From: an uncultured Acidimicrobiia bacterium | Lineage (GTDB): Bacteria; Actinomycetota; Acidimicrobiia; IMCC26256; JAENVU01 | Reading direction: 5' to 3' | Length of the DNA stretch: 64,000 nt | Assembly: GCA_963801105.1 (NCBI GenBank) | Contig: CAWDDH010000003.1 | Coordinates: 2,992,235-3,056,234, forward strand | Shown: in pieces, positions 1-64,000 of the stretch | Layout: every line of letters starts with the position of its first letter | How positions within the stretch are numbered: position 1 is the first letter of the stretch | The notes under the pieces: model-generated | Seen by the model: the letters and a program-made list of their open reading frames with translations, nothing else | The model's database searches: none | Told to the model about the DNA's origin: nothing | Position numbers and translations under genes: made by a program

Positions 1-356
1 CGATCGCGGTGCTGCTGATCCTCCCCGCGGCGTTCGGCCCGCAGGACCCCGCGTCGAGCCGGATCCGCGCCTTCCTCCAGAGCCGGGTCATGGTGTACCT
101 CGGCAGCATCTCGTACGGCATCTACCTGTGGCACGAGGGGTGGATCGATCGCTACCTCACGTGGACCGGCATTCCCGTGTTCGGCGTCTACACCTCCGAC
201 ACGCCGTTCCGGTGGCACACGAACTCGGTGATCAGCATCCCGTGGCTGGTGTTCCTCCTCGCGGTGCTCGCACTCACGATCGCGTCGGCGTCGCTGTCGT
301 GGTTCCTGCTCGAGCGGCCGCTGCTGCGCCGATTCCACCGCCCCGGGCCGGCCTGA
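1..356 (+). CDS. acyltransferase family 3 (OafA/YrhL-like) membrane protein, C-terminal fragment; 5' end outside window
   Basis: Track ORF 9..356 stays open to the window edge. It has the ISYGIYLWHEGW motif, a terminal TM helix and an LLERPLLRR tail, as in acyltransferase_3 C-termini. Third codon positions are GC-rich. Confidence 0.65.
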   Translation, partial: IAVLLILPAAFGPQDPASSRIRAFLQSRVMVYLGSISYGIYLWHEGWIDRYLTWTGIPVFGVYTSDTPFRWHTNSVISIPWLVFLLAVLALTIASASLSWFLLERPLLRRFHRPGPA

Positions 357-367
357 CCGGCACGGGT

Positions 368-2311
368 TCACGGGGCCTTCGCGTGCACCGGCCCGACGTA
401 GACGCCGATCGTGTTCCGGTCGGACCGCTCCTGAAGTCGGGCGTAGGTCGCGAACCGCTTCGCCCACGGCCGGGGCAGGTCGAGCAGGTCACGGTCCACG
501 GCGAGCGCCAGCTGGCCCGAGCGCAGCGCGTCGGCCCGGGACTCGGGCGTGTCGAACGGGCCCCGCAAGGCCACGAAGAATCCGGACGCGATCGCAGAGG
601 CCAGCTTCGGTGAGTCGGTGAGCGCGCCGGTGCCCAGGTAGTCCCCGATCCGGTGCACGAGCCGGCGCAGCCGGGCCCGCTCGGTCCGGTCGAGCCCGTC
701 GTGGAACGCGACCCGGTGGAACGGCCCGAGCGTGTGGCGCATCGCCACTGCCCCCGACCGGTAGAAGACCTTCGAGCGCGCGTTGTGACCGTCGTAGCGC
801 CGTTCGGGCCCGAGATGGCGGACCTCGTACGGGCTCGCGGTGACGAACGGGATGCCCCGCGACGCCAGCTCCGCCATGATCGCTCCACTGATGGGCTCCT
901 GGAAGCGGATGTCGGACCACTCCACGAGCAGCGGTGCGTCCGGCCGCAGCCGCCCGAGCTGACGGTCCAGGTGGCGCATGACCGGGACCGACCACGATTC
1001 GATCTCGGGTCCGCCGGTCGCCGCGGCCGTTGGCAGGTTGGCGACCGCGACCACGAGCACGAGCACACCGACCACCCGGACGACGAGCCGGCGCCGCGAC
1101 GTGCGCCGGGCGACGAGCTCGAACAGGCCGTCGAGCAACACGAAGGTCGTGAACGCCGCGATCGGCCAGAGGAACCGGAACTGGTGCGGAGCGATGCCGA
1201 CGATCTCCGTGCCGACCCGTGACGTGGTGAAGAGCCCGATCGCCATCGCCACGAGCGCCACGACCACCCCGGTGAGGACCGCGGTCCGGCGGCGGCGCCA
1301 CGCCCAGGCTCCGAGCACGACGAGGGCGAGCAGCAGCACCCCGAGCGCGACCGCCGCCCAGCGGATGCTGGGGACGCCCGTGGTCGCGATCGACAGCGCG
1401 TTCGCGCCGACGGGTTGACCCTTGGGCCGGAACGTGTCGGCGAACGAGTCCCGCAGCCAGAACGGCGGACGGACGAGGACCGCGCTCGTGATGCGCGCCG
1501 CGCCGCGCCACCCCACGATCGCGTCGGGGCCCGCTCGGACCAGGTCGAGGATCCGCCCGAGGTTCCCGCGCCGCGTCGTGAGCTGCTCCACGACCGGCGG
1601 GATCCAGAGCAGGAGCCCGACACCGGTCGCCACCGCCAGTGGCCGCCAGGCCGGCCGAGCGTCGGGCCGGTGCTCGACCCGGCGCCGGAGGAGCCCGAGC
1701 ACCACCGCCCCGATCAGGAGCAGCGGCACGAGGTACCCGTAGCTCAGGTGCGTCTGGAGCAGCAGGCTGCCGACAGCCACCGCGGGTACCGCGAGCACGA
1801 GGTCGCCCTCGGCGAGACCCCACACCAGGAAGAGGAATGCGAGGAACGGCAGGATCAGCACGTGCGGCTGCCACGGGTCGTAGAGCAGGGCGCTCCCCAT
1901 CGACCAGGCGAGCGCGGTGGCGACCAGCGACGCCAGCGCCGACCGGCGGAGGCCCCCCTGGCGCCATCCGACCCACGCGCCGAGCGCGATCGACGCGACG
2001 TTGATCAGCGCGACGCCGACGGCGGTGCCCGCGGCCCGACCGAGCGCAGCGATCGGCACCGCGAGCAGCTGGAAGAGGATCGGACCGGGATGGTTGAGCG
2101 GCCGGGGTGCGCCGACCGACACCGATGCGGCCTGGCCGATGAGTGGCGTCGCCGCGCCGAAGACGTCTTCGGCGCGCACCGCCACGAGGCCGTTGTCGCC
2201 GACCGGGAGCCAGTGGTGCGTGAGCGCCCGCACCGTCGCCACGACCACCGGGATCGCCGCCACCACGAACAGCATCACCGCGACGTTGCGGTCCCGCGCC
2301 CGCACGCTCAC
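368..2311 (-). CDS. polytopic membrane protein, probable GT-C-type glycosyltransferase (tandem paralog A)
   Basis: Derived from track ORF 368..2578. I place the start at GTG 2311 (VSVRARDRNVAVMLFVV...), which makes a GTGA overlap with the upstream stop at 2308; ATG 2275 is an alternative. It has many hydrophobic segments and then a soluble C-terminal domain. It shares the HPGP, LQTHxSY and PPxVxxLT..GNL strings with 2308..4206. Confidence 0.7.
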   Translation of the reverse strand: MSVRARDRNVAVMLFVVAAIPVVVATVRALTHHWLPVGDNGLVAVRAEDVFGAATPLIGQAASVSVGAPRPLNHPGPILFQLLAVPIAALGRAAGTAVGVALINVASIALGAWVGWRQGGLRRSALASLVATALAWSMGSALLYDPWQPHVLILPFLAFLFLVWGLAEGDLVLAVPAVAVGSLLLQTHLSYGYLVPLLLIGAVVLGLLRRRVEHRPDARPAWRPLAVATGVGLLLWIPPVVEQLTTRRGNLGRILDLVRAGPDAIVGWRGAARITSAVLVRPPFWLRDSFADTFRPKGQPVGANALSIATTGVPSIRWAAVALGVLLLALVVLGAWAWRRRRTAVLTGVVVALVAMAIGLFTTSRVGTEIVGIAPHQFRFLWPIAAFTTFVLLDGLFELVARRTSRRRLVVRVVGVLVLVVAVANLPTAAATGGPEIESWSVPVMRHLDRQLGRLRPDAPLLVEWSDIRFQEPISGAIMAELASRGIPFVTASPYEVRHLGPERRYDGHNARSKVFYRSGAVAMRHTLGPFHRVAFHDGLDRTERARLRRLVHRIGDYLGTGALTDSPKLASAIASGFFVALRGPFDTPESRADALRSGQLALAVDRDLLDLPRPWAKRFATYARLQERSDRNTIGVYVGPVHAKAP

Positions 2312-4206
2312 TCCGCGAGGTCGGGCGGCCCGATGAACACCGCGTTCGGGCGCCCGAGGTCGAGGAGGCGCAACAGGTTCCGCTGCAACGGGCGCGGGAG
2401 GCCGGGCGTCAACGACGTGGTGAAGATGTTGGCGTCGAGCTCCGGGATCAGCTCCGCGAGCCCGCCGGCGCGCATCTGCCGGCGCACCACGCGGTTCAGG
2501 CGGGCCGACTCCCGCAGTTGCGCCGCGCTTCTCGGATCCTTGCGGGCGATCAGCGTGACGCCGGGGAGCCGCTGCCACTTCACGATGTCCGCCTCACCGA
2601 CCGCGTAGTGCACGACCGCGGTGGCGTCGCCGCGGGTCACGATCCGTCGGGGCGTCACGATGGCCCGATACGCGACGTTGTCGGGGAACCCCGCGTCGAT
2701 GCCGACGCGCTCGAGCTCGTTGACCATCGTGTACGCGGGTGCGTTGATCGTCACGGTGTCGACGACAGTGACCTGGTATCGGCCGTCGGGCCCGCCCCCG
2801 ACGTACTTCCCGCTGTCGATCGCGCCGATCGTGGCACGCGCGAGGAGCCCGGCGGTCGCCGACACGCGCGGCGTCGGCGGCTCGACGGTCGACGCGTCGA
2901 CCGCGAACCCGGTGAGGTACCCCACCATCACCACCGCGAGCGCGACGGTCCCGAGCCGCGCCGTCCGCGCGCGGTCGGATCGCGCCCGCCACACGAGGAG
3001 GAGGACGGCCCAGGCCGTCGCGAAGAGGAGGAGGGCGTTGAGCTGCCATGCCCAGAGCATCAGGTAGTACCAGACGAAGCCGAAGATGTTCGCGATCGAG
3101 ATCACGCCGAGCACGAGCATCCCGGCCAGCACGACGTCCAGCGCCAGCAGCGCGCGCACGCGCTCCCGCACCGCGACGGCGACGGACGCCACCCACGCGA
3201 TCAGCACCACGACCCCCGGCGCGACCGACCCGGTCGTCGCGTCCTGGCCCGCGACGAGCCGCCACGGGTTCAGGTGCACCAGGAGGATCTCCGCACCCTG
3301 CCGGATCCCGATCGGGTCCTCGGGCGGGTTGGTGAAGTGCCGCCAGATGAGGGTGAGGTTGCCCTCGGAGTTGGTCAGCTCCTGCACGATCGGCGGGACG
3401 GCGGTGAGGAGCACGATCCCGGCCGCGAGCCCGACCCACCACCAGCGCCGGTCGTCGAGCGCGTCCCGTCGTCGCGCCAGGCTCCACGCGGTCCAGACCA
3501 GCGCCACCGCGCCGAGCCCGCCGACGAGCCCCAGGTAGGAGATGTGCGTCTGGAGGCAGAAGCACGCGGCGAAGGCCGCCACCGGGAGCATCGCGAGGTC
3601 GTCGCAGAGGACCGACCAGACTCCGAGCACGAACACGACGAACCAGAGGATCGGCAGGTACGGGTTCCAGGCCTGGGTGAGGATCGACGGGCCGTAGAAG
3701 TAGGTGAGCACCGCGAGCACGGCCCCGATGCCGAAGAACATCGGGGCGCCGCCGCGCCGGCGGCCGACGACGAGGGCCGCGCCGAGCGCGAGCGCGTTCA
3801 GGGTGGCCGTCGCGGCCTGCATCGCCCACGCGGACGCGCCGAAGAGCTCGTAGAACGGGGCGAGTGCCCAGAAGCTGAGCGGACCGGGGTGCGACCCCTG
3901 ATGGCGGAACGACCCGATGCGGCCCGGGAGCCCGATCAGCGGGGGATGCGCGCTGAAGACGTCGCGCAGGCGCATCTCGGTCTGGGCGAGGTCGAGGATC
4001 GGGAACCACCGCGGCCGGGCCAGCGCGACGAGCGCCACCACGAAGCCCACCGCGAATGCGAGCCAGGCGACGACGAGCCAGGCCGCGGGCACTCGACGCC
4101 GAGCGGAGACGGCCGCCTCGGGCTCGGCCACGGCGCCCGGACCGTCCACCACCGCCGTCGCCATCGGGGCCGATTCTACGGCCGTACCCGCTCCGAAGCG
4201 CTGCAC
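2308..4206 (-). CDS. polytopic membrane protein, probable GT-C-type glycosyltransferase (tandem paralog B)
   Basis: Track ORF 2308..4206, with the start at GTG 4206 or ATG 4164. It has the same architecture and conserved strings as 368..2311 (WFPILD..RDVFSAHPPLIG..HPGPLSF, LQTHISY, PPIVQELTNSEGNL). Confidence 0.7.
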   Translation of the reverse strand: MQRFGAGTAVESAPMATAVVDGPGAVAEPEAAVSARRRVPAAWLVVAWLAFAVGFVVALVALARPRWFPILDLAQTEMRLRDVFSAHPPLIGLPGRIGSFRHQGSHPGPLSFWALAPFYELFGASAWAMQAATATLNALALGAALVVGRRRGGAPMFFGIGAVLAVLTYFYGPSILTQAWNPYLPILWFVVFVLGVWSVLCDDLAMLPVAAFAACFCLQTHISYLGLVGGLGAVALVWTAWSLARRRDALDDRRWWWVGLAAGIVLLTAVPPIVQELTNSEGNLTLIWRHFTNPPEDPIGIRQGAEILLVHLNPWRLVAGQDATTGSVAPGVVVLIAWVASVAVAVRERVRALLALDVVLAGMLVLGVISIANIFGFVWYYLMLWAWQLNALLLFATAWAVLLLVWRARSDRARTARLGTVALAVVMVGYLTGFAVDASTVEPPTPRVSATAGLLARATIGAIDSGKYVGGGPDGRYQVTVVDTVTINAPAYTMVNELERVGIDAGFPDNVAYRAIVTPRRIVTRGDATAVVHYAVGEADIVKWQRLPGVTLIARKDPRSAAQLRESARLNRVVRRQMRAGGLAELIPELDANIFTTSLTPGLPRPLQRNLLRLLDLGRPNAVFIGPPDLAE

Positions 4207-4250
4207 CGTGTGCCCGTTCGGGGCGCGATCGCGCGGCTACAGTCCGACCG

Positions 4251-6062
4251 ATGCCCGGCACCGCTGAGCACGTGTCGCCGCGTGCGCGGACCCGCTCCGT
4301 CCCCGGCGTGCGGGCGTTCACCACACTCTCCGGGCGCGTCGCCGCGTGGTCGCCCCGCACCAAGCGGATCGTCGTCATCGCGGTGATCGCGGCGGCGTTC
4401 GCCCTCCCGCTCCGCGGGCTGCTGCGGAACCAGGGGCCACCCATGGAAGAGGGCTTCATGCTCGTCTTCCCCGAGCGGGTCCTCCACGGCGACCTGCCCA
4501 ACCGGGACTTCCTGCACCTGTACGGTCCCGGCAGCCTCTGGCTGCTCGCGGGATGGATGAAGGTCCTGGGTGTCACGCTGACGTCCGAGCGGCTCTTCGC
4601 CCTGCTCCAGGAGATCGGCGTCGTGGGCGGCATCTACTGGCTCGCCCGACCCTGGGGCCGCCGCCTCGCCCTCGCGTGCGCTCTCCTCTCGCTCGTCTTC
4701 ATCCTCCCACCGCTCGGGCTCACCGCCCTGGCCTGGGTCGGCGGTGTGGCGCTCGGGCTGCTCGGCCTGGGCCTCACGCTCGCCGGACGCCACCGGCTCG
4801 CACCCGACGGAACCGCACCCGCTCCGCCCGCAGCGCTGCGTTTCGCCTTCTGGGGTGGGGTCGTCAGCGCCGCCGCACTCCTGTTCCGGCTCGACCTGAT
4901 CGTGGCGGTCGGCCTCGGAGCGCTCGCGGCGACGGCGGGCACCGGCCGGCGCCTGCGCGTGCGCTATCTCACCGGGCTCGGCATCGGGTCGTCGCTCTAC
5001 CTGATCCAGATCCTCACCGCCGGCGCGTACAACACGTTCAAGGGCATGGTGCTCGACCCGGTCGTCTACCTGCGCGGTGGGCGGCGACTGCCGATTCCCC
5101 CGCCCTGGGACCACCTCGATGGCTTCCTCCAGCGGTCCGGGGCGATCCAGCCGCCGAAGTGGCCGCTCCCGCACCTCTCGACCTCCCAGCAGCTGTTCCT
5201 CTGGTTCTTCTTCATGATCGCGACCGTGCTCTTCGTCCCGGTCGTGGGATGGCTCGCCTCCCGGCAGCGACCCGACGGCTTCCGTCCGCGCGTGCTCCTC
5301 GCGGCGGGGCTGTTCGGCCTCGGCATCATCTCCCAGGGCATCCAGCGGGTGGACTCCGCGCACTTCGCCTGGGTCAGCTGCGTGTCGGTCGCGCTGCTCC
5401 CGGTGGCCGTGTTCGAGCTCGTCGCCTGGCGCCGAGGTCGGCGCGGCAACCGCACGACGCGGCCCGTGCCACGCGTCGGCGCCTCCCGCGTGATCTGCGC
5501 GGTCGGCATCCCGGTGGCAGTGGTCCTGCTGATCCCGCACTTCACCGGCTGGTCCTACGTGGACTTCAGCGCCCAGACGTTCGGTCGCCACCGGCTCGCG
5601 TTCCCGATCACGCGCAACGGCCGCACCTTCTACTACGGGCGCGAGGACGTCGCGAACGCCGCGCGGGAACTGCTCGCGGAGGTTCCCAAGGTCGCGCAAC
5701 CGGGCGACAGGCTCTTCGTCGGGCCGACCGATCTCCGCAAGACGCCGTACTCGGACGCGTACCTCTACTACCTGCTCCCCGAGTACCCGCCCGGCACCTA
5801 CTTCATCGAGATGGACCCCGGCGTCGCGAACGAGAAGGGCTCGCGCATGCCCTCGGACCTCGCGCACTCCCAGATCGCGATCCTGTCCGGAGTCTGGAAC
5901 GACTGGTCCGAACCGAACGACTCACGCAAGTTCGGGAGCGACGCGTCGACGAAGGTCCTCCATCGCGACTTCTGCCGGGTGCGCACCTTCGGTGAGCGTG
6001 CCGACGACGGCAAGCCGCTCTACGAGCTCTGGGTCAAGCGGTCGAATCCCGCCTGCGCCTGA
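4251..6062 (+). CDS. polytopic membrane protein with soluble C-terminal domain, possible GT-C-like glycosyltransferase
   Basis: This is the in-frame ATG at 4251 (MPGTAEH...) inside track ORF 4056..6062; the arginine-rich N-terminal extension before it looks non-coding. It has an acidic EEGF motif before the first TM cluster, about 10 hydrophobic segments, and a conserved-looking tail (FVGPTDLRKTPYSDAYLYYLLPEYPPGTYFIEMDPG). It is divergent from 2308..4206. Confidence 0.65.
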   Translation: MPGTAEHVSPRARTRSVPGVRAFTTLSGRVAAWSPRTKRIVVIAVIAAAFALPLRGLLRNQGPPMEEGFMLVFPERVLHGDLPNRDFLHLYGPGSLWLLAGWMKVLGVTLTSERLFALLQEIGVVGGIYWLARPWGRRLALACALLSLVFILPPLGLTALAWVGGVALGLLGLGLTLAGRHRLAPDGTAPAPPAALRFAFWGGVVSAAALLFRLDLIVAVGLGALAATAGTGRRLRVRYLTGLGIGSSLYLIQILTAGAYNTFKGMVLDPVVYLRGGRRLPIPPPWDHLDGFLQRSGAIQPPKWPLPHLSTSQQLFLWFFFMIATVLFVPVVGWLASRQRPDGFRPRVLLAAGLFGLGIISQGIQRVDSAHFAWVSCVSVALLPVAVFELVAWRRGRRGNRTTRPVPRVGASRVICAVGIPVAVVLLIPHFTGWSYVDFSAQTFGRHRLAFPITRNGRTFYYGREDVANAARELLAEVPKVAQPGDRLFVGPTDLRKTPYSDAYLYYLLPEYPPGTYFIEMDPGVANEKGSRMPSDLAHSQIAILSGVWNDWSEPNDSRKFGSDASTKVLHRDFCRVRTFGERADDGKPLYELWVKRSNPACA

Positions 6063-6768
6063 AGCGGTCGCGGATCCCCCACCAGCTCACGAGGGCCATC
6101 TCCTCGGCCATCACCGCCATCGACATCTTGGAGTGCCCCCGCACGCGATCGGTGAAGGTGATCGGCACCTCGACGATCGTCCCACCGGCCTGGGCCACCC
6201 GGTAGGCCAACTCGATCTGGAACCCGTACCCCTTGGCCCGGGTCGCCGCGTAGTCGATCTTCTCCAGGATCTCGACGCGGAACGCGCGGTAGCCGGCCGT
6301 CGCGTCCTTCACGCCGGTGCGCAGCATGAAACCGGTGTAGAGGTTCCCGTACTTCGACATCGCCCGGCGCCGGGCCGGCCAGTGGGGGATCGCACCCCCG
6401 GGGACGTACCGCGACCCGATGACGAGGTCGGCACCCGCCTCGACCGCCGCGAGGAGATCGGGGAGCACCTCCGGGTCGTGCGAGAGGTCGGCGTCGATCT
6501 GGCACACGACGTCGTAGCCGCGAGCGATACCGATCGCGAACCCGGCGCGGTAGGCGTTGCCCAACCCGCGCTTCTCCGGTCGGCGCAGCACCTCGATGTG
6601 CCCGAGCTCGGCGGCGACCCGCTCGGCGATGTCCGCGGTGCCGTCGGGGCTGTTGTCGTCGAGCACGAGGATGTCGACCTCGGGCACTGCCGCGCGTGCC
6701 CGCCGGAGGAACTCCTCGATGTTCTCGGCCTCGAGGTAGGTGGGCGTGCAGACCTGGACCCGCATCAA
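6034..6768 (-). CDS. ppm1: polyprenol-monophosphate glycosyl (mannose) synthase, GT2 family (Ppm1/DPM1-like)
   Basis: The full-length pattern of polyprenol monophosphomannose synthases is present: TPTYLEAENI, LVLDDNSPDGT, RPEKRGLGNAY, QIDADLSHDP, VIGSRYVPGG, KDATAGYRAF, GYGFQIE, VPITFTDRVRGHSKMS. Its start makes an ATGA overlap with the upstream stop. Sugar specificity cannot be read from the sequence. Confidence 0.85.
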   Translation of the reverse strand: MMRVQVCTPTYLEAENIEEFLRRARAAVPEVDILVLDDNSPDGTADIAERVAAELGHIEVLRRPEKRGLGNAYRAGFAIGIARGYDVVCQIDADLSHDPEVLPDLLAAVEAGADLVIGSRYVPGGAIPHWPARRRAMSKYGNLYTGFMLRTGVKDATAGYRAFRVEILEKIDYAATRAKGYGFQIELAYRVAQAGGTIVEVPITFTDRVRGHSKMSMAVMAEEMALVSWWGIRDRFRRRRDSTA

Positions 6769-8321
6769 CCCTGCCCGGAGCTGCGCCGGGCGGCCGCAGC
6801 GTCGATCGCGGACCGGGGCAGCACCGGGGCGTCCCGGCCGGTTCCACCCTCACCGCCGGCCTCCGCGTCGTCGCGGACCTCGTGGTAGCGGTCCTCGACG
6901 TTCACCGACCAGACGTCGTTGTGCGCACCGAAGAGGTTGTCGACCGAGAGGATGGCCGTCATCATCGAATGGTCCTGGTTGTTGTACTTGTGCATGCCGT
7001 TGCGGCCCGTCGGCATGATGTTGGGAGCATTGGCCGCGATCCAGTCCCGCAGGACCGCCACGTTGTCCTTGTAGAACTCGTCATAGACCGGGTACGCCTT
7101 GGGCATCCGCACCACGTAGCCGGCCTCCACCTTGCTGGAGTCGGCGAGGCCGAGCGCCTCGAGCTCGCGCTTGCCCTGCTCGACGAGCGCCTCGTCGGAC
7201 TTGGTCCACATGTCGTCGCCCTCGTTCACGAAGAACTCGAGTCCGAGACAGGTCCGTCCCTCCTTGACGAGATACGGCGACCACGACCCGAAGTTCTGGA
7301 TCCGACCCACCTTCACCGCGGGGTCGTGGATGTAGATCCAGTTGTCGGGGAACGAGTACTCGACCGGCACCACCAGCGCCACCGTCATGAAATCCCGGTA
7401 GGTGAGTCCCTCGGCCGCGGCCCGCACGTGCTCCGGCGCCGGCGGGTCGAGCGCTCGGATCAGCGACCGGAACGGCATCGACGAGATCACGTGCGTGCAC
7501 GGGTAGGTCCGCGCCTCGCCGTCGATGTCCGCGACCACCTCGTACGCGGCGCCGTCACGGTGACGGATGGTCACGACCTCGGCGCCGAACACGAGGTTCG
7601 TTCCCGCCGCAGTCACGATCTCCGCGCACTTCTCCCACATCTGGCCCGGGCCGTACTTGGGGTAGTTGAACGACTCGATGAGCGAGGTGACCTGGTCGCC
7701 CTTGCCCCGGCGGGCCTTGATCGCCTTCGGCGTCAGCGCGTCGGCGATCGCGGTCATGAGCGACATGCCCTTCGACCGCTGGGCGCCGAAGTCGGCGGAC
7801 ATCTCCTTGGTGGGGACGCCCCAGACCTTCTCGTTGTAGCGGCGGAAGAAGTGCTCGTAGAGCCGCCAACCGAACTGGCTCACGTAGAAGCCCTCGAGGT
7901 TGCTCGTGTCCTCGGGCGGACGGACCTTCACCCAGGCGTAGGAGCCCACGCAGCGCACCGCCTCCACCGGGCCGAGGTTGCGCAGGGCGTTGATCGGCTT
8001 GAGCGGGTAGTCGTAGAGCTTGCCCCGGTAGAGGATCCGCGACATCCGGGGCCGCTGGAGGAACTCCTCCGCACCCAGGATCTCGAACCAGAGCTCGTCG
8101 ACCTCGCGGACCTTGGTGAAGAACCGGTGGCCACCGATGTCGAAGCGCCAGCCGTCGCGCTCGACGGTCCGGCTGATCCCGCCGACCGTGTGGTCGGCCT
8201 CCAGGATCGTCGCCGTCACGCCCCGCTGGGCCAGCTTGTACGCCGCCGTCAGTCCCGCCGGTCCCGCGCCGATGATCACCACGTTCGGTGCAGTCGATTC
8301 GGGCGCGTCGGGTTGCGACAT
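6765..8321 (-). CDS. FAD-dependent oxidoreductase, UDP-galactopyranose-mutase-like
   Basis: The start is at MSQPDAPE (ATG 8321) inside track ORF 6765..8393. It has a Rossmann FAD motif (VVIIGAGPAGLTAAYKLAQRG..ILEADHTVGG) and a Glf-family-like string (FGWRLYEHFFRRYNEKVWG). A TGATG overlap joins it to the upstream stop. Confidence 0.75.
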   Translation of the reverse strand: MSQPDAPESTAPNVVIIGAGPAGLTAAYKLAQRGVTATILEADHTVGGISRTVERDGWRFDIGGHRFFTKVREVDELWFEILGAEEFLQRPRMSRILYRGKLYDYPLKPINALRNLGPVEAVRCVGSYAWVKVRPPEDTSNLEGFYVSQFGWRLYEHFFRRYNEKVWGVPTKEMSADFGAQRSKGMSLMTAIADALTPKAIKARRGKGDQVTSLIESFNYPKYGPGQMWEKCAEIVTAAGTNLVFGAEVVTIRHRDGAAYEVVADIDGEARTYPCTHVISSMPFRSLIRALDPPAPEHVRAAAEGLTYRDFMTVALVVPVEYSFPDNWIYIHDPAVKVGRIQNFGSWSPYLVKEGRTCLGLEFFVNEGDDMWTKSDEALVEQGKRELEALGLADSSKVEAGYVVRMPKAYPVYDEFYKDNVAVLRDWIAANAPNIMPTGRNGMHKYNNQDHSMMTAILSVDNLFGAHNDVWSVNVEDRYHEVRDDAEAGGEGGTGRDAPVLPRSAIDAAAARRSSGQG

Positions 8322-10291
8322 CAGGTCCTCGGGGGGTGTACGTCGGTCGTGAGGGAGACCGGCGATGCTACTCCGGGCCCGAGCGGCGCCCACCGCCGCG
8401 TGTCGCCCCAGACCACCCGGTGGAACTCCTCGTACGGGGTCATCACCGCCACGGTGCCGTCCTGCACCCGGTAGTGGAGGTCCTGGCGGTAGAGAGGATG
8501 CGCCGCGGCGTCGGCCGCGGTGGTCCCCCGCCCGATCCCCAGCGTGATCGTGCCCACACCGTCGAGGCCGTACTCGTGGATGACACCGTCGGGACCGACC
8601 GGAGCCGCACCGGCGCGGACTCGCAGCTCCGCGGATGCGCCCCCCACCGCCGGCCAGCTGTTCACGACCTCGCCGAACATGCGCGCGTACAACCGTGCCC
8701 CCGCCGGCAGCCGGCCGCCACGAACACTCGTACGCAACACGACCGAACCCCCCTGCACCACGCGTATCGGGGTGAGCGTCACTTCCGGCGTCTCCGGATG
8801 GTCGTTCGGCACCTGACCGTCCGGCGGGATGGACGTGCGCTGGAGAAACGGCCGGCGATCCGGGTACGCGTCCATGAGCGCGAAGTCACGCGCCCCGTGG
8901 TCCACCGCCCAGAGCACCGGCCCGTCGAGGTTCGGTCGGTTCGCCGAGAACGGGTTCAGGAACAGCAGGTAATCGCCCGCGCGCCACACGAAGACCAGCG
9001 AGTGCGCGGGCGCGGCCGCCGAACTGCGCTCCCACGGCAGCTGCGAACGGCTGATCCGCCGGTTGACGTCGATGCGGTCGATCGCGACCGGCACGGTCAC
9101 CACCACCATCGCCGCGACGATGCCGAGCGCGAACGAGCGCCGGGTGTCCCACCACCGCACGAGCTCGGACGCGCCGGCGATGGCCAGCACCGCGATGCAG
9201 GGGATGTAGTAGATCGGCCCGCTCAAGGGCATGGTCGCGGACGACACGAAGATGCCCCAGAAGAAGAAGTACCCGACGGGGAACGCGAGCCCGAGCGCGA
9301 TGAGGATCCGCGTCCCGAAGTCGGCCCGCTCCCGCCAGAGTCGCCACGCGGCGAGCCCGGCCAGGACGTAACCGCCCCCCAGGAACAGCGGCAGCAGCGC
9401 GACCTGCTTGATCGAGCTGCGGAGACCCTGGAGCACGCCGTAGTCCGCGGCGCGGAAGGTCGGCATGATGCGCCGCTTCCCGAATCCGAACGTGTCGAGC
9501 GCGTCGGCCGCGGTGATCGGGAACTGCGTGAAGGCACCGGTGACGTGCCGGTTGTACAGCAGGGTCGCGACCACGAGCGGGGCGAAACCGAGCGCGAGCA
9601 TCAGCCCCGGCCGGATCAGGCCACGCACGTTCCGTCGCTGCTCCCACACGATGAGGAGCACGACCGCGGCGCCCCACAGCACGGCGTCGAACGGTCGGGT
9701 CATGAAGATCCATCCGAGGAGCAGCCCGCCGACGACGAGGCGCACCCAGCCGCTCCTGCGGACGCCCGAAATCGTGGCCGTCGCGAAGAGCAGCCCGAGA
9801 CCGAGGGTGAAGAGGTATCCGAGGTAGACGCCGCCCTGGATCGGCAGGATGGGCGACAGCAGCATCACGACCGCCGCGACCCTGGCCACGCGCTCCTCGC
9901 CGGTGAGGACGCGCGTCAGGAGGAAGGTGCCGAGCACGGTGAGGGCCGCGCCGAGCGCAATCGCCGCGTCGGGCGAGCCGAACACCACATCGCCCGCGAG
10001 GAGCACGAGGGGCCAGCCGAGGGTGTACTGGGAGAAGAAGGAGTGATCTCGGAGCCCGGCCAGCCAGGGGTGGAAGAACTGTGGGAAGCCGCCGGTCGGT
10101 GACGTGATCTGGCCCGCCCGGAGGCCCGCGACCTGCCAGAGGTAGACCGGCTCGTCGCGATTCCAGCTGTACGCCGGGAACACGAGGTGGCGTGAGAGCA
10201 GCGCGACGGCGACACCCGCGAGCGGCAGGCCGACGAGCCACCAGGAGAACCCCGGCCCGCGTGACGATGTCGACGCGCGCGAATCCCCCAC
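8321..10291 (-). CDS. GT-C-type (ArnT/PMT-like) membrane glycosyltransferase with C-terminal extracytoplasmic domain
   Basis: Derived from track ORF 8321..10423. The start is tentatively GTG 10291, because the next gene on the + strand starts at 10384. It has a first-loop acidic motif (SWNRDEPVYLW), more than 10 TM segments, and a soluble tail of about 230 aa. Confidence 0.65.
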   Translation of the reverse strand: MGDSRASTSSRGPGFSWWLVGLPLAGVAVALLSRHLVFPAYSWNRDEPVYLWQVAGLRAGQITSPTGGFPQFFHPWLAGLRDHSFFSQYTLGWPLVLLAGDVVFGSPDAAIALGAALTVLGTFLLTRVLTGEERVARVAAVVMLLSPILPIQGGVYLGYLFTLGLGLLFATATISGVRRSGWVRLVVGGLLLGWIFMTRPFDAVLWGAAVVLLIVWEQRRNVRGLIRPGLMLALGFAPLVVATLLYNRHVTGAFTQFPITAADALDTFGFGKRRIMPTFRAADYGVLQGLRSSIKQVALLPLFLGGGYVLAGLAAWRLWRERADFGTRILIALGLAFPVGYFFFWGIFVSSATMPLSGPIYYIPCIAVLAIAGASELVRWWDTRRSFALGIVAAMVVVTVPVAIDRIDVNRRISRSQLPWERSSAAAPAHSLVFVWRAGDYLLFLNPFSANRPNLDGPVLWAVDHGARDFALMDAYPDRRPFLQRTSIPPDGQVPNDHPETPEVTLTPIRVVQGGSVVLRTSVRGGRLPAGARLYARMFGEVVNSWPAVGGASAELRVRAGAAPVGPDGVIHEYGLDGVGTITLGIGRGTTAADAAAHPLYRQDLHYRVQDGTVAVMTPYEEFHRVVWGDTRRWAPLGPGVASPVSLTTDVHPPRT

Positions 10292-10383
10292 CGCGGCCAA
10301 TCTATCGGTGGACCGGGGGAAACCTGCGGAGCCGGGAGGGCGCGAAGGCCCGCGAACCGCGCCCGAGTACGATCCCTCCCTGC

Positions 10384-13300
10384 ATGGCGCAGATCGCAGC
10401 CGGGAAGCCCCTCGGCAGGTCACGCCTCCCGGCTGCGGACGTCGTGGTGCTGACGCTCCTGGCCTACGTGCCGTTCCTCTTCTCCTCCCCCGGGAAGCTG
10501 AGCAGCGACACCAAGCAGTACCTCTACCTCGACCCCGGACGGTTCCTGACCCGGGTGCCCTGGCTGTGGGACCCGCACGTGGCCGCGGGCACGGTCCCGC
10601 ACCAGCAGATCGGCTACCTGTTCCCGATGGGTCCGTACTACTGGGTCCTCGATCGCGTCGGCGTGCCGGACTGGATCGCGCAGCGCATCTGGCTGGGCAC
10701 CATCTCCGTCGTGGCCGCTCTGGGCGCGCGCTGGCTCTTCCGCGAGTTGGGGATCCGGCGGGTCGGGGCGATGGCCGGGGCGATCGTGTACGTGCTCACG
10801 CCCTACCAGCTGGCGTTCACCGCCCGCATGTCGGTCCTCCTGCTCCCGTGGGCGGCGCTCCCCTGGATCGTCGGGCTCGCGATGCGCGCCACGCGCCGCG
10901 GCGGGTGGCGCGACCCGGCGGCGATCGCGCTGATCCTGCTCGTGATCGGCGGGGTGAACGCGTCCGCGCTGCTCCTGATGGGGATCGCGCCGGCGCTGTG
11001 GATGGTCATGGAGTGCTGCGCGGGGCGCGAGCGCGCCCGGGCCGCGCTCGGGGCGTCGGCGCGGATCGCGGTCCTCGGGCTCGGCGTCTCGCTCTGGTGG
11101 GTCGCCGGGCTCTGGCTCCAGGGCTCGCAGGGGCTGCCGGTCCTGGCGCTCACCGAGAACGTGCAGACCGTGTCCACCGCCTCGTCGCCGGCTGACGTCC
11201 TGCGCGGGCTCGGGAACTGGTTCTTCTACGGGCGCGACGCCTCGGGCTACTCACTGGTCCAGACCCAGGCGTACCTCTCGAGCCGGGTCGTCGTGACGGC
11301 CAGCTTCCTCGTACCCGCGCTCGGACTCCTCGCGGGAGTGCTCGTGCGCTGGCGCCACCGCGCCTACTTCGCCGCGTGCGTGATCGTCGGCACGATCATC
11401 GGCGTGGGGGCCTGGCCCTACGAGGACTCCACGCCGTACGGCCACCTCTGGCGCTCCTTCACCAGCGCCACTGCGATCGGGCTGGCGCTCAGGAACAGCC
11501 CGCGGGTGGTCCCGATGGTCGTCCTCGGGATCGCCGGGCTCCTGGCCGCCGGCGTCGCGGCCCTGCCGCCGGTGCGGGTCCGGGTCCTCGGCGCGGCCGG
11601 GATCGTCGGCCTCGCGATCCTCGCCCTGCTCCCCGTGTGGCAGCACGGGTTCCTGAGCCCCGGTGTCGAGCGACCCGAGCACGTGCCGGCCTACTGGACC
11701 GACGCGGTCCGGGCGATGGACCGGGGGAGCCACACGACCCGCATCCTGGAGATCCCCGGCTCGAGCTTCGCCACCTACCGCTGGGGCAACACCGTCGAGC
11801 CGATCACGCCCGGGCTCACCAGCCGTCCGTATCTCGCCCGAGAGGTCCTCCCCTACGGATCACTGGCCTCGGTGAACCTCCTCGACGCGTTCGACCGGCG
11901 CCTGCAGAACGGCAGCTTCGAGCCGGCGACCGTCGCGCCGCTCTCCCGGCTGTTCGGCGTCGGCACGGTCGCCCTGCGCAGTGACCTCGCGTACGAGCGC
12001 TCCGGGTCACCGCACCCCCGCGTCGTCTGGGCGGCGCTCACCGATCCGCTCGCGCCGGGGATCACCGGGCCACGCGCGTTCGGGCCACCGTCACCGGACC
12101 TCGCGCCCAACCCGGACGGCATCGACCTGCGCCTCGGCGCCGACACGACCGATCCTCCGCCCGTCGCGCTCTTCGGCGTGCGGGATCCGTTGCCGATCGT
12201 GCGCACGGCACCGGACCGGGACCCCGTCCTCCTGAGCGGCGACGGCGACGGGATCGTCGACCTCGCGGCCGCCGGTCTGATCGACGGACGCGAGCGGCTG
12301 CTCGAGCTCGCCTCGCTCGACCGGACCGCGGTGGGCCACGCGCTCGACACCGGCGCCGCGCTCGTGCTCACCGACTCCAACCGGCGCCGGATCACCTCCT
12401 ACTTCTCGTCGATCCGCGACACGAAGGGCGCGACCGAACGCGCCGGGCACACCACGCACGACGTCAACGGCTACGGCACGGCCGTCGACCCGTTCCCGGG
12501 CTCCGGCGACGGGAGCCGTACGGTCGTCGAGCAGCGCGGCGCGACCGTGTCGGCGACCGCCGACGGCGGACCGGCGCGCCCCGAGGACCGCGCCGCGGCG
12601 GCGTTCGACGGCGAGCTCCGCACGTCCTGGCGCGTCGGCGGACCCGACCCCACCGGCGAGGCGATCACCGTCCACCCCGACCGACCGGTGCGAACCGGCC
12701 ACGTGGACCTCGTCCAGCCGCTCGACCTCCCGCGCGACCGCTGGATCACCCAGGTGCGGATCACGGTCAATCACGGGACGCCCTTCCTCGCCGACCTCGG
12801 CGATGCCTCCTTCACCACTGCCGGCCAGCGCGTGCAGTTTCCCCGGACCACCGTGCGCTCGCTCCGGATCGAGATCGCCGCGACGCACGACCCCCCGTTC
12901 GACCCACAGTTCGCGAACGCGGTGGGCTTCGCCGAGATCCGGCTCGGACACGTCCGCGTGCACGAGACCGTCCGCCTGCCCGTGGATCTCGTTCGCCGGA
13001 TCGGGACGGACGCCGGTGGTCACTCGCTCGCCGTCGTGATGACCCGTCTGCGCCAGGAGACCGCGACCGGTGGCCGCCACGACGAGGAGCTCGCCCTCGA
13101 CCGGCGGTTCGTCCTCCCCGATGCCCGCACCTTCACCCTCGGGGGGACGGCACGCATCGACCCGGACGCGCCCGGACCGACGATCGACCAGGTGCTCGGC
13201 ACCGCGGTCCCGGGCGTCGAGTTCAGCGCCTCGAGCCATCTCACCGGCGACCTGGACGCCCGTGCGTCGCGTGCGTTCACCGGTGATCCGTCCACGGCCT

Positions 13301-14616
13301 GGACGAGCGGCTCGGGACCGCAGACCGGACAGTGGATCCAGGCGACGACCACCACGCCCGTGACAGCGTCGCGCGTGACGCTCGACGTCCTCGTCGACGC
13401 GCGCCATTCCACGCCTCGCCACCTCACCCTCCTGGCCGACGGCCGCGAGGTCGCGCACGCGGACGTCGCGCCCCCGGCCGATGCCTCCGACGCCGTCGTC
13501 CCGACGGCCGTCCCCGTCGAGCTCACCTTCCCGGCCACCACCGCGCGGTCCTTCCGCGTTCTCGTGGACGCCGCGGACGCCCCGGCCGCCACGCCGGACG
13601 CCGCGGCCGCCACCACTCCGCCCGTGTCGTTCGGGCTTATCGCCATCCCCGGCGTGCCGGCCGCGCCCGTGATCGGCACCGTCTCGACGGCGTGCCGCGC
13701 CGGCCTGGTGCGCGTCGACGGCCGGGACCGTCCGGTCCGCATCACCGGTTCGGCCGCGGACGCACGCACCGGCCTGACGCTCGAGCTCTGCGACGGACCG
13801 CTCACGCTCGGCCGCGGCAGCCACACGATCGACACCACGCGCGGCTGGGACACCGCGGTGGACGTCGACCGCGTGGTCCTGACCTCGGGTGACGACGGTG
13901 GGGCATCGCCGACCGGGCGTCTCGTCAGCGCAACCTCCACCGGAACCACCGTGCACGTCCGGGACGCCGGTTCGACGCACGCTCGCCTGACGGTCCGCAC
14001 CGACGGCCGCCCGTTCTGGCTCGTCATGGGCCAGAGCCACAACGACGCCTGGCGAGCGACCGCGGACGGCCACGCGCTCGGCGCGCCCTCGCTCGCCGAC
14101 GGCTACGCGAACGCCTGGCTGGTCCACCCCGAGCACGCAGGAGTGATGACCATCACGCTGGACTGGCCACCCCAGCGCGTGGTCTGGATCGCGCTCGCCC
14201 TGAGCAGCGTCGCCGTGCTCACCTGCCTCGGCATCCTGTTCCTGGCCTGGCGGCGCCGGCGGGCGACGCCCGTCCGCCTCGCCGACGAGCCCGTCCTCGC
14301 GATGCCGTGGACGGCACCAGGACCCACCTTGTCCGCGACCACGACCGTGCTCGTGACCGGGGTGACGCTCGCGGTCGCCGCACTCGTCGCTCCGGTCGAG
14401 ATGGCACTCGGCGCGGCCGCGGCGGCCGCGCTCGCAGCCCGACTCCCGGCGACCCGGCCGTGGCTCGGTGCCGCCGCGGCGCTCGCGCTGCTCGGCGCGC
14501 GGATCGGCCACCGCCCCGAGTTGGGCTGGCTCGCGCTCGGGCTCTTCGGCGCGGCAGTGCTGGTCACGGGCATCACCGACCGCGTGGCCACCACGCGAAG
14601 CGCTCCGCCGGACTGA
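10384..14616 (+). CDS. aftD: AftD-like alpha-(1->3)-arabinofuranosyltransferase family protein (GT-C, DUF3367-type), about 1410 aa
   Basis: ATG 10384 (MAQIAAGK) lies within track ORF 10192..14616. The N-terminal strings DTKQYLYLDPGRFL, WDPHVAAGTVPHQQIGYLFPMGPYYW and VPDWIAQRIWLG are as I recall for AftD-family proteins. The large soluble middle contains FDGELRTSWR- and FTGDPSTAWT-type discoidin/CBM-like motifs, followed by a C-terminal TM bundle. Confidence 0.7.
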   Translation: MAQIAAGKPLGRSRLPAADVVVLTLLAYVPFLFSSPGKLSSDTKQYLYLDPGRFLTRVPWLWDPHVAAGTVPHQQIGYLFPMGPYYWVLDRVGVPDWIAQRIWLGTISVVAALGARWLFRELGIRRVGAMAGAIVYVLTPYQLAFTARMSVLLLPWAALPWIVGLAMRATRRGGWRDPAAIALILLVIGGVNASALLLMGIAPALWMVMECCAGRERARAALGASARIAVLGLGVSLWWVAGLWLQGSQGLPVLALTENVQTVSTASSPADVLRGLGNWFFYGRDASGYSLVQTQAYLSSRVVVTASFLVPALGLLAGVLVRWRHRAYFAACVIVGTIIGVGAWPYEDSTPYGHLWRSFTSATAIGLALRNSPRVVPMVVLGIAGLLAAGVAALPPVRVRVLGAAGIVGLAILALLPVWQHGFLSPGVERPEHVPAYWTDAVRAMDRGSHTTRILEIPGSSFATYRWGNTVEPITPGLTSRPYLAREVLPYGSLASVNLLDAFDRRLQNGSFEPATVAPLSRLFGVGTVALRSDLAYERSGSPHPRVVWAALTDPLAPGITGPRAFGPPSPDLAPNPDGIDLRLGADTTDPPPVALFGVRDPLPIVRTAPDRDPVLLSGDGDGIVDLAAAGLIDGRERLLELASLDRTAVGHALDTGAALVLTDSNRRRITSYFSSIRDTKGATERAGHTTHDVNGYGTAVDPFPGSGDGSRTVVEQRGATVSATADGGPARPEDRAAAAFDGELRTSWRVGGPDPTGEAITVHPDRPVRTGHVDLVQPLDLPRDRWITQVRITVNHGTPFLADLGDASFTTAGQRVQFPRTTVRSLRIEIAATHDPPFDPQFANAVGFAEIRLGHVRVHETVRLPVDLVRRIGTDAGGHSLAVVMTRLRQETATGGRHDEELALDRRFVLPDARTFTLGGTARIDPDAPGPTIDQVLGTAVPGVEFSASSHLTGDLDARASRAFTGDPSTAWTSGSGPQTGQWIQATTTTPVTASRVTLDVLVDARHSTPRHLTLLADGREVAHADVAPPADASDAVVPTAVPVELTFPATTARSFRVLVDAADAPAATPDAAAATTPPVSFGLIAIPGVPAAPVIGTVSTACRAGLVRVDGRDRPVRITGSAADARTGLTLELCDGPLTLGRGSHTIDTTRGWDTAVDVDRVVLTSGDDGGASPTGRLVSATSTGTTVHVRDAGSTHARLTVRTDGRPFWLVMGQSHNDAWRATADGHALGAPSLADGYANAWLVHPEHAGVMTITLDWPPQRVVWIALALSSVAVLTCLGILFLAWRRRRATPVRLADEPVLAMPWTAPGPTLSATTTVLVTGVTLAVAALVAPVEMALGAAAAAALAARLPATRPWLGAAAALALLGARIGHRPELGWLALGLFGAAVLVTGITDRVATTRSAPPD

Positions 14617-14625
14617 GCCGGCTCA
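14614..14625. repeat. perfect 12-bp palindrome TGAGCCGGCTCA containing both stop codons of the convergent AftD paralogs
   Basis: Read directly: TGA at 14614-14616 (+ gene), TCA at 14623-14625 (stop of the - gene), with GCCGGC between them. Confidence 0.9.
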
Positions 14626-17600
14626 ATCCCGGCGCGGGCCGCGGTCCCGTCGTCGGCTCAGCACGATCTCGATCACCGCATCGGCCGCGAGCACGACGAT
14701 CGCCACCCACGCGATCGTGCGCGCCCGGAAGAAGAACGTCGGCCACTCGAAGATCGGCGGGAGGTGCCGGCGCGCCTGGCGGATCGCGATGTACCCGGCC
14801 GCGGCCGTCAGGAACACGGCGGGGACGAGCATCATCGCGGCACGGATCCGCGGCCGCACCATCGCCGCAACCACGAGGATCCCGAGCGCGACCCCCAGGA
14901 CGGGGCGGACCGCGACGGCGCCGAACGCAGCCATCACGATCCCGGTCGCGATCGCCGTGACGAGCCGGGCCCGCGACGGCCGCTCGTCCCACGGCCAGCG
15001 GAACGTCGGCACCGGATCGCCGGCGTCGAGGATCGCGGCCGCGGCACCGATCCGATCCCGGCGCGACGACGCCAGGACGATCCCGAGGCACAGGATGACC
15101 GAGACGATCGACAGGGCGAGCGACCGCTCCACCGTCCGCTCGGGGATCCACTCGAGCTCGATGGTCACGTTCGCGTGGTTCGTGCCGATGAGCCAGCCGT
15201 TGGCGTACCCGTCGACGAGGGTGGACTCGCCGAGCGAGCGACCCCCGACCGTGGCCCGCCAGCCCGCGTTCTGGCTCTGGCCGAGCACGAGCCAGAACGG
15301 ACCCTGCGCTCGGGTGACCTCGGCGGTGAGGCTCGCCCGACCCGATCGCACCACCTTCACGTGTGGACCCGCGGCCGGCCGCGTGCGCGCGATCGTCCCG
15401 GCGATCGCGAGATCCGGTCCCGGGCCGCCACCCGAGGCCGACGACCAGACGAGCCGGTCCACGTCGAGTCCGGTCGCCCCGCCCGGAGCGCTCGACGCGA
15501 CGTGGCGGCCCGCGCCGAGGGCGGTCCTCGGGGGTGCCGGCGGATCGTCACAGCGGGCGACGTGCACCGCGCCGAGCCGGACCGCGTCGGCCGTGGTGCC
15601 GACCAGCCGGACCGGCACCGGCACGCCGTCGACACCGAGGAGGTCCGAGCGGCAGGCCGTCGGCAGCTCGGCGGGCGGGGCGACCGGCGCGAGATCGCCG
15701 AAGCCGAGCTCCGCGATGCCGGCGGGCGTCTCGACGTCGCAGCCGCAGTCGTACTCACGCGTGAGCACGGGCCGGACCTTCGTGATCCGGATCCGGAACC
15801 GGTCGCCGGTCAGCGGCGCGAAGGATGCGGGCACGGCGACCGTGCCGTCCGGCGTGGTGACGTCCGCCGGCGGATCGAGCGGGACCCGCCGGCGCTCCCC
15901 CGCCCGGTTGTCGAGCACGATCTCGGTCGGGACCGAGTGGCGTCCGTCGGCCACCAGGGACAGGTCGAGGTGGTCGAGCGTCGTGGGCGTCCCCGGCGCG
16001 ACGTCGATCCAGGACCCGACGGCCTGCTTGAAGGGGGTCACCCACGCGGTGGTGGGATCGTGGTCGAGCGCCGCGGACCGCGCGCACCGCCGGCGCGTCC
16101 ACGAGCCGGGCGGACGAGTTCGCGACGACCGGGCCCTCGTAGCCGAGCGTCCGATCGATCTCGCTGTCGGTCCGGTTGCGCGCGAGCCGGACATCGGCAC
16201 CGACCGCGAAGGTCCGGGCGGTGGGCAGCGTGAACTGACGCGTCAAGGACGGCTCGGGGTCGGTGCGGCTCGGGGCCGGGAGCACCCGGTCCCGGCTCAT
16301 GAGGAGCACGAGCGGGTGGTCGGCCGATGCCCCCTTCGCCACCCGCAGCAGGTCGCCCGGCATCCGCACGATCTCGTGCACGACGACCGGCGCAGCCCCG
16401 GCGGCCTCGTCGCGCAACCGGATCTCGCCGAAGCCGACGGGGCTGAGACCGCCGAACATGATCTGCTCACCCACGTTGGTCCCTCGCACCTCGACCTCGA
16501 AGGACCGGAACGTCCGGCGCGGGAACGTCACGGTCTGACCCGCGGACGTGCGAGACGTGTCCCCGAGGCTCACGTCGGTCGGGTGGCCGCCGTCGAAGCG
16601 CAGGGTGGCCGACGTGATGAAGCGGTCGTTGGGCGCGGTCAGCACCTGCACGAGGTTCACGTGGTCGGTCGTGATCGGATGGTCGAGCACGATCCGGATC
16701 CGGTCGCCCTTCACCTCGTCGAACTGGCCCGTGCGCCACGCGGTGAGCGGATCGCCGTCGAAGGCCCGGGTCGGGCGGCCCTCGGGCGTGTAGGTGATCG
16801 GGTTGCCGTAGTCGTTCGCCCGGACGCTCTTCGCTCCCTTCAGGATCGTCTCGGTCTGGGCGTCCGCCGGCGCGTCGGGGAAGAGCTCGAGCCGCGCGTC
16901 CGACTCGTCGACGCTCAACGGGTGGGTACCGGGCCCCTCGGTGAAGCCGGCGGTCTCGGTCAGGGTGCTCCAGCGCCGCCCGCGGTCGCGGTTGCTGTCG
17001 GTGACCACGAGCGTGGATCCCCTCGCGATCTGGGCCCGCAGCGCCGCGGGGTCCTTCCCGAACGTGGCGGAGTAGACGAGCAGCGGGTTGCCGGCCAGGA
17101 GCCCGGCCTCGGACGCGTCGACGACTCCGTCGCCGTCGCCGGCCATCACGATCGGCCGGCGCACGGACGCGCTCCGGACGATCCTGGCCGGCCGATCGAC
17201 ACCGAAGATCGCGACGGGCGGTGGCAGCGCGAGGCTCGGATCGGCCAGCAGCGCCTGCTCGTCGAGGAACGGGTACTCGGTGCTCTGGGACGACGTCGGG
17301 CGCCCGAAGGTCTGCGGGCCGGAGAGCCCGGTCGGCGTCGGCGTGAACAGATCCCACGTGAAGAGCGGTCGCAGGAGGCGGTAGCGCTCGAACTGGATGT
17401 CGTTGCGCAACGTGACGTCGCCGACGCTCATCAGCCGCGCCAGCGGCGCGATCGCGTCCGGCGTGAGCTTGCGGTCCTGGAGGCGCAGGTCGAACGCATT
17501 GAGCAAGTTCGCCGACGCCGGTGACCCGTACGGGATCAGCTCGCGCGCGACGTAGGGACGGTCGATGATCCCCGGTGTGATCGGGTCGACGGTCTGGCCC

Positions 17601-19025
17601 CACCGGTAGGAACCGAAGTCCGACCCCGGGACCTCGAGCACCCGGGTGGCATCGCCCCCGGCGTCCATGGCGCGGGCCGCGTCGGTCCAGTACTTCGGGA
17701 GGCCCTCGGGCCGCTGCAGGTTCCCGCCGTAGAACGCCGCCTGTCCAGAGCGCCGGGAGGTTGAGGAACAGCAATGCCCCGACGACGAGCGGGACGGCCA
17801 GGGCGAGTCGCGGCCGACGCCCGGCGCGCAGCCGCACCCAGGCCGCGGTGACCCCGGCGCCGATGAGCCCGGCCAGGCCGAGGACGACGAGCGGCACCGC
17901 CCGGCCGGTGCTGCGGAGCGCGAACGCGACGGTCGACCCGCGCGCCAGCCACTTGAACAACGCGCCGATCGGCGTCGGACTGTCGTAGGGGTGCGCTCCG
18001 ACGGCCACCACCGCGCCGAGCACCAGGACGGCAACGAAGTAGACGCGATGACGCCACCGCACGAGCGCCGCCGCGACCAGCGCGAGGACCGGGACCGCGT
18101 AGGACACCAGGATCAGCGCCGGCCGCTGGGTGTAGGCGGTGCTCGCCTCGATCCACGGTCCCAGCCGGTCGCGCCCGTAGAAGAACCAGTACCCGAGCCC
18201 CCGGAGCACCTCGTTCGGCATCGTGGTCCGTGAGACCACCCGCAACGTCTCGGTGTACTTCAGGATGTCGAGCCCGTACGCACCCTGGGCCCAGAGTCCC
18301 GAGATCCACCAGGCCGACGCGCCGATCGAGAGCACGCCGATCTTCGCCATGACGCCGAGCGCCCGGCGCAGCCGCACCTCGCGGGTGACGAAGACCGCGT
18401 ACGGGATCCAGAGCAGCGGTCCGAGCCCGGCGAACACGAGCGCGGTCACGTTCACGCTGCCGATGACCTGGACGACGAGCGCGAAGAGCGCCGCGTGGCG
18501 CCATCCCCCGCGTCGCAGCGCGCGGATCAGCAACGCGAGCATCCACGGCAGTCCGGCCCAGGGCAGCAGCAGCACCGACAGCCGGCCGGCGTATTCGAGC
18601 CAGTAGGGCGAGAGCATGAACACCAGCGCGCCGACCGGCGCTCCGGGTCCGGTCAGGCGCAGCGTCCGGAACAGGAAGAGAACGCCGAGTGCCGCGGCGA
18701 GCAGGATGCTGCCGAGCCAGAGGCGCTGCGCGACCCAGTCGGGAACGCCCAGGCGGTCCAGGCTCCAGTAGTACGGACCCATCGGGAACAGGTAGCCGAT
18801 GTTCTGGTGGGTGACGGTGCCCATGCCGATGTTCGGGTCCCACATCGACCACGCGCGGGCGAGCACGCGACCCGGGTCGAGATAGAGGTACTGCTTGGTA
18901 TCCGCGACGACCCGTCCGGGGTGCGCGAGCAACACCGGGACGTACACGAGCGCGGCCAGCGCCGCGTAGCCGAGTCGGCGGAGACCGGTCGTGCTGTGGG
19001 ACTCGTCGTGGTTCGTGACGATCAC
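14623..19025 (-). pseudogene. second AftD-like GT-C paralog, interrupted by two +1 frameshifts (pseudogene or assembly errors)
   Basis: Three track ORFs carry consecutive parts of one AftD-like protein. ORF 16467..19025 has the N-terminus with DTKQYLYLDPGRVL and WDPNIGMGTVTHQNIGYLFPMGPYYW. ORF 15755..18034 has the middle (LPKYWTDAARAMD...). ORF 14623..16200 has the C-terminus (DHDPTTAWVTPF...). The frame switches are near 17744 and near 16085. The whole is collinear with 10384..14616. The GTG start at 19025 makes a GTGA overlap with the upstream stop. Confidence 0.8.
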
Positions 19026-20623
19026 GGATCGAACCGTCGGAGATCCACCCGCTCACCGTTGGGACCGGCGGCGGAGCGCACGTCGGCGGTCGTCGGACAC
19101 GCGGTGCCGAGCGCGTCGACGACCCTCTCGCACTTCGCGTCGAGGGTCCGGAAGCCCGGAGACCAGACCAGCCAGATCCGACCGGTACCGGCACGTCCGA
19201 GCACCCGCCGGGTGAACTCGGTCGGAGACGCCGCGGCGTTGCGATCGGCGTAGTCCCGCCAGTCGACGAACCTCGGCCCGGCGAGATCCGGGAAGACGAC
19301 CTGACGCGTCGTCGCGGGGAGCAGCCGTGCGGTGGCGGGACCGAGCTGGTCCGGGCAGTACACGACGAGGTCGCCGGCGGCGAGTTGGTCTCGCAGCGTG
19401 TCCGCGATCGCGCCGGACGCGGTCCGGGATGCGCGCACGGTCCGGATGCTGCCCGCGAGGCCGAGCACCGCGACGGCGACGAGCACACCGGCGCGGATCC
19501 GCCGGTCGGCGAACGCGAGGAGTCCGAACGCCGCGACCAGCGCCGCGAGCGGGAAGACGACGGCGGCGTAGCGGTCCTGCATCCCGGTGTCGGCGAGCTG
19601 GGAGACGCCAACGCCGACCAGAAGCACCGCCGCACCGGTCGCCGCGAGCGCGCGGACGCCGGGAACGGTCCGCAGGTCGAGCTCGATGCGCCGGCCGTCG
19701 ACCGCGCGTGCGGTCACTGCGAGCACCGCCAGTCCGAGGAGCAGCGGGGCGAGCAGCCACCCTTCGGTCTCCATCCCGCCACCGAAGGCCAGCACCGTGC
19801 GCGCGGTGCTGGGCACGAGGCTCGCCGGGGCGTCCCACGGGGTGCCGGTGTGGGCGAGCTGGTCCCGCAGCGTCGGCAACCACGGGATGAACACGAACAC
19901 CGAGCCGGCCAGCGCGACGACCAATCGGCGGGCGCGGTCGCGTGCACGGTCGTCGCCGCGGACGGCGAGACCGAGGAGCCCGAGGCCGACGATCCCGAGC
20001 AGGAAGATCGACCAGTACAGCGTGTAGAGGAGCCCGGCGCCCACGAGCGCGACGGCCACGAGCCGGAGGAACGTCGGCTCCCGCCACGCGTCGATGCCCA
20101 CGAGCACGCCGAGCGCGACGAGCAGCATCGTGAGCGTGTACATCCGGGTCTCGGTCGAGTAGTGCACGGCGTACGGGGAGGTCGCGACGATCACCGCCGC
20201 GGCCGCGGCGACGCCCCGGGATCGCGCCGGGTCCGCCGCGATCCGTCGACCGGCCTGGTACACGACGAGGATCGTCGCCACGCCGAACAGTCCCGAGAGG
20301 GCGCGGACCGCGACGTCGCCCGCGCCGAACACCTGGATCCAGCCGTGGAGCAGCACGTAGTACAGCGGCGGTGCGCCGTCCCGGACGAGCGCGCTCCGGA
20401 TCTGGTCGAGCGGGAGCCTGGCGATGTCGACGGTCAGCGCCTCGTCGAGCCAGAGGTCGGACCGGGCCGCGAACCGCAGCACGACACCCGCGGCGATCGC
20501 GACCACGACCCCCGCGAAGGCCCACCGGGCGCCGGGGGTGCGGGGCACGAGGTCCGACGCCTCGGCGGACGCGTTGGTACTCGGATGCGCCTCGCCTGCG
20601 GACGCCGCGACATCGACCTTCAT
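19022..20623 (-). CDS. GT-C-type membrane glycosyltransferase (family 39/ArnT-like)
   Basis: Track ORF 19022..20623. It has the first-loop motif LWLDEALTVDIA and PLYYVLLHGW, typical of PMT_2/ArnT-like proteins, with about 11 TM segments and a small C-terminal domain. Confidence 0.7.
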   Translation of the reverse strand: MKVDVAASAGEAHPSTNASAEASDLVPRTPGARWAFAGVVVAIAAGVVLRFAARSDLWLDEALTVDIARLPLDQIRSALVRDGAPPLYYVLLHGWIQVFGAGDVAVRALSGLFGVATILVVYQAGRRIAADPARSRGVAAAAAVIVATSPYAVHYSTETRMYTLTMLLVALGVLVGIDAWREPTFLRLVAVALVGAGLLYTLYWSIFLLGIVGLGLLGLAVRGDDRARDRARRLVVALAGSVFVFIPWLPTLRDQLAHTGTPWDAPASLVPSTARTVLAFGGGMETEGWLLAPLLLGLAVLAVTARAVDGRRIELDLRTVPGVRALAATGAAVLLVGVGVSQLADTGMQDRYAAVVFPLAALVAAFGLLAFADRRIRAGVLVAVAVLGLAGSIRTVRASRTASGAIADTLRDQLAAGDLVVYCPDQLGPATARLLPATTRQVVFPDLAGPRFVDWRDYADRNAAASPTEFTRRVLGRAGTGRIWLVWSPGFRTLDAKCERVVDALGTACPTTADVRSAAGPNGERVDLRRFDP

Positions 20624-20678
20624 GCGGGTGGTTCAGCGTACCGGCGGCACGTCGCGCCGCCGCGACACACTCCGGGGC

Positions 20679-21653
20679 TCAGCCCGAGACGTTGGGAACG
20701 ACCTCGGCCCGAAACCGCTCCAGGCTCTCGCTCTCGGGGAAGTCCCGGAACCAGAGGACGAACTCCGAGCACCCGGCGTCGACGAAGCCCTGCACCTTCT
20801 CGGTGACCTGCTCCGCCGTGCCGACGAGGTTGTCGCGCACGTAGGCATCGGGATCGCCCCGACCCCAGAGGTTGCCGCCGTCGGGCCGATCGAGCCAGGC
20901 GGCGAGGTCGGCCTCGGTGTCGAAGAGGCGGCAGTCCGGTCCGTGGGTCCGCACCACGGTGTCGAAGTCGCGGCCGATCGCCGCACAGTGCCCGGCGAGG
21001 ACCTCGGACTTGTGGACGAACGCGTCCAGCCCGACCTGCCAGTTCGTCGCATCCGCGTGCTCCGCGGCGATGCGCAGGGTGACCTTCTCGCCGCCCCCGC
21101 CGACCCAGATCGGCGGCCTCGGCGAGCGCACGGGCTTCGGGTCGCAGAACGCGCCGTCGAAGTGCAGGTACTTCCCGTCGAAGGTGACGGTCTCCTCGGA
21201 CCACAGGCGCGGGATCACCTGCAGCGTCTCCTCCAGGATGGCGAGCCGCTCGCCGGCGCGACGGAACTCGTAGTCGTACGCTTGGTACTCGCGCTCGTAC
21301 CACCCCGCCCCGATGCCGAGGATCAGGCGACCGTCCGAGAAGACGTCCACCCCGGCCGCCTCCTTCGCGAGCAGGCCGGGGTTGCGGTAGCTCGCGCACG
21401 TGACCAGCTGGCCGAGCTCGGCGCGCTCGGTGACCTGGCTCAGCGCCGCGAGCATCGTGAACGCCTCGAAGCAGTGGGTGGCCTCGCGGCGCGGGACGGT
21501 CTCGACGTGGTCGTACACCCAGAGGTGGTCGTAGCCGACGCGCTCGGCGAGTCGGGCCAGCTCGACGCTGCGGCGCCACGCGTCGGCGGCGTTCCAGCCC
21601 GTGTACTCGAGCTTCCAGCCCTGCGGGACGAACGCCCCCCACCGCAACGTCAC
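20679..21653 (-). CDS. LLM-class F420-dependent oxidoreductase (luciferase-like monooxygenase family)
   Basis: The start is GTG 21653 (VTLRWGAFVPQGW), making a GTGA overlap with the upstream stop. It contains YDHLWVYDH, ILGIGAGWYEREY and PPIWVGGGGEK, typical of the TIGR03560-type LLM family. Confidence 0.8.
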   Translation of the reverse strand: MTLRWGAFVPQGWKLEYTGWNAADAWRRSVELARLAERVGYDHLWVYDHVETVPRREATHCFEAFTMLAALSQVTERAELGQLVTCASYRNPGLLAKEAAGVDVFSDGRLILGIGAGWYEREYQAYDYEFRRAGERLAILEETLQVIPRLWSEETVTFDGKYLHFDGAFCDPKPVRSPRPPIWVGGGGEKVTLRIAAEHADATNWQVGLDAFVHKSEVLAGHCAAIGRDFDTVVRTHGPDCRLFDTEADLAAWLDRPDGGNLWGRGDPDAYVRDNLVGTAEQVTEKVQGFVDAGCSEFVLWFRDFPESESLERFRAEVVPNVSG

Positions 21654-22099
21654 GGACGCGCCTCCTTGAAGTCCCACCACTGGATCTCCACCATCATCGG
21701 CAGCAGGTAGCGGACGTAGATCGACGTGATCGCGAGCATCCCGTGGTCGTCGACCTTCTTGTCGATGATGTCGACGCGGTCGTCGCGGGCCTGCCAGGCC
21801 TTCGCCCGGGCGAGGATGTCATCGAGCTCGGCCTCGGTGCCGACGCTCAGGCCGTAGTGGTCGAGGCGGGGGCACGTCATCGGCGCACCGTCGGCGATGA
21901 GGAACACGAACTGCTCGACGGTGTGACACCCGAAGACGAGCCGACCACCGTCGATCGTCATCGTCGGCAGCTCCTTCCAACCGAACACGTCGTCGTAGAA
22001 CGCGACGAGCTCGGCCCGGCCCTCCGGCTCCAGCAGCGTCGACGGGACGCTCATCGCCACGTGGTTGAAGCGCGGGGTGCGCGCCCTGGTCTCGCTCAT
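21650..22099 (-). CDS. VOC (glyoxalase/bleomycin-resistance/dioxygenase) family protein
   Basis: The start is MSETRARTPRFNHVAMSV (ATG 22099), making an ATGA overlap with the upstream stop. It is 149 aa, with FNHVAMSV and HYGLSV strings typical of the VOC fold. Confidence 0.7.
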   Translation of the reverse strand: MSETRARTPRFNHVAMSVPSTLLEPEGRAELVAFYDDVFGWKELPTMTIDGGRLVFGCHTVEQFVFLIADGAPMTCPRLDHYGLSVGTEAELDDILARAKAWQARDDRVDIIDKKVDDHGMLAITSIYVRYLLPMMVEIQWWDFKEARP

Positions 22100-23142
22100 G
22101 CGGTCCTCCCGTGGGCCGGCGCGACCACGACCTTGGCCGGGACCTCGCCGGCGCCGAGCCGGCCGATCGCGTCGCGCAGCTCGTCGAGGCCGACGTCCTC
22201 CGGCTCGATGAGCAGGTCGGTCGGGAATCCCGGGGCGCCGAGCATCTCGAGCGCCCGCTCGAACCCGTCGGCGTCGTAGGTGAACGCGCCCGTGATCACC
22301 AGCTCGTTGAGCAGGATGCGGTTCGGGTCGAACCGGGGCGGCTTGATGCCCGCGCCGACGAGCACGAGGCGGCCCGTGCGATCGAGCTGGCCGAGGCACT
22401 GCTCCATTGCGACCGCGTGGCCCGAGCATTCGAGCGCCACGTCGAACGGCTCGTCGGTGATCAGGTTCGGCGACGGAGGGGTGTGCAAGCTGTCCGGCTC
22501 GACCACCGTCACGCCGAGCCGCTCGCACAGGTCGCGACGGACGGGCGAGGGCTCGCTCACCACGACGTCGGTGACGCCCATCTGCACGAGCGCGGCGGCG
22601 CTGAGGGCGCCGATCGGGCCACCGCCGGTGATCAGCACGCGCTCGCCCGGCTGCACGTGCGCGCGGGTGATCCCGTGCAGGGAGACCGCGAGCGGTTCGG
22701 TGAGCGCGGCCTGGCGCAGCGTGACGCCGTCGGGCAGGCGGAGCAGCTCGCGCTCGTCGACCCTCATGAAGTCGGCGAACGCACCCTGCCAGTCACCCCC
22801 CTCGCCGACCGCCGCGCGGCCGACGCAGAGATTCGGCCGCCCCGCGAGGCAGTACTCGCACTCGCCGCAGCGCACGCTCGGGCCGCCGACGACCGGGTCG
22901 CCGACGCGCCAACTCGTGACCTCCGGCCCGACCGCCACGACCGTGCCGCTGTACTCGTGACCGTGCACGCGGTTCGGCGCCGACCACCCTTCGAGCACGA
23001 AGTGGATGTCCGATCCGCAGACCCCGCAGTGGCTGACCTCGAGCAGGACGTCCCGGGGGCCCACCGGGGGCGTCGGGTAGTCCTCGACCTCGATCCGCTG
23101 GTCGCCCTTGTAGACCGCAGCCCGCATTCGCTCAGGAACCAT
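22096..23142 (-). CDS. zinc-dependent alcohol dehydrogenase family (MDR) oxidoreductase
   Basis: It has catalytic and structural Zn motifs (CGVCGSDIH, GHEYSG, CGECEYCLAGRPNLC) and the NAD motif LITGGGPIG. The start is ATG 23142 or ATG 23127 (MRAAVY). Confidence 0.85.
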   Translation of the reverse strand: MVPERMRAAVYKGDQRIEVEDYPTPPVGPRDVLLEVSHCGVCGSDIHFVLEGWSAPNRVHGHEYSGTVVAVGPEVTSWRVGDPVVGGPSVRCGECEYCLAGRPNLCVGRAAVGEGGDWQGAFADFMRVDERELLRLPDGVTLRQAALTEPLAVSLHGITRAHVQPGERVLITGGGPIGALSAAALVQMGVTDVVVSEPSPVRRDLCERLGVTVVEPDSLHTPPSPNLITDEPFDVALECSGHAVAMEQCLGQLDRTGRLVLVGAGIKPPRFDPNRILLNELVITGAFTYDADGFERALEMLGAPGFPTDLLIEPEDVGLDELRDAIGRLGAGEVPAKVVVAPAHGRTA

Positions 23143-23221
23143 GCGCCCGAGCGTGCCCCGACCTGACACACACGTCAACTCCCGCGGCGGTGTCGGCCCG
23201 GTGGCCGGGCAGGATGGGGGG

Positions 23222-24499
23222 ATGGGTGGTCGCGCGACAGCGCTCGCGGTCGTGGTGCTCCTCGGGCTCGCCGGGCTCCCCGCGTGCGGAACCTCCCGAG
23301 GAGTCCCCCGTGACCTCCCGCTCCGGATCGTGCCGACGCGCGGCACGAGGCCCAGCTACAGCGTCGTCGGCATGAACGGTCGCCTGTTCGGCGTCAACGG
23401 CGAATCGGTCAGCGGCCCGTCGAACCTCGTCTCCTCCCTCGACGGCGTCGAGTGGGAGGTGACGCACCTCCCGCATCAACCGCCGACCTACTCGCTCGGA
23501 CTCGGCATCGGGCTGCGACGGGCCGGACGGATGCTCACGCTCGTGGGGAGCGCGTCGGACCCGAGCCGCTTCGCCCACGTGACGATCTACGCGTGGACGA
23601 CCGAGGACGGACGCACGTGGCGGGGCGGGACGGTGAACGACGGTCCCGACGCGTTCACCTACCCGCTGGTCGTGGTCGCGGGCGACCGGGCGCTGATCGG
23701 GATCTCGCACCGCGACCGGACGCTCACGGTGTCGCGACAGGAATCCGACGGGACCTGGACCCCCACTCCCGTCGCGGGGCTCACCCTCCGCGAGGGTGAG
23801 ATCGCGTCGCTCGACTCGATTCGGGCCGACGGCGACGGGTGGCTGGGGACGGTCTCCTTCACCGGCCCCCAGATCCCTCAGTCCCGGGCCGGACTCGTCC
23901 ACGGGACCCACGACGCGACCCGTTGGACCTACACCGAGTGCGAGGACGTCGGCTCGTGTCCGGCGGTCACGACGGAGGCGGGCCTGCAGTTCCGATCGGG
24001 TGACACCGGCGAGGTCTCCGTCGACCACGGCACGACGTGGAACGCCCTGGACATCACCCCTCCCCCGCTCGCCGAGGCAGAGACGGTCTCCCTGCGCGAT
24101 GCCGTCCGCGTGGGCGACGGCTGGCTGGGTGTGGCGTGGGCGGCACCGCCCAGCGACCGCTCGTACGGATTCCTCCTGCACTCCACCGACGGCGTGCACT
24201 GGCAGGCGGTGCACCACGATCCGTGCCCCGCGCGCGGCGACGGCCGACCGAACTCCGACTACTCGAAGCCGTTCCCGCTCGCCGGCCACTGGTGGTCGCT
24301 CTACACGTGCCGTCAGCTCATCGACGCCGACCTGGCCCTGCTCCTGGTGGGCGGTGCGGACGGCAAACCGTGGACGACCGCGGCGGACCTGGGGTCGCGC
24401 GAGCCGAGTGGGCTCGTCGCCGTCGGGGACAATCTCGTCGTCCCTCTCATCCAGCGCACCGCCGGCACCATCGACCGCATCGCGATCATCGAGCCCTGA
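23222..24499 (+). CDS. secreted lipoprotein with about six BNR/Asp-box-like repeats (beta-propeller)
   Basis: The start is MGGRATALAVVVLLGLAGLPAC, a signal peptide plus lipobox. It has repeated S/T-x-D-G-x-x-W strings: SLDGVEW, TEDGRTW, ESDGTW, VDHGTTW, STDGVHW, GADGKPW. Confidence 0.7.
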   Translation: MGGRATALAVVVLLGLAGLPACGTSRGVPRDLPLRIVPTRGTRPSYSVVGMNGRLFGVNGESVSGPSNLVSSLDGVEWEVTHLPHQPPTYSLGLGIGLRRAGRMLTLVGSASDPSRFAHVTIYAWTTEDGRTWRGGTVNDGPDAFTYPLVVVAGDRALIGISHRDRTLTVSRQESDGTWTPTPVAGLTLREGEIASLDSIRADGDGWLGTVSFTGPQIPQSRAGLVHGTHDATRWTYTECEDVGSCPAVTTEAGLQFRSGDTGEVSVDHGTTWNALDITPPPLAEAETVSLRDAVRVGDGWLGVAWAAPPSDRSYGFLLHSTDGVHWQAVHHDPCPARGDGRPNSDYSKPFPLAGHWWSLYTCRQLIDADLALLLVGGADGKPWTTAADLGSREPSGLVAVGDNLVVPLIQRTAGTIDRIAIIEP

Positions 24500-24559
24500 G
24501 CACCGCTGCACCTCGGAAATCCCCGTACCGGCGCCCGTCACCTGCTTAGTGTCCACGCC

Positions 24560-25299
24560 GTGGCGCAGAACGTCTTCGTCGGACGGGTCGCGAAGTCAGT
24601 ACGACGCGACCTCGCTGGCGATGAACGACCCCGCGGTGCTCGCACCGACGGTCTCGTTCCTCGCGGAGCTCGCCGGGGACGGCGCGGCGCTCGAGCTCGC
24701 GATCGGCACCGGGCGGGTCGCCCTCCCGCTGCACGAGCGTGGTGTCGAGGTCCACGGCATCGAGATCTCGCAGGACATGGTCGACGAGCTGCGGGCCAAG
24801 CCCGGCGGCGCTGCGATCCCGGTGACGATCGGCGACATGGCGACCACCCGCGTCGACGGCACCTTCGGTCTCGTGTACCTCGTGTTCAACACGATCGGGA
24901 ACCTGCTCATCGCAGTCCGCGCAGGTCGCGTGCTTCCGGAACGCCGCCGCCCACCTCGAACCCGGCGGGCTGCTTCGTCGTCGAGGTCGGCGTCCCGTCA
25001 GTTGCGCCGCCTGCCGCCGGGCCAGCACGCGCATCCGTTCGACGTGTCGGAGCACCACCTTGGATGTCGACACCTACGACTTCGTCGACCAGCAGCTCAC
25101 CTCGCATCACTCCTGGACGGGGCCCGACGGCCGCGTCGAGCGGTTCGACTCGCACCACCGCTACGTCTGGCCCTCCGAGTTGGACCTCATGGCGGAGCTC
25201 GCGGGCCTGTCCCGGCGCGAGCGCTGGGCCGACTGGACCCGCGCGCCGTTCACCGGCGACAGCCCGAGCCACGTGTCCGTCTGGGAGCGGCGCGCCTGA
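24560..25299 (+). pseudogene. class I SAM-dependent methyltransferase, interrupted by at least four +1 frameshifts
   Basis: The protein is collinear with the intact paralog at 25685..26416 but is spread over all three frames. The pieces are ...LELAIGTGRVALPL..IGDMATTRVDGTFGLVYLVFNTIGNLL / SQSAQVACFRNAAAHLEPGG / CFVVEVGVP / QLRRLPPGQHAHPFDVSEHH / LDVDTYDFVDQQLTSHHSW...VWERRA. The switches are near 24909, 24967, 24998 and 25059, with a possible further one near 24596. Confidence 0.75.
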
Positions 25300-25324
25300 C
25301 GGACGACCGTGGGAGACTCGCCGG

Positions 25325-25680
25325 GTGGTGGGCGACGATCGTCGTGGGCTCGGCCGTGTCTTCGACGAGGTGCCCGAGCTGTACGACCGGGTCCGACCCA
25401 CCTACCCGGATGTGCTGTTCGCGGATCTCGCGGCGATCACCGGTCTGACCGGTGGGACGACCGGCGCCGTCGCTTCGACCTGCTCGTCGCGGCGTCGTCC
25501 TGGCACTGGGTCGATCCCGCGGTCGGGTGGCGCCGTGCGCAGGAGGTGCTGCGCGCCGGTGGATGGATGGCGCTGCTCGGCCAGCTGGTGGTGCGGCGGC
25601 CCGGCGAGCCGGAGGTGTACGCCGAGACCGCGGATCTCCACGAACGGTTCGTGCTACGAGTCGGCCGGCGCCTGGGGTGA
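25325..25680 (+). pseudogene. remnant of a class I SAM-dependent methyltransferase (SAM-binding core deleted, 3' truncated)
   Basis: The N-terminal piece is VVGDDRRGLGRVFDEVPELYDRVRPTYPDVLFADLAAITGL. It then jumps frame at about 25450 straight into RFDLLVAASSWHWVDPAVGWRRAQEVLRAGGWMALLG. The usual E/D-x-G-x-G-x-G SAM motif region between these pieces is absent. Confidence 0.55.
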
Positions 25681-25684
25681 GCGG

Positions 25685-26416
25685 TCACGGGCTGCTTCGC
25701 CACACGGAGACGTGCTCCGCGCTGTCGGCGGTGAAGGCACCGCGCCTCCAGTCGCTCCAACGCTCCGACCGGTCCAGGCCCGCGAGACGGGCCATGAGGT
25801 CGAGCTCGGACGGGAAGACGTAGCGAAAGGGCGCCGAGAACCGACGCGTCGTCCCGTCGATCCTCCAGACGTGATGGGAGGAGGACTGCTGGGTCGCGGT
25901 GTCGATCTCGTCGATGCCCACGTGGGTGTCCGAGTGGTCGAAGCAGATCGTGGTCTCGCCGGGCGGCAGGCGCCGCCACGGGGGCACGACGACTTCGACG
26001 ACGAAGCGGCCGCCGGGCATCAGATGGTGCGCCGCGTTGCGGAAGCACGCGACCTGCGCGTCCTGGGTGGTGAGGTTCATGATCGTGTTGCGCGCCAGGT
26101 ACACGAGCGAGAAGGTGCGTCCGAGGTCCGTGGTGCTCATGTCGCCGATGGCCACGTCGATGGCCGCGCTCTCGGGGTCTCGTCGGAGCGCGCGGACCAT
26201 CGCCGGTGCCAGCTCGATGCCGGAGACGTCGATGCCGCGACGGCGGAGCGGGATCGCGAGCCGGCCGGTGCCGATCCCCAGCTCGAGGGCCGGTCCCCCG
26301 TCCGCACACTCCGCCAGGAAGTCGACCGCGGGGTCCAGCACCGCGGGGGCGAAGAGGTGGGGCCAGAGCCTCGCGAACTCGTCGGCCACCCAGGTGTCGA
26401 AGGGATCCTCTGCCAT
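25685..26416 (-). CDS. class I SAM-dependent methyltransferase (intact paralog)
   Basis: Track ORF 25685..26416. It has LELGIGTGRLAIPL (motif I), IGDMSTTDLGRTFSLVYL, and the C-terminal FPSELDLMARLAGL. Confidence 0.8.
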   Translation of the reverse strand: MAEDPFDTWVADEFARLWPHLFAPAVLDPAVDFLAECADGGPALELGIGTGRLAIPLRRRGIDVSGIELAPAMVRALRRDPESAAIDVAIGDMSTTDLGRTFSLVYLARNTIMNLTTQDAQVACFRNAAHHLMPGGRFVVEVVVPPWRRLPPGETTICFDHSDTHVGIDEIDTATQQSSSHHVWRIDGTTRRFSAPFRYVFPSELDLMARLAGLDRSERWSDWRRGAFTADSAEHVSVWRSSP

Positions 26417-26482
26417 GGCGCGAGTCTGACGCGTCGGCGACGGCGTTGCCGAGACACGCGACCTGCGCGTCCTCGCGACGAC

Positions 26483-27061
26483 CTACTCGGAGAAGGGGTT
26501 GCGTCCCGTCCACGCGAGGAAGCGATCCGATTCCGTCGCGTCGCCAGGCGCAGTCACGGCACTTCCGAACACACGGGCACTCCGCAGCTGTTCGGTCGGC
26601 ACCGGGTCCAGCACACCATGTGCGAACTCGATCGCGGTGTCCGGAATCTCGATCGCGATCCCCAGCGGAGCCGCGATGTCCCATGCGTGGACGAAGAGGT
26701 CGACGGCCGGGAAGCTCAGACCCTCGCCGATCGACCGTTGGCCGATCGGCGAATCGACGATCCGGGAGAGGTCCACACCCGACACGGCGGCGCGCGCCGG
26801 ATCGACGAGCGATTCCCACCAGCGTTGCGGATCCCCGTCGACGGCCGCGCCCGGCGGTTCGACGGGGTCCCAGGTCGGAGCTTCCTGTCGCAGCAGCGCG
26901 GTCCCGAACCGGGTCGCGGCTCCGACGTGGCCGAGCACATCCAGCTCGCGCCAGCCGTCGCACGCCGAGGGGCGTCGCCAATCCGGCGGCTCCAACTGTC
27001 CGACGACATCGCCGAAGAACGTGAGTCCGACGAGAAACGCTTCATCCGATTGCCACGCCAT
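26483..27061 (-). CDS. DinB-superfamily / mycothiol-dependent maleylpyruvate-isomerase-like metal-binding protein (TIGR03086-like)
   Basis: The start is MAWQSDEAFL (ATG 27061). The CDGWRELDVLGHV and DLFVHAWDIA strings are as in DinB/MDMPI_N proteins, and the size is about 190 aa. Confidence 0.6.
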   Translation of the reverse strand: MAWQSDEAFLVGLTFFGDVVGQLEPPDWRRPSACDGWRELDVLGHVGAATRFGTALLRQEAPTWDPVEPPGAAVDGDPQRWWESLVDPARAAVSGVDLSRIVDSPIGQRSIGEGLSFPAVDLFVHAWDIAAPLGIAIEIPDTAIEFAHGVLDPVPTEQLRSARVFGSAVTAPGDATESDRFLAWTGRNPFSE

Positions 27062-27146
27062 GCGGCGGATGGTAACTGGGCCCTGAGCGCCCACGGTGCG
27101 GCCCGACCCGGCGCGCCGACGGGCCGCTCCCCGGCGCCGGAAGCGA

Positions 27147-27383
27147 TCAGTCCTCGGGAAGCTCGGCGAAGTCGCTCTTGACCTGCTTGTACCAGCCCAT
27201 GCCCTTGATCGGACGCTTCCACCGGCCCTTCATCGCCTTCAGGGCGGGTTCATGGGCGGTGTCGCCCTGCGCGACGACTTCCTCGAGATGCCGATCCTGC
27301 GCCTTGATCACGTCGTCGGCGGTTGCGGCATGGTGCGCCAGCGCGCACGGGCCCCCCAACTGCTGACACGTCATGGTCTTCAT
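27147..27383 (-). CDS. DUF1059 domain-containing small protein
   Basis: MKTMTCQQLGGPCALAHHAATADDVIKAQDRHLEEVV...MKGRWKRPIKGMGWYKQVKSDFAELPED matches my memory of DUF1059 proteins. A GGAG-type Shine-Dalgarno (SD) sequence precedes ATG 27383. Confidence 0.75.
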   Translation of the reverse strand: MKTMTCQQLGGPCALAHHAATADDVIKAQDRHLEEVVAQGDTAHEPALKAMKGRWKRPIKGMGWYKQVKSDFAELPED

Positions 27384-27450
27384 GGTCCTCACTCCCCGTT
27401 CTGCGCGCGACGTATCGGACGACGCGCCGCGGTCGACGGCTGTCCACATC

Positions 27451-28299
27451 TCACGATCGGGCCCGCGTCCGAACGACGTCCATGGTGGCGAGGACGTCGG
27501 GGGCAGCGATCAGCTCGACCTCGGCCACCAGATTCGCTTCGACGTGGAACACGAACGCGACCTTGACCTCCGCCGCGTGGATCCAGGCCGCGCCCAGCTC
27601 ACCGTCGATGGTCACCGGCACGGCCCCTCGGGCGCCGTCGAAGCGGGCTGCCACTGCGGCGGCGCCGTCGTAGACAGGATCGGTCCCCATCTGCTGCCCG
27701 GCGACGTCCGCGCGCATGACCGCGTCGGGCGCGAGGAGCGACAGCAAGGTCGTGACGTCTCCACCGCGTGCTGCCTGGAGGAACGCGTCGACGACACGAC
27801 GGTGCTCGTCACGATCGGTCTCCGCGGCGACCGGCTCCGGCGCACCCTGCACCTTGCGCCGGGCCCGACTCGCGAGCTGGCGGACGGCGGTGCCCGAGCG
27901 CCCCATGATCCTGCTGATCTCGTCGAACGGGTACCCGAAGACATCGTGCAGCACGAACGCCGCTCGCTCCGGTGGCGCAAGGGTCTCGAGGACGAGCTCC
28001 AGGGCGCTCGCCGTCGTCTCGGCGAGCAGTACGTCCTCCTCCACGTCGATCGGTGCCACCCGATCGGTCGCGTCGGCCTCGGCGAGCGGGTGCCGGCGTC
28101 GTCGGCGCAGCTGGTCGAGGCACAGCCGTGTCACCACCGTCGTGAGCCAGGCGGGAAGATCGTCGGGTTCCTCGGCACCGGAAGAGCGAAGCCACGCTTC
28201 CTGCAGCACATCGTCCGCGTCCGCGGCCGAGCCCAGGATCCGGGTCGCGATCGCGGTCAGCCGGGGGCGCTCGGCCTCGAAATCGGTCACGTTCGTCAT
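27451..28299 (-). CDS. ECF sigma factor with fused C-terminal SnoaL-like extension (ECF41 / SigJ-like)
   Basis: The start is MTNVTDFEAERPRL (ATG 28299). It has region 2 (DADDVLQEAWLR..WLTTVVTRLCLDQLRRRR), region 4 (PPERAAFVLHDVFGYPFDEISRIMGRSGTAVRQLASRARRKV), and an extension of about 110 aa. No anti-sigma gene is adjacent. Confidence 0.8.
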   Translation of the reverse strand: MTNVTDFEAERPRLTAIATRILGSAADADDVLQEAWLRSSGAEEPDDLPAWLTTVVTRLCLDQLRRRRRHPLAEADATDRVAPIDVEEDVLLAETTASALELVLETLAPPERAAFVLHDVFGYPFDEISRIMGRSGTAVRQLASRARRKVQGAPEPVAAETDRDEHRRVVDAFLQAARGGDVTTLLSLLAPDAVMRADVAGQQMGTDPVYDGAAAVAARFDGARGAVPVTIDGELGAAWIHAAEVKVAFVFHVEANLVAEVELIAAPDVLATMDVVRTRARS

Positions 28300-28313
28300 C
28301 GACACACCATCTT

Positions 28314-28340
28314 GACGTCGCCCGGACCGGGAATGTGACT
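28314..28340 (-). promoter_or_regulatory. candidate ECF41-type promoter (AGTCACA-N16-CGTC) immediately upstream of the sigma gene
   Basis: The minus strand reads AGTCACA ttcccggtccgggcga CGTC, then 14 nt, then ATG 28299. The published ECF41 target motif, as I recall it, is TGTCACA-N16-CGTC. Confidence 0.45.
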
Positions 28341-28383
28341 GCCGCCCCGGTGATCCCCTCGGGGCGACGGCTACCGTGGCCCC

Positions 28384-28650
28384 GTGAGCGGCCCACGAGT
28401 CCCCGGTGGCGTGGTGCACGCACTTCCTCGAGATCTGCGGACGGCGCTGATCGCCGACCCGAGCGCACTCGGGGCCTGGAAGGACATCACACCGCTGGCC
28501 CGCAACGAGTTCATCTGCTGGGTCGAGGATGCCAAGCAGGCGACGACCCGCGAGCGCCGCATCCGCCGGACCCGCGAGGAGTTGGAGGAGGGCCGGCGCC
28601 GGCCCTGCTGTTGGCCGGGGTGCAAGCACCGCGAGCGCACCGGCAAGTAG
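28384..28650 (+). CDS. YdeI/OmpD-associated family protein
   Basis: Track ORF 28384..28650. The strings LPRDLRTAL, AWKDITPLARNEFICWVEDAKQATTRERRI and CCWPGC are typical of YdeI-like proteins. Confidence 0.7.
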   Translation: MSGPRVPGGVVHALPRDLRTALIADPSALGAWKDITPLARNEFICWVEDAKQATTRERRIRRTREELEEGRRRPCCWPGCKHRERTGK

Positions 28651-28672
28651 CCGCCGGTCGGCGGCCCGGGCC

Positions 28673-28948
28673 TCAATCTCGCCGGTCTTCGCGACGAGCC
28701 CTTCGGCGCCGGTGGCGGCGCATGACACCCAAACCGAACCAGACCAGCGCGCCGAGCAGTGCCGACGCGATCGTGAGAAGCCACACCGGCCAGGTGAAGC
28801 TCCAGAACAGAAATGAGAGGCTCACGTCCTCGGCGTTCTGCACGACGAAGATCAGGAGCAGCCCGGCTCCGGTGAGCGAAGCGATCGCGCCGCCACTGAG
28901 GCCGCGACCTTGCCCGTCCGGTGCCCCAGCCTCGGTCTCGTCGGCCAT
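28673..28948 (-). CDS. LapA/DUF1049-family small membrane protein
   Basis: It has two TM helices flanking NAEDVSLSFLFWSFTWPVW and a basic RRHRRRRARRE tail. Confidence 0.65.
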   Translation of the reverse strand: MADETEAGAPDGQGRGLSGGAIASLTGAGLLLIFVVQNAEDVSLSFLFWSFTWPVWLLTIASALLGALVWFGLGVMRRHRRRRARREDRRD

Positions 28949-29026
28949 GGGCCTTCCCTCCTTGTGCTGCCGTCCACCTCACGCGGACCGGCATTCAGTC
29001 GGCGAACCCCTCTGAGAGTGAGGCGG

Positions 29027-29251
29027 CTACTTGCGGTGCAGCGCGTTCTTCACCTTGTCGATCATCGTCCCGGTCTTCTCGGCCACCGTGTCCGCAGCCT
29101 CGTCGACCTTGTCCTTGGCGTCGGCAACCTTCTCCTTGGCCTCACCGGCGCGGCGGTCCGCCTTGCCTTCGGCCTCCAGATCGTCCTTGCCCGTGACCGC
29201 GCCGGCAGCTTCCTTCGCCTTGCCCTTGATCTGATCTGACTGTGCTCCCAT
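29027..29251 (-). CDS. CsbD-family stress protein
   Basis: MGAQSDQIKGKAKEAAGAVTGKDDLEAEGKADRRAGEAKEKV... is the classic CsbD pattern. The start is ATG 29251, preceded by a purine-rich stretch (gagagggtggtgg). Confidence 0.8.
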   Translation of the reverse strand: MGAQSDQIKGKAKEAAGAVTGKDDLEAEGKADRRAGEAKEKVADAKDKVDEAADTVAEKTGTMIDKVKNALHRK

Positions 29252-29562
29252 GAGCCACCACCCTCTCGAAGACGACACTTCGTCGCGACCCCCGGGCCGC
29301 GACCGCCAACCCACTCTGACGGCGCCATGAGCGCCCCACCAGGGGCGGAGTGCCTGAAGCCCGGGGGTTCCTCGAGCGGCCTCCGAGAATCCAGTTGGGG
29401 TGCGTTGATGTACCCCGAACAACCTCTACGGCGTGCCTGGTCCGCGGCAGCTACTGCCGACCTCCCAGATCGACCCCCATCGTCTGGAGCGTTGCCCCGA
29501 GAGTGCCTTCGACCGGCGTGGGTCGTGAAGTCGTGTCGGATGGGAACTGTTCGCTGATGTTC

Positions 29563-30165
29563 CTAGAGCGTTCCCCCTATCGACACATGGGCGATACGCC
29601 GAGGCGACGAATCCAAATGGCGAGCGAGGTTCTCCAAGGACGAAGCAAGCCCAGTGGCGTGGTCCGCGCCAGAAATCCCATCTGGCACATCGGCGGCGGT
29701 GATCTCGACGAGGGTGCCTCCGTCCACCGCCTGCACCTTCCAGGTCATCGTCATCGTGCCGGCGAACGCCGGGTCATCGGAGACGAAGTCCACCGCATGG
29801 ACGACCCGAGCGTCGGGAACGACGTCGAGGTAGCGAACCTCGACGACATCTGCGTCGAGAGAGCTCTTCCCCGGCGCGCCCGTCGGATCGTCGTAGGTCA
29901 GGATCAACCGGTAGGAGCCGCCAGGCCGTGGGTCGAACCGCTCGAAGGCAGCCGTCATCCCGCGAGGTGGGAGCCATGCCAGGAGGTCGTCGCGATCGAT
30001 GAACGCCTTGAACACGCGGGCCACAGGAGCTTCGACGACGAGCGAGGCGCGGTCCGTGCGAGGGATCGACTCCGATGCTAGGGCTTGATCCGAGACGAAC
30101 CCGCGCCCCAGAACGCCGGATCGGTGACGTGGAATCTGGACGCTCGAGGCATCGCGACTCCGCAA
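29563..30165 (-). CDS. SRPBCC (AHSA1/START-like) domain protein; start uncertain
   Basis: The core is SLVVEAPVARVFKAFIDRDDLLAWLPP...PGGSYRLILTY...TMTMTWKVQAVDGGTLVEI. There is no ATG or GTG close to the domain start; TTG 30165 is the nearest candidate. GC at third codon positions is visibly lower than in the neighbours. Confidence 0.55.
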   Translation of the reverse strand: MRSRDASSVQIPRHRSGVLGRGFVSDQALASESIPRTDRASLVVEAPVARVFKAFIDRDDLLAWLPPRGMTAAFERFDPRPGGSYRLILTYDDPTGAPGKSSLDADVVEVRYLDVVPDARVVHAVDFVSDDPAFAGTMTMTWKVQAVDGGTLVEITAADVPDGISGADHATGLASSLENLARHLDSSPRRIAHVSIGGTL

Positions 30166-30265
30166 TCGCGAACCCAAGCAGATTGCCCGCTTCTGGTGCG
30201 GGCTCGCTCCCGCACCCGAGCGACACGTCACTCGCACCCGCCGCCGCGTGGGTCCCGATTTCGGG

Positions 30266-30359
30266 ATGGTCACACCCCGCCGTATGGGCCAACTCGCCGG
30301 CAACCATGCGTTCGGGGATCACTCGGGAGGCATGGTCACACCCCCATCGTATGGTGCAA
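30266..30359 (+). repeat. two copies of an imperfect direct repeat of about 27 nt (ATGGTCACACCCCnnnCGTATGGnnCAA), period 66 bp, upstream of the DUF222/HNH gene
   Basis: Copy 1 at 30266-30292 is ATGGTCACACCCCGCCGTATGGGCCAA. Copy 2 at 30332-30359 is ATGGTCACACCCCCATCGTATGGTGCAA. Each contains a TANNNT-like hexamer (TATGGG / TATGGT). Confidence 0.7.
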
Positions 30360-30397
30360 ACCATCGTCGGAAGCGTCTCGCGGAGGAGGTCGGGTCG

Positions 30398-31594
30398 GTG
30401 TTGCAGTCGCTGCTTCGTGATGCGCGGGCGCTCGTCGCCGGCCTCGATGTGGAGGGCCTGTCCGGCGCCTCGGCGCGGGCGATGGTCGAGGATTTCGCCG
30501 AGCTCGAACGTCTCGCCGCGGCCGGGAAGCTGCTGGCCACGGGCCGCCTGGTCGCGTCCGGCGCCGGTCCCGGCGACGACTCCTTCCGCGACGTGGACGC
30601 CTGGCTGGCCTCCGTGGCCGGTACCACCGTCGGAGCGGCCCGAGCCACCACGAAGGCCGCCGCGAAGGTGCTCGACCAGCCGGAGATCGAGTCCGCGGTG
30701 CGTGCCGGTGGGCTCTCGGGGGCGCAGGCAGAGATGGTGGCAATCGCATCCGCCGCCGACGGGGACGCGTCACGCCGGTTGGTCGAGCTCGCATCCCACG
30801 CCGGGGTCAAGGGCCTGCGAGCCGAGTGCGACCGCGTGATCGCCGCGGCCCGGTCGCGCGAGGCGGAGCAGGGAACGGCCGAGCACGTCCACGCGCTGCG
30901 CTCGCTGCGGCACTCCACCCGGACCGACGGCACCGGAACGATCACGATGACCGGTCCCGCGGACCGCACGGCGGCCGTGATGGCCGCCCTCGAGCCCTTC
31001 GAGCGAGCACTCTTCGCCGACCACCGCCGCGCCGGGGTCCACGAGCATCCCGACGCCACGGCGTTCGACGCGATGGTCGACCTCGCGGCAACGGCCGCAT
31101 CCCACGGCCCTCACGCCGCACGCGGCACCCGTCCCCTCGCCGCGATCCACCTGCACGTGTCGCAGGAAGCCTTCGCTCGTGGTCACACCCGACCCGGCGA
31201 GATCTGCGAGATCGACGGCGCCGGGCCCGTTCCCGTCTCCACCGCGCACCGTTTGGCGTCGGACGCGATCGTGAGGGCACTGGTGACCGATGGGGTCGAC
31301 GTGACCCGCGTCGTGCACCTCGGTCGGTCGATCCCCTCGAGCGTGAGGACGGCGATCGAGACCCGCGACCGTGTCTGCGTCATCGAGGGCTGCGAGGTCG
31401 ACCGCCACCTCGAGATCGACCACAACGTCCCGTATGCCCAAGGCGGCCCGACGTCGCTCGAGAACCTCGGACGCGTCTGTGCGTACCACCACGACCAGAA
31501 GACCCGCCGGGACCTGCGAAGACACGGGCCGCCGGGCCGACAACGGTTGCTCGACCAACTCGCCTCCGGCACCGCGCTCGCCCGCGCCGGCTGA
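30398..31594 (+). CDS. DUF222 domain / HNH endonuclease protein (REP13E12-like family)
   Basis: GTG 30398 lies 7 nt after a GGAGGAGG SD. It has the DUF222-like N-terminal and middle region, and a C-terminal HNH motif (CVIEGCEVDRHLEIDHNVPYAQGGPTSLENLGRVCAYHHDQK). Confidence 0.8.
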   Translation: MLQSLLRDARALVAGLDVEGLSGASARAMVEDFAELERLAAAGKLLATGRLVASGAGPGDDSFRDVDAWLASVAGTTVGAARATTKAAAKVLDQPEIESAVRAGGLSGAQAEMVAIASAADGDASRRLVELASHAGVKGLRAECDRVIAAARSREAEQGTAEHVHALRSLRHSTRTDGTGTITMTGPADRTAAVMAALEPFERALFADHRRAGVHEHPDATAFDAMVDLAATAASHGPHAARGTRPLAAIHLHVSQEAFARGHTRPGEICEIDGAGPVPVSTAHRLASDAIVRALVTDGVDVTRVVHLGRSIPSSVRTAIETRDRVCVIEGCEVDRHLEIDHNVPYAQGGPTSLENLGRVCAYHHDQKTRRDLRRHGPPGRQRLLDQLASGTALARAG

Positions 31595-31609
31595 GCCGAT
31601 GCGCGGCAA

Positions 31610-32182
31610 TCAGGGCGCGAAGCGCGGCTCGGGGCCGGCGGGGCCGCGGTGCAGGAGGTCGCGCAGACGGGCGATGCGCGGGTCGTCGGGGCCGAGGAGG
31701 TCCACGAGCCAGCCGATCGCCGCGTGGAGGTCGGCGGTGCCGACTTCGGCGACGGCCTCGATGTCGGCCCAGTCCTTGGTGCGGTCGAAGAACGCCTTGA
31801 ACACCACCAGCTCGGTCGCACCCAACACGGGCACCGTGATGCCGGCGAAGGGCACCCGGTCCACGTGGATCTGAGCGACGTCATGGAAGGCGTGCGTGGT
31901 GAAGAACAGGTCGATCGGCGTGTCGTCCCAGAAGACCCGCACCTGCCCGTCGCGCCGGACCCGCTCGACATCGGCGGCGTCCCACGAGACCTCCGCGGGC
32001 AGCGCGGCGAAGACCTCCGAGACCCGGTCCGGGGAGACGAAGACGTTGACGTCGATGTCGCGCGTCGCCCGCGGCTCCTGCACGTGGAACGCCAGCGCGA
32101 GCGCACCGCCGAACGCGTGCGGGACCGCCGCGGCATCCAGCGCCCGTTCGATCGCGACGATGCACTCGACGAGCGTGGCCAT
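31610..32182 (-). CDS. small nucleotidyltransferase-fold protein (AbiEii/MenT-like core motif), candidate toxin
   Basis: FGGALALAFHVQEPRATRDIDVNVF resembles the GG(T)AL ... R-x-(S/T)-x-D-h-D motif of the AbiEii/DUF1814 nucleotidyltransferases. It is 190 aa. The start overlaps the upstream stop (TGATG). Confidence 0.55.
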   Translation of the reverse strand: MATLVECIVAIERALDAAAVPHAFGGALALAFHVQEPRATRDIDVNVFVSPDRVSEVFAALPAEVSWDAADVERVRRDGQVRVFWDDTPIDLFFTTHAFHDVAQIHVDRVPFAGITVPVLGATELVVFKAFFDRTKDWADIEAVAEVGTADLHAAIGWLVDLLGPDDPRIARLRDLLHRGPAGPEPRFAP

Positions 32183-32499
32183 CAGCGCAGCGGCGGGAAG
32201 CTGAGTCGGCGGGCCGCGGGCCGGCGCGGCAGATGCTCGGCCAGGTCCAGGACCTGCTCGAGCCGGCGGCCCGCGACCTGCGGATCGGGCGCCGATCGCG
32301 CCGCGAGCCGCACGTCGGCATCGGCGCCCGCCGCGGTCACGATGCGCATCAGGGTGTCCACGGTCGGGACCCGGCTCCCCTGCTCGTAGGTCACGATCGC
32401 AGCCGGTGACGTGCCGGCCCGGCGCGCCAGCTCCCGCTTGGAGAGTCCGGCCCGCTCCCGGGCGCTGCGGATCAGCACGGCGGCATCCATGACCACCAT
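32182..32499 (-). CDS. XRE-family helix-turn-helix protein, candidate antitoxin
   Basis: This is the in-frame tail of track ORF 32182..33846: MVVMDAAVLIRSARERAGLSKRELARRAGTSPAAIVTYEQGSRVPTVDTLMRIV, a canonical HTH_XRE. It is 105 aa and translationally coupled to 31610..32182. Confidence 0.7.
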   Translation of the reverse strand: MVVMDAAVLIRSARERAGLSKRELARRAGTSPAAIVTYEQGSRVPTVDTLMRIVTAAGADADVRLAARSAPDPQVAGRRLEQVLDLAEHLPRRPAARRLSFPPLR

Positions 32500-32531
32500 G
32501 TTATCGGATCCGATAACACCGGGCTGGAGGG

Positions 32532-34370
<1,839 letters not shown>

Positions 34371-34468
34371 ACAGATCTCTCCGAGAGGGGAAGCCTCCAG
34401 TGTACCGGGGTCCGGGACCCCCGCTGGACTCGCGGCGGTAGGGTCGCGCCCGAACGAGGGGGACATCC

Positions 34469-36142
34469 ATGGCAGCTGATGTGGTGATCCGCGGTGGGCT
34501 CGTGGTCGACGGGACCGCCGCGCCGGGGTACGAGGCGGATGTCGCCATCACCGACGGCCGGATCAGCGAGATCGGCGCCGGCCTCTCGGGCAACCGGGTC
34601 CTCGACGCCGGAGGCCACGCGGTGACCCCCGGATTCGTCGACATCCACTCCCACTACGACGCCCAGGTCTTCTGGGACCCGGCGCTGACCCCGTCGAGCT
34701 TCCACGGCGTGACCACCGTCGTGGCCGGCAACTGTGGCTTCTCCATCGCGCCGTGCCGCCCTGAGCACCGGGATCTCCTCGCCCGCACCCTGATGCACGT
34801 GGAGGACATGGACATCGACACCTTGGCGGCGGGCATCCCCTGGGACTTCGAGACCTTCCCCGAGTACCTCGACTCGGTCGGCCGTCATGGCACCGCGCTC
34901 AACTACGGCGTCTACGTGGGCCACACCGCGACCCGCATCTACGTCATGGGTGAGGACGCCTACGAGCGCGACCCGAGCAGCGACGAGCTCCGCGCGATGC
35001 AGGCCGTCGTCCGCGAGGCGATGGCGGCCGGCGCGATGGGCTTCGCGACGAGCTCCTCGGGCACCCACAACGGAGACCAGGGGCGGCCGGTCCCGAGCCG
35101 ACGCGCGGATCTCGCGGAGCTCGAGGCCCTGCTCCAGCCGCTGCACGACCTCGGCAAGGGTGTCGCCGCGCTGCTGCCCGGCGAGAAGATCAAGCACGCC
35201 GACGTGTACGGGCTCCAGGCTCGCATCGGCCGTCCGCTCACCTGGACCGCGCTCCTCACCGTCAAGGGCTTCCCCTGGCACGAGGGGATCATCGAGGACA
35301 ACGACGAGGCGCGCGCACAGGGCGGCCAGGTGTGGCCGCAGATCTCGGTGCGCCCGCTCGCGTTCCAGATGAACCTGCGGGAGCCGTTCACGTTCAACAT
35401 GGCGCCGGCGTTCGCCGCGCTCATGGACCACCCCGTCGCCGAACGCATCGCCGCGTACCGCGACCCCGCGTGGCGGCGCCAGGCGCTCGAGGACCTCGAG
35501 ACCAAGACGATGATCCGCCCCAACTGGGCGGCGCTCGAGGTGGCCGAGTGCGCCGCGTTCCCCGAGCTGATCGGCCGCAAGGTGACGGACCTCGCGGCCG
35601 AGCGCGACTGCACCCCCCTGGACGCGATGATCGACCTCGCGCTCGCGGACGACCTCGACACCCGCTTTCGCAGCGTGCTCGCCAACAACGACCCCGACGC
35701 CATCGCATGGCTGCTCCAGCAGGAGGGCTGCCTCCTCGGTCTCGCCGACTCGGGCGCGCACGTCAGCCAGCTGTGCGACGCGTGCCTCCCGACCGACCTC
35801 CTCGGGAACTGGGTCCGGGAGAAGGAGGTCATCACCCTGGAGCACGCGGTGCACAAGCTCACCGGCGAGCCCGCCGCGGTCTTCGGCCTCGACGCCCCCG
35901 ACGGCGGCCGAGGCCGGCTGGTGGTCGGCATGGCGGCCGACGTCACCGTCTTCGACCCCGCGACCGTGGCCCCCGGACCGCTCCGCCGGATCCGCGACTT
36001 CCCCGCCGACGGCGAGCGCCTGACCGCGGACCAACCGTCGGGCATGCGCCACACCCTGGTGAACGGCACCCCGATCCGCGTCGACGGCGCGCCCGATGCC
36101 GACGGCCTCGCTCGCCGGCCGGGCGCGGTGCTGCGCAGCTGA
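34469..36142 (+). CDS. N-acyl-D-amino-acid deacylase family amidohydrolase
   Basis: Track ORF 34469..36142. It has the [20 protein letters not shown] start, [21 protein letters not shown] and LADSGAHV, as in D-aminoacylase-type amidohydrolases. Confidence 0.8.
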
Positions 36143-36201
36143 GGCGCCCGCCCGGACATCGGAGTCGCGAACGGCGCGGAGCGGCCGGTACCCTGACCGG
36201 G

Positions 36202-37056
36202 ATGTCTCGAGCCCTCGTCACCGGGGCGACCGGGTTCGTGGGCCGGGCGCTGACCCGACGTCTCCTCGCCGACGGCTGGTCCGTCGCCGCACTCGTCCGG
36301 CGCCCCGATGCCGAGCTGCCGCCCGGCGTGGAGGTGCTCCGCATTCCCGACGCCGACTCCGACCTCGTGGAGCTCGTCGCGGCAACGGCGCCCACGCACT
36401 GCTTCCACCTCGCCACCGAGTTCCGCGGCGTGCACCAGGTCGCCGACATCGCCCCGATGATCGCGGCGAACCTGCAGTTCGGGACCGTGCTCGCCGAGGG
36501 CGCGGCCCGCGTATCGGGTCTGGCGTTCGTGAACACCGGGACGGTCTGGCAGCACTACGACGCCGCCCCGTACAGCCCGGTCTCGCTGTACGCCGCCACC
36601 AAGCAGGCGTTCTCCGACCTCCTCGTCTTCTACGCCGAGGTCGAAGGGCTCGCGGTGCACACCATCGAGCTGATGGATACCTACGGACCCGGCGACACCC
36701 GGGCCAAGCTCATCCCCTTCCTGCTCCGAGCCGGCACCGAAGGCACGCCGGTGGAGATGACCGACGGTAAGCAGCTGATCGATCTCGTCCACGTGGAGGA
36801 CGCCGTCGGTGCGCTCCTCGCGACCGCGGCCGCGCCGGCCGGCGCGAACTACGGCGCACGCGGCGACGGCGCGATCACCCTGCGCGAGTTGGTCGACCGG
36901 TTCCAGGCCGCGACCGGGCTCACGCTCGACGTCCGATGGGGCGTCCGCCCCGCCCGACCGCGCGAGATGCTCCGGCCCTGGATGACCGCCGACCCGCCCC
37001 CGGGCTGGAGCCCGGCGGTCACGCTCGACGCCGGCCTGCGCGCGCTCGTCGGCTGA
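36202..37056 (+). CDS. NAD-dependent epimerase/dehydratase family protein
   Basis: MSRALVTGATGFVGRALTRRLL (GxxGxxG) and YAATK (YxxxK) are present. ATG 36202 lies within track ORF 35332..37056. Confidence 0.8.
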   Translation: MSRALVTGATGFVGRALTRRLLADGWSVAALVRRPDAELPPGVEVLRIPDADSDLVELVAATAPTHCFHLATEFRGVHQVADIAPMIAANLQFGTVLAEGAARVSGLAFVNTGTVWQHYDAAPYSPVSLYAATKQAFSDLLVFYAEVEGLAVHTIELMDTYGPGDTRAKLIPFLLRAGTEGTPVEMTDGKQLIDLVHVEDAVGALLATAAAPAGANYGARGDGAITLRELVDRFQAATGLTLDVRWGVRPARPREMLRPWMTADPPPGWSPAVTLDAGLRALVG

Positions 37057-37083
37057 GCCCGCAAGCACCGCGCCGCGCCTCGC

Positions 37084-37771
37084 TCACCCGGCGGGCTTGG
37101 TCTTGCCGATCCGCTGGTAGACCTCGGGCGGGATGGCGGTCACGTCCTTGTACACGTGGTGGACGCACGGCTCCCCCACGCGCTCGGGCGGGAACTCGAT
37201 GCTCGTGGGGGTCGCTCCCCATTCGACGGGTTGGATCTCGTTGTTCACCGAGCAGTGCGCGCAGTAGACCCACAACTCGTCGCGCATGAACGTGCCGCGC
37301 GCCCCGCTCCCGCAGCATCGCGTACGCGTGCTCGCCCTCGTACCGACCGTCCTCGATGAGCTGGCCGCCACTCCCGCAGCGGAACGAGAGGATGATCTTC
37401 TCGTCGTCCTCGGAGACCTCCACCGCGCCCATGTTGGCGAGCATCGAGCGCGCGATGACCTTGGCGCGCTGGGCGACGGGAAGGTCGCCCCATTCGGCGC
37501 CGGTCGCACGGCGCGGCCGGACGAACTCCTCGCCCGTCCCGCGCAGCGCGCGCTCGACGCCGTCCTCGCCCAGCTCGTCGGCCACGAACGTCAGCAGGGA
37601 CGTGATCCAGTTGATCGAGTAGTCCTTCAGGCTCGACCACTGCGTCACCGCGCGGGCGATCAGCTCCTTGGCGACATCGGGCTCCCCCGCGTCGATCGCA
37701 GCGGTGGCCTGCTCCCACAACGGCGTCTCCATCCGTGTGATCTCGGCATCGCTCAGCACTCGGTCCGTCAC
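37084..37771 (-). pseudogene. conserved-looking hypothetical protein with Cys-rich C-terminus, interrupted by one +1 frameshift near 37297
   Basis: The N-terminal part is in track ORF 37019..37771 (…ILSFRCGSGGQLIEDGRYEGEHAYAMLRERGA). It continues in ORF 37084..37509 (GTFMRDELWVYCAHCSVNNEIQPVEWG...IGKTKPAG). Both parts have coding-like GC3. It lies 6 nt downstream of the ACAD gene. Confidence 0.55.
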
Positions 37772-37777
37772 GGTGGC

Positions 37778-38971
37778 TCACCTCCGCGGCATGCCGAGCA
37801 CGCGCTCGGCGATGATGTTGCGCTGAATCTCGCTCGTGCCGCCGGGGATCGTCCCACCGAACGAGCGCATCCACTGCGTGGCCCACGATCCGTCGCGCCA
37901 CATCGCCGGGCCGAGCCGGGCCCGGTCGAGCCCCGGAGGTCCGAGCGCCTCGGCACCGAGCTGCAGACTGCGCTGCACCGCCTCGCTCCCGAACAGCTTG
38001 AGCAACGAGTGCTCGGAGGCCGACTTGCCCGCCATGAACTTCGAGAACCCGCGGTAGCCCATGCAGAGGAGCGCCTGCGCGTCGATCGCCAGGGTCGCCA
38101 CCTGGTCCCGGTACGCGGCATCGTCGCCGATCCGCCCACCGCCCGCCGAGGGCTCGTCGCCCAGCGCGACGAGCGCACGCAACGCGCGATCGAGGCTGTA
38201 CGCGTAGTCGATCCAGAGCATCGCCCGCTCGTGGGCGAGCGAGCCCTGCGTGATCGGCCATCCGTGGTCCACCTCCCCGAGCAGGTTCGCCCGGGGGACC
38301 CGGGCGTCGGTGAAGAACACCTCGTTGAAGTCCATGAAGTCCGGCTCGGTCAGCTCGGGGAAGGGGCGAGGCTCCACGCCCGGCGTCTTCATGTCGACGA
38401 TGAGCGCACTGATGCCCTGGTGCTTGGGGACCTCGGTGTTGGTCCGCACGAAGCACAGGCACCAATCGGCGTGGTGCGCGCCGGAGGTCCACACCTTCTG
38501 GCCGTTGACGACGAACTCGTCACCGTCGGACACGGCGCGGGTGCGGAGGCTCGCGAGGTCGCTGCCGGCGGACGGCTCGCTCATCCCGAGGCACCACGCG
38601 ATCTCGGCGCGCAGCGTCGGGAGCAGGAACTGCTCGATCTGCTCGGGCGTGCCGTAGTCCCGGATGGACGGGGCGATGATCCCGAGCCCCTGCGGGTTGA
38701 GGCTGCGCGGGATCTGCCGGCGCGACATCTCCTCGAAGTAGATCATCTGCTCGACCGGCGACGCGTCGCGTCCGCCGAGCTCGGGCGGCCACCCCGGGAC
38801 GAGCCAGCCGGCGTCGAACAGCGTCCGCTGCCAGGCGCGCGCCCAGGGTGGGAGATCCGCGCTCGACCGCTTCGGCCGCGCCAGCACCTCGGGCGGCGGC
38901 AGGTGGGCGTCGAGCCACGCCGTCAGCTCGGCCCGGAAGGCTTCCTCCTCGGCTCCGTACCGCAATCGCAC
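37778..38971 (-). CDS. acyl-CoA dehydrogenase family protein (alpha-type subunit with catalytic-domain pattern)
   Basis: Track ORF 37778..38971. It contains [39 protein letters not shown] and the C-terminal [17 protein letters not shown]. Confidence 0.85.
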   Translation of the reverse strand: MRLRYGAEEEAFRAELTAWLDAHLPPPEVLARPKRSSADLPPWARAWQRTLFDAGWLVPGWPPELGGRDASPVEQMIYFEEMSRRQIPRSLNPQGLGIIAPSIRDYGTPEQIEQFLLPTLRAEIAWCLGMSEPSAGSDLASLRTRAVSDGDEFVVNGQKVWTSGAHHADWCLCFVRTNTEVPKHQGISALIVDMKTPGVEPRPFPELTEPDFMDFNEVFFTDARVPRANLLGEVDHGWPITQGSLAHERAMLWIDYAYSLDRALRALVALGDEPSAGGGRIGDDAAYRDQVATLAIDAQALLCMGYRGFSKFMAGKSASEHSLLKLFGSEAVQRSLQLGAEALGPPGLDRARLGPAMWRDGSWATQWMRSFGGTIPGGTSEIQRNIIAERVLGMPRR

Positions 38972-39000
38972 CGCCGCACGGTACCCGCTAGGGTCGCCTC

Positions 39001-39018
39001 CCTGACGCCGGCGTCAGG
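39001..39018. promoter_or_regulatory. perfect 18-bp palindrome CCTGACGCCGGCGTCAGG in the divergent ACAD intergenic region (candidate operator)
   Basis: Read directly. It lies in the 89-bp gap between 38971 and 39061 and belongs to the CTGAC-N6-GTCAG set. Confidence 0.6.
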
Positions 39019-39060
39019 TCGCCGGCCCGAGGGTTGGGCCCGTCCCCGAGGAGCACCGGC

Positions 39061-40133
39061 GTGGACTTCGAGTTCAGCGAGGACCAGGAGCTGCTGCGCG
39101 ACTCCGTCCGCCGGTTCCTCGCCGACCGGGCCCCCCTCCCCGCCGTCCGGGCCGTGCTCGACGCGCCCGCGGTCCTCGACGACGCGTGGCGCGGGCTCGC
39201 CGACCTCGGCCTCACCGGCATGCTCGCGCCGGAATCGGCGGGCGGCGCGGGGATGGGCATGGTCGACCTCGCGCTGCCGCTCGAGGAGATGGGGCGCGCC
39301 CTGTTCCCCGGGCCCTTCGCCGCGAGCGCCGTCGGCGCGGTCGGGCTCCTGGCCGGCCTACCCGCCGACGCGGTGGCCGAGGAGTGGTTGCCCGGCCTCG
39401 CGACCGGCGAGCGCGTGGGAACCGTCGCGCTGACCGATGCCCGGACCGATCCGGTCCGCCTCGACAGCCACGGCCGGCTCCACGGGACCAAGGTGCACGT
39501 CCCCGACGGCGTGGCGGCGGACGTCCTGCTCGTCGCCACCGGCGCACCCGACCCGCCGGTCGTCGCGGTCGTGCCCGGGCAGCCCGGGGTGACGGTCAGC
39601 CCACTCGAGACCGTCGACGGGACCCGCAAGTTCGCCACGCTGACCCTGGCCGGTGTCGCCGCCCGGCCGCTCGGCGCCCGGGCCGGCGACGCGATCGCCG
39701 CGACGCGCGATCGGCTGGCCGTCGCGTTCGTGCTCGACGGCGTCGGCGCCGCTTCCGCGCGCTCGAGATGGCCCTCGAGTACGCGAAGGAGCGGGAGCAG
39801 TTCGGCAAGCCGATCGGCTCGTTCCAGGCGGTACAGCACCTCTGCGCGGACATGCTCCGCGCGGTCGAGCTGGGGCGCGCCGCTGCGTACTACGCGGCGT
39901 GGGCCTGCGACGCGGCCGACGGCGCCGAGCGCCATCGCGCGGCCACGATCGCCGCGGCCTTTGCCGCCGACGGCTTCTACCGGGTCGGCGCGACGGCCAT
40001 CCAGGTGTTCGGCGGCATCGGCTTCACCTGGGAGCACGACATCCACCTCTTCTACAAGCGGCTGCTCACGCTCCAGCAGTTTCAAGGGAGCGCGACTGAT
40101 CACCTGGAGGAGCTGGCGTCGATCGTCTTCTGA
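39061..40133 (+). pseudogene. acyl-CoA dehydrogenase family protein (beta-type subunit), interrupted by one -1 frameshift near 39755
   Basis: The N-terminal part (VDFEFSEDQELLRDSVRRFL...AVAFVLDGVGAA) is in track ORF 39034..40506. The C-terminal part (RALEMALEYAKEREQFGKPIGSFQAVQHLCADM...[17 protein letters not shown]) is in ORF 39186..40133. One base appears to be missing. Confidence 0.75.
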
Positions 40134-41406
40134 CGAGGATCGCGAGCGCGCATGCCGCGAGCACGACGATCACGGGTTCCGCGGGGACCCGGAAGCGCGT
40201 CTGTCCGTACGAGAGCAACGCGCCGACGGTCACGATCACCGGCGGGACGACCAGCGGCCAGATCGTGACCGCCCGCCGGCGCAGCAGGACCACGCCGGCG
40301 AGTGCGAGCGCCAGCAGCGGGTAGTACCACCACATGCCGACGGTGGTCAGCCAGCGCGGGCGACCTTCGGCTTCGTTGATGAAGCGCATGTCGAGCGGTC
40401 GGAACAGGCCCCAGTCGCGGCCGATGCGGGCCAGCACCACCTTCACGAACTGCGTGCGGTGACCGTCGTTGATGTAGTCGATCGCGCGCTGGCGGTAGAT
40501 GCGTGAGACGACCGACTGGTCCCCCGGCGGCGCGTGCCGGGGAATGCAACGACCGAGGTTCGTGAGCCCGATCGCGTTCCCGAAGAAGACCTCGTCACAC
40601 GTCGACCCCAGGATCGCGATCCCGTCGTTGGTCGAGATGAAGGTCGGGTCCTCGAAGCGACTCAGGTTGAAGCCCACCCAGGGGCCCACCACCACCACCG
40701 TGCCGACCGCCACGAGCGCGAGGGCCGTGAGGCGCATCCGCAGGTTGCGCGGGCGCCAGGACCAGAGCAACGGGATGCCGAGCAGGGGCGCGAGCAGGAT
40801 CAACTCGGCGCGGGCGAGCGCGGCGACACCACACACCAGACCGAGCGCCACCGCCCGTCCCCGCGACGGGTGCTCCCGGAGCTGGAGTGTGAGCAGGAGC
40901 GCGCCCACGACCGCCGTGACCGCGAGCGTCTCGGACATGATCAGCGTGTCGTTGACCCACAGGTAGGGGTACAGCGCGGCGATGACCGCGGCGACGATGC
41001 CCGCCGTCTCCCCCGCCAACCGCCGAGCGAGGAATGCCATCAGGACGATCCCGAACAGCCCGATGAACATCATCTCGAAGCGCACCGCGAGCTGGGTCGT
41101 CGACTCCGCGAGCCCGAGCCGATCGCCGGTCGCGATCACCGGCAGGATCGTGAAGACGGTCAGCGGCGGATGGTCTGCGGCCGGCAGCGAGCGGTGCGGG
41201 TGGCCGGGCAGGAACTGGAACGGATCGTTGTAGCCGTGACCCTTGCCGAGCTGGCGGGCCTGCAGCTCGTAGTACCCGGCGTCGTAGAACGAGTTCGTGT
41301 CGTGACGGGCGACGGTGAGGATGAACGCCGTACGCACGCCGGCGGCGAGCACGAGGGCCAGGAGGACTGCCGTCCGGAAGCGGTGCGATGGACGCGGCAG
41401 CGGCAC
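40066..41406 (-). CDS. GT-C-type membrane glycosyltransferase (ArnT/PMT-like)
   Basis: Track ORF 40066..41406. It has a first-loop FYDAGYYELQA motif and about 11 TM segments. Its 3' end overlaps the convergent ACAD gene by 68 nt. Confidence 0.65.
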   Translation of the reverse strand: MPLPRPSHRFRTAVLLALVLAAGVRTAFILTVARHDTNSFYDAGYYELQARQLGKGHGYNDPFQFLPGHPHRSLPAADHPPLTVFTILPVIATGDRLGLAESTTQLAVRFEMMFIGLFGIVLMAFLARRLAGETAGIVAAVIAALYPYLWVNDTLIMSETLAVTAVVGALLLTLQLREHPSRGRAVALGLVCGVAALARAELILLAPLLGIPLLWSWRPRNLRMRLTALALVAVGTVVVVGPWVGFNLSRFEDPTFISTNDGIAILGSTCDEVFFGNAIGLTNLGRCIPRHAPPGDQSVVSRIYRQRAIDYINDGHRTQFVKVVLARIGRDWGLFRPLDMRFINEAEGRPRWLTTVGMWWYYPLLALALAGVVLLRRRAVTIWPLVVPPVIVTVGALLSYGQTRFRVPAEPVIVVLAACALAILVRRRSTPAPPGDQSRSLETAGA

Positions 41407-41416
41407 CGGGTCGACG

Positions 41417-42614
41417 CTAGCTGCGACGCGTCAACAGCAGCGCGCCCGCCAGCGGTCCGCCACCGGCGCAGGCCACCCCCACCTCCGGGTCGCCGGGCAC
41501 CTGGCGCGCCCCGCCTTCGCCCCAGAGCTGCACACACGCCTCGTGCAGGAACCCGTAGCCGTGCAGGCGCCCCGCCGACAGCTGGCCGCCGTGCGTGTTC
41601 AACGGCAGGATGCCACCGTCGCGGGCGATGTTGGCCCCGCCCTCGACGAACGCGCCGGACTCACCGTGACCGCAGAAGCCCATCGCCTCGAGCCACGCCA
41701 TGGTGATGAACGAGAAACCGTCGTACATCTCCGCGAGCTGCACGTCGGCCGGCGTGAGGTCCGTGCGGGTCCAGAGCTGGGCGCCGGCGTCGCGACAGGC
41801 CATCGTCGTGAGGTCGTCGAACTGGTCCCAACTCGGACGGCCCCGGAGCGCGGTCCCGACCGCCTCGACGTGAACCGGCGGCCGGCGCAGGTCGGGGATC
41901 GTGTCGACGTGCGAGACGATCACCGCCGTCCCCCCGTCGCACGGGACGTCGCAGTCGTAGAGGCACAGCGGCGAGGAGATCATCCGGATCCCGAGGTAGT
42001 CCTCCATCGTCATCGGGTCGGTGTAGATCGCCTTCGGGTTCAGCGCCGCGTTCTTGCGGGCGTTGAGCGCGATCTGTGCGAGCTGCTCGCGCGTCGTGCC
42101 GAACTCGTGGAAGTGCCGCTGGGCCATCGAGCGCGATCCACGGCGCGGCCGACGGAGCGGCGAACGGAAGGGTCCACTCCATGAAGCCGGTCGCCTTGAA
42201 GCCACCACCGCCACCACCCGGCATCGCCGCGGCGCGGCCCTTGTCGCCCTGGGCGCTGCCCTCGAAGACGCTGCGGAAGCACAGGACGTGCGTCGCGAGC
42301 CCGGCGGCGACCGCGAGGCATGCGTCGATCACCGAGCCGAGCTGGCCGGGCAGCTCGATCCCTCCGGTCCACCACCCGATCTCGAGACGCAGTGCGTCCT
42401 GCACGTCGACCACGCCGGCCCCGCTGAACCCCGGCGGCATGCCCATCGGCCCCGGATAGGTCGCGATGCCGTCGATGTCGGCCGTCGTGAGTCCGGCGTC
42501 ATCGATGGCGGCCAGGCACGCGTCGAGCGTGAGCTCGAGCGGATCGCGGTGGAGGCGCCGCCCGACATCGGACTGGCCGACACCGCTGATGACGGTCATC
42601 GACTCGGGCTTCAT
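41417..42614 (-). pseudogene. thiolase-like lipid-transfer protein (Ltp/SCP-x-type, non-acetyl-CoA thiolase), interrupted by one +1 frameshift near 42128
   Basis: The N-terminal part (MKPESMTVISGVGQSDVGRR...FAAPSAAPWIAL) is in track ORF 41661..43052. The rest (MAQRHFHEFGTTREQLAQIALNARKNAALNP...NTHGGQLSAGRLHG) is in ORF 41417..42217. The ATG makes an ATGA overlap with the DUF35 stop. Confidence 0.75.
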
Positions 42615-43052
42615 GCGGACTCCGGCACGAACAGCGGGATGAAGACATCGCCGTCGGGATCGGGGTGGCGCTCGAACACGACCCGCATCGGCATCCCGAT
42701 CCGCAGATCCTCCGGCGCGCACCCGAGCGACATTCGTCGTCAGGCGCAGGCCGTCCTGCTCGGGGAGCTCGACGATCGCGATGACGTAGGGCAGCTCCGG
42801 CCCCGGCATCCACGGCTGGTGGTTCACCGTGTAGGTGTGCAAGGTCGCGGTGCCAGAAACCGCTTCGGACGCGAGCCGCTTCGAGTGGCACATCGGGCAG
42901 ATCGGCGTGGGCGGGTGGTTGTAGTAGCCGCAGTCCTGGCAGCGGAGGAAGCGCAGCTCGCCCTCGGCCCCGCCGGTCCAGAAGCCGCGGTTGAGGTCGG
43001 TCAGCCGCGGCAGGATCCGGAACGGGACCTCGGCATCGGCGTCGGTCGCCAC
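42611..43052 (-). pseudogene. DUF35 OB-fold/zinc-ribbon protein (thiolase partner), interrupted by one +1 frameshift near 42728
   Basis: The N-terminus has a Zn ribbon (LRCQDCGYYNHPPTPICPMCHS). After ...LRLTTNV the sequence continues in the next frame as LGCAPEDLRIGMPMRVVFERHPDPDGDVFIPLFVPESA, then a stop. Confidence 0.7.
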
Positions 43053-43053
43053 G

Positions 43054-43401
43054 TCAGTCGTCCTCCGGGGGCTGGGCCTCGTCGAACGCGGCCCGGGCGA
43101 TCGGGATCGCCTCGACGGCCGCGAGCATCCCGAATGCAGGGACGGTCAGCATGATCGAGCCGAGCACCTCGTCCCACTGGGCGCCGACCTCCGCCGCGAG
43201 CCGGGCGTGGCGGGTGATCCCGGCGGGATTGCGCAGCACCACCGTGCAGACGAGTCGGATCAGCTCGTGCGTCTTGCGATCGGGTGCCGGCAGCGAGTCG
43301 ATCTGACCGAGCCACGAGCTCTGCGCTCCGTGCAGCGCCGGGAACACCTCGTGCAGCGGCTCCTCGAACGGGAAGCTCCAGTCCGGCTCCTGCTCGGACA
43401 C
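43054..43401 (-). CDS. carboxymuconolactone decarboxylase (AhpD-like) family protein
   Basis: Track ORF 43054..43401. It is 115 aa and contains the string KTHELIRLVCTVVLRNPAGITRHARLA. Confidence 0.6.
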   Translation of the reverse strand: MSEQEPDWSFPFEEPLHEVFPALHGAQSSWLGQIDSLPAPDRKTHELIRLVCTVVLRNPAGITRHARLAAEVGAQWDEVLGSIMLTVPAFGMLAAVEAIPIARAAFDEAQPPEDD

Positions 43402-43404
43402 GCG

Positions 43405-43815
43405 TCAGCCTGCGGGCCGGAAGCGGACGATGGTGACGTCGTCCGAGATCGGGTGGTACTCCGCCTCGAGGGTCATGCCCTCGACGAGGTCGTCGAAGTC
43501 GCAGTCGACGACGTTCGTCATCATCCGCGGTCCCTCCTCGAGATCCACGACCGCCGCGACATAGGGCACCCGCTCGTGGAAGGGCGGGAGATCGTTCCGG
43601 CGGACGATCGACCATGTGTAGAGCGTCGCCCGGCCGCTGGCCTCGACCCACTCGACGTCCTGGCTCCAGCAGTGCGGGCAGAACGGTCGGGGGTAGAAGT
43701 GGAACTCGCTGCACGCGTTGCAGCGCTTGATGAGCAGCCGCCCCTCCCTGGCCGCGTCCCAGAACGGCTGGGTCTCGAGGTCGGGGGTCGGGAGGTCGAA
43801 GCGGACCGTGCTCAT
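43405..43815 (-). CDS. DUF35 OB-fold/zinc-ribbon protein (intact)
   Basis: Track ORF 43405..43815. It contains FWDAAREGRLLIKRCNACSEFHFYPRPFCPHCWS followed by an OB-fold region. Confidence 0.8.
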   Translation of the reverse strand: MSTVRFDLPTPDLETQPFWDAAREGRLLIKRCNACSEFHFYPRPFCPHCWSQDVEWVEASGRATLYTWSIVRRNDLPPFHERVPYVAAVVDLEEGPRMMTNVVDCDFDDLVEGMTLEAEYHPISDDVTIVRFRPAG

Positions 43816-43822
43816 CTCGACC

Positions 43823-44254
43823 TCACGCGCTCGGCGGGAGCGCCGCCACGGCGACGCCGGTCAGCTTCGCCTCGCCGGCCTGGTTGGTGACCCAGCACTC
43901 GAGGTCCACCCGGTGCTCGGGGCCCTCTTCGTACTTGCGGGCGACGGTCACGTGGGTGGTGAGCCGCTCGCCGGGCCAGGTCTGCTTGGTGAAGCGGATC
44001 TTGTAGGTCCGGAGGTTGCCCACGCCGACATAGTCGGTGATCGCCCGGCCGAGCAGCCCGGCGGTGAACATCCCGTGCCCGAAGACGCCGGGCAGACCGG
44101 CCTCCTGCGCCTTCACCTCATCGGTGTGCATCGGGTTGAAGTCGCCCGAGGCCCCCGCGTACATCACCAGATCCGTCCGGGTCAGCTCGTGGGTGCACTC
44201 GGGTGCCGAGTCCCCCTCGCTGACGTCGTCGAAGAACAGCTTCTGCTCGGCCAT
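43823..44254 (-). CDS. MaoC-like (R)-specific enoyl-CoA hydratase/dehydratase
   Basis: The start is MAEQKLFFDDV (ATG 44254). It has the hot-dog motif YAGASGDFNPMHTDEVKAQEAGLPGVFGHGM. Confidence 0.8.
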   Translation of the reverse strand: MAEQKLFFDDVSEGDSAPECTHELTRTDLVMYAGASGDFNPMHTDEVKAQEAGLPGVFGHGMFTAGLLGRAITDYVGVGNLRTYKIRFTKQTWPGERLTTHVTVARKYEEGPEHRVDLECWVTNQAGEAKLTGVAVAALPPSA

Positions 44255-44331
44255 GCCGCCCGCAGTGTTCCCGCTTCCTGACACGAACGTCAACTCATCC
44301 GTGCGGCCCGGCCCCGACACGCGGGATGGGG

Positions 44332-46503
44332 CTACGGGTCCTTCGGGAGGCCGAGCACCCGCTCGCCGATGATGTTGCGCTGGATCTCGCTGGTGCCGCC
44401 GGCGATGGTGAGGTTGCGGGTGAAGAGGAACTGCTCGGACCACATCGCGGCCGGACCGTCGGCGACGGCACCCGCGGCACCGAACAGCGCGAGCCCCACC
44501 TCCTGGACGCGCTGGTCGTGCTCCACGCCGAGCAGCTTGCGCACCGAGGCCTCGGAACCCGACGGGTCCGCACCGCCGAGGGCCGACAGCATCAGCCGGA
44601 AGCCGAGCACCGACAGCGCGTAGTCCCGGGCAACGAGCTCGCCGACGTCCGCGAGCGTGGCGGTGTCGTCCTCGAGCCCGTGCTCCCGGACGAGGTCCAG
44701 CACGCCGCGCACCCCACGCCCGAGCGTCGCGCCGCTGCCCATGGAGACCCGCTCGTTCGCGAGCGATGTGCGCGTGGCGCGCCAGCCGTCGTGCTCCCGC
44801 CCGACCAGACAGTCCTCCGGCACGAACACGTCGTCGAAGAAGACCTCGTTGAAGAACGCGTGGCCCGTGAGCTCGCGCAGAGGGCGGATGTCGATGCCGG
44901 GCGTCGACATGTCGAGCATGAAGAACGAGATGCCCTCGTGCTTGGGCACCTCGGGATCAGTCCGTGCGAGCAGGATTCCCCAGTCGGCCTCCTTGGCCAT
45001 CGAGGTCCATACCTTCTGCCCGTTGACGATCCAGCCGCCGTCCACCCGCTCGGCCTTCGTCGCCAGAGCGGCGAGATCCGAGCCGGCGCCCGGTTCGCTG
45101 AAGAGCTGGCACCAGGAGATCTCGCCCTGCAGCGTGGGCGGGATCCACCGATGCTGCTGTTCCTCGGTGCCGTAGACCATCAGCGGCGGCAGCGCCCAGC
45201 CCCCGATCATCAGCGTCGGCCGCACGACCTTCGCGGCGCGGAACTCCGCGTCGATCACCAGTTGTGCGACCGCGTCGGCGTCGCGCCCCCAGGGCTCGGG
45301 CCACTGCGGCGCGAGGTAGCCGGCGTCGGCCAGCGCGCGCCGGCGGGCCACGTCGTCGAGCCCGTCCAGCGAGGCGATGAACTGGCGTACCTCGGCGCGC
45401 AGCACCTCCGCCTCCTCGGGCAGGTCGACGGCCAGACGCCGCACCGCGCCGCCCATCGCCTCCCGTGCGGAGCGCACCCGCGGGCCGGTGGACGTCCCGA
45501 GCAGCGCGCGGGCGGCGATCGCGCGCCGCAGGTAGACGTGCGCGTCGTGCTCCCAGGTGAACCCGATCCCGCCCAGCACCTGCACGCAGTCCTTCGCCGT
45601 CTCGAACGCGGCGTCGATCGTCAGCGCCGCCGCGGCCGCGGCGGTGAATCCACGCGTATCGGGATCCTCGGCGGCGCGGGCGGCGTCCCACACCGCCGCG
45701 CGTGCGAGCTCCGTGCGCGCGGTCATGTTGGCGCAGCGGTGCTTGACCCCCTGGAACTGCCCGATCGGCCGGCCGAACTGCCGGCGATCGCGGGCGTACT
45801 CCGCCGCCGTGTCCACGCACCACTGCGACGCCCCGACCAGCTCGGCCCCGAAGAGCACCGCGGCGAGATCCCGGACCCGCGCGGCGGAGAGTGCCGGGAG
45901 GAGGCGCGACCGCGCGACCGTCGCGTCCACCGTCACCTCGGCGACCCGACGCGTCCGGTCGACCGAGGGCAGCTCGCGGGCCTCGAACTCACCGTCGAGC
46001 AGCACGATCCACCCCTGCCCGGTGTCCGCCACCACCAGCTCCGCGAGATGACCGGAGAGCACGGGAGTCACCGTCCCCACCACCGCGAGCCGACCGTCGA
46101 CGTCCGAGACCTCGACCGAACCCGTCAGTGCGACGGTCCCGACGAACCCGCAGGCCGCGAGGCCGGAAAGGAACTCCGCCGCGTGATCGTCGCCCGCGTC
46201 GACCGCGGCCTGCAGCGCCGCGGCGGCGAGCGCGTGACCGAGGAACGGCCCGGGCGCGCCGGCCCGACCCAGCTCCTCGAGGACGACCGCGAGCTCGACG
46301 AGCCCGGCGCCCTCCCCCGCGTGCTCCTCCGCGACGTGGATACCTGGCCAGCCCTGGCCGGCCAGCTCCTGCCAGAACACGGGCAGCGTCTCGTACGGAG
46401 CGTCGAGCAGCGCGCGCGGCACGGCGGGCGGACAGTGCCGCTCGACCCACCCGCGCACGGCGCGGTGCAGCTCCTGGTGCTCGTCCATGATCCCGATCGC
46501 CAT
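44332..46503 (-). CDS. fused two-module acyl-CoA dehydrogenase (beta-like N-half plus alpha-like C-half), 723 aa
   Basis: Track ORF 44332..46503. The N-half parallels 39061..40133 (…[25 protein letters not shown]…[17 protein letters not shown]). The C-half parallels 37778..38971 ([21 protein letters not shown]…[17 protein letters not shown]…[17 protein letters not shown]). Confidence 0.85.
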
Positions 46504-46531
46504 GGGCCCGGATCGTACGGTCCGCGCGTGC

Positions 46532-46552
46532 GATCTGACGATCCGTCAGATC
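46532..46552. promoter_or_regulatory. inverted repeat GATCTGACG-ATC-CGTCAGATC in the divergent gap between fused ACAD and amidohydrolase (candidate operator)
   Basis: Read directly: 9-bp perfect arms and a 3-nt spacer, with core CTGAC-N5-GTCAG. Confidence 0.55.
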
Positions 46553-46595
46553 CGCGTAGGCTCGGCGCGATCGCGACCAGCGCCCAGGGGAACCC

Positions 46596-48322
46596 ATGAC
46601 CGATCTCGTCATCACCGGAGGAACACTCGTCGACGGCACCGGCGCCGCGCCGAGGACGGCCGACGTCGCGGTCGACGACGGTCGCATCACCGAGGTCGCC
46701 GACGCCGGTGCGCTCGCAGGCACGAGCGCCGACCGGACGATCGACGCCGACGGCCTGCTCGTGACCCCGGGCTTCGTGGACATCCACACCCACTTCGACG
46801 GCCAGATCACCTGGGACCCGCTCCTCACGCCGTCCTGCTGGCACGGCGTCACCACCGTCGTCTTCGGCAACTGCGGCGTCGGCTTCGCCCCGGCCCGCCC
46901 CGACAAGCACGACTGGCTCATCGGCCTGATGGAGGGCGTCGAGGACATCCCCGGCGCCGCGCTCTCCGAGGGCATCCAGTGGGGCTGGGAGTCCTACCCC
47001 GAGTACCTCGACGCGGTCGACCGGGTCCCGAAGTCGCTCGACGTCGGCTCGCAGGTCCCGCACGGTGCCGTGCGCGCCTACGTGATGGGCGACCGCGGCG
47101 CGAAGAACGAGCCGGCGACCGCGGACGACATCGCGGCCATGGCCGGAATCGTGCGCGACGCAATCGCGGCCGGCGCGCTCGGCGTGTCGACGTCACGCAC
47201 GATCGCGCACATGGCCATCGACGGCGAGCCCGTGCCCGGCACCTTCGCGGCCGAGGACGAGCTGTTCGGCATCGGTCGCGCGCTGGCCGACGCGGGCGGA
47301 GGGATCTTCGAGCTCGCCCCCGCCGGTGCGCTCGGCGAGGACCTCGCCGCCCCCGACCGCGAGATGGACTGGATGCGCCGGCTCTCCGCGGCGATCGGGC
47401 GGCCGGTGAGCTTCGCCCTCACCCAGAACGACCACGACCCCGACAGCTGGCGGCGCATGCTCGAGCTCGCGGGACGAGGCCCGCGCCGAGGGCGCGCAGG
47501 TCCGCCCGCAGGTCGCCGGCCGTCCCGTCACGCTGCTGCTCGGGATTCGAGACCTTCCACCCGTTCGCGTACTGCCCGAGCTGGGCCGAGATCGGCCTGC
47601 TCGCGGTCCCCGAACGCGTCGCCCGGTTGCGCGTCGACGCCGGCCTGCGCGCCCGCCTCGTCACCGAGGCCTCCACCCCCGATCCCGCGATGCTGCAGTT
47701 CCTCGACCCGGCCAAGGCCTTCCCGCTCGGCGATCCGCCCAACTACGAGCCCGACCCGTCCGAGAGCATCGCGGCACGCGCGGCTGCCACCGGCCGCAAC
47801 GTCTACGAGCTCTACCTCGACCTCCTCATGGAGAACGACGGGCGGGCGCTCGTGATGCGACCGCTGCTCAACTACACCGACGCCAACCTCGACGCGGTGC
47901 GCGAGATGCTGCTGCACCCGACGAGCGCCTGGGGTCTCGGCGACGGCGGTGCGCACTGCGGCACCACGTGCGACGCGTCCACGCCGACGTTCATGCTGAG
48001 CCACTGGGCCCGCGACCGCACGCGCGAGCAACTGCCCGTCGAATGGGTCGTGCGCAAGATGACCTCCGAGACGGCCTCGCTCTACGGCCTCGGCGACCGA
48101 GGCACCGTGGCACCGGGCCTGCGTGCCGACCTCAACGTGATCGACCACGGCGGGCTGCGCCTGCATGCTCCCGAGATGGTCTATGACCTTCCGGGTGGCG
48201 CCCGGCGGTTCATCCAGAAAGCCGACGGCTACGTCGCCACGGTCGTCGCCGGCGAGGTGACCTTCGAGCACGGCGAGGACACCGGTGCCCGGCCGGGCGC
48301 GCTCATCCGCGGCGCCCGCTGA
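46596..48322 (+). pseudogene. N-acyl-D-amino-acid deacylase family amidohydrolase (paralog of 34469..36142), interrupted by two +1 frameshifts near 47472 and 47545
   Basis: The N-terminal 290 aa are in track ORF 46596..47855 ([22 protein letters not shown] ... WRRMLELA). About 24 codons follow in the next frame (DEARAEGAQVRPQVAGRPVTLLLG). The rest is in ORF 46487..48322 (FETFHPFAY...GLGDGGAHCG...). Confidence 0.8.
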
Positions 48323-49670
48323 CCTTCTCGATCTCGACGCCGCAGTTCCCGGGCGGCAACGGCGCGCCGGCGTCGGCACGACGCTGCACGAGTCGTCGCA
48401 GCGCGGCCAGGTCGCGTGCGCCCCGCTCGTCGGCGGCTCCGTCGGCGAGGATGGGCGGGGCGGCGGTGACGGCCGCGTCGCCCTGGAGCAGAGTCGGGAC
48501 CGGGCCGCGGTGCTCCCGGAGGCGGACGCGCGTCAGCGCGATGTCGGTGCTCAGCGCGCACTGCTCCTCGTCGAGGTCGAGCAGCACGTCTGCGGCGCGC
48601 ATGTAGCCGTAGTCGATCGAGGCGGCGATCAGCTCCGGGTCGATCGTCAGCGCGTCGTGGACATCGAACTCCGGGACGATGACCGTCACGCGCCGGCCCC
48701 AGCCCCGCGGCGGGTCGATCTCCTTGCGGAGGATCTCATCGGGCCCGATGTCGGCGGTCACGCGGCGCGCGATGTCGAACAGGCCCCGGTCGCTCGCGTC
48801 ACTCCACTCGTCCACGCCCGGTGCCGACGCGACGACCGCGAAGATGTGACCCGCGCCGAGCCGGCCGAACGCGAGCGACAGCGGCAGGATCTCGCGCACC
48901 CCTCCGTCGACGTAGGTCTCGTCGCCCATCCGTGTCGGCGGGAAGACGACCGGGATGGAGGCGGACGCGAGGACCGCGTCGTGGAGCGATACCGGCTCCC
49001 GGTCGATCGGCGTGCCGTCGCGCTCGGACATCCGACCCAGCTCGTCGACATAGTGCAGCTCGCCGCTCTCGAGGCTGACCGCGCCGACGCGCAACGTGAG
49101 CCCGGACGCGGCGACCTTGGCCGGATCGATCGAGCCCTCGACGATCGCGCGCACGGGGTCCATACGCAGCAGCGACTTCGCGCGCATTGCCTGGCGCAAC
49201 GCGTCGACGGTGCCGTCGGCCTCGGGGGGATTCCGCACGATCTCGCCCAGCATCCGCATCACGACCCGTGCCTGGCTCCCCGCGGTGCCGTGCTCACCGG
49301 CCCGGCCGCGCAGCTCCGAGGCCCACGTGACCTGTGAACGGAGCTTGTCGAGCCACGGCTCGGTGAGCCACATGTCCGAGTTCGACGCGAGCCCGCGCCA
49401 GATGGCCTCGAGCTCGTCGATCGCGCGGGTGCCGGACTCCTCGTCGTCGCCCTCCGCGAGCTTGGCCGCGATGATCGCCCCGACCGAGCTGCCCACGAGG
49501 ATCGCGGGGCGGACGTTCAGGTCGTCGTAGAGGTAGCGCAGGACGCCGACCTCGAAGCTGCCCTGGGAGCCCCCGCCGCTCAGGACGAACGCGATCGGAC
49601 GGCGGGCGAGGCGGCGCCGCAGGTTCGTGCGCGCCGCGCGCACGATGCGGGTGACGTCGAGCTCCGCCAT
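48303..49670 (-). CDS. patatin-like phospholipase family protein
   Basis: Track ORF 48303..49670. It has the oxyanion motif LSGGGSQGSFEVG, the nucleophile elbow GSSVG, and the catalytic Asp context YVDGGV. A C-terminal region of about 150 aa has no family I recognise. Confidence 0.8.
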   Translation of the reverse strand: MAELDVTRIVRAARTNLRRRLARRPIAFVLSGGGSQGSFEVGVLRYLYDDLNVRPAILVGSSVGAIIAAKLAEGDDEESGTRAIDELEAIWRGLASNSDMWLTEPWLDKLRSQVTWASELRGRAGEHGTAGSQARVVMRMLGEIVRNPPEADGTVDALRQAMRAKSLLRMDPVRAIVEGSIDPAKVAASGLTLRVGAVSLESGELHYVDELGRMSERDGTPIDREPVSLHDAVLASASIPVVFPPTRMGDETYVDGGVREILPLSLAFGRLGAGHIFAVVASAPGVDEWSDASDRGLFDIARRVTADIGPDEILRKEIDPPRGWGRRVTVIVPEFDVHDALTIDPELIAASIDYGYMRAADVLLDLDEEQCALSTDIALTRVRLREHRGPVPTLLQGDAAVTAAPPILADGAADERGARDLAALRRLVQRRADAGAPLPPGNCGVEIEKVSGRRG

Positions 49671-49687
49671 CCGGCGGCCTCCGGTGG

Positions 49688-49897
49688 TCAGACGATCTTC
49701 TCGCCGTCACGGAACACCGTGATGGCCTGGGTCGGACAGCCCTGCGCGGCGAGGAGGATCTTGTCCTCCGGCTCCCCCGCCGGGTCCACGACGATGGCGA
49801 TACCGTCGTCGTCCAGGTCGAAGACGCCCGGCGCCCAGAACGAGCAGTTCCCGGACCCCATGCAGACGTCCCGGTTGATGTCGATCGTCAATGCCAC
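49688..49897 (-). CDS. small ferredoxin (single [3Fe-4S]/[4Fe-4S] cluster type, P450-partner-like)
   Basis: It is 69 aa, with CMGSGNC...CP cluster ligands. This is the typical actinobacterial Fdx layout. Confidence 0.8.
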   Translation of the reverse strand: MALTIDINRDVCMGSGNCSFWAPGVFDLDDDGIAIVVDPAGEPEDKILLAAQGCPTQAITVFRDGEKIV

Positions 49898-49942
49898 CGC
49901 GGCAACCTCCTCGAGCTGATCGGGTCAACCTACCGTCTCGGG

Positions 49943-50500
49943 TCACACGGCCTTCGCCAGCTCCCTGGCGAGCGCCGTCAGCGGCTCGACCTTGGTGCTC
50001 ACGTCGACGGCCGAGCCCCCGGAGTAGTTCAGCGCCCCCGTCCTGGCGCCGGCGACGAACTGGATGTCGACGACGTGGCCCGCCTCGTTGACGTTGATGA
50101 AGGCCCGGTCCCCCACCCCGGGGAGCGACCTCGCCGTGGGGAACACCTTCCTGCCGTAGTACGCCGCGCTCGGATACACGCGCGCCTGCAGGAGGTTGCG
50201 GACGGTGAAGGACTCGTTGACACCCTGATAGATGCAGACGCCGAGCGCACCGCCCTGGGTGCCCTCCGGGTCGGTCCGCTGCGCCGGCGCGCCGAACACC
50301 GTCGCGGCGTCGTCGGCCGTGATCGCCGTGCAGACGTCGACCGCGTCCGCTCCGGCCTTCGTCGTCGTGGTCGAGCCCGCCGTGGGGCGATCGGGTCCAG
50401 CCGACTCCGAGCTGCTCGTACACGCGGCCCCGGCGACGACCAGCACCCCGCACGTCACGACGAGCAGCCACCATCGAGACCGGGTCGTCGTCCGCGCCAT
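49943..50500 (-). CDS. lipoprotein of unknown function
   Basis: The start is MARTTTRSRWWLLVVTCGVLVVAGAAC, a signal peptide plus lipobox (ATG 50500). A Ser/Thr-rich linker and then a domain of about 130 aa follow. Confidence 0.6.
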   Translation of the reverse strand: MARTTTRSRWWLLVVTCGVLVVAGAACTSSSESAGPDRPTAGSTTTTKAGADAVDVCTAITADDAATVFGAPAQRTDPEGTQGGALGVCIYQGVNESFTVRNLLQARVYPSAAYYGRKVFPTARSLPGVGDRAFINVNEAGHVVDIQFVAGARTGALNYSGGSAVDVSTKVEPLTALARELAKAV

Positions 50501-50610
50501 CGCACCCCTCCTGGCCACCCGACCGGACACCGTACGCGGCGGACCCGGGAACCGCGTCGACCCGCGCCGCAGCGAGGCACCGGTAGCCTGCGCCGAGGGG
50601 ACGAACGACG

Positions 50611-51837
50611 ATGGTGAAGCTCAACTGGCGGAAATCCGAGACCCACGGGCTGCTGCCCGATCCGGAGCCCCGCGCGATCCGCCACACGCTCGTCTCGGTC
50701 GACGACCACCTCGTCGAGCCGCCCGACATGTTCGCCGGTCGGCTCCCGGCCCGGCTCCAGGGGTCGGCGCCGCGGGTGGTCGAGACCGCCGAGGGCCACG
50801 AGGTGTGGGAGTTCGACGGGCAGATCTTCTTCCAGGTCGGCCTCAACGCCGTGGTCGGACGCGATCGCCGCGACTGGCTCGTGGAGCCGACCCGCTTCGA
50901 CGAGATGCGTCCCGGCTGCTTCGACGTCGACGCCCGCGTCCGCGACATGGACCTCAACGGCGTGTGGGCGTCGGTCAACTTCCCGAGCCAGATCACCGGC
51001 TTCTGCGGATCGGTGTTCTCGCGATGTCCCGACCCGGACCTCGGACTCGCGGTCACCCGCGCGTGGAACGACTGGTTCTTCGAGGAGTGGTACGGCGCGC
51101 ACCCCGAGCGGTTCGTGCCGATGGGGATCACGTTCCTCGGCGATCCCGAGCGGGGTGCCGAGGAGATCCGGCGCAACGCCGCACGGGGGTTCCGGGCGGT
51201 CACCCTGCCCGAACAGCCGCACCGGATCGACATGCCGTCGATCTTCTCGGGGTGGTGGGACCCGATCATCGCGGCGTGCGCCGAGACCGGCACCGTGATC
51301 TGCCTCCACGTCGGATCCACCGGGGTCGCGGCGATGCCGGCCGACGCGCCGATGGTGCCGCTCGCCGCGACGCTCTTCGGCCAGATCTCACTCGCCGCGT
51401 GCGCCGAATGGCTCTGGTCCGGATACGCGGTCCGCCATCCCGATCTGAAGATCGCGATGAGCGAAGGCGGCATCGGGTGGGTCGCGATGCTCCACGATCG
51501 GCTCGAGAACATCGTGGACCGCTCGGGCTACGGCCACTACTTCGGCGGTGACCTGCGCCCGGCCGAGGTGCTCGGGCGGAACTTCTGGTTCTGCACCATC
51601 GACGACCCGTCGACGATCGCGACGCGCGCGACCGTCGGGGTCGACCACATCATGTTCGAGACCGACTACCCGCACGGCGACGGCACCTGGCCCGACTCGC
51701 AGCAGGTCTTCACCGACGTCTTCGGTGCCCTCCCGCCCGACGAGATCGCGATGATCAGCCACGAGAACGCCGCCGCGCTGTTCCGTCACCCGTTGCCGCC
51801 CGCGGGATCTCCCCACGCGGTCGGCATGCGGCACTGA
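50611..51837 (+). CDS. amidohydrolase-2 (ACMSD/TIM-barrel metal hydrolase) family protein
   Basis: Track ORF 50611..51837. It contains VSVDDHLVEPPDMF, WASVNFPS, VICLHVGS and IMFETDYPHGDGTWP, typical of PF04909-type amidohydrolases. Confidence 0.75.
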   Translation: MVKLNWRKSETHGLLPDPEPRAIRHTLVSVDDHLVEPPDMFAGRLPARLQGSAPRVVETAEGHEVWEFDGQIFFQVGLNAVVGRDRRDWLVEPTRFDEMRPGCFDVDARVRDMDLNGVWASVNFPSQITGFCGSVFSRCPDPDLGLAVTRAWNDWFFEEWYGAHPERFVPMGITFLGDPERGAEEIRRNAARGFRAVTLPEQPHRIDMPSIFSGWWDPIIAACAETGTVICLHVGSTGVAAMPADAPMVPLAATLFGQISLAACAEWLWSGYAVRHPDLKIAMSEGGIGWVAMLHDRLENIVDRSGYGHYFGGDLRPAEVLGRNFWFCTIDDPSTIATRATVGVDHIMFETDYPHGDGTWPDSQQVFTDVFGALPPDEIAMISHENAAALFRHPLPPAGSPHAVGMRH

Positions 51838-51937
51838 CGAATACCACTCAGGAGACGTGACGCCCGGGTGGGCGGGCGGTGGGGCATGCGGCTGCTGACT
51901 CGTCGCGGCACACAACTGCTCGGGCACCCGGACTCAG

Positions 51938-53119
51938 TCACGGCCCGCGGATCTCGACACCGCGAGGGTCGATGAAGTGGGCGTCGTCGCCGTCGAACTT
52001 CACGATCCAGCCGGGTCTGTGGACCAGGTGGTGGTGGTAGTCACAGAGCAGGATCAGGTTCGACAGGTCGGTGCGGCCGCCGACGCGCCAGTGGACGACG
52101 TGGTGGGCGTCGGTCCAGGCCGGGGGCCGCGTGCAGCCGGGGAACCGGCAGCCGCCGTCGCGGACACTGAGGGCGCGGCGTTGCGCGCGGTTGACGACCC
52201 GTGACTCCCGGCCGGTGTCGATGGGGACCGAGTCGGGGCCGAGCACCACGCGTGAGACGTCACAGTCGCAGAGGAGCCGCTCGATCGTCGAAGCGGTCAT
52301 GAGGCCGGTGTAGCTCCCGTCGAGCCGGCCCGGCGCGCCGTTGGTGAGGGTCGCCCAGTCGACGACCGCGGTCATGGAGGGCCGGGCCCGTGCGGATCCG
52401 TCCGGTCCGGACCGACCGACGGCCGCCATCGCGACACGGGCCATGGTGACGAGCGCGTCGACGCGGCGCCGTCCCGCAGACCGCGGGTCGTCGTCGCCGG
52501 GCGGGTCGGTGAAGTGGTGGATCGCGCCGACGACGACCTCGGCGGCGTCCTCCGACAGGTCCACGCTGAGGTAGGTGCGCCCGGCGTAGGTCTGCGCGAT
52601 CGACAAGCCGTCGAGGTCGCGTGGACAGGTGCCGTCGGCGGTCGCCAGGTTCCGGAATCGCCTGCAGGCCTTCACGAGCTCGCGGTCGAGCCGGTCCCGG
52701 GCCAGACCCAGCAGGGACGGTTCGACCGCGGTGAGCTTCAGGTCGTGCCCGTCCACGCGCGCGCCGATGATGGTGCGGGCCGCGGTCGCGGTGATCTCAC
52801 CCTCCCGCCACGCCCGACCCGTCTCGACCAGGGGTCCGGCACAGGCGTCGCCCGCCTCGATCGCGCCACGAGCCTCGCCGTGGCGCATCCCGGTGTGGTG
52901 TCGCAGCCACGCCATCGTCGACGACGAGCCGTCCGCCGCCCCGACCCCCCGCTGATGTCCGAGGTGGGCGACGCGGGCAAGGTGGCCCAGCACGCGGTCG
53001 ACGGCGGCCTGGGCGCCGATGAGCTCGTCCCTGATCTCCTGGTCCGTGAGCGACGCGGGATCGACGGCGATCACGGCATCGACCGCCGTGTGCAATGTCC
53101 CCATCCGTCCGCCGAACAT
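51938..53119 (-). CDS. DUF222 domain / HNH endonuclease protein (REP13E12-like family), second copy
   Basis: The start is MFGGRMGTLHTAVD (ATG 53119). The C-terminal HNH motif is CRFPGCTRPPAWTDAHHVVHWRVGGRTDLSNLILLCDYHHHLVH. Confidence 0.8.
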   Translation of the reverse strand: MFGGRMGTLHTAVDAVIAVDPASLTDQEIRDELIGAQAAVDRVLGHLARVAHLGHQRGVGAADGSSSTMAWLRHHTGMRHGEARGAIEAGDACAGPLVETGRAWREGEITATAARTIIGARVDGHDLKLTAVEPSLLGLARDRLDRELVKACRRFRNLATADGTCPRDLDGLSIAQTYAGRTYLSVDLSEDAAEVVVGAIHHFTDPPGDDDPRSAGRRRVDALVTMARVAMAAVGRSGPDGSARARPSMTAVVDWATLTNGAPGRLDGSYTGLMTASTIERLLCDCDVSRVVLGPDSVPIDTGRESRVVNRAQRRALSVRDGGCRFPGCTRPPAWTDAHHVVHWRVGGRTDLSNLILLCDYHHHLVHRPGWIVKFDGDDAHFIDPRGVEIRGP

Positions 53120-53132
53120 ACGTTCGAGTCTA
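53112..53132 (-). promoter_or_regulatory. LexA (SOS) box TCGAAC-GTAT-GTTCGG overlapping the ATG, preceded by a TAGACT -10 hexamer (leaderless layout)
   Basis: The minus strand reads ...caggTAGACTCGAACGTATGTTCGGcgg. This is a 15/16 match to the mycobacterial TCGAAC-N4-GTTCGA consensus. ATG 53119 lies inside the box, 7 nt after the TANNNT hexamer. Confidence 0.65.
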
Positions 53133-53221
53133 CCTGGGGGGTGCGACACACCTCGCGGCGAACGCGCCACCCGCCGCCGACCATCGCCCTCGGAAACGGC
53201 CCGGCGCCCGAGCCACCGCCA

Positions 53222-54418
53222 TCAGGCCGGGTCGAAGACCACCGGCAGTGTGGTGGGCGACCGGAACCGCTCGCCGTGGATGTGCACGTCGTCGGCCTCC
53301 CAGCGGTCCCGATCGGGCGCCAGGTTCGGGCAGCGGTCCAGCAGCCGGTTGACCGCGGTCATCATCTCCATCCGGGCCAGATGCATCCCGAGACACATGT
53401 GGACGCCATGGCCGAACGCGATGTGCGGCTGCGGCGCCCGGAAGATGTCGAGGTCGTCGGGCCGCTCCCAACGGGTCTCGTCGTGGTTCGCCGCTCCGAT
53501 GTTGACGGTCACGAAGCTCCCTCGAGGAATCATGACCCCCGCGACCTCGGTGTCGCGGGCGCACTCCCGCGACGTGATGAGGAGCGGACCCTCCCAGCGG
53601 ATCGTCTCCTCGATCGCCTGGGGCATGAGCTCGCGGTCAGCGCGCAGCGCCTCGAGTTGATCGGGGTTGGTGAGCAACCCGTACAGGAAGCTGCCCGTCG
53701 CGCGGTAGGTCGTCTCGGCACCGGCGGGCAGGAGCAGACGAAGGAACGAGAAGATCTCCTCGTCGCCGAGGCGCTCGCCGTCGAGCTCGGCCGTGGTCAG
53801 CTCGCTGATGATGTCGGTCCCGGGGTGCGTCCGACGCTCGTCCATGATGCCGGCGAAGTACTCCCGCAGCTCCTCGCTCGCGAGGATCCCCTCCTCGGGC
53901 CGGACCGCGACGTTGATCAGCGCGAGCGCGCGGGGGTGGAAGAACGCATGGTCCTCCCGCGGCAGGCCGAGGATCGCGGCGATGACCTGCGCGGGGTAGT
54001 GGTAGGTGAACTCGCTCACGAGATCCGCCTCGCCCCGCGCCACGAACCCGTCGATCATCTCGTCGACGACCGGGACGACGAGGTCCTCGTCCCAGTGCGC
54101 GAGCACCCGGGCGCGGAACGCCTGCGCGACCAGCGTCCGCAGCCGCCGGTGCTCGGGCTCGTCCATGCCCACGAGCGGGTACGGGCCCATCACGACGCTC
54201 ATGAACTCCCGGATCGAGCCCGACGGGAAGGCCTCGTGATCGCGCATGACCTGCGAGACGAGCTCGTACGGGTAGATCTCGTACCCGCCGTCCGCCATGA
54301 GCTCCACGGGCGAGTCCGCCCGCTTCCCGCGGAACGCGGGGTACGGATCGCGCAGGTCGCCGGCCACACCGGAGAACTGCGCCATCGGGTCGAAGGGGAC
54401 CGCCGTCGTTGCTGACAT
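53222..54418 (-). CDS. cytochrome P450
   Basis: The start is MSATTAVPFDP (ATG 54418). It has the I-helix LLLPAGAETT, the ExxR motif (ETIRW), and the heme loop FGHGVHMCLG. Confidence 0.9.
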   Translation of the reverse strand: MSATTAVPFDPMAQFSGVAGDLRDPYPAFRGKRADSPVELMADGGYEIYPYELVSQVMRDHEAFPSGSIREFMSVVMGPYPLVGMDEPEHRRLRTLVAQAFRARVLAHWDEDLVVPVVDEMIDGFVARGEADLVSEFTYHYPAQVIAAILGLPREDHAFFHPRALALINVAVRPEEGILASEELREYFAGIMDERRTHPGTDIISELTTAELDGERLGDEEIFSFLRLLLPAGAETTYRATGSFLYGLLTNPDQLEALRADRELMPQAIEETIRWEGPLLITSRECARDTEVAGVMIPRGSFVTVNIGAANHDETRWERPDDLDIFRAPQPHIAFGHGVHMCLGMHLARMEMMTAVNRLLDRCPNLAPDRDRWEADDVHIHGERFRSPTTLPVVFDPA

Positions 54419-54427
54419 TCGCGTCAG
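54412..54427. repeat. inverted repeat CTGAC-ATTCGC-GTCAG spanning the P450 start codon
   Basis: Read directly (gCTGACATTCGCGTCAGc). It is a member of the CTGAC-N6-GTCAG set. Confidence 0.6.
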
Positions 54428-54428
54428 C

Positions 54429-55769
54429 TTAGGTGGCGATCTCCAGGAAGCGGGCGTACCGCCGGGCGAGCGGCTCGGCCCACGCCGGCTCCGGGTCCAC
54501 CACCCGACCGGGGCGGGCCCAGCGCCGGGCCTCGGCCATCGTCCCCGTCTCGAGGCCGGCCGCCATCCGGGCGAGGTACGCGGACCCCAACGCGGCCCCC
54601 TCGGGGACCGCGGTGCACTGGACCGGGAGCCCCGTGCAATCGGCAAGTGCCTGCACCCACTCGTCGACCCGGGTGCCACCGCCGGTCGCGACGATGCGCC
54701 GGGGGGCGACGCCATGGGCCGCCGCCACGGCGTCGACGATCCGGCGGGTGACGAAGCCCGAGGCCTCGAAGATCGCCCGTCGGACGGCTGGGCCGTCGTG
54801 GGTGAGGTCGAGATCCACGAGCATCCCGCGCCGGTCCGGGTCGTGCAGCGGCACACGCTCGCCGCGCGGGTAGGGCGCCCAGACCGGCACGCGCGCGGGG
54901 TCCACCGCACCCGGGGTCGACGCACCCAGCATCCGGGTGGCCCAGTTGATGAACAGCCCGCCTGCGTTGCTCGGACCGCCGCCGAGGAAGCGGTCGGGCT
55001 CGGTGTACGGGATCACCCAGTAACCGGGGATCTCCTCGGCGCGGGGCGTGACCATGTTGGCGATGAGGGTCGTGCCCATGAGGACGAGCACGTCGCCGAC
55101 CCGGTCCGCCCCGGCGACGATCTGGTCGGTGAGCACGTCGATGCAGCCCGGGGCGAGCACCGGCCCGTCGGGACCGTCCACGTGCCCGCACGGCCAACCC
55201 GTGGGCGCGAGGCGCGGCAACTGTTCGGTCGACACCCCGATCCCGGCCGCGACCGCGGGATCCCATCCGGTCCAGTCGAACAGGGGAAACGCGATGCTGG
55301 CGGTCGTCGTGTCGAGCACCGCCTCACCGCCGAGGGCGTGGTTCGCCATCGCGGTCGCCGGCCAGAACCCGGCGGCGTCGGGCACGGTCTCGCGCGCCCA
55401 CCGGAGGAACCCGACGAACTCGCCCGTCTCCGCCGGGGTGCCCCCGCTCGACTCACCCTGCCCGCGGCCGTCGCCGTAGAGCAGGCCCGGCGTGAGCGGG
55501 CGACCGGCACCGTTCACCGCCGCGACCGACGGCACCATCGCGCTCACACTGACCCCTGCGGGGGCGGCGTCGAGGTCGAGGGCACCGAGCGCGGCGCGGG
55601 GTCCCTCCCGCCAGGCGATCGCGGCGTCGTGCTCGAACCGATCCGCGGTCGGGATCCGGATCTCGTGCGGGATCCGCGACTGCGCGATCACGGTGCCGTC
55701 CTCGTCGGCGGCGATCGCCTTGACGGACGAGGTCCCGATGTCGATGCCGACGGTGACCGGTCCGCTCAC
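54429..55769 (-). CDS. FGGY-family carbohydrate kinase (xylulokinase-like)
   Basis: The start is GTG 55769 (VSGPVTVGIDIGTSSVKA), making a GTGA overlap with the upstream stop. A late GGG...ATGGG pattern and a C-terminal GAALGSAYLA are present. Confidence 0.75.
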   Translation of the reverse strand: MSGPVTVGIDIGTSSVKAIAADEDGTVIAQSRIPHEIRIPTADRFEHDAAIAWREGPRAALGALDLDAAPAGVSVSAMVPSVAAVNGAGRPLTPGLLYGDGRGQGESSGGTPAETGEFVGFLRWARETVPDAAGFWPATAMANHALGGEAVLDTTTASIAFPLFDWTGWDPAVAAGIGVSTEQLPRLAPTGWPCGHVDGPDGPVLAPGCIDVLTDQIVAGADRVGDVLVLMGTTLIANMVTPRAEEIPGYWVIPYTEPDRFLGGGPSNAGGLFINWATRMLGASTPGAVDPARVPVWAPYPRGERVPLHDPDRRGMLVDLDLTHDGPAVRRAIFEASGFVTRRIVDAVAAAHGVAPRRIVATGGGTRVDEWVQALADCTGLPVQCTAVPEGAALGSAYLARMAAGLETGTMAEARRWARPGRVVDPEPAWAEPLARRYARFLEIAT

Positions 55770-56488
55770 CGGGCGCCGGCCTCCGCGAGCGCATCCAGCA
55801 CGACGTCGTGCAGGAGTCCGTTCGTCGAGAGCGCGCTCCCCGAGTCCGCGCTGCGCTCGCCTTCGAGGCTGGTGAAGCGACCGCCGGCCTCCTCGACGAC
55901 CACGAGCAGTGGGGCGAGATCCCACAGGTTGACGATGGGTTCGACCGCGATGTCGGCGGCGCCCTCGGCCACGAGCATGTGCTGGAGGAAGTCGCCAACA
56001 CCCCGCGAGCGCCAGACCACGTGGAGGAGGTCGATCATCGGCTGCGCGGTCGTGCGGTACTTGGTCCACGACGGGAGATCCGAGTAGCAGACCTGCGCGT
56101 CCGCGAGGTCACGGACCCCCGAGACGTGGATCATTCGCTCGTTGGCGAAGGCACCCTCGCCTCGGGCGGCGTACCACCGGGTATGCAGCGCCGGGGCGGA
56201 CACGACACCGACGCGCAGCTCGCCGTCCTCCTCCAGGGCGATGAGCGTGGCCCAGATCGGCACCCCCCGGACATAGTTGGCGGTGCCGTCGATCGGATCG
56301 AGGATCCAGCGGCGACGCCCGGAGCCCTCGACCCCGAACTCCTCACCGAGGATCGCGTCACCCGGACGCGCCGCCGCCAACCCGGCACGGAGCAGCTCCT
56401 CCGCCGCATGATCGGCCTCGGTCACGTGGCTGGTGTCCGGCTTGCGCTCGACCCGCAGATCGTTGGCGCGAAAGCGCGACATCGTCAA
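55766..56488 (-). CDS. hisN: inositol-monophosphatase-family protein, probably histidinol-phosphatase HisN; annotated start is provisional
   Basis: It contains WILDPIDGTANYVRGVPIWATLIAL and WDLAPLLVVVEEAGG. The conserved N-terminal helix (DLTLALELADAADAL) is encoded in frame upstream of the first ATG/GTG/TTG, with no start codon before the in-frame stop. Confidence 0.65.
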   Translation of the reverse strand: MTMSRFRANDLRVERKPDTSHVTEADHAAEELLRAGLAAARPGDAILGEEFGVEGSGRRRWILDPIDGTANYVRGVPIWATLIALEEDGELRVGVVSAPALHTRWYAARGEGAFANERMIHVSGVRDLADAQVCYSDLPSWTKYRTTAQPMIDLLHVVWRSRGVGDFLQHMLVAEGAADIAVEPIVNLWDLAPLLVVVEEAGGRFTSLEGERSADSGSALSTNGLLHDVVLDALAEAGAR

Positions 56489-56607
56489 CGCGTCCGCCGC
56501 GTCGGCGAGCTCGAGGGCGAGGGTGAGGTCGGGGTCGATGGCGAGACGGTACCCGCGGCACCGCGGTATGACGTCGTTCCGGGGTCACCATCGGTCAGGC
56601 TAGAGGG

Positions 56608-57138
56608 ATGGCACCCTCCCGTCGTCTCCGTCTGCGCCCGCTCGGCGCGATCGCCCTCGTCCTGCTCGTCCCCGTCGCGCTCGTCGCCTGCGACTCGGGA
56701 GGATCGAAGTCCCGCGCGACCTCGACGACCACACGGCGCCGGCCGCACCGCACGACCACGACCTCGTCGAGCAGCAGCACGAGCACGGTGCCGACGACCG
56801 CCACGACCGTGCCCACCACGCTCACGGTGCCGCCGACGACCTCCCCGGGTGCGGGCACCTGTGGCGCCCAGCAGAGCGTCATCACCGCGGCGGTCCTCGG
56901 CGGTGACCTCGGGCCGGTGCCGATCGGGAGCTACGACGTCGTGAACTGTCGCATCGCCGGCTCGAATCCGATCTGGGCCGCCGTCGGACTGAACCCCAAG
57001 GCGGGTACCGGCGTGACGCCATTGAGCGTCGTGCTGCAACGGCTGGGGGCGACCTGGACCGTCCACGCCTACGGGATCACCCGTGTCGGGTGTGACGCGC
57101 CGCCGCCCGTCCCGTCCGAGCTCGGGCTCGGCTGCTGA
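56608..57138 (+). CDS. lipoprotein with Ser/Thr-rich linker, unknown function
   Basis: It has a signal peptide plus lipobox (LLVPVALVAC), a long T/S/P low-complexity linker, and a C-terminal domain of about 90 aa containing 3 Cys. Confidence 0.6.
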   Translation: MAPSRRLRLRPLGAIALVLLVPVALVACDSGGSKSRATSTTTRRRPHRTTTTSSSSSTSTVPTTATTVPTTLTVPPTTSPGAGTCGAQQSVITAAVLGGDLGPVPIGSYDVVNCRIAGSNPIWAAVGLNPKAGTGVTPLSVVLQRLGATWTVHAYGITRVGCDAPPPVPSELGLGC

Positions 57139-57150
57139 CTCGCGGGTCAG
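57135..57150. repeat. inverted repeat CTGAC-TCGCGG-GTCAG containing both convergent stop codons (possible bidirectional terminator hairpin)
   Basis: Read directly. TGA 57136-57138 and TCA 57147-57149 lie in the arms. Confidence 0.55.
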
Positions 57151-58325
57151 GCCGGCAGCACCTCGAGCACCGTCGCCGAGCCCATCCCACCGCCGGCGCA
57201 CATGCTCGCCACGCCGATGCCGCCGCCCCGTCGGCGCAGCTCGTTCACGAGGGTGACGATCATGCGGGCGCCCGTCGCCGCGACCGGGTGGCCGATGCTG
57301 CAGCCGCTGCCGTTCACGTTCGTGATCTCGTGCGGGATGCCCAGGATCCGGGTGCTCGCGACGCACATCGAGGCGAACGCCTCGTTGATCTCGAACAGGT
57401 CGACGTCACCGATGACCATGCCGGCGCGATCGAGCGCCTTCGGGATCGCGTAGGTCGGGCCGAGACCCGTGTCCTGGGGCGGCACGCCCGACGAGGCCCA
57501 GGCCTTCACGACCGCCATCGGGACCAGACTGTGCGCCTGCGCGTAGTCGGAGTCGACGAGCATCAGCGCCGCGGCCGCGTCGTTCAGGCCGGACGAGTTG
57601 CCCGCCGTGATGCTGAACCCCTCGATCTCGGGGTGGAGCGGCTTGAGGCTCGCGAGCTTCTCCATGGTCGTTCCCCGGCGCGGGTGCTCGTCGACCTGGA
57701 AGGTCACCGTCTCGCCGTCGCGCCGCGTCACCTTGATCGGCACGATCTCGTCCTCGAAGCGTCCCGTGTCGATCGCGTCGACGGCCCGGGCGTGGGACTC
57801 ACAGGCCCAGAAGTCCATCTCCTCGCGCGTGACCTTCGCCTTCTGCGCAGTGTTCCACCCGACCGTGATCGACATGTCGAACGCCGGAGCCTCCGGCGTC
57901 TCGGGGTGGCTCGGCGACATCCACGGCTCCATGTCGTCGGTGCCGAGCTTGCGCTTCATCGCCGCCGGCGACGTGGAGATGGATTCGGTCCCGCCCGCGA
58001 TCACGACCCGGTCCATGCCGGCCCGGATGCTCGCCGCGGCGCCCTGGACCGCCGCCATGCCCGACGCACAGTGGCGGTTCAGCGCGACGCCGGGGACGTT
58101 GGCCAACCCGAGGTCGACCGCCGCGAACCGGGCGATGTCGCCGCCGCCCTGGAGCGACTCGCCGAGTTGGAGGTCGTCGACGTCCTCCTTCGCGATCCCC
58201 GACCGCTCGAGCGCTTCGCCGACCGCGTACGCGGCCAGGTCGAAGGCCGACACGTCGAGCAGCGTGCCCTTGCGGGCGGTGCCGATGGCGGTCCGGGCGG
58301 TCGAGACGATGACGGCGTCACCCAT
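57147..58325 (-). CDS. acetyl-CoA C-acyltransferase (thiolase II/I family, FadA-like)
   Basis: The start is MGDAVIVSTARTAIG (ATG 58325, with a GGAGGAT SD). It has the active-site context NRHCASGM, NEAFA, and the C-terminal GSGCSIGHPVAATG..CAGGGMG. Confidence 0.9.
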   Translation of the reverse strand: MGDAVIVSTARTAIGTARKGTLLDVSAFDLAAYAVGEALERSGIAKEDVDDLQLGESLQGGGDIARFAAVDLGLANVPGVALNRHCASGMAAVQGAAASIRAGMDRVVIAGGTESISTSPAAMKRKLGTDDMEPWMSPSHPETPEAPAFDMSITVGWNTAQKAKVTREEMDFWACESHARAVDAIDTGRFEDEIVPIKVTRRDGETVTFQVDEHPRRGTTMEKLASLKPLHPEIEGFSITAGNSSGLNDAAAALMLVDSDYAQAHSLVPMAVVKAWASSGVPPQDTGLGPTYAIPKALDRAGMVIGDVDLFEINEAFASMCVASTRILGIPHEITNVNGSGCSIGHPVAATGARMIVTLVNELRRRGGGIGVASMCAGGGMGSATVLEVLPA

Positions 58326-58381
58326 CGGGGAGATCCTCCGGTGTGGTCGGCGAGGGCGGCCCGGATCGTATCCCCCATCAC

Positions 58382-58397
58382 CTGACGCCCGTGTCAG
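58382..58397. promoter_or_regulatory. inverted repeat CTGAC-GCCCGT-GTCAG 57 nt upstream of the thiolase ATG (candidate operator)
   Basis: Read directly (cCTGACGCCCGTGTCAGc). It is a member of the CTGAC-N6-GTCAG set. Confidence 0.55.
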
Positions 58398-58460
58398 CCC
58401 CCGCCCCACTTCGGCACCGTCCGGGTCGATGGGTCCGACCACCGCGATCAACCGCGGGGC

Positions 58461-59105
58461 TCAGGGCCGGGCGGGGCGCACGTGACCCGCGCGGATCTCG
58501 CGGGCGAGGTCCTCGGCGGTGTGCACCACCGCGTCGATCTCGGTGGCGAACGCACCGGCGAGGCCGGGACCGTGAGCATCGGAGGAGGCGACGGCGGGTC
58601 GTGGCGTCACCGCGAGGGCCGCGGCGGTGAGCGTGTGCTCGAGGACCGTCGTCTGGGTGCTCGCGGCCTCGATGGCGTGGACCATCCCCCACTGCGGGAG
58701 GGCGACGATCTCCTCGGCGCTCGGCGGGACCCGTCCGCCCTTCATCGCCCGCTCCCCCGCGTAGTGACGCAGGGGATGCGGGAGCACGAGCGCGGTGTCG
58801 GACTGCTCGCACTCCTCCATCAGCTCCGCGAGCGTGTATCCCATCCACAGCGGCTTGCTGAGCGGACCGAACGCGAGCACATGGCCGACGTCGGTCGTCA
58901 GCTCGACGCCCGGGATCAGCGGGAAGCCGAGCAGGCGCGACGCGTCGGCCAGCTCGTCGTCGGGCCAGCGGACGTCGTGCTCGGTGATGCACAGCGCGTC
59001 CAACCCACGACTCCGGGCCGTCTCGACGAGCTCCTCGAGGGTCGTGCGCGAGCAGTTCGACCGCGGGGCGGTGTGCGCGTGGAGGTCGATCAGGCAACGC
59101 GTCAT
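58461..59105 (-). CDS. PHP (polymerase/histidinol-phosphatase) domain metal-dependent phosphoesterase
   Basis: The start is MTRCLIDLHAHTAPRSNCS (ATG 59105), making an ATGA overlap with the upstream stop. ITEHD, LPHP and SSDAH metal-ligand-like strings are present. Confidence 0.7.
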   Translation of the reverse strand: MTRCLIDLHAHTAPRSNCSRTTLEELVETARSRGLDALCITEHDVRWPDDELADASRLLGFPLIPGVELTTDVGHVLAFGPLSKPLWMGYTLAELMEECEQSDTALVLPHPLRHYAGERAMKGGRVPPSAEEIVALPQWGMVHAIEAASTQTTVLEHTLTAAALAVTPRPAVASSDAHGPGLAGAFATEIDAVVHTAEDLAREIRAGHVRPARP

Positions 59106-60730
59106 TCCCGCCCCTGGCCCGTCGGGCCACCCCGCTCGGGCCCCGCTCGGCGGTCGCGGTCTCGGAGGCCGCCGCCGGACGCCTCGCTCCGGTCCGCGAT
59201 CAGCTCGGTGTGCAGATGGTGCTCGTCGTCGTCCGACGTCAGGCACCGGCCGGTCGCGAGCTCGAACCGCCAGTGGTGCACCTTGCACTCGAGCACGCCG
59301 TGGTCGACGGTGCCGAACCGCTCCAGGTCGGCGCGCAGGTGCGGGCAACGCTTCTGCACCATGTATTCGCCGCAGCGGAACGACTCGTCGACCGGCTCGG
59401 CGAGGGTCGCGTAGTAGCCCTCGCAGAAGGCCATGCGCTCCACCGACAGGCACTTGAAGAACGTGTAGACGTACTCGTTGTACTGCCCCTCGCGGTGCGC
59501 GCGGAACCGGCAGGAGAGGAACAGGTCGTTCACCCAGTCCTCCACGTGTCGCTCGATCAGCGATTCGACGAGCGCGCGGTCCACGTCGATGCGGTGCATC
59601 ACCGGCTCGCCGCGCCACTCCGTGACGCGCCCGGCGGGAAAGTCGATCAGCACGCCGACGTCGCCGACGTGGACGAGCACGTTCCCGTTGACGCCGCGCC
59701 GGGTGTAGGGCGCGATGTCGAGTAGCGGCTCGATCCACGCCGCGAGCTCGGCCACGACGTCGTAGCGCCCGCGGGGCCAGGACGCCTTCTCCCGCGCCAG
59801 CCAGTCGGACCAATCGGCGCGGTAGCGCTCCAGGTACGCGCGCTTGTCGGAGAAGATCGCGTCGGGCGCGGCGTCACCCTCCGGCTGCTCGACCGCACAC
59901 TGGTCGGCGACGAGGGTGACGACGGACCCGGGGACCAGGAGATGGCCGCCGCCGATCCCACGACGCGTGAGCTCGGCGAGGAACGTGGGCTGGTCGGGGA
60001 AGATGTTGGCCGGGTCCCGGTCGAGGTCGTTGAAGCCGAAGAGGTCGTCGTCGAGGAAGCACGGTGGGCCGGCCACCGGGAAGATCGCCGGTGCGTGGAC
60101 GTCCTCCAGGTAGTGGATCGCCCGCTCCATCTGGTCGGTCCGCTTGCGGATCCCGGCCGCCCGCTGCTCGTCCTCGGGGAAGTCGTAGACCATCGGGTAC
60201 CAGATCGCGCCGGAGAACTGCGTGAAGTGGGCGTCGAACGGTCCCAGCGCATCGAGCTCGGCGAGGTCACGCGGCCGGGCGTCGTTCTGGTTCAGCAGCG
60301 CCGCGGTCGCGTCGCGCACGACGAGCGCCGAATCGCCCGCGGGGCCGTCGGCGGGTGCGGTCATGGCGAGGATCGCGATCTCCAACCCGCCGCCGAGCCG
60401 GACCGGCTCCGCGTGGTCGGTCCGGACGAACCGCTCGAAGCCGAGCTCGCGGAGTGACCGCTCGAGATGCGCCACGCGGAACGCGGGCAGGAGCACCGTC
60501 GCCCGCTTGTCCACGTGCCGGCGGAGCCACTCCGGATCGAAGTGGTCGTGGTGCAGGTGCGAGACGTAGAGGTAGTCCGGCGAGGTGAACGGGGTGACAT
60601 CAAGGGTGTCGTTGCGGGGAAAGGGGAACCACGAGCCGAAGTACGCCGGGGTGAACCAGGGGTCACAGAGGATCGAACCGCCGTCGGTCTCGACGTACAT
60701 CCCCACGTGGCCGAGGAAGGTCACCCGCAT
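59102..60730 (-). CDS. MBL-fold metallo-hydrolase fused to a central unknown domain and a C-terminal Rieske [2Fe-2S] domain
   Basis: The start is MRVTFLGHVG (ATG 60730); the rest of track ORF 59102..62323 is antisense to the ligase gene. It has the MBL motif YVSHLHHDHFD and a C-terminal Rieske pattern (RCPHLRADL...LECKVHHWRF). Confidence 0.7.
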   Translation of the reverse strand: MRVTFLGHVGMYVETDGGSILCDPWFTPAYFGSWFPFPRNDTLDVTPFTSPDYLYVSHLHHDHFDPEWLRRHVDKRATVLLPAFRVAHLERSLRELGFERFVRTDHAEPVRLGGGLEIAILAMTAPADGPAGDSALVVRDATAALLNQNDARPRDLAELDALGPFDAHFTQFSGAIWYPMVYDFPEDEQRAAGIRKRTDQMERAIHYLEDVHAPAIFPVAGPPCFLDDDLFGFNDLDRDPANIFPDQPTFLAELTRRGIGGGHLLVPGSVVTLVADQCAVEQPEGDAAPDAIFSDKRAYLERYRADWSDWLAREKASWPRGRYDVVAELAAWIEPLLDIAPYTRRGVNGNVLVHVGDVGVLIDFPAGRVTEWRGEPVMHRIDVDRALVESLIERHVEDWVNDLFLSCRFRAHREGQYNEYVYTFFKCLSVERMAFCEGYYATLAEPVDESFRCGEYMVQKRCPHLRADLERFGTVDHGVLECKVHHWRFELATGRCLTSDDDEHHLHTELIADRSEASGGGLRDRDRRAGPERGGPTGQGRE

Positions 60731-60817
60731 CACCCCAGACTGCCAGACCCCACCCGACCCGCCGGGACTCGCGCCCGGGTAGCTTGCGCAGCGCGCATCG
60801 GCGAACGAGGGGGAACG

Positions 60818-62341
60818 ATGCCCGAGTGGGGGGACCTGCAGGTCGACCAGCTGCGGTTCATGGCCGCGACGTTCCCGGATGCGGTCGCGTACCGCGATCT
60901 CGACGCAGGCACCAGCATCACGTTCCGCGAATGGGACCGCACGTCCAACCGGCTCGCCCGCGCGCTCGTGGCGGCCGGGACCGCACCCGGCGACCGCGTC
61001 TCGATCCATCTCCCGAGCGACGAGGCGCTGCGCTGGATCGTCGCCTACGCGGCGGTCCACAAGGCCGGGGCCGTGGTCGTGCCGACCAACACGCGCCTGA
61101 CCACTCCCGAGGTGGTGACGATCCTCGGCCACGCCGAGGCGTCCACGATCCTCACCTGCGGATCTCTGCTCGACCAGGCGCTCGCCGCGCGTGAGGCGGT
61201 CCCGTCGATCGGCATGGTCGTGACCGCCGGCGGCGGATCGGACCCCGGCGTGCACGACTACGACGCGTTCCTCGCCGACGACGACTCGGACGTCCAGGTC
61301 CCGCGCACCGTCGACGACCTCGCCGACATCATGTACACGTCGGGGACCACGGGCCTCCCGAAGGGCGTGGCGGTCCGGCACCGGAACGTCGCGATGATCC
61401 CGAACCACGAGCCCGACTGGACCGGCGCCGGTTGGATCCACGGCGCGCCGATGTTCACCTTCGCGGGCATCGCTTTCATCTACAACCCGATGAAGATGGG
61501 GTTGGTCGGCCTCTACCTGCCGAAGTTCGACGCCGGCCGCTGGCTCGACCTCGTCGCGACCGAGCGGCCGCGCATGGCGTTCCTCGTCCCCGCGATGGCC
61601 GAGCTCCTCGTCGCGCATCCGCGCTTCTCCGACCCCGATCTCACCAGCCTGCGGGCCGTGTCGATCGGGAGCGCGCCGCTCGCACCCCAGACCCTGCTCA
61701 CGCTCCAGGAGCGTCTCCCCGACGCCACCGTCTCCAACTCCTACGGCATGACCGAGGCAGGACCCGCCTACATCGTGATGCCCAAGGACGAGGTCACCAA
61801 GCGCATCGGTTCGGTCGGCAAGCCCGTCGGCCCCATGCAGCTCAAGGTCGTGCGCGACGACGGCAGCGAGTGCGACGCGCGCGAGGTCGGCGAGCTCCTG
61901 ACCCGCATGGAGGGGGCGCAACGCGAGTACTACAAGGACCCGGGCGCGACGAGCAGCACCTGGACCGCCGACGGGTGGCTCCGCAGCGGCGATCTCGCCT
62001 ACCTCGACGAGGACGGGTTCCTGTACATCTCGGGGCGCAAGAAGGACATGATCATCCGCGGCGGGCACAACGTGTACCCGACCGACATCGAGGCGGTGCT
62101 GCTCGAGCACCCCGACGTCCGCGAGGCCGCGGTCGTGGGCATCCCCCACCCGGTGCTCGGCGAGGACATCGCCGCGCACGTGGTGCTCCGCACCGGTGCC
62201 GTCGCCGATCCCGAGGCGCTTCTCACCTTCTGCGCCGAGCGGCTCGCCGACTACAAGTGCCCCCGGCAGCTCCACTTCACCGACGATCTCCCCCGCAACG
62301 CCACCGGGAAGGTGATGAAGCACAAGCTCGTCGACGCCTGA
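60818..62341 (+). CDS. AMP-dependent acyl-CoA synthetase/ligase (FadD-like)
   Basis: ATG 60818 follows a GAGGGGGA SD. It has the AMP motif IMYTSGTTGLPKGV, YGMTEAG, GWLRSGDLAYLDEDGFLYISGRKKDMI, and a terminal PRNATGKVMK. Confidence 0.9.
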   Translation: MPEWGDLQVDQLRFMAATFPDAVAYRDLDAGTSITFREWDRTSNRLARALVAAGTAPGDRVSIHLPSDEALRWIVAYAAVHKAGAVVVPTNTRLTTPEVVTILGHAEASTILTCGSLLDQALAAREAVPSIGMVVTAGGGSDPGVHDYDAFLADDDSDVQVPRTVDDLADIMYTSGTTGLPKGVAVRHRNVAMIPNHEPDWTGAGWIHGAPMFTFAGIAFIYNPMKMGLVGLYLPKFDAGRWLDLVATERPRMAFLVPAMAELLVAHPRFSDPDLTSLRAVSIGSAPLAPQTLLTLQERLPDATVSNSYGMTEAGPAYIVMPKDEVTKRIGSVGKPVGPMQLKVVRDDGSECDAREVGELLTRMEGAQREYYKDPGATSSTWTADGWLRSGDLAYLDEDGFLYISGRKKDMIIRGGHNVYPTDIEAVLLEHPDVREAAVVGIPHPVLGEDIAAHVVLRTGAVADPEALLTFCAERLADYKCPRQLHFTDDLPRNATGKVMKHKLVDA

Positions 62342-62406
62342 GCGCCGTCCACGACCGCGCTAGCTTCCCCGGCCGGACCCGACGTCGACGTCACCGGGAG
62401 CGGACC

Positions 62407-62853
62407 GTGGCACTCACCGAGCTGAAGGGCACCAAGGGCGACCCGCAGGTCGTGCGCATCGAGCGGGGACCCGTGCGCGTGTTCGCCCAGGCGCTGATGG
62501 ATGCGGACGCGGTCTACGACGGCGCGGACGCGCCGGTCCCGCCGACGTTCCCGTTCGTGATGCCGTTCTGGGGCTCCGAAGGTGCGGGAGGCGCCGCAGG
62601 ACTCCCCATCGAGAGGCTGCGTGGACCCGGACGGGCGATCCTCCACGGCGAGCAGGGCTTCGAGTACTACCGCTGGCCCAAGGTGGGTGACGTGCTCGTC
62701 GGCACGTCCGAGATCGTCGACGTGTACGAGAAGGAGAAGTCACGCGGCGGGAAGCTGGAGTTCTACGTCCAGGAGACCACCTGGCGGGACCAGGCCACCG
62801 ACGAGCCTGTGGTGAAGAACATCTTCACGTTGGTGATCAACTGCAAGGCCTGA
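62407..62853 (+). CDS. MaoC-family dehydratase, N-terminal-type hot-dog subunit (HadA/FAS1-like)
   Basis: GTG 62407 is in frame within track ORF 61432..62853. It contains PPTFPFVM..., ILHGEQGFEYYRWPKVGDVL and KLEFYVQETTW. Confidence 0.65.
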   Translation: MALTELKGTKGDPQVVRIERGPVRVFAQALMDADAVYDGADAPVPPTFPFVMPFWGSEGAGGAAGLPIERLRGPGRAILHGEQGFEYYRWPKVGDVLVGTSEIVDVYEKEKSRGGKLEFYVQETTWRDQATDEPVVKNIFTLVINCKA

Positions 62854-62858
62854 CGGTC

Positions 62859-62877
62859 GCTCGGGCAGCGCCCGAGC
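62859..62877 (+). terminator. GC-rich hairpin (8-bp stem GCTCGGGC/GCCCGAGC, 3-nt loop) 6 nt after the stop; possible intrinsic terminator without a U-tract
   Basis: Read directly. It lies in the convergent gap 62854..62963. A second small hairpin (GGCGGG-TAT-CCCGCC) follows. Confidence 0.4.
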
Positions 62878-62963
62878 CGGTAGCGAAGCGGACGGCGAGC
62901 AGCGGCGCAGCGTGAGCGAGGCGGGTATCCCGCCGAGGAGCGGAGCCGCAGACAGGACGTTCT

Positions 62964-63854
62964 TCACCAGCCGATGTCGGCGAGGAACGTGGCGACGAGA
63001 CCCACCGTCGTCTCGGGGTTGTCGCCCGCGGCGTGGTGGCCGGCGGCCGCGATGGTCGCCAGTCGCGCGTCCGGGATGAGCGCGGCGATCTCCTCGGCGC
63101 CCTCGGAGGACAGGACGTCCGAGGCCGCACCGCGCAGCACCAGCACGGGACAGGTGAACCCGCGGATGTCCTCGTCGAGGCCGGCGACCAGCTCCCGCCA
63201 CCCGCCACCCTCGCCGATCTCGACGCCCGACCGCAGCCGCTTCGTGTACCCGTGCTTCCACTCCCAGCGGCCGTCGGGCCGCCGCCGCAGGTTGCGGGTC
63301 AGACGCTCGGGCCGCACGGCCCGCCGCCGGGGCAGGTACTCCGCCACCGCCGCCGCGGCCTCGTCGAGGTCCGCGAACGACTCGTGGGCGCGCATGAACT
63401 CCACGATCCGCTCCACCCCGGCGTCCTCGAGTCGGTGGGCGATGTCCACCAGGACGATTCCCGCGACGAGCTCGGGCCGCGCGGCGGTCAGCGTCATCGA
63501 GACGAGGCCACCGAGCGACGCGCCGACCAGCACCGCCCGCTCGATGCCGAACGCCTCGAACAGCGGCGGCAGGGTCGCGGCGAGCGCCTGGCGGGACATG
63601 TCCTCGATCGGGTCGCTGTCGCCGTGCCACGGCAGATCCGGTGCGAGGACGTGGTGGCCGACGCCGAGCGCGGCGCCGAGCTCCTCCCACATGTACGCGG
63701 TCTGTCCGCCGCCGTGCAGGCACAGAACCGCCGGCGCGCCCGACGGTCCCCACTCGAGATAGTGCACCTGCCGGTCGTCGACGAGCGTGAAGCCGCTGCG
63801 TCCGGCGGTGGGGATGTCGTGACGGGGGACGTTGGACTCGACCTCGGCGACCAT
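62964..63854 (-). CDS. alpha/beta-fold hydrolase
   Basis: Track ORF 62964..63854. It has LCLHGGGQT (oxyanion region), the nucleophile elbow GASLGG, and a late GHHAAGDNPE (catalytic His). Confidence 0.8.
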   Translation of the reverse strand: MVAEVESNVPRHDIPTAGRSGFTLVDDRQVHYLEWGPSGAPAVLCLHGGGQTAYMWEELGAALGVGHHVLAPDLPWHGDSDPIEDMSRQALAATLPPLFEAFGIERAVLVGASLGGLVSMTLTAARPELVAGIVLVDIAHRLEDAGVERIVEFMRAHESFADLDEAAAAVAEYLPRRRAVRPERLTRNLRRRPDGRWEWKHGYTKRLRSGVEIGEGGGWRELVAGLDEDIRGFTCPVLVLRGAASDVLSSEGAEEIAALIPDARLATIAAAGHHAAGDNPETTVGLVATFLADIGW

Positions 63855-64000
63855 CGCCGCATCCTGACACGACCGTCATCGGCGTGGCATCGTGGCCCTG
63901 TGCCGGACTCCGACGCCCCCGTCGTGCGTACCGGCGACCCGGCCCTCCCGTACCGCCGGCGCATCCGCCTGCTCCGCCGCGACCCGCACACGGTTTGGGG

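What the first reader, a model, noticed from the sequence alone, without database searches (positions are those of the whole stretch)
6034..10291. Translationally coupled GT-C, UDP-galactopyranose-mutase-like flavoenzyme and polyprenyl-phosphate GT2: possible route to a lipid-linked furanose donor
Three minus-strand genes are chained by overlapping stop/start codons: TGATG at 8319-8323 and ATGA at 6765-6768.
- The first is a polytopic ArnT/PMT-like GT-C.
- The second has an FAD Rossmann motif plus FGWRLYEHFFRRYNEKVWG. This resembles the signature stretch of UDP-galactopyranose mutase (Glf) family enzymes, which interconvert pyranose and furanose nucleotide sugars.
- The third is a Ppm1/DPM1/GtrB-type synthase that loads a sugar onto polyprenyl phosphate.

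The GtrB-plus-GT-C logic is established, for example in O-antigen glucosylation and mycobacterial PpgS/Rv3779. Inserting a mutase-like enzyme between the two suggests the lipid-linked sugar could be a furanose (Galf or Araf). The module sits directly next to two AftD-like enzymes, which use lipid-linked furanose donors. No DprE1/DprE2-type genes are visible in this window. The mutase-like assignment and the furanose idea are my inference.
Basis: partly seen in the sequence, partly recalled or inferred. Interest (0 to 1): 0.62.

Follow-up and report, generated by a model that had tools for sequence, protein, structure and literature searches.

The report
Furanose mutase within GT-C glycan cluster
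Three overlapping genes in an Acidimicrobiia-like genome encode a membrane glycosyltransferase, a true relative of the sugar-ring-contracting enzyme UDP-galactopyranose mutase, and a standard-looking lipid-mannose synthase; the gene calls hold, but the proposed lipid-linked furanose route through this synthase does not fit its active site.

Summary
Three minus-strand genes (10291-8321, 8321-6765, 6765-6034) are chained by stop/start overlaps.

- **Gene 1:** a GT-C-fold enzyme.
- **Gene 2:** a full-length homologue of eukaryotic-type UDP-galactopyranose mutases (UGMs). The histidine loop, the uridine motif and the pyrophosphate-binding Arg/Tyr residues are all conserved. It belongs to a large uncharacterised bacterial family (NCBIfam PRK07208), commonly annotated 'protoporphyrinogen oxidase'.
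- **Gene 3:** a soluble DPM1/Ppm1-type polyprenyl-phosphate glycosyltransferase.

The 'mutase-like' call is therefore well supported. The lipid-linked furanose idea is not.

- The GT2's signature at the 19 positions matching P. furiosus DPMS functional residues is the same, bar occasional conservative changes, in 76 relatives down to 41% identity. Most of these have no mutase nearby.
- The GT2's conserved partner is the convergent GT-C-like gene at 4251-6062, not the upstream GT-C.
- The three-gene unit is kept only in the closest relatives.

Across 77 loci the mutase gene is nevertheless strongly tied to GT-C genes: 39% of immediate neighbours against 4% five or more genes away. A furanose donor for extracytoplasmic glycosylation therefore remains an open and interesting possibility for the family.

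The parts
8321..10291 (-). GT-C-fold glycosyltransferase, 656 aa. It has about 10 TM segments plus a C-terminal beta-rich domain (Pfam DUF7846). W43-N44-R45-D46-E47 are invariant in the first loop.
   Evidence: (P0271 identical).
6765..8321 (-). UGM-type flavoenzyme of family PRK07208/NF005548, 518 aa, soluble. Predicted NDP-sugar pyranose/furanose mutase.
6034..6765 (-). DPM1/Ppm1-type polyprenyl-phosphate glycosyltransferase (GT2), 243 aa, no TM segment, DADLSH motif.
8319..8323 (-). TGATG stop/start overlap between the GT-C and the flavoenzyme, with GAGGA 4 nt upstream of the ATG.
6763..6767 (-). TGATG stop/start overlap between the flavoenzyme and the GT2. An in-frame TTG at 6768 would instead give a TTGA overlap.
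4251..6062 (+). 603-aa polytopic protein with no Pfam hit, distantly GT-C-like. It is convergent with the GT2, with 3' ends overlapping by 29 nt. It is the conserved partner of this GT2 type.
   Evidence: (P0391).
2308..4206 (-). 632-aa polytopic GT-C-like protein. Its profile matches the PMT_2-type GT-C family at 97.7% probability.
368..2578 (-). Paralogue of the previous gene, also polytopic and GT-C-like. The true start is probably near 2311, where it would overlap the upstream stop.
6..356 (+). 3' end (last ~113 codons) of an Acyl_transf_3 acyltransferase gene cut by the window edge.
   Evidence: 69% identity to the L001 AT3; synteny.
10192..14616 (+). AftD-like GT-C with an F5/8 type C domain, divergent from the 656-aa GT-C. 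The real start may lie downstream of 10192.
   Evidence: GT-C_AftD, 1e-90.
14625..18974 (-). Second AftD-like gene, split over three reading frames with two frameshifts. It is either a pseudogene or carries assembly indels.
19022..20623 (-). PMT_2-type GT-C, 533 aa. Its family is the commonest neighbour of the flavoenzyme gene in other genomes (37 of 77 loci).

Best explanation
The three genes are one transcription unit inside a cell-envelope glycan cluster of at least 20 kb in an Acidimicrobiia-like actinobacterium. The cluster (window ~1-20623, continuing past the left edge) is built almost entirely of extracytoplasmic GT-C-type or GT-C-like glycosyltransferases.

**Shown by sequence and structure comparison:**
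- Gene 2 belongs to the flavin-dependent NDP-sugar pyranose/furanose mutase superfamily.
- Gene 3 is a DPM1/Ppm1-type polyprenyl-phosphate glycosyltransferase.
- Gene 1 is a GT-C.

**Inferred mechanism: two separate supply lines sit side by side.**
1. The GT2 makes polyprenyl-phosphate mannose from GDP-mannose at the cytoplasmic face, as its homologues do. After flipping, this lipid donor is used by the convergent GT-C-like protein (4251-6062) and probably by other GT-C-like enzymes of the cluster.
2. The flavoenzyme, with reduced FAD, contracts the ring of a nucleotide sugar, most likely UDP-Galp to UDP-Galf. That donor enters the same glycan through a transferase not encoded in this window.

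The layout resembles mycobacterial arabinogalactan synthesis, where glf lies among GT-C genes but UDP-Galf is consumed in the cytoplasm (from established knowledge). The identity of the sugar and the route of the furanose to the outside are not established.
For: **Mutase identity**
- phmmer against PDB sequences: the best hit is T. cruzi UGM 4dsg (E 6.2e-25, query residues 8-473). A. fumigatus UGMs score about 1e-19. Protoporphyrinogen oxidase scores only 4e-9, and only over the Rossmann part.
- Foldseek: ranks 1-21 are UGMs (TM 0.72/0.78).
- The equivalents of the UGM GGH loop, FFxxY(T/N)xKxW, R182, R327, Y419, R447, Y453 and N457 are kept in at least 94 of 108 aligned sequences (the query plus 107 representatives).
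- Fusion partners of family members are NDP-sugar epimerase/dehydratase, Gfo/Idh/MocA, GT4, GT2 and GT2+PMT_2.

**GT2 as a Ppm1-type enzyme**
- Best PDB hit is P. furiosus DPMS (E 1e-35), against ArnC at 4e-11.
- 17 of 19 PfDPMS functional positions are identical (positions from PMC5526996; mapping).
- The signature at those positions recurs, bar occasional conservative changes, in 76 metagenomic relatives down to 41% identity.
- GT2 relatives at 65-67% identity keep the 603-aa partner but have no mutase within 3-6 kb. Relatives below 55% identity have neither.

**Module not a unit**

**GT-C nature of the neighbours**
Against: - No furanosyl-transferring Leloir GT is visible in the 64-kb window. 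The DPM1-like GT2 is the only cytoplasmic GT in the cluster, and it is translationally coupled to the mutase.
- All nine GT2 relatives at 69% identity or more that have enough flank carry the mutase gene adjacent.
- Across 77 loci the recurrent Leloir-type neighbours of the mutase are polyprenyl-phosphate-GT-like GT2s of several subtypes (25 loci), more often than GT4 (11 loci).
- GT-C genes are ten-fold enriched next to the mutase gene.
- One family member fuses mutase, GT2 and GT-C in a single chain.
- None of the enzyme specificities has been measured.
Confidence: 0.45

Rival explanations
1. The mutase makes an NDP-furanose (Galf or Araf). The translationally coupled DPM1-like GT2 loads it onto polyprenyl phosphate. 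GT-C enzymes of the cluster then transfer the furanose outside the membrane.
For: - The TGATG coupling of mutase and GT2 is conserved in the closest relatives.
- The GT2 is the only Leloir-type GT in the cluster.
- The mutase is adjacent to every GT2 relative at 69% identity or more that has flank.
- The cluster is dominated by GT-C or GT-C-like genes, which need lipid-linked donors.
Against: - The GT2's signature at the DPMS functional positions matches, bar occasional conservative changes, that of relatives down to 41% identity that have no mutase nearby. D89 and H94, which contact mannose O2/O3, and R117 are kept. A change of both nucleotide and ring form with no change at these positions is unlikely.
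- In several loci the GT2 is convergent to the mutase and co-oriented with the 603-aa partner instead.
- Two thirds of mutase loci have no such GT2 within 10 kb.
- No report of a polyprenyl-phosphate galactofuranose was found.
Confidence: 0.15
2. A lipid-linked furanose donor does exist in this system but is made by a different polyprenyl-phosphate GT encoded elsewhere in the genome. The mutase family as a whole would then feed GT-C enzymes: a hexofuranose counterpart of the three-component pentofuranose systems.
For: - GT-C-like genes are 39% of immediate neighbours of the mutase gene against 4% at five or more genes away.
- Several distinct polyprenyl-phosphate-GT-like GT2 subtypes sit downstream of the mutase in other loci. 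One is a PpgS-like subtype with changed sugar-pocket positions: F177 to D/E, K178 to S/T and S135 to M.
- There are mutase+GT2+PMT_2 fusions and mutase+polytopic-domain fusions.
- Classical Leloir GTs are rare among 104 other neighbours.
Against: - The evidence is purely contextual.
- The PpgS-like subtype often comes with a polysaccharide deacetylase, which points to an amino-sugar line rather than a furanose.
- No such GT2 is in this window.
- All known UGM-type products are used directly by Leloir GTs (established knowledge).
Confidence: 0.2
3. The flavoprotein is not a mutase. It would be a redox enzyme of the amine-oxidase / protoporphyrinogen-oxidase / phytoene-desaturase type, acting on a lipid carrier or a sugar.
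For: - Pfam assigns only Amino_oxidase (1.9e-19), with no hit to GLF.
- Public annotations say 'protoporphyrinogen oxidase'.
- Protoporphyrinogen oxidase 2ivd follows closely in the fold search (E 2.7e-24, TM 0.66/0.75).
Against: - Sequence matches to oxidases cover only the Rossmann part, whereas UGM matches are full length.
- The residues specific to UGM catalysis and UDP binding are conserved family-wide.
- Fusion partners are nucleotide-sugar enzymes and glycosyltransferases.
Confidence: 0.1
4. The mutase acts on the lipid-linked sugar made by the GT2, converting polyprenyl-phosphate pyranose to furanose, rather than on a nucleotide sugar.
For: - Gene order and coupling.
- The strong GT-C association without a nearby Leloir furanosyltransferase.
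Against: - The uridine-binding motif and the pyrophosphate-binding Arg/Tyr set of UGMs are conserved.
- The protein has no predicted membrane segment.
- Fusions to NDP-sugar epimerase/dehydratase point to nucleotide-sugar substrates.
Confidence: 0.05

Closest known systems
Eukaryotic-type UDP-galactopyranose mutases (T. cruzi 4DSG, A. fumigatus 3UTE/3UKH)
   Same: - Full-length homology (E 6e-25) and about the same length.
- Same fold (TM 0.72/0.78).
- GGH histidine loop.
- FFRRYNEKVW against FMRPYNFKVW.
- Equivalents of R182, W315, Y317, R327, Y419, R447, Y453 and N457 are present.
   Different: - Only 20-23% identity.
- The uracil-contacting Gln (AfUGM Q107, residue identity from memory) aligns with a variable position (K108 here).
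- Y334 aligns with Trp.
- The protein is bacterial and sits among GT-C genes.
- Substrate untested.
Prokaryotic Glf / UGM and its NDP-sugar mutase relatives (E. coli 1I8T, K. pneumoniae 3GF4; C. jejuni UDP-L-Arap and CDP-fucose mutases, PMC10615251, PMC12369002)
   Same: - FADH2-dependent ring-contraction chemistry is expected.
- The N-terminal ~165 residues, including the uridine motif, align at E 1e-6 to 1e-4.
- Most family members carry Thr at the YT position, as bacterial Glf does.
   Different: - No hit to Pfam GLF (PF03275).
- About 130 residues longer.
- The C-terminal half aligns only with eukaryotic UGMs.
Dolichyl/polyprenyl-phosphate mannose synthases (P. furiosus DPMS 5MLZ; eukaryotic DPM1; mycobacterial Ppm1)
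   Same: - GT2 GT-A domain.
- DAD metal motif within DADLSH.
- 17 of 19 PfDPMS functional positions (donor, metal, acceptor, loop) are identical.
- Soluble catalytic domain without TM helices, as in DPM1 of higher eukaryotes and Ppm1 of M. smegmatis (from memory).
   Different: - Q93 is Ser and K178 is Gln.
- No NCBIfam equivalog model reaches its cut-off.
- Donor not assayed.
- Translationally coupled to a mutase gene.
GtrA/GtrB/GtrC-type three-component glycosylation; PpgS/Rv3779
   Same: A polyprenyl-phosphate sugar synthase next to GT-C enzymes. The GT2 plus the 603-aa partner form a conserved pair.
   Different: - No GtrA-like or MATE flippase was found in the window.
- The GT2 is DPM1-like rather than GtrB/PpgS-like (44 bits to the ArnC and PpgS models, against 127 bits to DPMS).
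Lipid-linked pentofuranose donors: decaprenyl-phosphate arabinose (UbiA, DprE1/E2) and the PRPP-based three-component systems (Kelly et al. 2024, PMC11127046)
   Same: AftD-like and other GT-C enzymes that, in the known systems, use lipid-linked furanose donors.
   Different: - Those donors derive from PRPP via a UbiA-like synthase and epimerases, and no mutase is involved.
- No UbiA, DprE1 or DprE2 genes are in the window.
Mycobacterial arabinogalactan locus (glf-glfT2 among aftA/emb/aftB; from established knowledge)
   Same: A pyranose/furanose mutase gene embedded among GT-C genes of a cell-wall glycan cluster.
   Different: There the Galf transferase GlfT2 is encoded next to glf. No GlfT-like GT is present in this window.

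Membership tests
Flavin-dependent NDP-sugar pyranose/furanose mutases (UGM superfamily) | N-terminal FAD-binding Rossmann fold with GxGxxG | tested here: met
   GAGPAG at residues 18-23. NAD_binding_8 scores 8.4e-15.
Flavin-dependent NDP-sugar pyranose/furanose mutases (UGM superfamily) | Full-length sequence homology to experimentally solved UGMs, better than to other flavoenzyme families | tested here: met
   4dsg scores E 6.2e-25 over residues 8-473. The best non-UGM (PPO 1sez) scores 4e-9 over residues 7-114 only.
Flavin-dependent NDP-sugar pyranose/furanose mutases (UGM superfamily) | UGM three-domain fold | tested here: met
   The AlphaFold model has pLDDT 76.7. Foldseek ranks 1-21 are UGMs, with PPO close behind, so the fold alone does not discriminate.
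Flavin-dependent NDP-sugar pyranose/furanose mutases (UGM superfamily) | Catalytic and substrate-binding residues: histidine loop GGH; uridine motif FFxxY(T/N)xKxW; Arg/Tyr residues that hold the pyrophosphate; Asn of NQDHS | tested here: met
   By the HMMER alignment to 4dsg/3ute the equivalents are G63 G64 H65, F158 F159 Y162 N163 W167, R182, R340, Y410, R440, Y446 and N448. Apart from G64 (81 of 108) and position 163 (T/S/N), each is conserved in at least 94 of 108 aligned sequences. The residue roles are from established knowledge of A. fumigatus UGM.
Flavin-dependent NDP-sugar pyranose/furanose mutases (UGM superfamily) | Match to Pfam GLF (PF03275) | tested here: not met
   No GLF hit at E<=0.01. 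As far as I know that model is built on the shorter prokaryotic Glf clade. Whether eukaryotic UGMs match it was not tested here.
Flavin-dependent NDP-sugar pyranose/furanose mutases (UGM superfamily) | Ring contraction of an NDP-pyranose by reduced FAD without net redox change | not testable with these tools
   Needs an enzyme assay.
DPM1/Ppm1-type polyprenyl-phosphate mannose synthase (GT2) | GT2 GT-A catalytic domain with the DAD metal motif | tested here: met
   PF00535 scores 6.5e-32. The motif is QIDADLSHDP.
DPM1/Ppm1-type polyprenyl-phosphate mannose synthase (GT2) | Conservation of the GDP-mannose and polyprenyl-phosphate contact residues defined in P. furiosus DPMS | tested here: met
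   Y10, E12, D38, D39, G68, L69, D89, D91, H94, R117, R131, S135, F177, R202 and K208 are identical. Q93 is Ser and K178 is Gln. The same signature, bar occasional conservative changes, is found in 76 relatives.
DPM1/Ppm1-type polyprenyl-phosphate mannose synthase (GT2) | GDP-mannose donor specificity | not testable with these tools
   Needs an assay. No NCBIfam equivalog reaches its cut-off.
GT-C glycosyltransferases | Polytopic N-terminal membrane domain with GT-C fold plus an extracytoplasmic C-terminal domain | tested here: met
   About 10 hydrophobic segments. The model has pLDDT 85. All of the top 38 Foldseek matches are GT-C enzymes.
GT-C glycosyltransferases | Conserved acidic residues in the first extracytoplasmic loop | tested here: met
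   W43 N44 R45 D46 E47 are invariant in 20 homologues, directly after the first helix at residues 17-36.
ArnT / PMT (GT83 / GT39) families specifically | Significant match to the family models | tested here: inconclusive
   Pfam finds only DUF7846. The NCBIfam ArnT model scores E 0.0028 (16 bits against a cut-off of 567). A PDB profile search found nothing. hhalign against PMT_2-type neighbours gives 92-96% probability.
Three-component (GtrA/B/C-like) extracytoplasmic glycosylation system | Polyprenyl-phosphate sugar synthase, flippase and GT-C encoded together | tested here: inconclusive
   The synthase and several GT-Cs are present. No GtrA_DPMS_TM or MATE hit was found among the window ORFs scanned.
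Decaprenyl-phosphate arabinose pathway | UbiA-type phosphoribosyltransferase and the DprE1/DprE2 epimerase pair | tested here: not met
   No such Pfam hits in the window. The rest of the 3.8-Mb contig could not be examined.

The most novel reading that the evidence does not exclude
The large, uncharacterised PRK07208 family of UGM-type flavoenzymes supplies furanose sugars to extracytoplasmic GT-C glycosyltransferases through a polyprenyl-phosphate hexofuranose donor. The donor would be made either by this GT2 or by another DPM1/GtrB/PpgS-like synthase. This would be a mutase-based counterpart of the PRPP-based lipid-linked pentofuranose systems, and would explain what AftD-like enzymes use in actinobacteria that lack a visible DPA pathway.
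Probability: 0.3. Interest if true: 0.8.

Novelty: new member of a known kind. Interest (0 to 1): 0.45.

Why it matters
The flavoprotein belongs to a family with about 2,000 clusters (at 50% identity) scoring E<=1e-30. Databases label it 'protoporphyrinogen oxidase' or a generic oxidoreductase. The evidence here says it is a sugar-ring mutase, so many genomes probably make furanose sugars that go unrecognised.

The family's tight linkage to GT-C genes raises a testable question: can hexofuranoses be delivered outside the membrane on a lipid carrier? That has no precedent.

For this particular locus the sober reading is a routine envelope-glycan cluster. It contains a Ppm1-like lipid-mannose synthase, its GT-C partners, and a mutase that feeds a furanose into the same polymer.

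Tried and rejected
**Literature**
- A search for 'PRK07208' found nothing.
- Searches for polyprenyl/undecaprenyl-phosphate galactofuranose terms found nothing.
- The lactococcal cell-wall polysaccharide paper uses UDP-Galf cytoplasmically and is not relevant.

**Database look-ups**
- Exact look-up of the window's flavoprotein and GT-C on public contigs returned 'not on record'.
- A profile search of the GT-C against PDB sequences gave no meaningful hit. Structure prediction was needed instead.
- Source names for the GT2 clusters are absent or generic.

**Neighbouring genes in relatives**
- I tried to name the two extended-SDR genes that follow the cluster in relatives, as a clue to the sugar. 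All NCBIfam hits were far below cut-off (OleD, HpnA, GalE-like), so the result is inconclusive.

**Fusion proteins**
- The GT2 in the mutase fusions P0133/P0136 is EpsD/MftF-like with C-terminal TM helices, not DPM1-like. These fusions therefore cannot be read as a single-chain copy of this module.

**RNA**
- Rfam and tRNA scans of the window found nothing.

**Rejected idea**
Its family co-occurs with AftD, not with the GT2.

Full report
**Setting.** The window is 72% G+C. The closest homologues of its genes come from Acidimicrobiia metagenome-assembled genomes. Because long spurious ORFs abound at this G+C, genes were chosen by third-position G+C and checked against gene products on record.

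**Observation.**
- On the minus strand, a 656-aa gene runs from GTG 10291 to TGA 8323-8321.
- A 518-aa gene runs from ATG 8321 to TGA 6767-6765.
- A 243-aa gene runs from ATG 6765 to TGA 6036-6034.
- The 656-aa and 243-aa products are present with exactly these ends in the protein collection (P0271; P0539).
- The second junction reads TTGATG at 6768-6763, again a TGATG overlap.
- The overlaps recur in the nearest relatives. Overlaps of this kind are ordinary in high-GC operons.

**Gene 1.**
- Pfam finds only DUF7846 in the C-terminal part. An ArnT model matches at noise level, and a profile search of PDB sequences finds nothing.
- A confident model (pLDDT 85) matches only GT-C enzymes in its top 38 Foldseek hits, including AglB, ArnT, ALG9, STT3, AftA and PglB.
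- Twenty homologues share an invariant W-N-R-D-E directly after the first helix. The GT-C call stands.

**Gene 2.**
- Pfam gives Amino_oxidase and no GLF hit. NCBIfam places it firmly in NF005548/PRK07208, named 'hypothetical protein' (E 6e-220).
- Against solved structures the best sequence matches are full-length eukaryotic-type UDP-galactopyranose mutases: T. cruzi 4dsg at E 6.2e-25 over residues 8-473, and A. fumigatus at about 1e-19. Bacterial UGMs match the first ~165 residues. Protoporphyrinogen, amino-acid and amine oxidases match only the Rossmann part.
- The predicted structure (pLDDT 76.7) retrieves UGMs at ranks 1-21. Protoporphyrinogen oxidase is close behind, so fold alone does not decide.
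- What decides is the active site. The GGH histidine loop, the uridine motif (FFRRYNEKVW against FMRPYNFKVW), and the equivalents of A. fumigatus R182, W315, Y317, R327, Y419, R447, Y453 and N457 are all present. Most are conserved in at least 94 of 108 aligned sequences, the query plus 107 diverse family representatives.
- The family is large: 1,982 cluster representatives at E<=1e-30.
- Family members occur fused to an NDP-sugar epimerase/dehydratase, a Gfo/Idh/MocA oxidoreductase, a GT4, a GT2, a GT2 plus PMT_2 GT-C, a methyltransferase, or a large polytopic domain. This is the company a nucleotide-sugar enzyme keeps.
- The sugar and nucleotide cannot be read from sequence. Characterised FADH2-dependent mutases act on UDP- and CDP-sugars of several configurations (PMC12369002; PMC10615251).

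**Gene 3.**
- It is a soluble GT2 with no hydrophobic segment. Its best solved relative is P. furiosus dolichyl-phosphate mannose synthase (E 1e-35), far ahead of ArnC (4e-11).
- I took the donor, metal and acceptor contacts described for that enzyme (PMC5526996) and mapped them on the alignment.
- Seventeen of 19 positions are identical, including D89 and H94 (mannose O2/O3), R117, R131 and S135. Q93 is Ser and K178 is Gln.

**Is the module a unit?**
- I fetched 80 genome loci through the flavoprotein and clustered all neighbouring ORFs.
- The three-gene order with overlaps is kept only where the flavoprotein is at least about 82% identical. At 86% identity (L001) the upstream GT-C is already replaced by a PMT_2-type one.
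Outside the window it sits beside AftD, with AftD between it and the flavoprotein.
- The commonest neighbours of the flavoprotein gene, out of 77 loci:

| Neighbour | Loci |
|---|---|
| PMT_2-type GT-C, homologous to window 19022-20623 | 37 |
| DPM1/GtrB-like GT2s | 25 |
| 412-aa polytopic family without Pfam, profile-related to PMT_2 | 22 |
| Second PMT_2 family | 19 |
| AT3 acyltransferase | 15 |
| AftD | 13 |
| GT4 | 11 |

- GT-C-like genes make up 39% of immediate neighbours and 4% at five or more genes away. A census of 104 further neighbours found no other recurrent Leloir GT family.

**The GT2's own partner.**
- Close homologues of the GT2 (at least 55% identity) nearly always lie next to a homologue of the convergent 603-aa polytopic gene at 4251-6062. 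That gene is distantly GT-C-like by profile comparison.
- I sampled independently through the GT2 in metagenomes:

| GT2 identity to the window's | Neighbourhood |
|---|---|
| 69% or more (nine loci with enough flank) | All nine carry the flavoprotein gene adjacent, often convergent rather than co-transcribed |
| 65-67% | The 603-aa partner is kept, but no flavoprotein within 3-6 kb |
| Below 55% | Neither |

- The 19-position signature YEDDGLDADLSHRRSFQRK recurs, bar occasional conservative changes, in all 76 of these proteins down to 41% identity.
- The enzyme coupled to the mutase therefore shows no specialisation relative to a broad DPM1/Ppm1-like family. I read this as the main argument against a furanose donor passing through this GT2.

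**Other GT2 subtypes.**
- Other loci carry different polyprenyl-phosphate-GT-like enzymes downstream of the flavoprotein. One is a PpgS-like subtype with altered sugar-pocket positions. Others are fused to a GtrA-type membrane domain or to a methyltransferase. Two loci carry two subtypes side by side. None of these is in the window.

**The wider cluster.**
- From the left edge to 20.6 kb the window holds, in order:
  1. the tail of an AT3 acyltransferase;
  2. two paralogous GT-C-like genes;
  3. the 603-aa partner;
  4. the GT2;
  5. the mutase;
  6. the 656-aa GT-C;
  7. an intact AftD;
  8. a second AftD broken by two frameshifts;
  9. a PMT_2 GT-C.
- In relatives the cluster continues beyond the AT3 gene with two extended-SDR genes and a GMC oxidoreductase. 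Their specificity could not be assigned.
- No DprE1, DprE2, UbiA, Glf or GlfT-like gene was detected among about 50 ORFs scanned.

**Interpretation.**
- The most economical reading is two supply lines in one envelope-glycan cluster. One is a Ppm1-type lipid-mannose line: the GT2 with its GT-C partner, and probably further GT-C-like enzymes. The other is a nucleotide-furanose line: the mutase, whose consuming transferase is not in view. I give this 0.45.
- A lipid-linked furanose made by another synthase gets 0.2. The striking GT-C linkage of the whole family keeps that idea alive.
- A non-mutase redox role gets 0.1.
- A mutase acting on the lipid-linked sugar gets 0.05.
- Known lipid-linked furanose donors are pentofuranoses derived from PRPP, without any mutase (PMC11127046). 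I found no report of a polyprenyl-phosphate hexofuranose.

**Verdict.** The parts are new members of known kinds. The uncharacterised mutase family and its GT-C linkage are the elements worth following up.

Noticed in passing
window 14625-18974 (minus strand): The second AftD-like gene is split over three reading frames. AftD1 residues 87-457 map to 18959-17844, residues 484-1031 to 17743-16070, and residues 1026-1431 to 16077-14827. The two frameshifts mean either a pseudogene or indel errors in a long-read assembly (the contig is 3.83 Mb).
   Followed up: partly
window 6-356 (+), and loci L001 18099-21542 and L084 12248-15637: The glycan cluster is cut by the left edge of the window. The first ORF is the tail of an AT3 acyltransferase. 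In relatives two tandem extended-SDR 'epimerase/dehydratase' genes and a GMC oxidoreductase follow. Their substrates could not be assigned, but they could bear on which sugar is made.
   Followed up: partly
proteins P0124, P0132, P0133, P0134, P0136, P0188, P0189, P0216 (family representatives): Members of the flavoprotein family occur as fusions with several partners: an NDP-sugar epimerase/dehydratase, Gfo/Idh/MocA, GT4, a membrane-anchored GT2, GT2 plus a PMT_2 GT-C (1409 aa), or a ~500-residue polytopic domain with no Pfam match.
   Followed up: partly
loci L006, L009, L010, L012, L025, L044, L059, L075, L083: A PpgS-like polyprenyl-phosphate GT subtype (DADGQH motif, altered sugar-pocket positions) lies downstream of the flavoprotein gene on the same strand. 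It often comes with an AT3 acyltransferase and a polysaccharide deacetylase, which may indicate a lipid-linked amino-sugar line.
   Followed up: partly
for example L074 8644-9891, L010, L011, L013 (22 loci): A ~412-aa polytopic protein family with no Pfam hit (motif WDxGWY...GY) sits immediately upstream of the flavoprotein gene in 17 loci. It is profile-related to PMT_2 GT-Cs at 95-96% probability. It is absent from this window.
   Followed up: partly
public annotations of the flavoprotein family: JGI names most close homologues 'protoporphyrinogen oxidase', and NCBI names them 'NAD(P)/FAD-dependent oxidoreductase'. On the evidence here the first name is probably a misannotation.
   Followed up: yes
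window 26500-31600 and 51941-53170: A stretch of lower G+C (0.68) has few confident ORFs. It holds an ECF-type sigma-factor-like ORF with a SnoaL-like C-terminus (27454-28728, minus strand), and an HNH-endonuclease gene follows (30248-31594). A second DUF222+HNH gene lies at 51941-53170.
   Followed up: no
window 40066-41406 (minus strand): A further PMT_2-type GT-C lies 20 kb from the cluster among fatty-acid-metabolism genes. Its family is the immediate downstream neighbour of the flavoprotein gene in 10 other loci.
   Followed up: no

Follow-up and report, generated by a model that had tools for sequence, protein, structure and literature searches.

Among the described systems, the closest functional analogue of the putative regulon presented here is that of KstR, a TetR-family regulator of Mycobacterium and Rhodococcus that recognizes the operator TnnAACnnGTTnnA and whose regulon includes fadA5, fadE28/29 and ltp2 (PMC1995591). 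The core of this operator is a 14-bp palindrome of the 6-N2-6 type, which is bound by a dimer and overlaps -10 regions, and its sites, like those of the motif analysed here, are scattered over many promoters, which belong to cyp, fadA-type thiolase, heteromeric steroid-type ACAD, MaoC hydratase and Ltp-thiolase genes. With respect to geometry and core bases, the closest box is that of RutR, a TetR-family protein of E. coli that binds TTGACCAnnTGGTCAA and whose natural sites include CTGACCAATCGGTCAC (PMC2475637); this 16-bp palindrome shares the frame TGAC-N6-GTCA with our motif. The CRP/FNR-family regulator Cmr (Rv1675c) binds TGTCA-N6-TGACA (PMC4705688), a 16-bp actinobacterial palindrome with 5-bp arms, a 6-bp spacer and the same pentamer words.

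The DNA under study, hereafter the window, is a stretch of 64,000 nt from an uncultured Acidimicrobiia bacterium (GCA_963801105.1, contig CAWDDH010000003.1, positions 2,992,235-3,056,234 of the forward strand). Exact copies of CTGAC-N6-GTCAG occur in it at 39002, 54412, 57135 and 58382, that is four against 0.13 expected, and none of 100 dinucleotide shuffles contained at least four; the form with an N5 spacer is found once, at 46535, against 0.04 expected. A preliminary description of this DNA had noticed the repeat and placed its chance expectation far below one per 64 kb, and both the observation and the estimate are borne out by these counts. The coordinates of its six listed copies are all accurate, its gene boundaries need hardly any correction (the 54412 site indeed contains the P450 ATG), and the extended palindromes it reported, CCTGACGCCGGCGTCAGG at 39001-39018 and GATCTGACG-ATC-CGTCAGATC at 46532-46552, are both real. 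The 9/10 copy at 63864 was rightly included, but two further 9/10 copies, at 23163 and 44278, had been missed, the first of which also corrects the statement that none lay in the 0-38 kb part. A weight matrix retains six N6 sites in the window (23163, 39002, 44278, 54412, 58382 and 63864; 18-23 bits), and these together with the N5 site at 46535 are all non-coding and located at gene starts (7/7; P ~7e-6). Five of the six copies first listed are thus kept as sites, whereas the one at 57135 is a probable chance look-alike (Table 1). The consensus reads yTGACrC-NN-GyGTCAr, abbreviated CTGAC-N6-GTCAG, and consists of two TGAC half-sites whose centres are separated by about one helical turn. The feature is real and its kind fairly ordinary: a regulator protein almost certainly binds there, and with a probability of roughly three in four we read it as an operator at which a helix-turn-helix transcription factor would bind as a dimer to control a dispersed beta-oxidation regulon of the lipid or steroid side-chain type.

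Table 1. Copies of the inverted repeat in the window and span of the putatively controlled operons.
Position	Feature	Sequence	Score or expectation	Context
23163-23178	N6 site, 9/10	CTGACACACACGTCAA	18.4 bits	Divergent gap between ADH/glyoxalase-like/F420-LLM operon (20679-23127, -) and lipoprotein-like gene (23201-24499, +); Pfam, NCBIfam
37778-63854	Span of putatively controlled operons			ACAD pair, MaoC-DUF35-Ltp, fused ACAD, amidohydrolase, P450, thiolase, alpha/beta hydrolase; Pfam, PDB, NCBIfam matches
39001-39018	N6 site, perfect 18-bp palindrome	CCTGACGCCGGCGTCAGG	20.4 bits	Divergent gap between ACAD 37778-38971 (-) and ACAD 39061-40133 (+)
44278-44293	N6 site, 9/10	CTGACACGAACGTCAA; minus-strand reading TTGACGTTCGTGTCAG	19.4 bits	23 nt upstream of MaoC hydratase start (gene 43823-44254, -)
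46532-46552	N5 site	GATCTGACGATCCGTCAGATC	0.04 expected in window	Divergent gap between fused steroid-type ACAD (44332-46503, -) and amidohydrolase (46596-48322, +)
54412-54427	N6 site	CTGACATTCGCGTCAG	20.9 bits	Spans -10 end, probable transcription start and ATG of P450 gene (53222-54418, -)
57135-57150	Look-alike	CTGACTCGCGGGTCAG		Arms are two convergent TGA stops (C-TGA-C contexts)
58382-58397	N6 site	CTGACGCCCGTGTCAG	22.8 bits	Upstream of thiolase gene (57147-58325, -)
63864-63879	N6 site, 9/10	CTGACACGACCGTCAT	18.2 bits	10 nt upstream of alpha/beta hydrolase ATG (62964-63854, -); divergent DUF2889 gene starts past window end

When the scan was extended to 1.59 Mb (the window plus 80 related loci), enrichment was restricted to the spacers N5 and N6, with 60 and 29 sites respectively, the neighbouring spacers N3, N4, N7, N8 and N9 yielding 2, 1, 1, 0 and 0. 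Most of these sites precede a start codon by 5-100 nt. Equal frequency in coding DNA and a lack of conservation in the promoters of relatives had been named beforehand as observations that would speak against the proposal; in the window and the related loci scanned, 84 of the 89 N5/N6 sites fall in non-coding DNA, which makes up only 14% of the total (binomial P ~1e-64), and the sites are conserved in the promoters of relatives. The P450, thiolase, MaoC, ACAD-pair and fused-ACAD promoters of Acidimicrobiia MAGs (65-90% protein identity) keep the site in diverged flanks. That of the P450 gene is kept in L001 (4841), L002 (4818), L006 (3008), L004 (1158), L201 (19319) and L206 (19227), that of the thiolase gene in L002 (704), L005 (2043), L038 (1659) and L201 (15349), with one-mismatch forms in L001 (792) and L206, and that of the ACAD pair in L001 (18970), L009 (16656) and L160 (1823). 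The MaoC hydratase gene opens a MaoC-DUF35-CMD-DUF35/Ltp-thiolase operon, and its site recurs at equal distance as TTGAC...GTCAG in L001 (13655), L003 (12173), L009 (12442) and L017 (9265), and as the variant GTGAC...GTCAG in L010 (16356). The alpha/beta hydrolase site reads GTGACGGCCGTGTCAG in L201 (9976), and in the 77% relative L206 its right half is retained and its left half degenerate. An independent sample, high-GC metagenome loci retrieved by means of one 14-mer, again has the site in front of genes for ACADs, Amidohydro_2, Ltp-thiolase, acyl-CoA synthetase, enoyl-CoA hydratase and FGGY kinase.

The preliminary description had treated the N5 and N6 copies as one group, whereas the comparative data indicate that they form two distinct classes: Streptomyces holds 53 N5 and no N6 sites, Acidimicrobiia with the window 27 N6 and 5 N5. 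The N6 class occurs in Acidimicrobiia and in some further uncultured Actinomycetota; Streptomyces uses the N5 class alone, ATCTGACG-NNN-CGTCAGAT, which stands there beside KstR boxes and in the lineage of the window remains only at the fused-ACAD/amidohydrolase promoter. Since the classes are distinct, a paralogous regulator, or the same family in another binding mode, probably reads the N5 sites. L001 (9956), L002 (9956) and L006 (9957) keep the N5 form at the fused-ACAD promoter, and about 25 Streptomyces loci show it there as CTGACCTTCCGTCAG, whereas the N6 form takes the equivalent position in L003 (9963) and L008 (9962). Such an exchange of N5 in some MAGs for N6 in others at one orthologous promoter is unusual for a rigid dimer.

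The place of the sites within promoters suggests how such an operator might work. A scan for the sigma-70 consensus found no promoters in this high-GC DNA; TAnnnT hexamers, judged by eye like the leaderless starts, abut the sites or lie 1-18 nt away. At the P450 gene, the left arm is abutted across loci by TAAGCT, TAGGCT or TACAAT; at the thiolase gene, TACGAT or TACGCT follows 1-11 nt downstream; at the fused-ACAD gap, TACGAT lies 17 nt downstream on the ACAD side and TAGGCT 7 nt downstream on the amidohydrolase side; and the TACCGT of the minus-strand ACAD is about 18 nt downstream of the 39001-39018 site. The site of the apparently leaderless P450 gene would cover the -10 hexamer, the start point and the ATG; at the thiolase, ACAD, MaoC and fused-ACAD genes, the sites would fall between the -35 and -10 elements or upon the -35 region. 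From the position of the sites, the bound protein would most likely obstruct RNA polymerase and act as a repressor, probably released by a catabolic intermediate of the acyl-CoA type, as for KstR and the FadR-like TetR repressors.

Some positions would also suit a class II-like or MerR-like activator acting at weak catabolic promoters by recruiting or remodelling RNA polymerase, a reading we regard as unlikely although it fares best among the alternatives. The N5 site at the fused-ACAD promoter is centred near -39 from the inferred start, the Streptomyces MaoC site lies directly upstream of a TTCACA -35 element, and the MaoC site opens with TTGAC. Locus L134 moreover contains an N5 look-alike, CTGACGT-T-ACGTCAG, in the 19-bp spacer of TTGCAC-N19-TAGCGT before a TipAL-like MerR gene, a textbook MerR-type promoter; the look-alike presumably resembles the tipA operator itself. 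Activators and MerR-type regulators, however, require fixed phasing, and the distance between site and -10 hexamer varies from overlapping (P450) to 18 nt (ACAD), and amounts to 1, 3 and 11 nt among orthologous thiolase promoters; only the L134 look-alike is centred in a 19-20-bp spacer at a fixed position, and the N5 sites of the window and of Streptomyces have neither a fixed -35/-10 place nor the inner ACGT-N-ACGT. The P450 site, covering the probable start point and the ATG, likewise argues against activation, as does the fact that catabolic regulons of such gene content are typically repressed, KstR being an example (PMC1995591).

Several sites sit where a -35 would stand, the MaoC form reads TTGACG, and the window encodes an ECF sigma factor with a SnoaL_2 tail (27451-28305), so that the motif might also be imagined as a -35-like element of such an alternative sigma factor, with no separate regulator. 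We consider this quite improbable. Sigma -35 elements are asymmetric and stand at a fixed distance, whereas the motif is palindromic with two-fold symmetry and keeps strictly to N5 or N6, one copy serves divergent promoters, and the distance from the motif to the putative -10 hexamers and to start codons varies, the motif lying even downstream of the -10 at the P450 gene.

The preliminary description had left two readings side by side, a dimeric regulator's operator and a REP-like hairpin; the former is well supported, whereas the latter, in which the repeat would act as DNA or RNA structure in processing, stability or termination, appears largely refuted and very improbable. The palindromes do fold at -5.6 to -13.7 kcal/mol, with z-scores of -4.2 for the N5 copy and -1.4 to -2.6 for the others, and one copy lies between convergent genes. 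Covariation is nevertheless absent, TTGAC, GTGAC or ATGAC standing uncompensated opposite GTCAG, and among 83 sites no excess complementarity was found at flanking and inner positions (observed versus independent expectation 38/29.7, 36/32.9, 43/36.4 and 26/27.4). The four core bases (TGAC/GTCA) are invariant, the loop is free and the flanks are not conserved; the sites lie at divergent promoters and at 5' rather than 3' ends, and the sole 3'-end copy, at 57135, is not conserved. No Rfam family matched the motif copies, and no copy combines a GC-rich stem with a T run as an intrinsic terminator would. Spacer specificity, restriction to non-coding DNA, conservation at promoters and apparent overlap with core promoter elements together argue for a transcription factor operator rather than a REP hairpin.

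That the copies arose by chance or from the composition of a high-GC genome, for instance from C-TGA-C stop contexts at gene ends, is the least probable reading and is refuted for the seven retained sites (six N6, one N5) by the N6 and N5 shuffle controls, by the near absence of other spacers and by conservation at promoters with no stop codon involved, even though both arms contain TGA/TCA and the Streptomyces KstR gene holds an in-frame look-alike encoding LTERQ. It holds for 57135 alone, which would have exactly this origin. This copy is probably a chance product because its matrix score stays under 9 bits, with the inner R/Y positions missing, because it was not found at the orthologous junction of L001 and L002, and because its arms are 7 nt apart instead of 6 in the 97%-identical relative L201. 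A terminator-like T run was not found there.

As to which protein would read the operator, the known boxes do not fit. The motif, TGACrC-NN-GyGTCA, differs in sequence from the KstR core TAGAAC-NN-GTTCTA; TnnAACnnGTTnnA matches the window only at 5028, within a gene, the 39-64 kb part being free of it, and the KstR2 operator AnCAAGnnCTTGnT has 0 matches, in agreement with the earlier opinion that the motif is neither. A tblastn search with a Streptomyces KstR-like protein (192 bits to the NCBIfam KstR model) gave no match in the window or in L001-L008, and since motif and KstR box stand side by side in Streptomyces, they would be read by different proteins. The TGAC-N6-GTCA frame of RutR matches, but the inner positions are rC/Gy in the motif and CCA/TGG in the RutR box; RutR serves pyrimidine catabolism in proteobacteria with many sites inside genes, and no RutR ortholog was found here. 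The half-sites of Cmr are everted (TGTCA...TGACA) relative to (C)TGAC...GTCA(G) and would therefore present a different surface; no CRP-type gene with an upstream site was found among the regulator-like genes surveyed. The regulator is most likely of the TetR family and encoded outside the window, in which, as first noted, no regulator gene was found; a TetR gene about 9 kb past its end has no motif site. Our survey, which covered 71 regulator-like genes across related loci totalling 1.9 Mb, points to one recurrent candidate, a family that we call TetR-X, the only one recurrently preceded by an N6 site (8/8 loci, in another Acidimicrobiales lineage). Its score against the RutR model is weak, 38 bits for a cut-off of 368. 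The TetR-X gap also holds a second palindrome, CAAACG-NN-CGTTGG, which could equally be TetR-X's own operator.

The gene content is functionally consistent with such a regulon. A PDB comparison relates the two halves of the fused ACAD to Tcur3481/Tcur3483 and ChsE 4x28, and the protein is a fusion of both subunits of the steroid-type heteromeric ACADs; the promoters of its orthologs carry a KstR box in Streptomyces, Actinomadura and some Acidimicrobiaceae. The ADH/LLM operon at 20679-23127 lies outside the 37778-63854 span. N5 sites are present at LLM and ADH genes of Streptomyces.

The excess of CTGAC palindromes reported in the preliminary description withstands counting: the window, whose G+C content is 70-75%, holds four exact CTGAC-N6-GTCAG copies (39002, 54412, 57135 and 58382) against 0.13 expected, a number reached by none of 100 dinucleotide-preserving shuffles, together with a single N5 copy at 46535 (0.04 expected) and one-mismatch N6 copies at 63864, 23163 and 44278. 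All copies lie at gene boundaries by our own gene calls, which came from a codon log-likelihood model whose training set was the clearest ORFs and were named from Pfam. Using the fused acyl-CoA dehydrogenase (ACAD) gene (44332-46503, minus strand) as query, we retrieved 80 related loci (designated L plus a number) from species-representative genomes, the nearest being the Acidimicrobiia MAGs L001, L002 and L006, which are strongly syntenic and 66-80% identical at the protein level, so that the window comes from an uncultured Acidimicrobiia bacterium; an ENA assembly supplied L201, a 97%-identical relative. Within the 1.59 Mb formed by the window and these loci, 87% coding by our calls, the exact counts of CTGAC-Nx-GTCAG were 2 for N3, 1 for N4, 60 for N5, 29 for N6, 1 for N7 and 0 for both N8 and N9, the unenriched spacings serving as an internal control for composition. 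Of the 89 N5/N6 copies, 84 fall in non-coding DNA (binomial P ~1e-64 against a 14% non-coding background), mostly at 5-100 nt ahead of a start codon. A weight matrix built from sites outside the window returned exactly six N6 matches within it, at 18-23 bits and all non-coding, and none scoring 9-18 bits. The earlier list of copies thus held real sites, took in a spurious one (57135) and overlooked 23163 and 44278. At 57135-57150 the ends of two convergent genes are separated by 8 nt, and both TGA stops stand in a C-TGA-C context. Lacking the conserved purine/pyrimidine bases of the inner positions, the copy scores under 9 bits; L001 and L002 do not have it at the corresponding junction, and in L201 (16597-16613) the same arms stand 7 nt apart (N7). 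We rejected it on these grounds as a genuine site: it is a coincidence, the product of two convergent C-TGA-C stop contexts.

In the comparison with relatives that the preliminary description had proposed, sites recur at orthologous promoters although the surrounding DNA diverges (see the table). Judged from sequence, the CTGAC motif is a real, conserved, predicted operator motif of a regulator, and we put at roughly three in four the probability that it is the operator of a dimeric HTH regulator, read as a repressor. Such an element is of a well-known kind and follows ordinary regulon logic, and the mechanism itself is not new; what it offers is a sequence handle on the control of lipid/sterol-like catabolism in abundant uncultured soil Acidimicrobiia, with a simple matrix that now allows regulon mapping in any MAG.

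Positions of the CTGAC sites at orthologous promoters and of the composite element beside the TetR-X gene (L numbers, related loci)
Feature	Window	Related loci	Form
P450 promoter	54412	L001 4841; L002 4818; L006 3008; L004 1158; L201 19319; L206 19227	
Thiolase promoter	58382	L002 704; L005 2043; L038 1659; L201 15349	
MaoC hydratase promoter	44278	L001; L003; L009; L017	always TTGAC...GTCAG, 23 nt before ATG
MaoC hydratase promoter		L010	GTGAC form, 26 nt before called start
Divergent ACAD pair promoter	39002	L001 18970; L009 16656; L160 1823	
Alpha/beta hydrolase promoter	63864	L201 9976; L206	half-degenerate in L206
Fused ACAD/amidohydrolase promoter	46535	L001; L002; L006; L003; L008	N5 in L001, L002, L006; N6 in L003, L008
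TetR-X composite element		L015 8325-8361; L018; L025; L030; L031; L036; L204 9773-9800; L205 9856-9885	

The putative targets in the window comprise an ADH/glyoxalase-like/F420-dependent LLM operon, the divergent ACAD pair, a MaoC-DUF35-CMD-DUF35/Ltp-thiolase operon, the fused ACAD, whose N- and C-terminal halves each match one of the subunits found in steroid-type heteromeric ACADs (Tcur3481/Tcur3483, ChsE 4x28), and genes for an amidohydrolase, a P450, a thiolase and an alpha/beta hydrolase. In high-GC metagenome contigs that contain the 14-mer TGACACCCGTGTCA, an independent sample, the site likewise precedes genes for ACADs, Amidohydro_2, Ltp-thiolase, acyl-CoA synthetase, enoyl-CoA hydratase, FGGY kinase and hydantoinase. 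The gene content of the window targets parallels that of the KstR regulon, which includes fadA5, fadE28/29 and ltp2 (PMC1995591). Since the P450 and the thiolase gave no specific assignment to CYP125 or FadA5, the substrate is described as lipid or sterol-like and nothing more precise. Mid-gene frame changes occur in an ACAD gene (39061-40133, N- and C-domains in different frames, switch near 39700), in the amidohydrolase gene (46596-48322, switch near 47450; the L001 orthologue is intact, with 576 aa), in the Ltp/DUF35 genes (41417-43052) and in a hypothetical gene (37084-37770). As genes are fragmented in the related ENA assemblies L205 and L206 as well, long-read indel errors are likelier than true pseudogenes.

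Among known systems the KstR operator is the closest by function, the RutR box, TTGACCAnnTGGTCAA (PMC2475637), the closest by DNA geometry, and the Cmr site, TGTCA-N6-TGACA (PMC4705688), is built of the same words in everted order. By analogy the CTGAC motif may well work like the operators of KstR, KstR2, RutR and Cmr; the defining features of these four motifs are absent from it, and it therefore falls outside those regulons. The catabolic part of the window contains neither a KstR nor a KstR2 box, in agreement with the earlier statement that the motif is neither of the two; the window's only hit to the KstR consensus, TACAACACGTTCAA, falls within coding DNA (5028-5041) and is probably due to chance, 6 of 100 shuffles holding one. 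Mce3R, considered for a similar regulon, was rejected, as its target is reported to be non-palindromic (PMC11667970). The searchable literature yielded no description of the CTGAC motif, which is absence of evidence only. The REP-like hairpin put forward beside the operator in the preliminary description proved wrong: over 83 distinct non-coding TGAC-N6-GTCA sites the positions on either side of the invariant tetramers are complementary no more often than under independent variation of the halves, the single-arm variants TTGAC, GTGAC and ATGAC are uncompensated, the hairpins predicted at the copies are small and an Rfam search of the window found no family, and the palindrome is therefore two half-sites read by a protein, with no maintained stem.

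The operator reading of the preliminary description is upheld. The positions of several sites relative to putative promoter hexamers were read by eye. At the P450 gene the left arm directly adjoins a TAAGCT/TAGGCT/TACAAT hexamer and the spacer of the site contains the ATG; the site would in that case extend over the end of the -10 element, the transcription start and the first codon of a leaderless mRNA. For the thiolase gene, the site ends 1-11 nt ahead of a TACGAT/TACGCT hexamer, and for the ACAD and fused ACAD genes a TACCGT/TACGAT hexamer follows 17-18 nt downstream of the site, which would place the site on the -35 region. The hexamers may act as promoter elements and some starts may be leaderless; a sigma-70 consensus scan of this GC-rich window gave no promoters.

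The N5 copy, grouped with the N6 copies in the earlier account, is real and belongs to a distinct class, as the counts by clade indicate. The 28 Streptomyces loci (0.58 Mb) contain 53 N5 sites and no N6, and the Acidimicrobiia loci with the window (0.60 Mb) contain 27 N6 and five N5 sites, all five at the fused-ACAD/amidohydrolase promoter. The Streptomyces N5 consensus is ATCTGACG-NNN-CGTCAGAT, and the window copy, GATCTGACG-ATC-CGTCAGATC, matches it, AT flanks included. In Streptomyces the N5 box precedes an LLM oxidoreductase gene, the fused ACAD with an Ltp-type thiolase, and a MaoC hydratase with an ADH; at the fused-ACAD and MaoC promoters it is joined by a perfect KstR box (TAGAACGCGTTCTA or GGAACGTGTTCTAG), and the LLM promoter is without one. 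The two boxes are 3-4 nt apart at the fused-ACAD promoter (L022, L040, L058, L066 and others, near 9959-9990), and at the MaoC/ADH promoter the N5 box lies ~60 nt upstream of the KstR box (L066 19580-19660); a KstR-like TetR is encoded near these genes. Since N5 and KstR boxes stand side by side, the CTGAC boxes are read by a factor other than KstR, and the arrangement suggests dual control of KstR-regulon genes, pointing to a second regulator of these genes in culturable organisms. A single conserved fused-ACAD promoter appears wired to a KstR, an N5 or an N6 box according to the actinobacterial lineage. We tentatively propose, as a possibility somewhat below even, that the CTGAC boxes might belong to an undescribed regulator family spanning classes of Actinomycetota, its N5 form sharing with KstR the control of steroid-type side-chain beta-oxidation genes in Streptomyces and its N6 form having taken over a whole KstR-like regulon in a clade of uncultured Acidimicrobiia, with the spacing switched at one orthologous promoter. 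Conservation across classes, co-occurrence with KstR boxes and the N5/N6 switch are the noteworthy features here, most easily pursued in culturable Streptomyces.

As to the regulator itself, Pfam detected in the window no candidate beyond an ECF sigma factor and an XRE/AbiEii pair, in keeping with the earlier remark that no TetR, GntR or IclR gene is visible there. Pfam was also run on genes adjoining sites in the Streptomyces, Acidimicrobiia and metagenome loci, and 12 regulator families were sought with jackhmmer among 1754 predicted proteins (1.9 Mb of related DNA), which gave 71 regulator-like genes, 11 with a site at most 400 nt upstream. Four of these 11 owe it to a look-alike of the N5 box in the KstR coding region, one encodes an HTH_67 protein (L008), another is an XRE-type gene (L134) 399 nt from a site located in coding DNA, one encodes a TipAL-like MerR (L134) whose classic promoter with a 19-bp spacer contains an N5 look-alike, and the remainder form a single family, TetR-X, the sole recurrent candidate. 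In another Acidimicrobiales lineage TetR-X and a P450-ferredoxin-fused-ACAD operon diverge from a shared gap, which in all eight loci examined contains [TGACAC-NN-GTGTCA]-N7-[CAAACG-NN-CGTTGG] with an AT-rich core, the second palindrome having a one-base mismatch in L204. In the six TetR-X loci of the genome scan CAAACG-NN-CGTTGG was found only in this gap, once or as adjacent copies, and it could equally be TetR-X's own operator; TetR-X did not turn up in the window's lineage. We regard membership of the cognate regulator in the TetR family as slightly short of an even bet, and its identity with TetR-X itself as rather unlikely. About nine tandem GGTCACA-like heptamers lie just upstream of the TetR-X gene in L204 (9885-9945).

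Several other candidates were set aside. The supposed site of Streptomyces KstR, CTGACG(T/C)TCGGTCAG (L058 901-915, L065 189, L066 622, L079 280), lies within the N-terminal coding region and encodes LTERQ; a PaaX-like protein occurs at one locus only; the operon promoter of a TetR_C_38 regulator ~9 kb past the window end is without a site, as are the TetRs of L038, L043 and L159; and stand-alone cNMP-binding proteins have no DNA-binding domain. These cyclic-nucleotide-binding proteins, 143 aa long (L204 14292-14723, L205 14162-14593), are conserved beside acyl-CoA synthetase and ACAD genes near TetR-X. Two further groups stay candidates beside TetR-X. HTH_67 proteins are encoded a few hundred bases to 2.4 kb from N6 sites in two unrelated loci (L008 15800-16456, L113 4623-5477). 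The other is the TipAL-like MerR of L134, whose upstream element (7840-7883), TTGCAC-CTGACGTTACGTCAG-GTTC-TAGCGT with a 19-bp spacer, is located 18 nt ahead of the gene and is a predicted textbook MerR-type promoter whose dyad matches CTGAC-N5-GTCAG.

Within the window, the ECF sigma factor (27451-28305) carries a SnoaL_2 C-terminal extension, and the XRE antitoxin is paired with an AbiEii-like toxin (31610-32499). DUF222/HNH (13E12-type) genes lie between catabolic operons (51938-53119 and 30248-31594) and beside related clusters (L201 20629-20891, L204 11835-13007, L205 12032-13369). Two genes for AftD-like GT-C arabinofuranosyltransferases (10384-18034) are notable for an Acidimicrobiia genome, AftD being best known from the cell walls of Mycobacteriales.
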